Source: a virus (lineage: Duplodnaviria; Caudoviricetes). From it: 32,536 nt of DNA. Positions 1-32,536 of the stretch are shown here, one piece after another. Where the stretch lies: IMG/VR virus record IMGVR_UViG_3300032243_000893, positions 1 through 32,536 of that record. The stretch is one strand, 5' to 3'. The notes under the pieces are model-generated. The model saw nothing but the letters and a program-made list of their open reading frames with translations. It searched no databases and was not told the DNA's origin. A program made the position numbers and the translations under genes. Numbering within the stretch: position 1 is the stretch's first letter; every line of letters starts with the position of its first letter.

Positions 1-129
1 ATCAATTTTAATCTGTTCCCACATGTCAATGTAGGCTTGATTGGGATCTTCACCCGTTTCTTCTGCCCGCTTGATTGCACCTTCTTTTTGAAAGGTATGT
101 CGTTCAGGACTTGATGATACTTTTTTCAT
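1..129 (-). CDS. Hypothetical phage protein, 5' part only (runs off the window edge)
   Basis: Translated by hand from ATG at 129: MKKVSSSPERHTFQKEGAIKRAEETGEDPNQAYIDMWEQIKID..., open to position 1. Lies directly downstream of the tRNA-like RNA on the same strand. Not in the ORF track. Confidence 0.7.
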   Translation of the reverse strand, partial: MKKVSSSPERHTFQKEGAIKRAEETGEDPNQAYIDMWEQIKID

Positions 130-152
130 ATGTATGTAGTCGGTTATTAAAT

Positions 153-270
153 TGGTGTAGACGGCAGGATTCGAACCTGCAAAGGCGCCCAATGGGCTAG
201 CCCCGATCCCTCCGTTCGGCTGGGGGTCAGCTTACTAGGAGGAGGTATACCATGTTCCACTCACGTCCAC
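153..270 (-). ncRNA. Atypical tRNA-like RNA (118 nt; type II/Leu-like scaffold, G3-U70, A73, encoded CCA, expanded anticodon arm)
   Basis: Minus strand has a 7-bp acceptor stem GTGGACG/CGTCTAC followed by A-CCA, a perfect T arm GCAGG-TTCGAAT-CCTGC and a Leu-like D region GTGGAACATGGTATAC. Stem CCTCC/GGAGG closes about 24 nt instead of a 7-nt loop. A long structured variable arm contains GCCC-ATT-GGGC. Confidence 0.85.
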
Positions 271-276
271 GTATAA

Positions 277-305
277 ATTATAACATCATGTGTAAATACT
301 GTCAA
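277..305 (-). promoter_or_regulatory. Consensus sigma70 promoter for the tRNA-like RNA
   Basis: Minus strand TTGACA (305-300), 17-nt spacer ending TGT (extended -10), TATAAT (282-277). The first G of the RNA (270) is 7 nt downstream. Confidence 0.9.
291..298 (+). promoter_or_regulatory. Putative T4-like late promoter motif (TGTAAATA)
   Basis: TAAATA core 6 nt upstream of ATG 305, no Shine-Dalgarno. The same geometry recurs at other unit starts. Confidence 0.55.
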
Positions 306-1267
306 TGCAATTTTCAACCATACCTTTCGAAAAGATTACACATTTTGGACAGCAAACTATGCTGGACCGTCCTTTATTTAATGTCAGTTGGATATTGGGT
401 AGATTTTGTAATTACAAATGTAGCTACTGTTGGCCATATGCTAGAACCGATGTCCCGGATCACCAATCTCTCGAAATATATAAATCTACTGTTGATGAAA
501 TAAAACGTCAAGCACGAGCAAATGGATTCGATCAGTTTCATTGGTCCTTCAGTGGTGGCGAGCCAACGGCATATAAACACTTGCTAGAATTAATCAAACA
601 TTTAGATGACGGTGCATTAACGCCCTATCAAACTGTTCACATGACAACTAATTTGTCACCCGGATCAAAATGGTGGAACACTTGGTGTGCCAATACTGCT
701 TTGTTGCAACGCAGAAGTATTACGGCTAGCTTTCATGCAGAGTTTGCCAAGGAGCAAGAGTTTGGCGACAAATGCTTACAGTTAATGTATGAGCTTGTTC
801 ACGTTACAGTTAATCAAGTTATGGTTCCAGAAAAGTTTTTTGAAACTCTAGAACGCTGTGAACGATTACGTGCTCGTGGAATCAATGTGACTCTTAAACC
901 GCAGAGCAACGATACAGCCACAGCTATTGTGGAAGGTTATACTCCGCAGATGATCGATGTCATGCAGAATGATTTTGAACAGCAGGAAGGTTTTCAGATC
1001 AGATTAACAGATGGCGAGACTGATTACTACATAGATCAGGCAGAACGATTCAATGCGTTAGGGTTCAATAGTTTTACCGATTGGACTTGCAATAGCGGAT
1101 ATCAAAGTGTTATAATAAGAGGTAATGAGGTCAAGCGAGCATACAGTTGCAAAGAGGCATCCTTAGGTACGATAGAAAAATTTACTTTGTTTTCCTCCCC
1201 TAAAATTTGTATAACTGATCGATGTGTCAGTAGTGCTGATAGTAAAATACCTAAAACTAGAATATGA
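305..1267 (+). CDS. Radical SAM protein with C-terminal Cys-rich (twitch-like) extension, subfamily A
   Basis: CNYKCSYC motif, SFSGGEP, TTN, C-terminal WTCNSG...SC...CITDRC. Confidence 0.9.
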   Translation: MQFSTIPFEKITHFGQQTMLDRPLFNVSWILGRFCNYKCSYCWPYARTDVPDHQSLEIYKSTVDEIKRQARANGFDQFHWSFSGGEPTAYKHLLELIKHLDDGALTPYQTVHMTTNLSPGSKWWNTWCANTALLQRRSITASFHAEFAKEQEFGDKCLQLMYELVHVTVNQVMVPEKFFETLERCERLRARGINVTLKPQSNDTATAIVEGYTPQMIDVMQNDFEQQEGFQIRLTDGETDYYIDQAERFNALGFNSFTDWTCNSGYQSVIIRGNEVKRAYSCKEASLGTIEKFTLFSSPKICITDRCVSSADSKIPKTRI

Positions 1268-2265
1268 ACATTGTTAGTGTAGAAAATAATTGGGATGATA
1301 ATACTCTTAGAATAGATATCAATCTAGGAAATATTTGCAACTATAAATGTTGGTACTGCTGGCCGGGTTCGCATGAAGGTACAGACTACTGGCCCGATTT
1401 GGAATTAATAAAAAAGAATACATCGCATCTCATTAATCATTACAAGAATAATTCAAATAAAACTGTATTTGATTTTCATTTTGTAGGCGGCGAGCCCACA
1501 CACTGGCCTAAGCTAGTTGACTATGTGAAGTTTTTAAAAGACAATTTTAACTGTTTGATATCGATGACTTCTAACGGTTCTAAGAAAATTGAATTTTGGA
1601 AAAAGATTGTACCATACTTTGATAGAGTACACCTAAGCGGACATAATGAATTTATGAACGTAGAACAATTTCGAGATGTGGCCGATTTATTATATGAACA
1701 CAATGTGATTGTATCTGTTTCTATGATGATGGATCCGATGGCATGGGACAGATGCATCGAGATCGTTGACTATCTTAAAAAGAGCAGACGCTCTTGGACT
1801 ATTAGATATGTTGAACTTATAGGCGATAATATCACATACACCGAAGAACAAAAAACTGTATTGAAAAAATTCAAAGCCAGACGTGCAAACATATTTTGGT
1901 TTTTTAAAAATAACAAACATTACAGAAGTAAAGTCAAGGTCATCGATGATAGAGGGAAATCTCATAATTTTCACGACAACGAAATATTGCTTAAAAAAAT
2001 TAATCAGTTTAACGGATGGAAATGCAGTGTAGGAGTCGATTGGGTACACATAAGTCGTCAGGGAGAAATTTCAGGCACATGCGGTCAAATTCCTTTTGGA
2101 GAGTTGTCGTATTTTAATTTTTATTCTGAAAACTTCGAAAGTGAATTCAAACCAGTTTTGCAGTATTCAACTTGTGCAAATGTTGCTTGTTGGTGCGGCA
2201 TCGAAACCAATATGAAGAAATACAAAATAGATAACAAAAAGGTAATACCCATATATGTTAATTGA
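1264..2265 (+). CDS. Radical SAM protein with C-terminal Cys-rich extension, subfamily A
   Basis: CNYKCWYC, FVGGEPT, TSNG, WKCSVG...GTC...CANVACWC. ATGA overlap with the upstream gene. Confidence 0.9.
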   Translation: MNIVSVENNWDDNTLRIDINLGNICNYKCWYCWPGSHEGTDYWPDLELIKKNTSHLINHYKNNSNKTVFDFHFVGGEPTHWPKLVDYVKFLKDNFNCLISMTSNGSKKIEFWKKIVPYFDRVHLSGHNEFMNVEQFRDVADLLYEHNVIVSVSMMMDPMAWDRCIEIVDYLKKSRRSWTIRYVELIGDNITYTEEQKTVLKKFKARRANIFWFFKNNKHYRSKVKVIDDRGKSHNFHDNEILLKKINQFNGWKCSVGVDWVHISRQGEISGTCGQIPFGELSYFNFYSENFESEFKPVLQYSTCANVACWCGIETNMKKYKIDNKKVIPIYVN

Positions 2266-2860
2266 CACAGAACACCTGCACTACTGGATGCAGGCCATTC
2301 GACAAAGTGAAAACCCTGTGCGCACTATGGATGCTTTCTGGCAGGGTCAGCTTAAAAGTAAAGAATGGTTAATTGAAGCACTAAGTATGCAGTTCTCAGT
2401 CAAGGACGATCCAGTCAGCATTGAAATACATGGAGGCTGGGTAGGTGTATTGGCCAGTATACTATTCCAAAGCAGTATCCCGATTAAACGAATATACAGT
2501 CTTGATATAGATCCTACTTGCGAATCTATTGCTACTATGATGAACAAGGGTGAAGAAATACAAGGTAGATTCCAAGCAGGTACTGGAGACATGTGTAATC
2601 TGATATCATTTGTCGATGTTGTAATCAATACCAGCTGTGAACACATATCACAGGAACAATATGAAACATGGCTTGGTAAACGTACAAATAGCCAATTGCT
2701 AGTTTTACAAAGTAACAACTATGACATTCCAGAGCATGTCCGTATAGCTAATAGTTTACAAGAATTTAAAGAACAAAGTCACATAAAGGTGCTATGGGCA
2801 GGGGAACTTGAACTACCATTGTATACACGTTATATGATAATAGGGAAACAGGATGTATAA
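2255..2860 (+). CDS. Putative class I SAM-dependent methyltransferase
   Basis: Gly-rich motif I (IEIHGGWVG), acidic strand end (SLDIDP), GDM, DVVINTSCEH. Confidence 0.65.
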   Translation: MLIDTEHLHYWMQAIRQSENPVRTMDAFWQGQLKSKEWLIEALSMQFSVKDDPVSIEIHGGWVGVLASILFQSSIPIKRIYSLDIDPTCESIATMMNKGEEIQGRFQAGTGDMCNLISFVDVVINTSCEHISQEQYETWLGKRTNSQLLVLQSNNYDIPEHVRIANSLQEFKEQSHIKVLWAGELELPLYTRYMIIGKQDV

Positions 2861-3944
2861 GTATTCAGACATCACACGAGTAGAGTTTGAATTATCATCA
2901 AACTGTCAAGCGGCATGTCCCATGTGCGCAAGAAATATACATGGCGGGCAAGATAATCCTAGTTTACCAATTAGTGATATAGACCTTGTATTCTTTAAAA
3001 AACTAGCCCCGCCTGATTTTATACAACAGCTAAAGAATATTTCACTATGTGGTAATTTCGGTGATCCGCTGTTGAACAAGGAACTATTAGAGATATGCGA
3101 ATATATTTCAGAATCTAATCCTGACGTTAGATTAGATTTGCATACTAATGCTAGTATGAGATCCAGAGAGTGGTGGGGCAGACTAGCATCAGTGTTACCC
3201 AAAGGACATGTTGTGCATTTTGGTATCGATGGTCTAGAAGATACTCATTCGCTATACAGGATCAATACTTCTTTCACCAAGATAATTGAAAATGCCAAGG
3301 CATTTATATCTGCCGGTGGTATTGCTCGCTGGAACTTTATTACATTTAAACATAACGAACATCAACTGGAACACGCAAGGCAGTTGGCCAAGGACTTAGG
3401 CTTTGCCAGCTTTCATGAAAAACAAACAAGTAGATTTATTGGAAACCCTTGGTTTGATGTTTGGGACAAAGATGGTAATACATTATACAAGTTAGAAAAC
3501 CCTAGCGAACAAAAGATAGTTTTTATAGAAAGATCAGCAGTAGATAACTATCGTCAGTTGGTCACCGAATCTGTTATATCATGTGAGGTCGAAAGTACTA
3601 AAAGTATATTCGTAGATGCACAGGGATACCTCTGGCCCTGTTGCTTTGTGGGCGGCGCACCCTATCACTATACTGATCCTAAGTTTCTTGTACACGATTA
3701 TAGAACACATAATCTAGATATGGTTAACAAAGCCTTAGATCATTTCGGCGGTATGGAAGGTATAAACCTACGCACACATTCTATCAAAGATATAGTAGAC
3801 AGCGTTGAATGGCAGTCTGTATGGGACGCTAGCTTTACAGGAGATAAGATACCAGTATGTGCTAGAACATGTGGTAAATTTAATCAACCAGTTGTCAGTC
3901 AATGTCGTGATCAGTTCTTAGACTTAGATGTGTTCAATGACTAA
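2853..3944 (+). CDS. Radical SAM/SPASM-twitch protein, subfamily B
   Basis: CQAACPMC, CGNFGDP, HTNAS, FGIDG, C-terminal C...DAQGYLWPCC...CARTC. Confidence 0.9.
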   Translation: MYKYSDITRVEFELSSNCQAACPMCARNIHGGQDNPSLPISDIDLVFFKKLAPPDFIQQLKNISLCGNFGDPLLNKELLEICEYISESNPDVRLDLHTNASMRSREWWGRLASVLPKGHVVHFGIDGLEDTHSLYRINTSFTKIIENAKAFISAGGIARWNFITFKHNEHQLEHARQLAKDLGFASFHEKQTSRFIGNPWFDVWDKDGNTLYKLENPSEQKIVFIERSAVDNYRQLVTESVISCEVESTKSIFVDAQGYLWPCCFVGGAPYHYTDPKFLVHDYRTHNLDMVNKALDHFGGMEGINLRTHSIKDIVDSVEWQSVWDASFTGDKIPVCARTCGKFNQPVVSQCRDQFLDLDVFND

Positions 3945-5235
3945 AACATTTTGCCCCTTACCGTGGATACACCTAGCGACTCGCCCTAATGGTGATGTTC
4001 GTGTATGTTGTACAGCCAACGCTAGTGGTGCTGGCATTGATGATGTTAAAGATGCAGGACTAGTTAAGCAAGACGGTGTGAATATGAACTTACGTGATCA
4101 TACAATAGAGCAGGTTTGGAATTCACAGTTTATGCGAGACACTAGGGTAACTATGTTAGCAGGTGGCACTCCTAGTAGTTGTACTAAATGCTATGCAGAA
4201 GAGGCCAACGGAATTGTCAGCAAAAGACAATGGGAAACTCGTATATGGCAAGACCGTATTGATCTTGATAGCATTGTTGCACAGACTGCAGAAGACGGCA
4301 GTTTACCTGTAAACATTCCTTATTTCGATCTACGCTTGGGTAATATGTGTCAACTTAAATGCATCATGTGTAGTCCACATGATAGTAGTAGTTGGATCAA
4401 AGAATGGAAAGCACAGTACCCAAAGTATAAAACTATTGAACTTAAAAAAGATCAAGAATGGAATATAGACTTTGATTACACTTGGTATCAAAAAGGTATG
4501 TTCTTAGAAAACATGCGTTCAAACGCACATAACATTCGTGAACTTTACTTTGCCGGAGGCGAGCCTTTATTGATACCCGAACACTATAAAATTTTAGAGT
4601 TTATGGTAGAGACTGGTGCCGCAAAATTATGTGTTGTACGTTATAATTCTAATGGGCTAGAACTACCTGAAAAGTTATTTGAATTGTGGAAACACTTTAA
4701 AGAAGTCAAGTTTAACTTTAGCATAGATACTGTAGGAGAACGTAATGATTATATTAGGTATCCTAGCAAGTGGAGTGATGTTGTTGCTAACTTAGAACGT
4801 CTAGATGATACACCAAATAATATTACAGTAAATATTGCCTGTGCTGTACAACTATTAAATGTGTTAACTGTACCAGAATTAGTCTATTGGAAAGAAAGCA
4901 AAAACTTTAAAAAGATCAATCTGCCTCCCTACGGTGCCGGATTGATCGGTACGCATCTAGTTTATTTGCCTAGTTATTTAAATGTTCGAGTGTTGCCTAA
5001 ACATTTAAAAGATCAAGTGGCAAGGCAAATAGAATATTTTTGTTCACGTAAATCTATGGACATAGAATTTATATCTAACCCATATGGATTAAAACGTTGG
5101 CAAGGACTAGTACAATATATGATGGCAGAAGATTGGTCTAACAAATTGCCCATCTTAGAAGATTATCTAACTGTTACAGATACCCATCGGGGTACAGACT
5201 TTAGAAAAGTTTTTCCAGAGCTTGCTAGCTTATAA
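3937..5235 (+). CDS. Radical SAM protein with N-terminal twitch/SPASM-like domain, subfamily C
   Basis: N-terminal FCPLPW...GDVRVCC...CTKC, then CQLKCIMC, FAGGEP, SNG, SID. Start moved to ATG 3937, which overlaps the upstream stop and matches the paralogue start KTFC. Confidence 0.88.
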   Translation: MTKTFCPLPWIHLATRPNGDVRVCCTANASGAGIDDVKDAGLVKQDGVNMNLRDHTIEQVWNSQFMRDTRVTMLAGGTPSSCTKCYAEEANGIVSKRQWETRIWQDRIDLDSIVAQTAEDGSLPVNIPYFDLRLGNMCQLKCIMCSPHDSSSWIKEWKAQYPKYKTIELKKDQEWNIDFDYTWYQKGMFLENMRSNAHNIRELYFAGGEPLLIPEHYKILEFMVETGAAKLCVVRYNSNGLELPEKLFELWKHFKEVKFNFSIDTVGERNDYIRYPSKWSDVVANLERLDDTPNNITVNIACAVQLLNVLTVPELVYWKESKNFKKINLPPYGAGLIGTHLVYLPSYLNVRVLPKHLKDQVARQIEYFCSRKSMDIEFISNPYGLKRWQGLVQYMMAEDWSNKLPILEDYLTVTDTHRGTDFRKVFPELASL

Positions 5236-6015
5236 TCTGTCTATATTTGGACGATTGTATATAGTTGACATATTCCAATTAGCAAGCTCTGGATTTAACT
5301 GAGCATCGGGCCATACACATTGTAAGTAATAAAAATGCTCTGCAGGTGTTGGATGAGGGTCGTCTGTTTCCTTAAACAGTCCAACACCATACATTGATTT
5401 ATTAAATGAATAGAATACATCTCGGTATGTGTTTATGACATCTAAGTGTTTAACGTTACGTGGTACATACGTAGGATCACTAAGGTTGTCACTTTGCTGT
5501 ATCCAAAGATCGTTGCCTGCTTGTTTGTTTATTAGAAACTTAGCAAGTTGTATAGGACTAGCATCAAATGTAGTTAACGGTGCCCAATTTAAAAATGTCC
5601 AGTCGCAACCTCTATTAACAAGTAGTTCTCGTGTAGCTTTGATTGATCCTAAGTCTCTAATAAGATTGCTACGATCGTTACCTGCAAACTTAGTAGTCCA
5701 TTCTTTGCCGTATAAGTTTATTAAGTTGTTTGGAGTAGCATCTTGCCAATATCCATTGTGATATCGATCTTCTCGATTTGCTTTCGTCCACATTATAATT
5801 ACTAGGTCGTCTTTAGTAAAATTATGTTTTGCATCGCACTCCATTACAGAGTTAAAGATAAATTGATTACCGCGGCCAGCCCATCCCCAGTTACTATAGT
5901 AGGGAATACTGCTACCTAGTATGTCGGCCCATGTCGGCCACTTATAGTGTGTAAATGAACATCCAAATGCAAAGAATCGTTTATACTTAGAAGGATTAAG
6001 TGTTTGTAGGTGCAT
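5230..6015 (-). CDS. SGNH/GDSL-like hydrolase or acyltransferase
   Basis: RFFAFGCSFT block I, GxGN, C-terminal DPHPT. Clear paralogue of 13117-13896. Likely start is ATG 6015 (track start 6063). Confidence 0.6.
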   Translation of the reverse strand: MHLQTLNPSKYKRFFAFGCSFTHYKWPTWADILGSSIPYYSNWGWAGRGNQFIFNSVMECDAKHNFTKDDLVIIMWTKANREDRYHNGYWQDATPNNLINLYGKEWTTKFAGNDRSNLIRDLGSIKATRELLVNRGCDWTFLNWAPLTTFDASPIQLAKFLINKQAGNDLWIQQSDNLSDPTYVPRNVKHLDVINTYRDVFYSFNKSMYGVGLFKETDDPHPTPAEHFYYLQCVWPDAQLNPELANWNMSTIYNRPNIDRL

Positions 6016-6907
6016 ACTTTGTAAGAGGAATGTCTGCCGCGCAGGTACAGAAATTACGGTCACAAGTTACGGGTTCGCTAGGTGCAACGAAGTTACCTTC
6101 ATATATGTTGCCTAGACTACCACCGACTCTACAAGTCGCTCTGTGTACATCTCCGTCCCAATTTATCATTAGGCTTTCTATACCTGCGTTGCAAGTCCAA
6201 CCATTAAATTTATTTTGATGATTCTTAATCATATCGTTGGCATGATATGATAGTTGAGCATATTCATTATTCAACCATACTACTGTGTTTGCTTCTACAG
6301 TAGATTCACACTCTTTAATAAAATCTAAATCGTTTGTGTTATAACGCATGTCGTCGAACAAATCATGATCACCTTGTGTCCAACGTATGCGGCGCACTGT
6401 ATTCGGAATGTGCTTTAGCAAACATTTAGCACGTAATTCTGTAACTGCATCCATATGATTATGATGTGCCATAATCTGTGCTATCACTTTTACATTGCTG
6501 AACCCTGCAACACTTTCAACAGTATTATACACACGTTTCCAATCATACTCTAAGTGTATACTGAATACATATTGATTAACAGGAAGGCTGACATAAAACT
6601 CGTAGGGTAAAGTTCCGTTGCTAGTTACACTGATCCAAGTGATGCCTTTAAATTTACAGTACTTAACCAGCTCATCAAATTTAGGATGTACACAGGGTTC
6701 GCCACCTGTAAAACTAAGACGTATAGGTTTTCCCAATGTTATTAATTTATCCACAGTAGCCTTGAGTATTTCTATATCAGTGTGCGGACTAGTGTTATCA
6801 TGTATACTTGCAGGACAGTAGCTACAATCATAATTACAACGTTTACCAAGGTTCCATTCAATCTTAATACTGCCCTGATGCGGATAGCGACTCGTTACTT
6901 TAAGCAT
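5996..6907 (-). CDS. Radical SAM protein, subfamily A
   Basis: WNLGKRCNYDCSYC, SFTGGEP, TSNG, WTCNAG...ATC...CDRNFCTC. Likely start is ATG 6907, overlapping the upstream stop (track start 7033). Confidence 0.88.
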   Translation of the reverse strand: MLKVTSRYPHQGSIKIEWNLGKRCNYDCSYCPASIHDNTSPHTDIEILKATVDKLITLGKPIRLSFTGGEPCVHPKFDELVKYCKFKGITWISVTSNGTLPYEFYVSLPVNQYVFSIHLEYDWKRVYNTVESVAGFSNVKVIAQIMAHHNHMDAVTELRAKCLLKHIPNTVRRIRWTQGDHDLFDDMRYNTNDLDFIKECESTVEANTVVWLNNEYAQLSYHANDMIKNHQNKFNGWTCNAGIESLMINWDGDVHRATCRVGGSLGNIYEGNFVAPSEPVTCDRNFCTCAADIPLTKYAPTNT

Positions 6908-8159
6908 AGTCTCTAAACTCTGGGGTAACATCAAAAAAACTTTGATCACGTGTTTGATCGAGTCTACGATTAAACTCAACGCAGTCCTGCCACTTTTCAT
7001 TTTGATCCACAGCATTAATATAATTAATAACACCGTTGATTTGTTCCAGTGTGATGTCTAACAAAATAGGATTTTCTTTAACATATTTAAATTCCGGAAC
7101 ACGCAACTTAACAGCTTCAAGGCGTATGATAGCAAGCATCTTTAATTGTAGAGGTAGCACTTGAGCTGATAATACATTAGGGTAATTAACCATATTGGTA
7201 TAAAATACAATTCCCAGTTTATCTAAAAAGTATTCGATCATCTTATCTAAAACTAGTACATTACTAACTTGAACTGCGACTGCTCCTACAACACGGTTGA
7301 TGTTGGGAATAATTTGGATCTCTTTAATGTTTTGAACAACTTGCTTCCAATTACCGTTACCGCGAATGTACTGGTAAACATCACCAATGCCGTCAATGCT
7401 GACATTAACGGCAACGCTTCTAAAATGAGGCCAATAGTCATGTACTGTTCTTCCTTTACTAATACCTAGTGTAGTGCCATTAGTGGCATACTTTATTTCT
7501 ATCTGATGTCCGTACGGTTTTAGCATATCTAATATACGATAGTGCTGTGGATCCATTAAAGGTTCGCCACCGGCAAACTCTACTCGTCTAAAGTATGGTA
7601 ATAGTTTTTCAAATGATTCCCACCAGTTTGGGTTATCTTCAAATTTATCTAAGTAGGGTTTTTTAATTAAATTAAGTTTTCTTACGTTACCTGCAATGTA
7701 GTTATTTTCTTTATCATAAAATTCTTCTACTTGATTCCAATCATTCCAACTGGTACTGTCCGTCGGATTACACATACGGCATTTTAAATTACATAAATTA
7801 TTGAGCTTGATTTCCATTGTTGGAATTTCAAATGGCATCATAAAGTCATGTGTCATTTTACTTAAAGCATCTGGATAGAGATTAATCCTAGCCTCGGGTA
7901 TGATGCCTGCTAGATGTCGTTGTCTGAGACTCTCTACTCCTTGGTCCTCTAGATTAAAACAGGGCGCACATTCTGGCGGACGATCACCCCGTAATACTTG
8001 TCTACGGATTCGTTGCATTGCTTCGCCGTTCCAGTGATACTCTAATGATGCGTCTTGAATAAATCCAATAGGATGACTACGACAGCATACCTTAACGGCT
8101 CCGTCTTCTCTAGTGGCTAATCCGGTAAATGGGTGCATGCAAAACGTTTTACTATTCAT
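6900..8159 (-). CDS. Radical SAM protein with N-terminal twitch/SPASM-like domain, subfamily C
   Basis: FCMHPF...VKVCC...ECAPC, then CNLKCRMC, FAGGEP, TNG, SIDG. Confidence 0.9.
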   Translation of the reverse strand: MNSKTFCMHPFTGLATREDGAVKVCCRSHPIGFIQDASLEYHWNGEAMQRIRRQVLRGDRPPECAPCFNLEDQGVESLRQRHLAGIIPEARINLYPDALSKMTHDFMMPFEIPTMEIKLNNLCNLKCRMCNPTDSTSWNDWNQVEEFYDKENNYIAGNVRKLNLIKKPYLDKFEDNPNWWESFEKLLPYFRRVEFAGGEPLMDPQHYRILDMLKPYGHQIEIKYATNGTTLGISKGRTVHDYWPHFRSVAVNVSIDGIGDVYQYIRGNGNWKQVVQNIKEIQIIPNINRVVGAVAVQVSNVLVLDKMIEYFLDKLGIVFYTNMVNYPNVLSAQVLPLQLKMLAIIRLEAVKLRVPEFKYVKENPILLDITLEQINGVINYINAVDQNEKWQDCVEFNRRLDQTRDQSFFDVTPEFRDYA

Positions 8160-8163
8160 AAAG

Positions 8164-8194
8164 TATTTAACCAGGTTATACTAGCACATAAATA
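8164..8194. promoter_or_regulatory. Divergent pair of T4-like late promoter motifs
   Basis: GTTAAATA on minus (8171-8164), 4 nt before ATG 8159. CATAAATA on plus (8187-8194), 5 nt before ATG 8200. Confidence 0.7.
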
Positions 8195-8199
8195 TTCCT

Positions 8200-8865
8200 A
8201 TGCTAACTCCCACTAATTATACAGTCGATACCAGTTTATTTCAAGAGGTTTGTAGTTCATTACCAAAAGAAGGAATGAAGACAACTATCAATCAACCTAC
8301 TGGTGATTTCTTTTATGATCCGTGGGTTATTAAGGACGAATATAAAGGTACTGTGTGGGAAACTTTATATAATAGTTTACCTGTTATTAAAGGAGAAGCA
8401 AGAATCATTATTTTGGATCCGGGCCAATGTTATCAAGAACATGCAGATATCGATGACAGGTATCATTTGAATATATTAGGTGACAGTAGTTATTTGATTA
8501 ACCTAGTACAAGAAATAATGCACCCACTCGCACAGGATGGCATTTGGTATGATATGGATGCTAGCTTTATACATACCGCAACTAACTTTGGTCGACGTGC
8601 TAGAGTTCAGCTAGTTGTTAGAAAGTTATTAAAGAAGAACAAACTAAAAAATCCAGTTGAAGTATCGCTGGCCACTACTATGGACAATCCTAATTACGCT
8701 AGATTTTTATTTGATAACACAATGAGCCCGTGGTTTAATGACGCAAACAAAGCAGGGGTCATAAACAGTTTTGCACAAGGCAATGTAGCAATCAAGTTTA
8801 ATATAGAGCAAGATAAATTAGAATCCTTTAAACGTATATTGCCAAGCGAGTTTAAAATACTATGA
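8200..8865 (+). CDS. AspH-like/cupin Fe(II)/2OG oxygenase with C-terminal extension
   Basis: ARIIILDPG, HAD(IDDRYH), distal HTATN, RVQLV. Confidence 0.7.
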   Translation: MLTPTNYTVDTSLFQEVCSSLPKEGMKTTINQPTGDFFYDPWVIKDEYKGTVWETLYNSLPVIKGEARIIILDPGQCYQEHADIDDRYHLNILGDSSYLINLVQEIMHPLAQDGIWYDMDASFIHTATNFGRRARVQLVVRKLLKKNKLKNPVEVSLATTMDNPNYARFLFDNTMSPWFNDANKAGVINSFAQGNVAIKFNIEQDKLESFKRILPSEFKIL

Positions 8866-9503
8866 TTGTATATACTCCAGTGGATATTCCCTTGCAAGTT
8901 CCGGACCATGCATTATTAGTTGATTACATACAAAATAATCATATGACTAATTTACAAGATACTTACGGATATACTTCGTTGCTGGCCGCAATTGCATCTC
9001 GGACTCCAGTTGATAATTGGCGAGATGCTAATGATGTATTTTCGGATGACAGTTACGAACAAACTAAAGATCCTATTCTATATTTTCCTCCCAGTGTAAA
9101 TAGCCTGTTTCCTACATTAATTAAATTACTCTACGAATTGCCTTACAAACAAATATTGGGTGCCGCTATCAGTTTACATACAAATTATCTTGCCCCTCAC
9201 GACGATGATGCCGATCCAAATTTTCCATCTAGTCCTGAGCGATATAATGTATTATTGTCACCACACTACAATCAGGATTCGTTTTTTATTTGCAAAGAAC
9301 TTGACGGGCAAAGAACTTATCCGACTATACTAAAAGATTATCCAATCTATGCATTTAATAATAAAGACATGTACCACGGTGCAGATCCTGTTTTAGATCG
9401 ACGAGTTATAATGATTTGTTCGGGCATTATAGATGAAGAGAAACATCAGGAACTTATTTCACGTAGTGTGAAAAAGTTTAAAGAATATGTTATACAATAT
9501 TGA
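8862..9503 (+). CDS. Putative Fe(II)/2OG oxygenase
   Basis: APHDD (HxD), distal YAFNN...HGAD, RRVI. Confidence 0.6.
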   Translation: MIVYTPVDIPLQVPDHALLVDYIQNNHMTNLQDTYGYTSLLAAIASRTPVDNWRDANDVFSDDSYEQTKDPILYFPPSVNSLFPTLIKLLYELPYKQILGAAISLHTNYLAPHDDDADPNFPSSPERYNVLLSPHYNQDSFFICKELDGQRTYPTILKDYPIYAFNNKDMYHGADPVLDRRVIMICSGIIDEEKHQELISRSVKKFKEYVIQY

Positions 9504-10020
9504 CTGGGATTCAATTATATCCAACTTGCCGCTAGCTGATGGCAAGGCTAATACCCCTGACAAAAAATTCTATTCAAATACTGATGGAAGATTCAACAAC
9601 ATGATCGAAACTTGGAAACAAGCAGGATACGATCAATGCGATAGTGTTGAGTGGATTAACTATTATCCAACACAACATTTTTCAGAGGATGTAATAACTA
9701 ATTTTGGATCATGGGCTAACGCTACTTGTGCAAGGGCATGGATCAGCAGAATACGTCCTGGTAAGATGGCTCCCTTCCATCAAGACATCGATGACCAAAT
9801 TGAAACATACTTAGCACAAGGAGAGTTAGTTAGATATAGTGTGCTGATTAGTAAACCCTCGCACGGTGGAATATTTTTATTTTATAATAAAATATATCAT
9901 TTAGAGCCTCAGGGAACAGTTATTAAATGGGACAATTATATGGACTGGCATGCTGGAACAAACTGCGGATTAACTGACAAGTTCATGTTTCACTTTCTAG
10001 GAGTAAAAAATGAAAAGTAA
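9487..10020 (+). CDS. AspH-like Fe(II)/2OG oxygenase
   Basis: ISRIRPG-PFHQD, distal WHAGTNCG, KFMFHF. Confidence 0.7.
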   Translation: MLYNIDWDSIISNLPLADGKANTPDKKFYSNTDGRFNNMIETWKQAGYDQCDSVEWINYYPTQHFSEDVITNFGSWANATCARAWISRIRPGKMAPFHQDIDDQIETYLAQGELVRYSVLISKPSHGGIFLFYNKIYHLEPQGTVIKWDNYMDWHAGTNCGLTDKFMFHFLGVKNEK

Positions 10021-10573
10021 TTATTGTGTTGATCTCAATATTCCAGTGTTGCATCCATTGAAAGATCCTAACATACTAAACCAAACAGGACATAAACCAG
10101 AAATATGGTTTGCTGATCCATCTAATGTGTCCAGCGAGTTTACATCATGGTTATCAGCAAACAATCTTGTGTTAACATTTCCTCCTTTAATTTTTTATAC
10201 TCCTAAACGTAGAGAGTGTGGGTTACACATTGACGGCGGCGGCATAATAGATCGAGTCACAATGAATTGGATAGTACAAGGTACAGGAAGTGAGATGCAT
10301 TGGTATGAACTAGTACCAGATACAATTATCACAGAAGGCGTTAAGACTCAAGCAGGAACTCCATATACACGATACAAAGAGGAAGATGTTATACATCTGC
10401 ATAGTCAGCCAGTGCGGTGGCCTAGTATTGTTCAGGTAGGAATTCCTCATAAAATTACAAACTATACTGATGAACCAAGATGGTGTATTAGTTGTGACGT
10501 GGGCAAAAAGGAAAATCCCGAAGCAGGGCTAACAATGGCAGAAGCCATGGAAGTATTCAAATTATGGATGTAA
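10010..10573 (+). CDS. Putative Fe(II)/2OG oxygenase
   Basis: LHIDG (HxD), distal PHKITN, RWCIS. Confidence 0.65.
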   Translation: MKSNYCVDLNIPVLHPLKDPNILNQTGHKPEIWFADPSNVSSEFTSWLSANNLVLTFPPLIFYTPKRRECGLHIDGGGIIDRVTMNWIVQGTGSEMHWYELVPDTIITEGVKTQAGTPYTRYKEEDVIHLHSQPVRWPSIVQVGIPHKITNYTDEPRWCISCDVGKKENPEAGLTMAEAMEVFKLWM

Positions 10574-11211
10574 TTGAACAAGCCCGCAAGATCATGAAGT
10601 CGGGTATTCCTTGGCTAGAGTTAGATTTAACTTTCCCAATCGATGCATGGAAGCAACAAGCTCTTGAAGCAGGGCCGTATTATCAAGAATATAGAGACAG
10701 CGATAGCGAAGGGTGGGCCAGTTGCTGTCTACATGGACTGGCAGTAGACAAAACATATACCGCTGACAACTATGGATATAGTGAATACAATGCTCCGTAT
10801 CAGTATACAGAATTGGCATACAAGACGCCGCTTATAACGGACTTTTGGAAGAATCAATTTCCAGCAGAACGTTATACTAGAATACGATTTATGAAGTTGA
10901 AACCGTGGGGATCTATTAATTGGCACAACGACGGCAAACTACCAGAAGACATTGATCCATTATTATCTATTCTGCCAATTAACCTGGCTATAAGTCATCC
11001 GTCAAATTGCGAAATGATTGTAGGCGATAAAGTAGTGCCTTGGTCTAATGGAAAAATCATTATGATCAATATTAGTGAGAGACATGCGGTTTTTAATCGT
11101 AGTAGTAAAGATAGAATTCATATGATTGCCAATGTTATTTTAGGAAATCGAACCAATGAATTTTGCGAAATGCTAGCGAGATGTTATAGTAAACAATATG
11201 GTCAAATTTAA
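10564..11211 (+). CDS. Aspartyl/asparaginyl beta-hydroxylase-like oxygenase
   Basis: RIRFMKLKPWGSINWHND, HAVFN, DRIHMI. Confidence 0.8.
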   Translation: MDVIEQARKIMKSGIPWLELDLTFPIDAWKQQALEAGPYYQEYRDSDSEGWASCCLHGLAVDKTYTADNYGYSEYNAPYQYTELAYKTPLITDFWKNQFPAERYTRIRFMKLKPWGSINWHNDGKLPEDIDPLLSILPINLAISHPSNCEMIVGDKVVPWSNGKIIMINISERHAVFNRSSKDRIHMIANVILGNRTNEFCEMLARCYSKQYGQI

Positions 11212-12526
11212 CACACCGGCAGGCAGTACTGATATTGTCTACATTTTTGTAGATAAGATTCACACCTGTCAAAATACATGGACAGCTGAACTAATGAAGA
11301 ATCTCAGCGATTTTGTACTAAGCAATATCCTTGATAAAGGATTTAATGTCATACAAGGCTTAGACGAAGATGCTATGCTTCAAGAAGCTGCCAAGGAGTA
11401 TACACACGCAGTAGTTTTAAGCACAGGCACAGAGTTTATCAATGGGGACGAATTTTTCCACGAAGTTGAAAAGGAAGTCTATAGCGGTAGAGATTTTTTC
11501 TTGATAGGGCATATACCTGATAGAGACGACGGCTATTATGAGTTACATGACCAATGCTATATTATTAATTTAGAGACTTATCAAGAATTAGGATCGCCGG
11601 CTATCGGGGAGTTTGCCTATTACTCTGCGCATACACAGATCGAACCGAGACGTAGCGATGAAAATATTCATGATGATTATACACCAATTTGGGTTACTGG
11701 CGGAGATAAAGAGAAAACATATAAGCATAAGTGGCACGGTTGGAATATACTTAGTGTAGCTTTTGCCAATAAAAAACATGTCAAAGTCATAATGGATCGA
11801 TTTAGAAATAACAAGATTTATTATTATCCTAATCACGAGCCAGCATTTATTCCTAAAAGTTCATATCTATACGGCAAGAATCAAGTAGCCGCACAGACTA
11901 TGTTCTATCCGCATAATACAGAAGAAATAGTCAAAGTAGAGTTCGACGGTCCTATTAGACAGTTAGTCATACAAGCAAGTGGACTTAATTGGATTGACTA
12001 TTTAATTACATACGGATATACTAAAGACACAGTTGTTAGATTCGTTGACTATAACTTGTTTGCTCTTGAATGCATGAAAGAAATAACAGACAACTGGAAT
12101 GGTGACAACTATTCTAAATTTGTTAAGGACTATGTTGCTAGTCGTGCATCTTTTTTAGGTAAAGACGGTACTGAATGGCTAGCCGCACAGGGTAAATTAT
12201 ACGATCCGGATATACCCGAATGGACGTTGATTAAAGAAACTGTTAGGTTTGAATTTAGACACGAAGATCTAGTACTGAATAAGGGATTAGATGTAAGTAC
12301 TTGGGTAGACAATATGCCTAATACAATTATTCATTTAAGTCACATATTCAACTATGATCCAGTGGCTCCGTTCGTTCCACTAAAGCATAGGGTATATAGT
12401 GAACGATTATTGTTAGACAAACTAAAAAAATATATTCCAGATGCTACTATCATTATGATAAATCGACTATCTGATAATATTCAACGCCCAACATGGCGTA
12501 TGAATGGAGACTGGAATGGTATTTAA
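11198..12526 (+). CDS. Hypothetical protein (442 aa, probably two domains; C-half weakly Rossmann/methyltransferase-like)
   Basis: Long ORF coupled to both neighbours. LVIQASG and VRFVDYN resemble beta1/beta2 of a SAM-binding fold, but there is no decisive motif. Confidence 0.75.
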   Translation: MVKFNTPAGSTDIVYIFVDKIHTCQNTWTAELMKNLSDFVLSNILDKGFNVIQGLDEDAMLQEAAKEYTHAVVLSTGTEFINGDEFFHEVEKEVYSGRDFFLIGHIPDRDDGYYELHDQCYIINLETYQELGSPAIGEFAYYSAHTQIEPRRSDENIHDDYTPIWVTGGDKEKTYKHKWHGWNILSVAFANKKHVKVIMDRFRNNKIYYYPNHEPAFIPKSSYLYGKNQVAAQTMFYPHNTEEIVKVEFDGPIRQLVIQASGLNWIDYLITYGYTKDTVVRFVDYNLFALECMKEITDNWNGDNYSKFVKDYVASRASFLGKDGTEWLAAQGKLYDPDIPEWTLIKETVRFEFRHEDLVLNKGLDVSTWVDNMPNTIIHLSHIFNYDPVAPFVPLKHRVYSERLLLDKLKKYIPDATIIMINRLSDNIQRPTWRMNGDWNGI

Positions 12527-13127
12527 AGACATAGCAATAACCGGGCATACCAGCGGTATAGGTAAAGGTCTGTTTGAGCATTTTACTGCCATGGGCTGTA
12601 ATGTAAAAGGGTTTAGTAAAGACACTGGCTTTGATATTAGTAACAGACTTAATCAAGATCTTATTATCACCCATACAAAGGACTGCGATTTATTCATTAA
12701 TAACGCATATCATTACTATGCTCAGGTAGAGCTGATGAAACTTTGGCAACAGCAACATTGGCATGACAAACATTTTATTATTAATACCAGCAGTATGGCC
12801 GCAGAACCACTAGCGGATATTCCTAATAACTTCCCTTGGTTAACAACCTACGGTGAAGAAAAATACGCTATTAACGAAACTAGTTGGGACATTAATCATA
12901 GTGGTAGTGCTTGTAAGAGTATAGTAATTATGCCAGGGGTGTGCCAAACTAATTTTTATAATCCCTATGACACAGCTGATCATAATGGGTTAGAGCTATA
13001 TAAACGAGTAGTTGACTCAAACAGTATTATTACTGTAGATGATTTAGTTAATACTGTAGATTTAGTTTTACAATCTATAAACGGTCGCAATTTTATTTCA
13101 AGCATGACGGTGTTAAATGGATACTAA
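12516..13127 (+). CDS. Short-chain dehydrogenase/reductase
   Basis: ITGHTSGIG (TGxxxGxG), FINNA, NTSS, YGEEK (YxxxK). GGAG upstream of ATG 12516. Confidence 0.85.
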   Translation: MVFKDIAITGHTSGIGKGLFEHFTAMGCNVKGFSKDTGFDISNRLNQDLIITHTKDCDLFINNAYHYYAQVELMKLWQQQHWHDKHFIINTSSMAAEPLADIPNNFPWLTTYGEEKYAINETSWDINHSGSACKSIVIMPGVCQTNFYNPYDTADHNGLELYKRVVDSNSIITVDDLVNTVDLVLQSINGRNFISSMTVLNGY

Positions 13128-13896
13128 AATAGATTGGTTAAAATATAAGAGATTCTTCGCTTTCGGGTGCAGTTTTACCAGTTATGTTTGGCCTACTTGG
13201 GCTGATATAGTTTCAAAAGAAATGCCAAATGCCGAGTATTTTAATTTTGGAGTTAGCGGATCTGGAAATCTTCTTATTTCATTAAGAATTGCCGAAGCAA
13301 ACAATCGGTTTAAATTTACTGATACTGATTTAATCATGATTATGTTTACTACATATACTAGAGAAGATAGATGGGTAGATAATAAGTGGATCACTCCAGG
13401 AAATATATATAATAACGATATCTATCCCAAAGACTGGGTAAAAAAGTTTGCCGACGAGCGTGGATATTTAATTAGAGATGCGGCGTTGATAGACATGTCA
13501 ATGAAATATTTGGATCACTTACCTTGTGATAGATACTGTATGCTAAGTGTTCCGTTTATTGAGGGATCGGATCATTGTGAACTTAATGGAAAGACGCACA
13601 AAGATATTCTAGATACATACTCGGCTACCTTTGATAGGTTGCCCCCTTCAATGTTTGATCTTGAAATAAGAGAGAGTACTCAATTAGATTATGCCGGGTT
13701 TAAAGATGGGCATCCTAGTACTATCCGTTATTATAATTACTTAAAGAAATTAGGAATTAACTTAGGCGAGAAATCCAAAAGATTTTCGGAAGAATCGTCC
13801 AATTTGTTAAAAACAATAACAAATAAAAAAATAATACCACTATACTTTGCAGAACAAAAAAAGAATATAGAAAGATTTGCTAAATTAATGTTTTAA
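13117..13896 (+). CDS. SGNH/GDSL-like hydrolase or acyltransferase
   Basis: RFFAFGCSFT, WPTWAD, NFGVSGSGN, REDR, DGHPS. Paralogue of 5230-6015. Confidence 0.65.
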   Translation: MDTKIDWLKYKRFFAFGCSFTSYVWPTWADIVSKEMPNAEYFNFGVSGSGNLLISLRIAEANNRFKFTDTDLIMIMFTTYTREDRWVDNKWITPGNIYNNDIYPKDWVKKFADERGYLIRDAALIDMSMKYLDHLPCDRYCMLSVPFIEGSDHCELNGKTHKDILDTYSATFDRLPPSMFDLEIRESTQLDYAGFKDGHPSTIRYYNYLKKLGINLGEKSKRFSEESSNLLKTITNKKIIPLYFAEQKKNIERFAKLMF

Positions 13897-13908
13897 ATTG
13901 GATATAAC

Positions 13909-14631
13909 ATGGAAAACGTAAAAAAAATATGGAGAGGTAACGAGATTGCTATCAGAGACGACCTCATGTCATTTAAGCAGGGATTGGTTGATGACTTTAT
14001 GGCCGGATACACTAATCTAGAAGAAGCAGTAATGGCGCAATGCGAAGATTGTATCAATAGAGATATGTACAGCGAAGAATGGTATGAAAGTTCTAAGCAC
14101 CAAGTAACACATCAGAATCCAATTACCCGTCAGTGGGAGTCAGGATTAAGTTGGTGGAAGGGTGTTATGATTCGTACTTACATCAAAGGCGGAGATGGTC
14201 AGGAACCTGTCGATATGACCATTGACGAAGAGGGTGCTAAACGCTATCCGACTATGATGAAGCTGTTAGAAAAATATCATGACAAGTGTTATGGGCTAGT
14301 ATACGGTGTAATGGGACCAAGAACTATCTTACATAGACATCTTGCTCCTGAAAACGTAGAAGGTCTATACGTTCGAATACACATTCCATTAATTGTTCCT
14401 AAAGGTGATTTATTTTTAGAATGTCACGGCGAAGAAGTCACATGGGATGACTTGTATGGTTTTAATAATCAACATTTACACAGTGCCCATAACTTGTCTG
14501 AAGAATGGAGACTAGTTGCTATTATCGACATTGATCGTGAACATGCTGGCCTTACAAAGGGTACATATCACAATGAAGATGGTGCCGAAAACTTTAAGAA
14601 CTTCACGCGAGGATGGATCGGTGATAAATGA
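13909..14631 (+). CDS. Aspartyl/asparaginyl beta-hydroxylase-like oxygenase
   Basis: GPRTILHRH, RIHIPLIVP, FNNQHLHSAHN, WRLV. Confidence 0.8.
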   Translation: MENVKKIWRGNEIAIRDDLMSFKQGLVDDFMAGYTNLEEAVMAQCEDCINRDMYSEEWYESSKHQVTHQNPITRQWESGLSWWKGVMIRTYIKGGDGQEPVDMTIDEEGAKRYPTMMKLLEKYHDKCYGLVYGVMGPRTILHRHLAPENVEGLYVRIHIPLIVPKGDLFLECHGEEVTWDDLYGFNNQHLHSAHNLSEEWRLVAIIDIDREHAGLTKGTYHNEDGAENFKNFTRGWIGDK

Positions 14632-15037
14632 TTGGATTGAACGTATCAGCAAGCCTGCGGACTTGTTGGGTGGATTTAGCATATGCCCGTTTGCTAAAAG
14701 TACAGATTATTCTGTACACGAAACAGACGGTAGCGATATCAACCCTCCCCCGTGGGATTTTGAATTAATAGTATATGTACTACCTACACATTATACTGAT
14801 ATCGAAGTTATAAACATTGCCAACGAATACAATAAAATATATACTGATATGATATTTTTACCAGACCCTAAAGATAGATATACAGAAATAAATGGGTTAC
14901 AAACAAACAATGGGGTATACAATATAATACTGTGTCAGTGGCGTGACAATCTAGAAAAAGCTCGCAGTAAATTAAAGAATACAACATACTATACCTATTG
15001 GGCAGAAGAATATTTAAAAGAGATTATGTCGGCATGA
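14621..15037 (+). CDS. Hypothetical protein with CPFA motif (DUF1415-like)
   Basis: GGFSICPFAK motif. Likely GTG start at 14621, overlapping the upstream gene end (track start 14516). Confidence 0.55.
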   Translation: MINDWIERISKPADLLGGFSICPFAKSTDYSVHETDGSDINPPPWDFELIVYVLPTHYTDIEVINIANEYNKIYTDMIFLPDPKDRYTEINGLQTNNGVYNIILCQWRDNLEKARSKLKNTTYYTYWAEEYLKEIMSA

Positions 15038-16077
15038 GCATTTATACAAACTGGGATCCGCTAAAAGAAGTTATTGTAGGTGACTGCCCGCACGGTGCTG
15101 TTCGCAATAAACTTGCTAGAATCCTACATGAAACTAATGAGGATTTAGATTCTCTAGCAGATTACTTGATTAAGTTAGGAGTACGTGTACATCGTCCTAC
15201 AACAACAAAATTTCCAGATAATATTGATTTAGGTCATTTTACTATGGAGCATCCGACTGCTCCTATAGTACCACGTGACCAATACTTAGTATACGGCGAA
15301 ACTGTTTATCAAACTTACACAAGCATGCCTGACAGATATTTAGACAGTCAGAACTACAATCATATTTTTAAAGAACTATTTGAACGTGGACATAATTGGC
15401 TCAGTATGCCACCGCCCAAGTTAGATACACTAGTAGACAAATGGTGGGCTAACGGTGAATATGTCTATCACGAGCAATTAAAAGATCAAGTGCTATGGCA
15501 TACTGCTACTATGTTCAAGTGTGGTGATAAGTTAATTACCAATACAAAAGGCCCGGGCAACACATTGGGCCTAGAATGGATGAAACGTAACTTGCCAGCA
15601 AACACAATAGTTGATGTAGGTAATACACACCAACAAAGTTTTGGTCATATAGACCACGGCTGGTTTATGACCAATGACAATCTAGTATTTTGTGTAAACA
15701 AATCATGGGTGCCAGAACTGCTACACAATAAGGAAATTGTTGAGCTCCAAGATCACTTTGAAAAATTTGATGATACTAAGTTTATTGCTGATTACACTAG
15801 TACCGATGGCAAGTTTAGCGATGCGTGGATTGACAAGTGGCTTACACAATGGAAGGGCTATGCTCAGGAAGTATTCTTTGATAGCAATGTGTTAGTTATT
15901 GATAGCCAGAATGTGTTGTTTAGCAATTATCAACCTGGCATATTTAAAATAATGGAACAGTACGGCATTAACTGTCACGTAGTTCCACAGCGACACGGTT
16001 TATTCTGGGAAGCTGGTATTCATTGTTTAACTTTGGATTTAGTTAGAGAAGGTAGCTGTAGATCTATAATTTCTTAG
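15034..16077 (+). CDS. Amidinotransferase (glycine/inosamine-phosphate amidinotransferase family)
   Basis: WDPLKEVIVG, PRD, HID, C-terminal GIHCLT catalytic Cys. ATGA overlap supports start 15034. Confidence 0.88.
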   Translation: MSIYTNWDPLKEVIVGDCPHGAVRNKLARILHETNEDLDSLADYLIKLGVRVHRPTTTKFPDNIDLGHFTMEHPTAPIVPRDQYLVYGETVYQTYTSMPDRYLDSQNYNHIFKELFERGHNWLSMPPPKLDTLVDKWWANGEYVYHEQLKDQVLWHTATMFKCGDKLITNTKGPGNTLGLEWMKRNLPANTIVDVGNTHQQSFGHIDHGWFMTNDNLVFCVNKSWVPELLHNKEIVELQDHFEKFDDTKFIADYTSTDGKFSDAWIDKWLTQWKGYAQEVFFDSNVLVIDSQNVLFSNYQPGIFKIMEQYGINCHVVPQRHGLFWEAGIHCLTLDLVREGSCRSIIS

Positions 16078-17226
16078 TGCGTGAATAAGTCGATATTCTA
16101 ATTCTTCAAACCACACAGCAGTAGCAGTAAGTGGAACAATAATTAAAAGTCCGGCGCCACCTTCATTCCACATACCTGCGCTGATACCATATTGATATAA
16201 GAACTGTTCAAAACTAGCATCAACTGGCTTTTCAGTTAATAATGTTAGGTTGAAAACTAAACCGTAATTGTTATAACTAGTAATCAACTTATACTCATCT
16301 TTAAATCTATCAAAGGTAGCAGTAGCCCGGGACACTAGTTGAGGATAATTGTCAAATAGTTTTTCTTTTGCAATTACATCTAAGTATGCTAATGTTGAAT
16401 ATATTCCGCTTAAACTAAAGCTGTAACTAAATCCGTGACAAAATACTGTTTCCTTTACAACATTGTATATCTTCTCACTTACCATAGTAGCACTTAGCGG
16501 AAAATATCCACCGGTCAAGGCCTTCCCCATAGTAAAGATGTCAGGAGTAACAACATCAGTCCACCCAAAGAATGTACCTGTTTTCCCACCACACATTGCG
16601 ATGTCATCAACAATAAGGACTATGTCTTTATCGGTACACAGCTTGCGTAGACCCTGCCAGAACTCCTGACCTGGATCATACAGACCGTTTTGCCAACTAC
16701 TTGTTTCGATTATTACGGCACACAAGTCGTCAGTAATATTATCCAAAGTGTAATCACTTATAACACATCTAGGATCTTTGCCGTAAAAATCTGTCATATA
16801 GGTTGCGTCACTTACACTTGAACTTAGATATGTACTACCGTGATATGATTTTATAAAACCAAGGAACTTGTTGCGGCCATTGTAAAGTTGTGCTACTCGT
16901 AGTGCGCCTTCGATAGCATCGCTGCCGCTAAGAGCAAACACACTACGATATCCACCTGACATGTTATACAAGCGATCACTTAACTCTATAACACTGGCAT
17001 TGGTAGTATAAAACTCGCCACTACAAAACGGCATGTCTTTCATCTGTTCAGTTACACGATCAATAATGTCCTGTCGTTTAAATCCTAAAGGAAAGCATCC
17101 ACAGTTACCTAAACTTAAATCAATCAGATCGTTGTTGTTTTCTATAAATCCGTATTCAGTGTATGCCGTAATATTTCGCACAGTTACGTCTTTATTAATA
17201 GCATAGGGAAAAATTAATTTACTCAT
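16039..17226 (-). CDS. PLP-dependent class III aminotransferase (BioA/GabT-like)
   Basis: SGSDAIEGA, SYHG, LIVDDIAMCGGKTG, PDIFTMGKALTGGYFPLSA (PLP lysine). Confidence 0.9.
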   Translation of the reverse strand: MSKLIFPYAINKDVTVRNITAYTEYGFIENNNDLIDLSLGNCGCFPLGFKRQDIIDRVTEQMKDMPFCSGEFYTTNASVIELSDRLYNMSGGYRSVFALSGSDAIEGALRVAQLYNGRNKFLGFIKSYHGSTYLSSSVSDATYMTDFYGKDPRCVISDYTLDNITDDLCAVIIETSSWQNGLYDPGQEFWQGLRKLCTDKDIVLIVDDIAMCGGKTGTFFGWTDVVTPDIFTMGKALTGGYFPLSATMVSEKIYNVVKETVFCHGFSYSFSLSGIYSTLAYLDVIAKEKLFDNYPQLVSRATATFDRFKDEYKLITSYNNYGLVFNLTLLTEKPVDASFEQFLYQYGISAGMWNEGGAGLLIIVPLTATAVWFEELEYRLIHALRNYRSTATFSN

Positions 17227-17819
17227 ACTAAACTCAATGTGAGTGCTATTCTTTTTAGCTGGGGTGTTATATTTTCAACACTGTGTATTTTTGTTACACT
17301 AAGTTTGTGCCAAACTTTTTCAGCAATCTGTTTACTTTCTTTTAAATCTAGTTTTTCGTAAGGAATAGCAGTTTGCGCAGTAACTGATACGTTTTCAAAT
17401 TTTACTTTTGGTTCGTAGAAATCTGTAGTAGCGTTTCCGCCTGCTGAAATCAAATAGTTAATAGCATAAGTTCTTACTTCATCTATGTGGGGAGGAACAT
17501 GCGTACCGTTAGTCATCACTTGTATGTTTATTGTAACGTCTTTGTTAATGTGTGTATGTACCCAATCCTTAACTGCTGGGCTTGGATCTAAGAAGTAGTA
17601 ATCAACCAATGTTGGAAAATACTTACGTGCTTCTAAGTAAGGGTAGCCAATGTTATTATTTGGATCGTATTCGACTTTACCTATTAAATCTAATGTTGTT
17701 TGATCAGCATTGACTAATAAATTATTTTCTTTAAAGTTAGAATTTGATTTAACTGTATTCAAAATGTCCTGCTCAAGCCCGATAGGAAGGGAAGGATAAT
17801 CGAGATAACTAATATACAT
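17223..17819 (-). CDS. Putative Fe(II)/2OG oxygenase
   Basis: PPHIDE (HxD), AINY, IHSVEN, RIALT. Confidence 0.7.
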   Translation of the reverse strand: MYISYLDYPSLPIGLEQDILNTVKSNSNFKENNLLVNADQTTLDLIGKVEYDPNNNIGYPYLEARKYFPTLVDYYFLDPSPAVKDWVHTHINKDVTINIQVMTNGTHVPPHIDEVRTYAINYLISAGGNATTDFYEPKVKFENVSVTAQTAIPYEKLDLKESKQIAEKVWHKLSVTKIHSVENITPQLKRIALTLSLV

Positions 17820-17824
17820 GATGA

Positions 17825-17832
17825 TATTTATA
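17825..17832 (-). promoter_or_regulatory. T4-type late promoter TATAAATA (exact match)
   Basis: Exact T4 late consensus 5 nt upstream of ATG 17819, in a 23-nt divergent gap. Confidence 0.75.
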
Positions 17833-17842
17833 AGGTAGTTTA

Positions 17843-19438
17843 ATGAAAATTCTAATTATTGGCGGAGGTACGGGCGGCTGGCTATGTGCGGCCCGTGTTA
17901 AACAAAAGATCCCGACCGCAGAAGTTACATTAATCGAAAGTCCAAATGTTCCGCAATTAGGAGTAGGTGAAAGTGTGGTTCCAAATATTGGACTGTTCTT
18001 ACATGAGCTAGGATTGGAAGATAGTGATTGGATGAGCCGTACTGGCAGCATTTATAAGCTAGGTAACAGTTTTGAAAATTGGGTACACAACAAAGGCGAA
18101 CAGCAATATTTTACATTTACATATAATCTTGCTGAAAAGGATATGTTTAAAGATCAGACTACGTTAGATCTACGACCTTGGTTAACTTATAATCATACCG
18201 ATACAAGACTATCAGATTACTGGATGGCATTACGTAACCAAGGCAAGGTATCAAATATTAATGAAGATATGGATTGTCAACATTACTTTATGAAAAAACA
18301 AACAAGTCCGTTTTTAGGCGATGAGTATAAACTCAATCCATTATGGAGTACCAGTTATCATATTAATGCAGACAAGCTAGGTAGTGTTGTTAAAGACAAG
18401 GCAATACCAATGGGTGTTAAACATGTTCGAGCTCATATTAGTGACATCGTCATAGGTAATGATGGTGTTGAAAAAGTAATTACAGACCAGGGAGAAATTA
18501 CTGCGGACTATTATCTAGACTGCTCTGGATTAGGTAGATTGCTTATAAAAAAAGTTACAGACTCATGGCAAGATTATGATTTTATTCCGGTTAACAAATG
18601 TTGGGTTATGCCTGTTAAGTACGAGGAGCCTGAAAAAGAACTACACAACTATACACGAAGTATAGCAATGAAAGCAGGTTGGAGATTTAAAGTAACACTA
18701 TACCATCGTTACGGTACAGGGTATTGTTTTGATGATAACTTTATTACTGAGCAACAAGCATTAGACGAAATACTACAGACTGTAAATGAGAAAAATCTAA
18801 TACGTCAACCTAGATTGTTAAAATGGCAACCCGGAGCATATAAAGAGCCCTGGTGTAAAAATGTAATTGCTGTTGGTCTATCAGCGGGATTTGCCGAACC
18901 TATGGAAGCAAATGGTTTGTATTTGACTATATCGAACATTGACGAAGCATGGCAACAGTTAGCAAAGATTGATAGACAAGAATACGGTCAAGAAGAAGCA
19001 AGTCGTAGATATAATCATAAAGCTAATATACTGTTTAATGATACATATGAGTTTATATACCCACACTATCATCTAACACATCGTGAAGATACTCCTTTCT
19101 GGAAACATCAAAAGGAACTAGGTATCCTGCACAATACGATAGACATGGTGCGCGAACATTATCGTAGTCCGATTAACACAACCCAAATGTGCGGGGATGG
19201 TTATACCATCTATCCAGACTACATATGGGCCGCAATGGCTGTATATTACAATCAGCCTACAGATTGGAATTTAAAAGTTAATCCGGCATTACTTGATAAG
19301 GCAGAACAGCATTTTAAAAGTTTGAATTCTCGATGGGACCGATTATCTTCTGAAACTAAGAATTATTATCAATGGATGAAAGAAAATAGATTCAATAATT
19401 TATCACACAGCGAAATACAAACAAAGTTAGATATATGA
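17843..19438 (+). CDS. Flavin-dependent tryptophan halogenase-family protein
   Basis: GGGTGG FAD motif, GVGES, SIYKLG (Lys at the PrnA K79-like position), DCSG, GWRFKV, GFAEPMEANG. Confidence 0.88.
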   Translation: MKILIIGGGTGGWLCAARVKQKIPTAEVTLIESPNVPQLGVGESVVPNIGLFLHELGLEDSDWMSRTGSIYKLGNSFENWVHNKGEQQYFTFTYNLAEKDMFKDQTTLDLRPWLTYNHTDTRLSDYWMALRNQGKVSNINEDMDCQHYFMKKQTSPFLGDEYKLNPLWSTSYHINADKLGSVVKDKAIPMGVKHVRAHISDIVIGNDGVEKVITDQGEITADYYLDCSGLGRLLIKKVTDSWQDYDFIPVNKCWVMPVKYEEPEKELHNYTRSIAMKAGWRFKVTLYHRYGTGYCFDDNFITEQQALDEILQTVNEKNLIRQPRLLKWQPGAYKEPWCKNVIAVGLSAGFAEPMEANGLYLTISNIDEAWQQLAKIDRQEYGQEEASRRYNHKANILFNDTYEFIYPHYHLTHREDTPFWKHQKELGILHNTIDMVREHYRSPINTTQMCGDGYTIYPDYIWAAMAVYYNQPTDWNLKVNPALLDKAEQHFKSLNSRWDRLSSETKNYYQWMKENRFNNLSHSEIQTKLDI

Positions 19439-20493
19439 CATTTTATAATAAGGTAACTACTATCCAAATAGAACACAGCAGTATGTGCAATGCCGCCTGT
19501 CCGCAATGTTTAAGAGAATGGTGGGACGGAGATTATAGTCGAATTAAACAAACATATATACCTACAGATTTTTATGAAACACGGATCCCACAGACTGTAT
19601 ACGATCAGTTAGAAAAAATTAATTTTTGTGGAACAGTAGGAGACCCATGTACTGCACCTAATTTTATAGAAGTATGTAAAATTATTCAGAGAAAGAATCC
19701 TAATATTGCTATAACTATATCGACTAACGGAGGAATGAAAAGTGTTGAATGGTGGGCGGAACTTGGTAGTGTATTAGGTCCTAACGACATTATTGTATTT
19801 GGTATTGATGGTTTAGAAGACACTAACTGGATCTACCGTGTTAATGTTCGATGGTCCAAATTGATGGACAACGTGAAGGCATTTATTAATGCAGGCGGAA
19901 ACGCACATTGGCAATTTATCAGCTTTGCTCACAACGAACATCAAATTCCTATAGCAGAACAAATGAGCAAAGACATAGGTTTTAAACATTTTTTTACAAT
20001 TCCTAATAACAGATTTGCTGTAGAACAGTTATTTGGTAGAGCTGTTACGCTGGGTGCTAATGGTCTACCATTGAATCCGCCCAGTTCTGTTAAAGAAGTA
20101 TCTATTATTTTAGTTAATGGTAAACTTCCTCCTACAGAAAAACAGTGGGCAGAGGAAGCCGAAAAAGGTTGCATTAAATGCCAAGCACAAGATTACAATG
20201 AAGCATACATAGATGTTGAAGGGCACCTATTACCATGTTGTTATATTGCAGGAGCAAAGTTTACACTAAACGAATCGGATCCAGATGGTTATTACTCTCT
20301 TTGGTCTAATCACGGCGGTGAACATATTAATTTAAATATACATCCATGGGATGATATTATTACTGGTAACTTTTATAAAAATCTTACTGATAGCTGGACT
20401 AAGAAATTTAGCGAGGGACGATTATTAGTATGTTCAGGAGCTTGCATCAATAATGATGCACAATTTTCAAAATATAAAAATAAAACAACATGA
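19435..20493 (+). CDS. Radical SAM/SPASM-twitch protein, subfamily B
   Basis: CNAACPQC, CGTVGDP, STNGG, FGIDGLED, EGHLLPCC, CSGAC. Paralogue of 2853-3944. Confidence 0.9.
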   Translation: MTFYNKVTTIQIEHSSMCNAACPQCLREWWDGDYSRIKQTYIPTDFYETRIPQTVYDQLEKINFCGTVGDPCTAPNFIEVCKIIQRKNPNIAITISTNGGMKSVEWWAELGSVLGPNDIIVFGIDGLEDTNWIYRVNVRWSKLMDNVKAFINAGGNAHWQFISFAHNEHQIPIAEQMSKDIGFKHFFTIPNNRFAVEQLFGRAVTLGANGLPLNPPSSVKEVSIILVNGKLPPTEKQWAEEAEKGCIKCQAQDYNEAYIDVEGHLLPCCYIAGAKFTLNESDPDGYYSLWSNHGGEHINLNIHPWDDIITGNFYKNLTDSWTKKFSEGRLLVCSGACINNDAQFSKYKNKTT

Positions 20494-21227
20494 TTAAAAC
20501 TATTGGATTTTTTGGTGATAGTTTTTGTTCAGAAAGAGTTAATCATCACAGTTTGTTTTATGGTTACAAAACATACATTGATTTGTTAGCAAAACACTAC
20601 GATGCAAAAATTGTAAATTTAGGGCATGGTGGATCGGGAATTTGGGATACGCTACTAATACAATTGAATCCATTAATTGAAAAAAATCAAGTTCCTGATG
20701 TTTGCGTATTTGTGTGGACTTTACCTGGCAGATTATTTAATAGAGAAGTACGCAGACTTAATCATAGTGATACTTTGCATCCAAAATTGCATACATATAA
20801 TCCACTTAAATATCGTATATGGAATGCCGCAAAAGAATTTTATAATCATTTATACGATTACGAAAAAGAAGATATAGAATACAAAGCCGCGTTACTTTAT
20901 ATTGATAAGATAGTGTTGAGTCAATTGCCAACAACTACAAAAATTGTACATTTGTGGTCTGCAGGCACTACTGCACAATGGTCTAATGATGCTGTTAACC
21001 TTGCAACATATCCTTATACTTGGACGCATGGCGCTGAAATAAGGCCTAGCTTATTAAGTCTAAGTTTGCAAGATGCTGATATTTCTGTATTGCAAACTGA
21101 CCATCGATGCAATCACTTAGATGGTTATTTTAAAAATAATATTGTTTTTGAAAGTATTAAAACTGCTATCGATCACCCAAATAAACTTTACGATAAATGT
21201 TGGGTAACGGATCGTTTGGCCACTTAA
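20490..21227 (+). CDS. SGNH/GDSL-like protein
   Basis: GFFGDSF, NLGHGGS, WTLPGR, C-terminal CNHL. Confidence 0.6.
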   Translation: MIKTIGFFGDSFCSERVNHHSLFYGYKTYIDLLAKHYDAKIVNLGHGGSGIWDTLLIQLNPLIEKNQVPDVCVFVWTLPGRLFNREVRRLNHSDTLHPKLHTYNPLKYRIWNAAKEFYNHLYDYEKEDIEYKAALLYIDKIVLSQLPTTTKIVHLWSAGTTAQWSNDAVNLATYPYTWTHGAEIRPSLLSLSLQDADISVLQTDHRCNHLDGYFKNNIVFESIKTAIDHPNKLYDKCWVTDRLAT

Positions 21228-21747
21228 TGTAATTTGTAAAGGCATGTTTAACAAGGATACCCATGTCTAGTTTACCATCAGTTTCTATATCTTTTACTAA
21301 TTTTGCACGTTCAGGATTTAATATAGGACGATAAAAGTTCATGTCAATTGGTTGTTCTCTAACATCACTAGAACTGTAAAAACCGTAAGCGTGTAATTGT
21401 TCTTGTTTATCTGTATAGAAATATTTTGTATAAAAACTAGGTTTATATATTTTTTCGTTATACAAGTCCTGTGTAATCTGTTGCAGTTGTTCTATGTAGT
21501 CTACTGGAACATATTCTTCGCAAGTATTTCCATACCATTTGAATGAAATACGTCTAGTAAAAGGATTTACTTCTAATAGTTCCGGTGCCCAGGAATATTT
21601 GATTAATTGTAATACGTAGCGTTTTTCTCTTTCAAAACTACTTGTAACTAATTCTTGCGGATACCTATCCCCAGTGGGATTAAAATCCATAGTTGCGCTA
21701 TTATCATTAATAATTAAATTGAATATGCCGTGATCAATAACTGTCAA
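21166..21747 (-). CDS. Protein-kinase-like fold protein with degenerate active site
   Basis: FEREKRY (alphaC Glu), WAPELLEV, IYKPSFY in the catalytic-loop position. Similar to 22561-23247. TTG start uncertain. Confidence 0.5.
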   Translation of the reverse strand: MTVIDHGIFNLIINDNSATMDFNPTGDRYPQELVTSSFEREKRYVLQLIKYSWAPELLEVNPFTRRISFKWYGNTCEEYVPVDYIEQLQQITQDLYNEKIYKPSFYTKYFYTDKQEQLHAYGFYSSSDVREQPIDMNFYRPILNPERAKLVKDIETDGKLDMGILVKHAFTNYIKWPNDPLPNIYRKVYLGDR

Positions 21748-22537
21748 GATGGTCTATTCCTAATTTTTTACGAAAATCTTCAGTAAATTTTCCGTCAATA
21801 CGAAGTCCGTAGCTTTGTTCCATAATACGTTCACCGCCGTGCCAATCTACATCATTCCACCAAGCCGCCCGACAATTTAAATATGTCTTGTCTTTAGTTT
21901 CCGGATCCCATAAGTAAAATGCTTTCTTAGTATTGGGTCGAACGTGTATAAACTCATTGCGGTGTGGTTTGACTACATCCACGCCGTTCTTAGCATCTAA
22001 GTCTCTGTGTTCAAATGGGATGCCATCTGCTTCGCAATGAAAGAATATAACACGCCCAATTTCTTCAAATACAGTACCCACTAGACTTTCAACCCACTTG
22101 ACTACACTAGGAAAGTACTCGGCTTCCGGAGTTAATTTGCGTGGAGCAGTTCTATCATCCCATGATCCTTCTTCCCACAAATAATAATAAATGTATGGAT
22201 CGTACGACCCCATAGCCATTTTTAAGAACCGTGTAAACTTATTACGTTGTTGAAAATTTTTAAAATCTGTGGGCATTAATTTCATACCAGCTTGATATAT
22301 TGGATCATCCTTAGGAAGCTCCATAAATTCATCCATAGACTGATAAATTGGTTTCCAACTAAGTTTATAACTCATATTTTCAAATGAGAACCCTGGTTTC
22401 ATCCAAGTTCCTTCTTTAGCAAATTCACGTGCTAGGGCAAATCCTGTCAATATTTCAGGTTGCAGTTGTTCAAACATGGCCATATCTAAGTATGGTTCCA
22501 TGTTATAATAAGACTTGCCATTTATACCTTTTAGCAT
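21734..22537 (-). CDS. Putative Fe(II)/2OG oxygenase
   Basis: GRVIFF, FEHRD (HxD), WWNDVDWHGG, LRIDG. AAAGGA Shine-Dalgarno upstream. Confidence 0.6.
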   Translation of the reverse strand: MLKGINGKSYYNMEPYLDMAMFEQLQPEILTGFALAREFAKEGTWMKPGFSFENMSYKLSWKPIYQSMDEFMELPKDDPIYQAGMKLMPTDFKNFQQRNKFTRFLKMAMGSYDPYIYYYLWEEGSWDDRTAPRKLTPEAEYFPSVVKWVESLVGTVFEEIGRVIFFHCEADGIPFEHRDLDAKNGVDVVKPHRNEFIHVRPNTKKAFYLWDPETKDKTYLNCRAAWWNDVDWHGGERIMEQSYGLRIDGKFTEDFRKKLGIDHLDSY

Positions 22538-22547
22538 GATATCCTTT

Positions 22548-22555
22548 GATAATTA
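22548..22555 (+). promoter_or_regulatory. Late promoter variant GATAATTA (palindromic TAATTA core in a divergent gap)
   Basis: 5 nt upstream of ATG 22561. The core reads the same on the minus strand, towards 22537. Confidence 0.45.
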
Positions 22556-22560
22556 ACTGT

Positions 22561-23247
22561 ATGGACTACGAATACTATTATAACAATGTACCCGGGGAAG
22601 GTCAATCCCGCAATAACCTTATTTACACTAGTTTGATCAGCACTGATAAAAAAACTTTTGTACAATGGTACACTACTGAATCTGACTATCACAACGGGCA
22701 GAACGAAGTAGTGAATCCAAAATTAATGAAAGAAAAGTTTCATCGTGAGCTACACTACCTTAGTAACATGGCTTGGCACAATCCAGACATGGTGCCTAAG
22801 ATTAAAGAAGTTAATATTCCAGAGCAAAAGATCTATCTAGAAATAGATGGTTTAGATTTCTGGAATCGTGCCAACTGTACTACAGAAAATTATGATAGTG
22901 TAGTTCCTGATTGGCAAGAGCAGATGATTGCTATTGTCCAGGCACACAAGGCCAGAGGTTGGCACAAGTATTCAATGCATCCTAGTAGTTACTTTGTGAT
23001 AGGTGGCAAACTTAAAAGTATCAACTATTTTTTTACATATCACAAAGATGAAAAGAATGTCAGTATCGCTGAAGTAGAAAGTCATATACACTCCAATAGG
23101 CAAGCAGAAATGCGCAAATATTTGGAATCTTTAGGAATCGAATGGAATACGCCACAACCATGGGAAGTAATGGATCAACTGTGTTGGGAAAGTTTTAGAA
23201 CAAACTATCCAGCAGAATTTATAGAGCGTATTAAATGTATAAAATAG
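22561..23247 (+). CDS. Protein-kinase-like fold protein with degenerate active site
   Basis: KFHRELHYL, VPKIKEV, KIYLE, GWHKYSMHPSSY (HxDxxxxN position), LKSINYF (DFG position). Likely start is ATG 22561. Confidence 0.55.
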   Translation: MDYEYYYNNVPGEGQSRNNLIYTSLISTDKKTFVQWYTTESDYHNGQNEVVNPKLMKEKFHRELHYLSNMAWHNPDMVPKIKEVNIPEQKIYLEIDGLDFWNRANCTTENYDSVVPDWQEQMIAIVQAHKARGWHKYSMHPSSYFVIGGKLKSINYFFTYHKDEKNVSIAEVESHIHSNRQAEMRKYLESLGIEWNTPQPWEVMDQLCWESFRTNYPAEFIERIKCIK

Positions 23248-23777
23248 TACCATGGTCAGAAGATTTAGACTTAGTAGACTTTTATAGATATTGCGAGTCC
23301 AAAGGGTTCGTAAATAATGCTAGTCAAAAGGCAATGATAGATTGCTTTCGCAACGAACGTGAATGGTGTGTATGGATTCTGTTTTACAATGATGTAGCTG
23401 TTGGTAGCGTGGCTGCACACAGCATCGACGAGGGATATCGAATCTGTGCTAGAACCTGTGTATTGTCAGAACTACTTCCGTTAAATACGTTACGCACCCG
23501 CAATCAGATTGCCACGCATAATCATGTTACAGCACAGTACTTAATGTCTGCTTGTATAGAATGGGTTGGCAACGCAGGTAACATGTATATTACTAGCCAC
23601 CCTAGCGAAGTAGGTACACAGCGTCTAGTACATACTGTATGGGGTCCTACTTTAGAAAAGACAGGAGTTCTTACAAGAGCATTTGAAAAAGATTATAGAG
23701 GACATGTCCAAACATTTTGGAAACTTAATACCAATGTATTCTTAAAACAACTAGAAGAAGTAAAATGGAAACAGTAA
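23235..23777 (+). CDS. Putative GNAT-fold acyltransferase-like protein
   Basis: Size (180 aa) and the pattern WILFYNDVAVGSVAAH...YRICARTCV...LMSACIEW...MYITS fit GNAT topology. No clear acetyl-CoA loop. Confidence 0.4.
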   Translation: MYKIVPWSEDLDLVDFYRYCESKGFVNNASQKAMIDCFRNEREWCVWILFYNDVAVGSVAAHSIDEGYRICARTCVLSELLPLNTLRTRNQIATHNHVTAQYLMSACIEWVGNAGNMYITSHPSEVGTQRLVHTVWGPTLEKTGVLTRAFEKDYRGHVQTFWKLNTNVFLKQLEEVKWKQ

Positions 23778-24844
23778 GTCTTTGCGAACATTGTTATAGA
23801 CACGTACCAGCTACTAAGTTTATACGTGATAATAGTGTATGGATGAGTAAAAAATGTCCGGATCACGGTTATAGTGAATACATGATTGAACGTGACGCAG
23901 AATTTTATAAGTCATTAGAATTTGATCCGTATGGATATGATGTGCCTAGTGGTATTATGATTGAAGTTACTGATCGCTGTAATTTAAAATGTCCGCACTG
24001 TTATCATGAACCAGAAAATGCAACTTCAGATAAATCATTGGGTTATATCTTAAATCAAATTGAAAGTTGGCCTGATGACGCAGGTAGCGTTATTCTAGCA
24101 GGAGCAGAACCGACGCTACGTAAAGACTTACTTGAGTTGATTAGAAATATTAAGCACGTACAGCAACGCCTGGGACGTACACATCAGGACATTACAATAT
24201 TAACTAACGGTGTTAAACTTGCTGATAAAAAATGGACCGAAGATATTGCTAAAGCAGGATGTCGTGCTGTTATGATTGGTCTTAATCACAGTAGCTATCA
24301 AGGTAATACTGTACATAAGAAACAGTTGCAAGGAATCGAGAACTGTAAAGAATTTGGTATCATTGTCTATTATGTTGGTTACACGTTAGAGAACTTAGAT
24401 CATATTCCAGATGTGCTAGAAGAGATACAACAGCTAGGACATAGTGCTACACAATATCGTGTACGTGCAGGCAGTGATATCGGACGTAATCCAGACGAGC
24501 CTCGATATTATCTAAGCGATCATATTAAAGCAATTAAAACCTACGCTGATAGTAAAGGATGGTCTTGGGAAAAGATCCCAGCTGATGATAACTTATATCA
24601 CTATATGGTTAAAATTAATGGTATCACTCATAGGCTAATACAATGGAGCGATCCAAAGACCATTGATATGGAAGAACTACGTTGCGGACCATGGTGCGAT
24701 TTTGTTCCGGGGAAACCTATTACTAACTTTCTACACCAGATTATGTTACGTGATGCGGCTGTTAATAACAAGATGATGTTATGGGATACTGTTCCTGAAC
24801 GTTATCGATTCCGTACTAGAGAACAGATGCAGTTAGATCCCTAA
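23765..24844 (+). CDS. Radical SAM protein with N-terminal CxxC...CxxH metal domain (Tes/MJ0619-like N-terminus)
   Basis: TVSLCEHC...PA...KKCPDHG...DAEFY, then IEVTDRCNLKCPHCY, AGAEPT, LTNG. Confidence 0.85.
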   Translation: METVSLCEHCYRHVPATKFIRDNSVWMSKKCPDHGYSEYMIERDAEFYKSLEFDPYGYDVPSGIMIEVTDRCNLKCPHCYHEPENATSDKSLGYILNQIESWPDDAGSVILAGAEPTLRKDLLELIRNIKHVQQRLGRTHQDITILTNGVKLADKKWTEDIAKAGCRAVMIGLNHSSYQGNTVHKKQLQGIENCKEFGIIVYYVGYTLENLDHIPDVLEEIQQLGHSATQYRVRAGSDIGRNPDEPRYYLSDHIKAIKTYADSKGWSWEKIPADDNLYHYMVKINGITHRLIQWSDPKTIDMEELRCGPWCDFVPGKPITNFLHQIMLRDAAVNNKMMLWDTVPERYRFRTREQMQLDP

Positions 24845-25188
24845 CGTTCTAAATAGGTTGTCTTGATAAACTTCGGACTGAAGAACTCTTCTACAGTGTG
24901 AACAACTATACTAGTTTTGAATTGTTTACAGCTGAATATGTCGATATAGGCGTTACCCGTTTTATTGACAAAGTGTGCGGTAATATTGCTAGTGGTAATC
25001 ATTTGTAGTAAACTATAACCTTCATTGTCAGTGCCTGGCAATAGTAATTCGATTTGAGGAGCCCCATGTACCTGCATATCTATTCTTTCTACGAGAGTTG
25101 AAACAAAATTGCGTATAGTGCTATCGTTGTTTATAGATTCTATGTTGCAATTTTTACAGTCCAATATCAGATGGTAACCCCAAATCAT
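24841..25188 (-). CDS. speD: Pyruvoyl-dependent S-adenosylmethionine decarboxylase proenzyme-like
   Basis: WGYHLILD, GYS...ITTSNITAHF (autocleavage Ser), YIDIFSCK. 115 aa, class 1b size. Confidence 0.8.
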   Translation of the reverse strand: MIWGYHLILDCKNCNIESINNDSTIRNFVSTLVERIDMQVHGAPQIELLLPGTDNEGYSLLQMITTSNITAHFVNKTGNAYIDIFSCKQFKTSIVVHTVEEFFSPKFIKTTYLER

Positions 25189-25850
25189 TTTATTTCCCTA
25201 AGTATTAATTCTGCTAGAGCATTGTGGGCATCCCGGCCATAGTGATAGTGCTGTAGTTGTATAAATCTTTTAGCCTTACACCAATCTAGATAGTTGTCGT
25301 TGCCTTCAAATTTAAACACATTGTCTACAATAGGTATCTGCTCGGAAAACAAAGGCAAGTGTATATAATCTAAAGCATAGCCGTTACAGATATTGTCGAC
25401 ACAAAACATTAGGTCTTCTAGATTATTTCTAGAATATAAATTTTTTATATAAAAATCATTAACAGGACTAGTAAACACTCCTTCCCATTGTACACCTAAT
25501 TGTAGAAAATTATCCTGATCACAGCCTAATCCGCCTGGTGGATAATAAATTTCCGATCTATCAGTGCTAGTGTATCCAAATAATACTAGACTGTTTGGAT
25601 GTGCCTGTACTGCTTGAATAAGAAGTCTAAGGCTTCGAGCGTTACTGCCACCGCTCATTGCATAGTTATAACAAGGTATCTCTAATTGATCTGCTACTAT
25701 TTTTGGAAATGCTAGTTCCTTCCCCGGTGCATCCGCTTGTTCTATAGTGATCCGTCCTGAAATATAGTCTTCTAAATTATACTTGTTGTCTAATTCACAC
25801 CCTGCTACGTGGCTATCGCCAAATGCTAAAACGGATTGAAAATGTTTCAT
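25185..25850 (-). CDS. SGNH/GDSL-like protein
   Basis: LAFGDSHVAG, NYAMSGGSN, GYTSTDR, C-terminal YHYGRDAH. Confidence 0.65.
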   Translation of the reverse strand: MKHFQSVLAFGDSHVAGCELDNKYNLEDYISGRITIEQADAPGKELAFPKIVADQLEIPCYNYAMSGGSNARSLRLLIQAVQAHPNSLVLFGYTSTDRSEIYYPPGGLGCDQDNFLQLGVQWEGVFTSPVNDFYIKNLYSRNNLEDLMFCVDNICNGYALDYIHLPLFSEQIPIVDNVFKFEGNDNYLDWCKAKRFIQLQHYHYGRDAHNALAELILREIK

Positions 25851-25864
25851 TGGAATTTTATACG

Positions 25865-25872
25865 CTTAAATA
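25865..25872 (+). promoter_or_regulatory. Putative late promoter motif CTTAAATA
   Basis: 5 nt upstream of ATG 25878. A TATAAAAT variant on the minus strand (25862-25855) lies 4 nt before ATG 25850. Confidence 0.6.
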
Positions 25873-25877
25873 TGTTT

Positions 25878-27491
25878 ATGTTTAATGTGATACTATTTAC
25901 CGATGCACCATACCCTCATCATAAAATTCGCGGATACGGGGTTCACCGTATAGCTAGTCAGATTCGTACGGCAGGATATACCTGCTTGGTTATAGACTTT
26001 AGTTCGGCATTGTCCTTTGAGAAGTATAAAGAAATTATAGACAACTCTGTTGGTCCAGAAACACTGATGGTCGGTTTTAGTACCACATGGATGCCCTACC
26101 GCTGGCCTGAACTACCTGGAGAATTTACCAATCAAATCCCCGGCCATCATATCGGTGAAGAACACGAATTATCACATTTAAAAGAACAATCACATGATTG
26201 GCGCAAGGATAACTTAATTATAAAGTTTGGTAAAAATGAAGTTGAGGAATTTTTACAATATCCAAAAACTATTAATCCTAAACTTAAGATTGTATTGGGC
26301 GGCGCCAAGGCAGACTTCTATATGGATTTACAAAATGTAGATCATGTTATATTTGGTATTGCCGAAACTATGACTATTGACTTGTTGGATAAGTTAAGCG
26401 GTAAAAGTAAACGTATTTTTAACAAGTATATTGATCATGATCGAAAAGCACATGCTGACTCATGGGATTTTAGAGAAAGCAGTACACGTTATAACAATTT
26501 AGATTTTATACTGCCAATGGAAACTCTTACATTAGAAGTAGGTCGAGGTTGTCGTTTTAAGTGTGCGTTTTGTAACTTTCCGCTTATTGGTCAAAAGAAC
26601 GTAAACGATTATTTAAAATATCCTGAAAAAATTCGTGACGAACTATTAGAAAATTATGAACGTTGGGGGACTACCAAATACTTTATTGTAGATGATACAT
26701 TTAATGATAGTACAGAAAAATTAGAGATGATGGTAAAGGTCATGCGAGACCTGCCATTTAAAATTAAATTCTGGTGTTATACCCGCATTGATTTACTAGC
26801 GGCACATCCAGAACAAATAGAATTACTTAAAGAACTAGGCATTGCTGAAACATTCTTTGGACTTGAAACATTTAATGATCAAAGCTCTAAGACTATTGGA
26901 AAAGGAATGTCTAGCAGTCGTCGTAAAGATACACTATACAAAGCTAAAGAAGTATGGGGCGATCGAGTGTGGATGGAGGGAGGTTTTATGATAGGCTTAC
27001 CTTACGAAACACGGGCAAGCTGGCGTAATACTGTTGACTGGCTCAAGCAAGCAGATTGCCCATTAGATATCAGTACTTGCTATCCAGTCAACATTGTTAA
27101 AAAGTCGGATCGAAATCAATGGTTTCCAACCAGTTGGTTTGATAACAATTATGAAAAGTTTGGTTATGAATTCCCCCATGATGGCATTGAGGGAATGTTA
27201 GCATGGGAAAAGAATGATGATACCGATATCAATAGTTTTGTCCAAGCTCAACAAATAGCCATCGAAACAACACAGGAACTAGCCGCCTACCAACGAACAC
27301 GCCGAGGCGATTTCTATACTAGTAGTTTCAATCATCCGTTACTATGTGATAGAGAAAAAACATTAGACATGTCAACTGTAGAATATAATAATTTAATTAG
27401 TACTATTGATTTTGATCAATTATTCTTTGAACACACTAATAGAGATTATTTTATTCCGTTAATTCAAGCATTGAAGGATCGTAATGTTTGA
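25878..27491 (+). CDS. Cobalamin-binding-domain radical SAM protein (class B methylase-like)
   Basis: GVHRIAS...VGFSTTW...IVLGGA B12-type N-domain, EVGRGCRFKCAFC, VDDTF, FGLET, MIGLPYET. Start 25878 (MFNVILFTD) matches the paralogue start MFDVVLFTD. Confidence 0.88.
   Translation: MFNVILFTDAPYPHHKIRGYGVHRIASQIRTAGYTCLVIDFSSALSFEKYKEIIDNSVGPETLMVGFSTTWMPYRWPELPGEFTNQIPGHHIGEEHELSHLKEQSHDWRKDNLIIKFGKNEVEEFLQYPKTINPKLKIVLGGAKADFYMDLQNVDHVIFGIAETMTIDLLDKLSGKSKRIFNKYIDHDRKAHADSWDFRESSTRYNNLDFILPMETLTLEVGRGCRFKCAFCNFPLIGQKNVNDYLKYPEKIRDELLENYERWGTTKYFIVDDTFNDSTEKLEMMVKVMRDLPFKIKFWCYTRIDLLAAHPEQIELLKELGIAETFFGLETFNDQSSKTIGKGMSSSRRKDTLYKAKEVWGDRVWMEGGFMIGLPYETRASWRNTVDWLKQADCPLDISTCYPVNIVKKSDRNQWFPTSWFDNNYEKFGYEFPHDGIEGMLAWEKNDDTDINSFVQAQQIAIETTQELAAYQRTRRGDFYTSSFNHPLLCDREKTLDMSTVEYNNLISTIDFDQLFFEHTNRDYFIPLIQALKDRNV
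26655..26695 (+). repeat. 41-bp exact direct repeat, copy 1
   Basis: tatgaacgttgggggactaccaaatactttattgtagatga, identical to 28222-28262. Confidence 0.9.
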
Positions 27492-29046
27492 TGTTGTACT
27501 GTTTACTGACAGTGTAGGATTCCAAGTCAAATCTAGAGGATACGGAGCGCATAGATTAGCAAGCCATATCAGAGCCAATGGCTATACTTGCTTGGTCATA
27601 GATTTTAGTTCTATCATAACTTGGGATATCTATACATCGATACTAGATCATGCGATTGGAAAAAATACACTAGCTGTCGGATATTCGACTACCTGGATGC
27701 CTTTTAAATTTCCAGATGCTGGTGTACGCACTAGTAATCCAGGTGAAGGTGAAGGTGACGATTATGATAGATTTAGCATAGATAGTTTAGTTACCGCGTT
27801 TGCCAAAGATAATTATACACCATGGGTTGACTACGTTAAAAAATGCAATTCAAAAACTAAAACAATTATAGGAGGAGCAAAAATTGACTTCTATCTTAAT
27901 GCTCCTATAGACCATATTATAGTCGGTATAGGTGAAACAGAAACTATAGATTTATTAGATAGTCTAAGTGGTAAGTCGCGTAGATTGTTTAATCGTATAA
28001 TAAACCACGATCGTAAAGCACATAATCCAAGTTGGAATTTTAATTACAGTACAACAAGCTACACAGATTATGATCTAATCTTGCCAAATGAAACATTAAA
28101 CTTAGAAATCAGTCGTGGGTGTAAATTTAAGTGTGCATATTGTTCCTATCCGCTGATAGGACAAAAAACATCTGACTATCTAAAACATCCAGATGTAATT
28201 CGTAGAGAACTAATGGAGAACTATGAACGTTGGGGGACTACCAAATACTTTATTGTAGATGACACGTTTAACGACAGCACAGAAAAGATGCAGATGTTTG
28301 CTGACGTTAGTCAGAGCTTACCATTCGAATTAAAATTTTGGGCATATCTACGTGTTGATATAATTGCCGCGCACCCGGAACAAATACAGTTACTAAAAGA
28401 TGCCGGTTTGCAAGAAACTTATTTTGGTATAGAAACATTTAATCCCAAGACTGCAAAATTTATAGGTAAGGGGATGGCTAGTGATCGTGTTGTCGATACG
28501 TTGTATAAATGTAAAGAAGCATGGGGATCACGCAGTTATATCGCCGCAGGAGTCATAGTAGGGCTACCGTATGAAACACAGGCAACCTTACAGACCGCAG
28601 TAGATTTTTTTAAACGTACCGATTGTCCAATCGATCTAGCGAACACATTTCCATTAAGCATAGTTGGTAATCACGATATGATAAAGTTTATGTATATGAG
28701 CGAAATTGATCGCAACTATAGTAAGTACGGTTACTATTTTCCTAATCCAGAAACAAATTATTTTAATTGGTGCAAGGATGATGATACTGACATTAACAGT
28801 TACCAACAGGCAGAAGCACTATCACAAGCATTTAATATGTCATTACCCGATAGACCCTATCGAGGTGATTTTTACATCAGCAGTTTTAATGATTCTCGTC
28901 TAGGAGATAGAGAGAAAAATTTAGACTTAACAGATCAAGAGTATCAAGATCTAATTAAGTCTATTAATTTTACAGAATTATTTAGAGAAACAGTTACAAC
29001 AGATTATCTAAATCCCCTGATAGCTAAATTAATTAAGGCCCGGTAA
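27484..29046 (+). CDS. Cobalamin-binding-domain radical SAM protein, tandem paralogue
   Basis: GAHRLAS, VGYSTTW, IIGGA, EISRGCKFKCAYC, VDDTF, FGIET, VGLPYET. Confidence 0.88.
   Translation: MFDVVLFTDSVGFQVKSRGYGAHRLASHIRANGYTCLVIDFSSIITWDIYTSILDHAIGKNTLAVGYSTTWMPFKFPDAGVRTSNPGEGEGDDYDRFSIDSLVTAFAKDNYTPWVDYVKKCNSKTKTIIGGAKIDFYLNAPIDHIIVGIGETETIDLLDSLSGKSRRLFNRIINHDRKAHNPSWNFNYSTTSYTDYDLILPNETLNLEISRGCKFKCAYCSYPLIGQKTSDYLKHPDVIRRELMENYERWGTTKYFIVDDTFNDSTEKMQMFADVSQSLPFELKFWAYLRVDIIAAHPEQIQLLKDAGLQETYFGIETFNPKTAKFIGKGMASDRVVDTLYKCKEAWGSRSYIAAGVIVGLPYETQATLQTAVDFFKRTDCPIDLANTFPLSIVGNHDMIKFMYMSEIDRNYSKYGYYFPNPETNYFNWCKDDDTDINSYQQAEALSQAFNMSLPDRPYRGDFYISSFNDSRLGDREKNLDLTDQEYQDLIKSINFTELFRETVTTDYLNPLIAKLIKAR
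28222..28262 (+). repeat. 41-bp exact direct repeat, copy 2
   Basis: Identical to 26655-26695, at the homologous position of the paralogue. Confidence 0.9.
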
Positions 29047-30667
29047 ACGCTACCCAGTTAGTGCCATTATATCCCATAAATTTATTTGTAGTACTATCAA
29101 AAATTATCATACCTTTCTGAGGTAGCGATAATGAGTATGTTATTCCAGTAGGAGTTGTACCAGAAGTTGTAACTCCGGAACCGCCGTTAGTCGTTGATAG
29201 AGTAAATGTTGTCGTACCATTAGTTGCAGTAATATAATAAGAAGTTGGGCTAGTATATCCACTAATTGTTGCGCCAGCAAGTGTTCCAGTAATAGTTACA
29301 ATTCCGCCAACTCTCAATGTTGTTGATGCGCATTGGAATTGACCACCAACTCCTGTAATTGTAACTCCAGTTATTAATGAAATCGGCCCGCCTGCTGGAT
29401 AAGCCGTTGTGGCATAACTAGTCGCTTGGAATATAGGAGCAGAAAGAACACCTTTAGCACTAAATGACAGCGTTCTTATCGCATCAAACTCATCGAGCAC
29501 AAATACACCAAAGGATGATGGGACTGAACGTCCAGCACTAACAGTTCCAAGCCAATTTAGGTCAGTGAACAGACCAAAACCACCTCGATTGTTATAACTG
29601 CTACCATCGTATCCTGCACCTTCAAGGTATACTAATGGATCGCCAGCTTGTACAACTGTAGGTGCTGATTTTGTACCTCTAGATATACGTGAGCTAATGC
29701 CAGCGGTGTTGTTGCCGTCAGTTAGACCAGTCATAACCAAAAAGTTATTACTAGATTCAATCCATAGTGTGCTAGGAGTAGCATTAGTACCAAATGTTAA
29801 ATTATATGCATCAGTTCTTACACCGCCTACACCCCCTACAGGACTTGCTTTTGTACTTGTAATGACACCGTTGTTTACTATAACTGGGCCAGCAGTCAAA
29901 GAACCGCCACTAGTACTGATGTTTCCTACAATACTAATAGCACCAGAACTTGCACTAGTAATGTTGTAATTTAGAATATTTAAGTTAGCACCTAGTCTAG
30001 GATTAGTGTCGTTAACTAAAGAAGTTGATCCGCTTGCTACTACATTCATAACATGGTTTACTGAATCATATGTAAATGTAATACCAGAGTCTGTACCGCC
30101 TGCTGTATAGGTTGTACCAGTAACACTACCGGTACTGATACCAGTAATAGGTACACCGTTAGTAGCATTTGCTAGACTATTTGCCAGTACGATGCTTGTA
30201 CTAACTGCGCTAACAACATAATAAGTCCCTGCCGAAATTCCATTACCGCCTGCACCCGCGATCACTATTCTTGAGCCCTGTACTAATGAAAGGTCTGCAG
30301 AAGCTAGAACGATAGTACCTGTAGCAATAGTACCTGAAATAGTGCCAGATGAACTTGGAGATCCTGTGGCTGTAAATAAGCTGGCTGCGGCATCCTGTGC
30401 TCGCTGTGTTGTAAAGTACTTTCTTGTTCCTTCAGTAACATCTGAAGTTGTAATACCCAGGGCCACTGTGTTAAAATCAAACTGTTGTGTAGTTGCATTA
30501 AATGTAACACCAGCACCAGCTGATGTAGACAGAATATTTGTGCCTCCGGCTGTGATGCCGTCACCTATATATACTTTTTTAGTATCTGTTGTATAAACAA
30601 CTTCACCCTGATCAAACGTCAGGGCTTGTCTTTGGGCGTCTGTACCTCTTCTTATGCGTAGCGACAT
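29033..30667 (-). CDS. Virion fibre/structural protein with Mtd_N-like N-terminus, Thr/Gly/Ser-rich
   Basis: N-terminal LRIRRGT...GEVVYTTDTKKVYIGDG. Fibre-type motifs TTSDVTEGTRKYFT and DTNPRLGANL, C-terminal GMIIFDSTTNKFMGYNGTNW. GGAG Shine-Dalgarno. Confidence 0.8.
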   Translation of the reverse strand: MSLRIRRGTDAQRQALTFDQGEVVYTTDTKKVYIGDGITAGGTNILSTSAGAGVTFNATTQQFDFNTVALGITTSDVTEGTRKYFTTQRAQDAAASLFTATGSPSSSGTISGTIATGTIVLASADLSLVQGSRIVIAGAGGNGISAGTYYVVSAVSTSIVLANSLANATNGVPITGISTGSVTGTTYTAGGTDSGITFTYDSVNHVMNVVASGSTSLVNDTNPRLGANLNILNYNITSASSGAISIVGNISTSGGSLTAGPVIVNNGVITSTKASPVGGVGGVRTDAYNLTFGTNATPSTLWIESSNNFLVMTGLTDGNNTAGISSRISRGTKSAPTVVQAGDPLVYLEGAGYDGSSYNNRGGFGLFTDLNWLGTVSAGRSVPSSFGVFVLDEFDAIRTLSFSAKGVLSAPIFQATSYATTAYPAGGPISLITGVTITGVGGQFQCASTTLRVGGIVTITGTLAGATISGYTSPTSYYITATNGTTTFTLSTTNGGSGVTTSGTTPTGITYSLSLPQKGMIIFDSTTNKFMGYNGTNWVAFTGP

Positions 30668-30693
30668 CGTGCTATCTCCAATATTCTATAGTG

Positions 30694-30701
30694 TATTTAT
30701 T
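30694..30701 (-). promoter_or_regulatory. Late promoter motif AATAAATA for the fibre gene
   Basis: One mismatch to TATAAATA, located between the terminator and the SD/ATG of 30667. Confidence 0.65.
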
Positions 30702-30723
30702 AAATCGCACAGAAGCTAGAGCC

Positions 30724-30751
30724 AAAAAAATAGGGCCCTTAGGCCCTATTT
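30724..30751 (-). terminator. Rho-independent terminator
   Basis: Minus strand AAATAGGGCC-TAAG-GGCCCTATTTTTTT, 15 nt after the stop of 30766-31371. Confidence 0.9.
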
Positions 30752-30765
30752 AAACACTACTATTA

Positions 30766-31371
30766 TCACATAGTAGGTCCGTTTCCGCTCTTAAATCCTA
30801 CTGATCCGCCTTCTGCTGTAATACGTGCAATAACGTCTTCAAATAAGATAGGCGCAAAGTCTGGAAGTTGTTCCACGCATACACAATGGTAGCGCACATC
30901 GTTTTCGTCGCTGTACAGGATTTCTCCAGTTCTAGCATCAACTCCACGGGCTCGTTTCACACGATTTGCATGAGTATGTCCGTGAATGTTAGTACCAAAA
31001 CGACCCATGGAATCTGAGTGTAGCGGAATATGGCTAAGGATCATACCATCCATAACGTGATAAGCTCTAAGTTCTCTAAAGTACAAGCGATATTCGTCGT
31101 CCCTAAAGATATCGTGGTTACCACGAATTAAAACCTTGTCGCCGTTAAGTCTGTGCATGATGCTTAACGCTTTACGATTGATTACAACGTCGCCTAAATG
31201 GTAGACCTTATCAGTGGGCTTTACCCGTTCGTTCCACGCCTTGACCATTGCTTCGTCCATTTCCTCAGGGCTGTCCCAAGGACGAAGTTTTGTAACACCA
31301 TCGTTACGTGTGAAGCGGCATACACCCGTGTGTCCAAAGTGCGTGTCGCTTACTAAGAATACACTTGGCAT
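30766..31371 (-). CDS. Calcineurin-like metallophosphoesterase
   Basis: SDTHFGH, LGD, RGNHD, LSH, IHGHTH. Strong AAGGAGG Shine-Dalgarno. Confidence 0.92.
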   Translation of the reverse strand: MPSVFLVSDTHFGHTGVCRFTRNDGVTKLRPWDSPEEMDEAMVKAWNERVKPTDKVYHLGDVVINRKALSIMHRLNGDKVLIRGNHDIFRDDEYRLYFRELRAYHVMDGMILSHIPLHSDSMGRFGTNIHGHTHANRVKRARGVDARTGEILYSDENDVRYHCVCVEQLPDFAPILFEDVIARITAEGGSVGFKSGNGPTM

Positions 31372-31386
31372 ATTCGCCTCCTTTCT

Positions 31387-31557
31387 TTAATAAGTTTCTT
31401 TTACAATTTTAAATTCTGTTGTTGGATATTTTGCTTTGAATTCTTCAGTTTTAACAAAATCGTTTAATTCTTTTGCATTGAAAAACATACGATGAAAAAC
31501 GGATTTATGATCTAATGTTGTCACTGTTAAGTAAACTGATTTTGCTTTGCCTGCCAT
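31387..31557 (-). CDS. Small hypothetical protein (56 aa), not in the ORF track
   Basis: MAGKAKSVYLTVTTLDHKSVFHRMFFNAKELNDFVKTEEFKAKYPTTEFKIVKETY. GAAAGG Shine-Dalgarno and its own promoter; fills the gap exactly. Confidence 0.85.
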   Translation of the reverse strand: MAGKAKSVYLTVTTLDHKSVFHRMFFNAKELNDFVKTEEFKAKYPTTEFKIVKETY

Positions 31558-31584
31558 TTGATACCTTTCACTGTTTAATGTACT

Positions 31585-31613
31585 ATTGTAACACTATCCG
31601 GGTAATTAGTCAA
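31585..31613 (-). promoter_or_regulatory. sigma70-type promoter
   Basis: TTGACT (31613-31608), 17-nt spacer ending TGT, TACAAT (31590-31585). Confidence 0.8.
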
Positions 31614-32073
31614 CCTGACGGAAAGTTCGCCAATCGTCGATGTTGGGCTTTTCATCAGCATCGTATGTCCAACCCAAATGCTTCATCATGCGATGCTTGA
31701 CCAGCAGGTTAGGGCTACGAAAGCGACCAGTATCTTGGAAGCCCATCATAACTCCTACCTCACAAACTGCACCCGACCGACAAATACCTGCAAAGCAATG
31801 AACAACAACATTCATGTGGTTGTCCTTTGCGTGTTGTAACAAACGCACAAGCTCTGCGGCCTGCTCATGACTACACTTCATCTCTTTGTCTAGCACTTCG
31901 TCCTTTTCCTCTACATCCAAAAATTCAAAGTTATGAATCTCTTTGAACTTGTGTGCAGGAGTAGGACGCCAGCTTGCTGGATCAACAATGCTGATCAGCA
32001 TACTATTTTCGCCGGCTTCGTGATGAAATCTTTTTGGGATATCATCTGCGGCTACATTTTCAATCCAAGGCAT
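31606..32073 (-). CDS. Cys-based (CX5R) protein tyrosine/dual-specificity phosphatase-like protein
   Basis: VVVHCFAGICRSGAV P-loop, FLDVE, PN motif. GGAGG SD before ATG 32073 (TAATG coupling). Confidence 0.85.
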   Translation of the reverse strand: MPWIENVAADDIPKRFHHEAGENSMLISIVDPASWRPTPAHKFKEIHNFEFLDVEEKDEVLDKEMKCSHEQAAELVRLLQHAKDNHMNVVVHCFAGICRSGAVCEVGVMMGFQDTGRFRSPNLLVKHRMMKHLGWTYDADEKPNIDDWRTFRQVD

Positions 32074-32534
32074 TATATCCTCCAAATTTCTTTGAAACCC
32101 TCATCGTTAGTAGGGTATTCAAAATTATCAATCATTCCTTGCACAACTTCCCAAGGGATTGGTTGTTCTACACGATTTGCCAAACGTTCCTTTAAAACTG
32201 CTATTGCGGGAGTTTGAAACACCACGGCAATGTGCCAATAGTCCGGAAGCATATTGAACTTACGAGCACGACTTTTAACAGTAGTGCTAGTTTGATCCCA
32301 AATTACATCGCGACCTGCTGTTCTAGCATCTACAACTTCTTGTATCATTAGTTCAACTGCTCGGGGCATGTACTCTTTAAATACTTCCCTATATGTCTTA
32401 CCTTGCAGTTTAGCGTACTCATGAACATGGTAGTCGGTGCTAACATACTCCATGCCGCCGATCCAGTTTTGACTGTTAAGCCAAGTACTTTTACCTGCGG
32501 CAGGCACTCCAATAAGTTGATAACATTTAGGCAT
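32073..32534 (-). CDS. P-loop kinase (AAA_33/polynucleotide kinase-like)
   Basis: GVPAAGKST Walker A, VSTD, VIWDQT, ERLANR lid. Confidence 0.85.
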   Translation of the reverse strand: MPKCYQLIGVPAAGKSTWLNSQNWIGGMEYVSTDYHVHEYAKLQGKTYREVFKEYMPRAVELMIQEVVDARTAGRDVIWDQTSTTVKSRARKFNMLPDYWHIAVVFQTPAIAVLKERLANRVEQPIPWEVVQGMIDNFEYPTNDEGFKEIWRI

Positions 32535-32536
32535 TA

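Follow-up and report, generated by a model that had tools for sequence, protein, structure and literature searches.

The DNA analysed here (the window, 32,536 nucleotides) belongs to a virus record and carries, at 305-29046, an island of tailoring-enzyme genes that is a conserved yet reshuffled hotspot in Rak2-like jumbo phages. The reading that we tentatively favour is that the island, probably transcribed late, may edit sugar units, or an aminocyclitol-like one, in a glycan that the phage makes and that is bound for virion surface proteins, for example the fibre. The phage origin proposed in an earlier note on this DNA was confirmed, and the relatives of the window are Rak2-like T4-type jumbo phages of about 350 kb. 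This lineage was assigned on the relative G007, whose major capsid protein matches those of Phosso, PA5oct, GAP32 and CBB at 68-73%, the window itself containing no capsid gene; G007 has 28 of the 33 island genes. As the earlier note had described, the 33 open reading frames are contiguous (coding share 99.6%, widest gap 40 bp). They form nine blocks on alternating strands, i.e. more than one operon, and are flanked by a tRNA-like RNA (153-270) on one side and a predicted fibre gene on the other. The previous tally of ten radical SAM enzymes and eight Fe/2OG-type oxygenases, accompanied by further tailoring enzymes, held up as well. Scans with Pfam, PHROG and NCBIfam agreed with the claimed absence of NRPS/PKS, transporter, regulator and nucleotide-pathway genes from the island. 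No precursor peptide gene was found in or beside it, the largest gap being too small for a free-standing ORF; this result applies to the window. Likewise, no RRE domain occurred among the Pfam and NCBIfam matches listed, which come from general scans.

All ten radical SAM genes, named here like the other genes by their first coordinate, passed the PF04055 cut-off and contain the CX3CX2C motif. Gene 305 (305-1267, plus strand) heads the island and is followed by its paralogue 1264 (1264-2265, plus); a further paralogue of 1264 is 5996 (5996-6907, minus; start picked by eye, the longest ORF reaching 7033). Gene 2853 (2853-3944, plus) has a weak C-terminal SPASM/twitch match and is 33% identical to 19435 (19435-20493, plus). 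The NF033640 model of N-terminal twitch enzymes, with its cut-off of 170 bits, was passed by two genes, 3928 (3928-5235, plus; 415 bits) and 6900 (6900-8159, minus; 329 bits); to our knowledge, no reaction has been assigned to this family. Gene 23765 (23765-24844, plus) encodes an enzyme with an HMPTM zinc ribbon and is a distant relative of Tes/TrsS that scores under cut-offs. The last two genes, 25878 (25878-27491, plus) and 27484 (27484-29046, plus), are 52% identical and were classed as B12-type by Pfam and NCBIfam matches under the B12 family cut-offs; an N-terminal B12-binding domain was matched in 25878 (PF02310, E 0.001, under cut-off) and gave no PF02310 match in 27484. Searches with 2853 and 27484 returned no match to a solved sugar-acting radical SAM enzyme, which counts against the glycan reading.

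Among the eight oxygenases, two exceed the PF05118 (AspH) cut-off, one falls under it and five were recognised by motif alone. The AspH-like proteins are encoded at 8200-8865 (plus; under cut-off, with H81, D83 and H125 conserved), 10564-11211 (plus) and 13909-14631 (plus). The Fe/2OG-like ones lie at 8862-9503 (plus; H113, D115, H172), 9487-10020 (plus; H98, D100, H155), 10010-10573 (plus; H73, D75, H147), 17223-17819 (minus) and 21734-22537 (minus), the last of which is highly conserved, with 73-90% identity in 80 loci. A family-conserved HxD...H set is present in seven of the eight genes, and 13909 retains two His.

The remaining tailoring genes are more diverse. Four SGNH-like proteins, all with an N-terminal G[DC]S[FH] and no library match, are encoded at 5230-6015 (minus; GCSF...DPHP motif, start picked by eye, longest ORF reaching 6063), 13117-13896 (plus; 33% identical to 5230), 20490-21227 (plus) and 25185-25850 (minus). 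The two kinase-fold genes anticipated earlier, 21166-21747 (minus, degenerate) and 22561-23247 (plus, with TAATTA 5 nt ahead of its ATG), are mutually related (E 3e-18), and their joint profile weakly matches TTK kinase (E 3e-4). The claimed GNAT (23235-23777, plus) was recovered as a predicted single-domain fold; in Foldseek comparisons bearing on FemX and the Leu/Phe-transferase type, the matches listed are single-domain GNATs. The amidinotransferase (15034-16077, plus) matches the PDB profile of HsvA (E 2e-29) narrowly ahead of inosamine-phosphate amidinotransferase (E 2e-27), with SxtG and AGAT also matched. The class III PLP aminotransferase (16039-17226, minus), the flavin-dependent Trp-halogenase family member (17843-19438, plus) and the pyruvoyl AdoMetDC/SpeD homologue (24841-25188, minus; PF02675) all exceed Pfam cut-offs. 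The halogenase has GxGxxG and the active-site Lys context; at the site of WxWxIP, a motif of flavin-dependent halogenases, it reads WRFKVT, and WxWxIP is kept in 4 of the 12 family members listed. Two assignments of the earlier note were confirmed less firmly, namely the short SDR-like oxidoreductase (12504-13127, plus), on weak Pfam, PHROG and NCBIfam matches, and the probable class I methyltransferase (2255-2860, plus), on motif (profile E 0.21). An unknown protein of phrog_10325 is encoded at 14621-15037 (plus; start picked by eye, longest ORF from 14516). The aminotransferase, SpeD, amidinotransferase and halogenase genes are accessory, each turning up in no more than 9 of the 80 loci that have 21734 as anchor, a 20-kb view that undercounts. 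Moreover, the aminotransferase is closest to omega, putrescine and ornithine transaminases, the amidinotransferase ranks HsvA first, and amino acids are the substrates of the SpeD and Trp-halogenase families; these points count against the glycan reading.

The statement that no scaffold-building gene is present proved too strong, given that gene 11198 (11198-12526, plus) has a predicted glycosyltransferase-like fold. Its model (pLDDT 83) combines a GT-A/nucleotidyltransferase-fold domain with a methyltransferase-like domain, the C-terminal half matching CheR (Z 8.0). Foldseek gave 18 matches at E<=0.001, with all of those listed being glycosyltransferases, and the best VIA Z scores were obtained with STIV A197 (9.8; rmsd 3.3, 147 aligned), Fringe (9.3) and the PBCV-1 capsid glycosyltransferase (9.3). 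DxD, the metal-binding motif of GT-A glycosyltransferases, is absent from this family: all 25 aligned members read STG/AGT-type at the position. The protein is consequently classed as predicted GT-A-like only. Nucleotidyltransferases score less than 1 Z from glycosyltransferases on the same model, and the family, which 49 of the 80 loci around anchor gene 21734 contain, was not found in G006 (93% complete, 15 radical SAM matches); both observations count against the glycan reading, as do the missing DxD and the lack of an NDP-sugar dehydratase, an epimerase and a DegT aminotransferase in the window. Sugar genes are present elsewhere in G007, which encodes outside the island a GT8, two GT25, UDP-glucose dehydrogenase, epimerases and carbamoyltransferases, and one such gene pair shares the divergent TAAATA layout of the island. 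Among 401 cellular genomes, all from one bacterial phylum, NF033640 was detected at E<=1e-40 in five, the seed genome included. In two of the four non-seed genomes, the twitch genes have GT2/GT1, NDP-sugar and SGNH genes for neighbours, together with genes for carbamoyltransferase and B12 radical SAM enzymes; near those of a third lie genes for a polysaccharide deacetylase, a carbamoyltransferase and an SGNH protein, and the fourth, a 10-kb contig, gave one MptE-like match. The scan behind these neighbourhoods covered 96 of 115 ORFs. The presence of FabH and AMP-binding genes at one cellular twitch locus counts against the glycan reading. Taken together, gene 11198 with its predicted GT-A fold and the settings of the twitch genes in cells support a glycan substrate better than a peptide or protein one, so the earlier emphasis on enzymes acting on peptides and proteins appears weaker.

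The suggestion of a late-type promoter motif was borne out, and the island is probably transcribed late. TAAATA lies 4-6 nt ahead of the ATG at five of the nine block heads (binomial P about 1e-12): at 293-298 (plus, 6 nt ahead of 305), in back-to-back boxes at 8164-8194 (8164-8169 minus and 8189-8194 plus, 4 and 5 nt ahead of the respective ATGs), at 17825-17830 (minus, 5 nt ahead of 17223-17819) and at 25867-25872 (plus, 5 nt ahead of 25878). In G007, the box precedes 13 of 39 structural versus 0 of 19 replication and metabolic genes (Fisher p 0.005; some of the structural labels are guesses for very long proteins), and the replication genes and FolE/QueE are without it. For phage CBB, ATAAATA is reported as predicted ahead of structural genes (PMC5259590). 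The lineage also encodes a gp55-like sigma factor, which together with a TA-rich box ahead of structural genes corresponds to a T4-type late promoter. The claimed adjacency to a fibre gene and the shared motif stood in part. The predicted Mtd_N-domain fibre protein (29033-30667, minus; PF18454), a candidate acceptor, is rich in Thr, Gly and Ser (16%, 14% and 11%), and its gene is preceded by a terminator-like hairpin (30751-30728) and then by TAAATA (30699-30694, 26 nt upstream; 30694-30751, minus). The synteny comparison that had been proposed showed that, of the 21 distinct loci that include that flank, 20 have the Mtd_N gene as the neighbour of the island. However, the link is not obligatory, the distance being 22-31 kb in G006 and G007, and the fibre gene flanks other gene sets in G011 and G014, which counts against the glycan reading; nor is the operon shared, as the fibre gene and the last island unit converge. 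Across loci the fibre varies from 294 to 696 aa, while the core enzymes remain 60-90% identical.

On the other flank, the conserved tRNA-like RNA (153-270, minus) has a variable hairpin in place of the anticodon arm. In 60 of the 79 RNA-anchored loci whose flank is long enough, its place is immediately upstream of the 305 homologue; it retains A73-CCA in 71 of 73 variants and has covarying stems. A canonical tRNA was not recognised, the predicted terminal loop measuring 3-10 nt and never 7 in the 73 variants and ARAGORN being negative; tmRNA identity was rejected (Rfam 21 bits against a gathering value of 47; a G-U at pair 3, the counterpart of the conserved G3-U70 of tmRNA, in 2 of the 73 variants). 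The position, the retained A73-CCA and the covarying stems would suit an aminoacylated RNA serving as the missing scaffold, that is as carrier or substrate of the island enzymes. Such a role is extremely improbable: the RNA remains at sites without the island (L206, L208, L223, L283) and in G011 (94% complete, two radical SAM matches), a similar RNA in G006 is far from the island, a -10-like box replaces TAAATA in 72 of 73 variants, and the GNAT is a single canonical domain.

In favour of glycan editing speak the predicted fold of 11198, the cellular neighbours of the twitch genes, the sugar genes elsewhere in G007, the preference of TAAATA for structural genes, the Mtd_N flank and the gene mix of pelagimyophage host-recognition clusters. 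According to this reading, a late sigma factor would read TAAATA at divergent operon heads and probably produce leaderless messages. The twitch/SPASM radical SAM, SDR and Fe/2OG enzymes may oxidise, epimerise and hydroxylate sugars, and amino, amidino, acyl, phospho and methyl groups may come from the aminotransferase, the amidinotransferase and the GNAT, SGNH, kinase-like and methylating enzymes. Units would be attached or capped by the GT-A/methyltransferase fusion jointly with glycosyltransferases and NDP-sugar enzymes that such genomes encode outside the island, and lineage-specific gene swaps would vary the coat. A far more elaborate version, in which a 20-30-step pathway builds an amidinated, methylated, acylated and possibly halogenated fibre glycan coat with O-antigen-like shuffling and the tRNA-like RNA as aminoacyl donor, is highly improbable; if true, jumbo phages would carry a pathway of natural-product scale.

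Direct modification of virion proteins at their amino-acid side chains (hydroxylation, methylation, cross-links, phosphorylation, acylation, halogenation) would fit the late motif, the fibre adjacency, the three AspH-family matches, the protein-kinase-like fold, a protein acetyltransferase as top GNAT match and weak matches to peptide-maturase radical SAM models. We consider it unlikely, as the maturase matches are all far under cut-offs, the mostly Thr/Gly/Ser fibre varies in length beside well-conserved core enzymes, and the aminotransferase, SpeD and SDR families are small-molecule enzymes. Another unlikely reading is a diffusible small molecule derived from amino acids or polyamines (amidino, halo, methylated) and acting on the host or competitors. 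SpeD occurs without spermidine synthase, and phage SpeD homologues are reported often to decarboxylate Orn or Arg (PMC10407285); the omega-transaminase-like aminotransferase, the HsvA/SxtG-type amidinotransferase and the halogenase family would agree with it. However, its four genes are the accessory ones, transporter and precursor peptide are lacking, and a late motif is better suited to virion assembly.

Remodelling of O-antigen, lipid A or other lipids at the host surface that shuts out competing phages has been proposed for pelagimyophage glycosyltransferases (PMC7029224), and weak matches to LpxO, a lipid B12 radical SAM enzyme and Tes, as well as cellular homologues in surface-glycan-like loci, point in this direction. 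It is distinctly unlikely for the island, the lipid-family matches being all far under cut-offs and late expression in a lytic phage presumably leaving little time to benefit. A DNA base hypermodified with a tailored oligosaccharide has a precedent in YerA41, for which a ~1-kDa oligosaccharide-like group on thymidine is described (PMC9023294), and both the GT-A fold and the 2OG oxygenases would be in keeping with it. This reading is nevertheless very unlikely, considering that no nucleotide-pathway gene was found in the island, that TAAATA stands at island heads and not at the G007 replication genes or FolE/QueE, and that the neighbour is a fibre gene rather than the replisome.

Phage regions with several radical SAM genes are already in print, without function. 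A T4-like marine genome is reported with 12 such genes (PMC5332604), and Aeromonas phage 332-Vera, a cultured jumbo phage reported as a chimallivirus, with eight in a structural cluster (PMC12390700); 332-Vera is absent from the tblastn matches listed, and the likeness is one of gene content. In pelagimyophages, the host-recognition clusters combine tail-fibre and glycosyltransferase genes with radical SAM cassettes and, with those of cyanomyophages, resemble the island in being hypervariable near fibre genes and in their swappable cassettes (PMC7029224); their published function is likewise a proposal. Their Trp-halogenase homologues share 26-30% identity with the window gene. The island differs in its Rak2-like ~350 kb lineage, conserved core, divergent leaderless-type operons and classical glycosyltransferases placed outside. 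Virion glycans of phages are documented on mycobacteriophage capsid and tail (cited in PMC12619734), and systems of virion glycosylation are linked to the 11198 model by the fold of the PBCV-1 capsid glycosyltransferase and STIV A197; by contrast, the 11198 protein lacks DxD, and the island has many more redox and tailoring enzymes. Aminoglycoside sets share with it the amidinotransferase, twitch and B12 radical SAM, aminotransferase, kinase-fold and SDR classes, whereas the island has no cyclase, resistance or export genes. StrB1, BtrN and GenK have such pathway roles in aminoglycoside and aminocyclitol tailoring, for streptomycin, butirosin and gentamicin respectively; aminoglycoside-pathway enzymes were not retrieved by the radical SAM or aminotransferase searches. 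Finally, the cellular members of NF033640 occur beside genes for B12 radical SAMs, 2OG oxygenases, SGNH proteins and carbamoyltransferases, and compared with these loci the island stands out by its location in a phage, under TAAATA boxes and with eight further radical SAM genes.

The island at 305-29046 consists of 33 open reading frames (ORFs) arranged in nine alternating strand blocks, is 99.6% coding, and has gaps of at most 40 bp. Ten of its genes exceed the Pfam cut-off for radical SAM proteins and two that of NF033640; two radical SAM genes look like B12-dependent enzymes and another has an HMPTM zinc ribbon, in each case under the specific family cut-offs. Among the eight oxygenase-like genes, two are above the PF05118 cut-off, one is below it, and five were assigned by conserved HxD...H residues. 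The halogenase, class III aminotransferase and SpeD families lie above Pfam cut-offs, while the amidinotransferase was assigned by searching the PDB with its profile, the GNAT protein by its predicted fold, the kinase-like pair by a weak profile match, and the four SGNH-like genes and one methyltransferase by motifs. On the basis of the ORF count and these assignments, the inventory of modifying enzymes listed in the earlier note is right, though its support is uneven, ranging from Pfam and NCBIfam cut-offs to profiles, folds and motifs. PDB sequence searches with the GNAT alignment and with radical SAM genes 2853 and 27484 yielded nothing useful, and no FemX or Leu/Phe-transferase chains were present among the GNAT fold matches listed. 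The GNAT family, the one family counted, has 1558 homologues. In the amidinotransferase family (15034-16077), WHTAT is invariant where characterised enzymes have FDAAD, and therefore its catalysis may differ from theirs.

The same note had described the cluster as phage-encoded, which was borne out. The window is a complete 32.5-kb virus record, and its syntenic relatives carry capsid, portal, terminase and late sigma genes, so that a cellular origin was rejected. The large relatives measure 270-345 kb, with a completeness of 76-94%. One of them, G007, has 28 of the 33 island genes in common with the window, in similar order, together with a T4-type capsid, portal, terminase and late sigma factor (93 of 258 ORFs scanned); its capsid protein shares 68-73% identity with the Phosso, PA5oct, GAP32 and CBB proteins. 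Searches of viral contigs returned 41 loci for the twitch radical SAM gene 3928, 19 for the B12-type gene 27484 and 162 matches for the oxygenase-like gene 21734, the best 80 of the 162 at 73-90% identity. The only match of gene 21734 in a bacterial genome lies on a MAG contig of 4.6 kb, interpreted as a phage fragment binned with that genome, and the library-wide profile of the gene gave 395 relatives, all unnamed. No cultured phage with the island core was found in 50,697 records: matches of the twitch gene reached 22-25% only, those of the B12 gene came to a single partial one (24%), and gene 21734 had none. The cultured Ralstonia phage RsoM2USA has a small block distantly related to the island; there (197357-238535), a distant twitch radical SAM gene lies downstream of very long genes, and blocks in the relatives G006 and G007 are similar.

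The timing of expression was approached through the late-promoter-like box TAAATA. It occurs at 293, 8169, 8189, 17830 and 25867, 4-6 nt upstream of ATG, at five of the nine block heads (binomial P ~1e-12), and at that spacing before none of the internal island genes; a sixth head shows TAATTA instead, at 5 nt. Among homologues in the relatives, 51 of 55 for 8200 and 10 of 12 for 25878 have the box in front, and none for three internal genes (0/33, 0/53 and 0/60). Of 66 homologues of the kinase-like gene 22561, 7 are preceded by TAAATA and 34 by TAATTA. Other heads are less regular (305, 10/26; 6900, 7/57; 21734, 4/69). In G007, with duplicates taken out and some structural labels being our guesses, the box stands before 13 of 39 structural genes versus none of 19 genes for replication or metabolism (p 0.005). 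Genome-wide, the spacing between box and start peaks at 5 nt in both G006 (18/32) and G007 (13/24). ATAAATA has also been predicted upstream of structural genes in CBB and GAP32, as stated in the accessible part of PMC5259590; for PA5oct, that of PMC7318152 gives TATAATA and TTGAC motifs only. Because the box is found at block heads, in relatives and before structural genes of G007, in line with the CBB and GAP32 predictions, we infer that the island is probably expressed late, and the distance of only 4-6 nt to the start codons suggests leaderless messages. No RNA runs are listed for window 21000-30800. G007 also has, outside its island (G007:C1:99094-105500), a GTP cyclohydrolase and a QueE-like gene without TAAATA, which suggests a separate 7-deazaguanine pathway.

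The composition of the island was compared across the best 80 of the 162 loci anchored on gene 21734, with at most ~20 kb visible per locus. The core comprises the families of 22561 (74/80), the oxygenase-like 9487 (71/80), GNAT (68/80), the oxygenase-like 8200 (66/80), twitch 6900 (62/80) and 11198 (49/80). Accessory genes are the aminotransferase (9), amidinotransferase (8), SpeD (7) and halogenase (1, with 5 more from a sister family); gene order is strongly shuffled between loci. The site is flanked on one side by a phosphoesterase/phosphatase/AAA block with the Mtd_N gene, a predicted fibre gene (29033-30667 in the window), and on the other by a tRNA-like RNA. In other relatives, the same site is empty or holds other tailoring sets. 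In one of these, the 94%-complete G011, radical SAM matches number only two; at the same hotspot (G011:C1:236000-257000) this genome carries SpeD, oxygenases, and desaturase-like and solute-binding-like proteins, the last two judged by eye. The proposed linkage to a fibre gene held in part: Mtd_N is present in 20 of the 21 distinct loci with that flank visible, but in G006 and G007 22-31 kb separate it from the island, and strict linkage was rejected. In G006, IscA-IscU-IscA iron-sulfur assembly genes (G006:C1:282581-283670) adjoin the radical SAM island. In the window, a 56-aa ORF (31387-31557, minus strand) lies between the phosphatase and phosphoesterase genes, downstream of a sigma-70-like site at 31613-31585; the scan of 29000-32536 gave 7 such sites versus 8.8 in shuffles, and single sites there are therefore weak.

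The RNA at 153-270 (minus strand) has a type II tRNA-like fold with a long variable arm and A73-CCA, in which the anticodon arm is replaced by a hypervariable hairpin of variable length. ARAGORN did not call it in the window, and Rfam gave a sub-threshold tmRNA match only, with no family at threshold. A pattern scan of viral contigs found at least 120 loci, of an estimated ~260 stretches. Among 73 distinct variants (101 complete copies), all seven acceptor pairs are formed in 70 and the ACCA end is present in 71; in a 17-sequence alignment, acceptor and T-stem cells are paired in 204 of 204 cases, and at 7 of 12 pairs both bases have changed, the two stems thus covarying. In 60 of 79 loci the RNA adjoins the homologue of 305, but it is also kept where the island is absent. 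Strict linkage was thus rejected, the RNA is treated as phage backbone, and a role as carrier for the island appears highly improbable.

The protein of 11198 (442 aa) has no library match, and the ESM Atlas returned unnamed viral clusters only. In its predicted model (pLDDT 83), the N-half resembles GT-A glycosyltransferases, including the viral STIV A197 (Z 9.8) and the PBCV-1 capsid glycosyltransferase (Z 9.3), with nucleotidyltransferases tying with them, and the C-half resembles a methyltransferase fold (CheR, Z 8.0). At the DxD position, 25 of 25 aligned members have an STG/AGT-type sequence. The family is present in G007 and G015 and was not found in G006, G011 and G012. The modelled fold makes 11198 a candidate for the scaffold step, as a lead and not a proven assignment.

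Cellular relatives of the twitch genes were sought with NF033640, which reached E<=1e-40 in 5 of 401 genomes of one bacterial phylum (that of G016); 96 of 115 ORFs in their neighbourhoods were scanned. In G094, the twitch genes are surrounded by two GT2, one GT1, one carbamoyltransferase, two SGNH and two B12 radical SAM genes, six PhyH and three AspH oxygenases, two FabH and one AMP-binding enzyme. The chromosomal cluster (G094:C2:1190000-1247000) also contains a WelO5-like gene and parallels, in a bacterium, the mix of enzymes seen in the island. The G166 neighbourhood has five GT2, one of which is fused to a methyltransferase, besides nucleotidyltransferases, a DegT aminotransferase, an NDP-sugar dehydratase and a sugar C-methyltransferase. 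That of G298 has an SGNH protein together with a carbamoyltransferase and a polysaccharide deacetylase, and the G321 contig is short. Judged by these neighbourhoods in G094, G166 and G298, glycan-type loci contain the mix of enzymes that the phage island has. Outside its island, G007 has genes for GT8, GT25, UDP-glucose dehydrogenase, epimerases and carbamoyltransferases.

The reading tentatively preferred, at somewhat less than an even chance, is that a glycan is tailored late and ends up on surface proteins of the virion. WxWxIP is the motif of flavin-dependent halogenases; the island member lacks it, and its family acts on aromatics, which counts against a glycan. So do the aminotransferase, which is nearest to omega/polyamine transaminases, the failure of the PDB searches with 2853 and 27484 to retrieve a sugar-acting radical SAM structure, and the frequent use of ornithine or arginine by phage SpeD homologues (PMC10407285, accessible part). 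These accessory genes could point instead to a free metabolite as the product, which we regard as unlikely; in a glycan pathway, they could supply an amine or guanidine substituent. Direct modification of proteins is likewise unlikely, remodelling of the host surface quite unlikely, and DNA hypermodification, for which YerA41 is the example cited in the accessible part of PMC9023294, decidedly so.

If glycan tailoring is correct, a widespread uncultured phage lineage would spend 30-50 kb on chemically elaborate virion coats, an undescribed layer of host-range or predator/defence biology. The island would also offer uncharacterised families of radical SAM, Fe/2OG, halogenase-like and amidinotransferase enzymes, with >1000 homologues in the one case counted (GNAT). 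Full-text searches of the literature, subscription papers and supplements aside, turned up no paper that assigns the island a function; the supplements of PMC7824862 and PMC5332604 could list these families. In their accessible parts, the jumbo-phage review PMC7824862 does not contain the term radical SAM, PMC12619734 concerns a different lineage, and PMC7609411 does not mention phages. The accessible parts of three other papers describe, each with no function given, a T4-like genome with 12 radical SAM genes (PMC5332604), pelagimyophage host-recognition clusters combining radical SAM cassettes and glycosyltransferases (PMC7029224), and eight radical SAM genes among the structural genes of 332-Vera (PMC12390700). 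Summarizing, the island is real, and its kind is known but unexplained; what the window adds to these systems is a candidate transferase open to testing, a possible acceptor, promoter boxes with mapped positions, and neighbourhoods of cellular genes that point to glycans.
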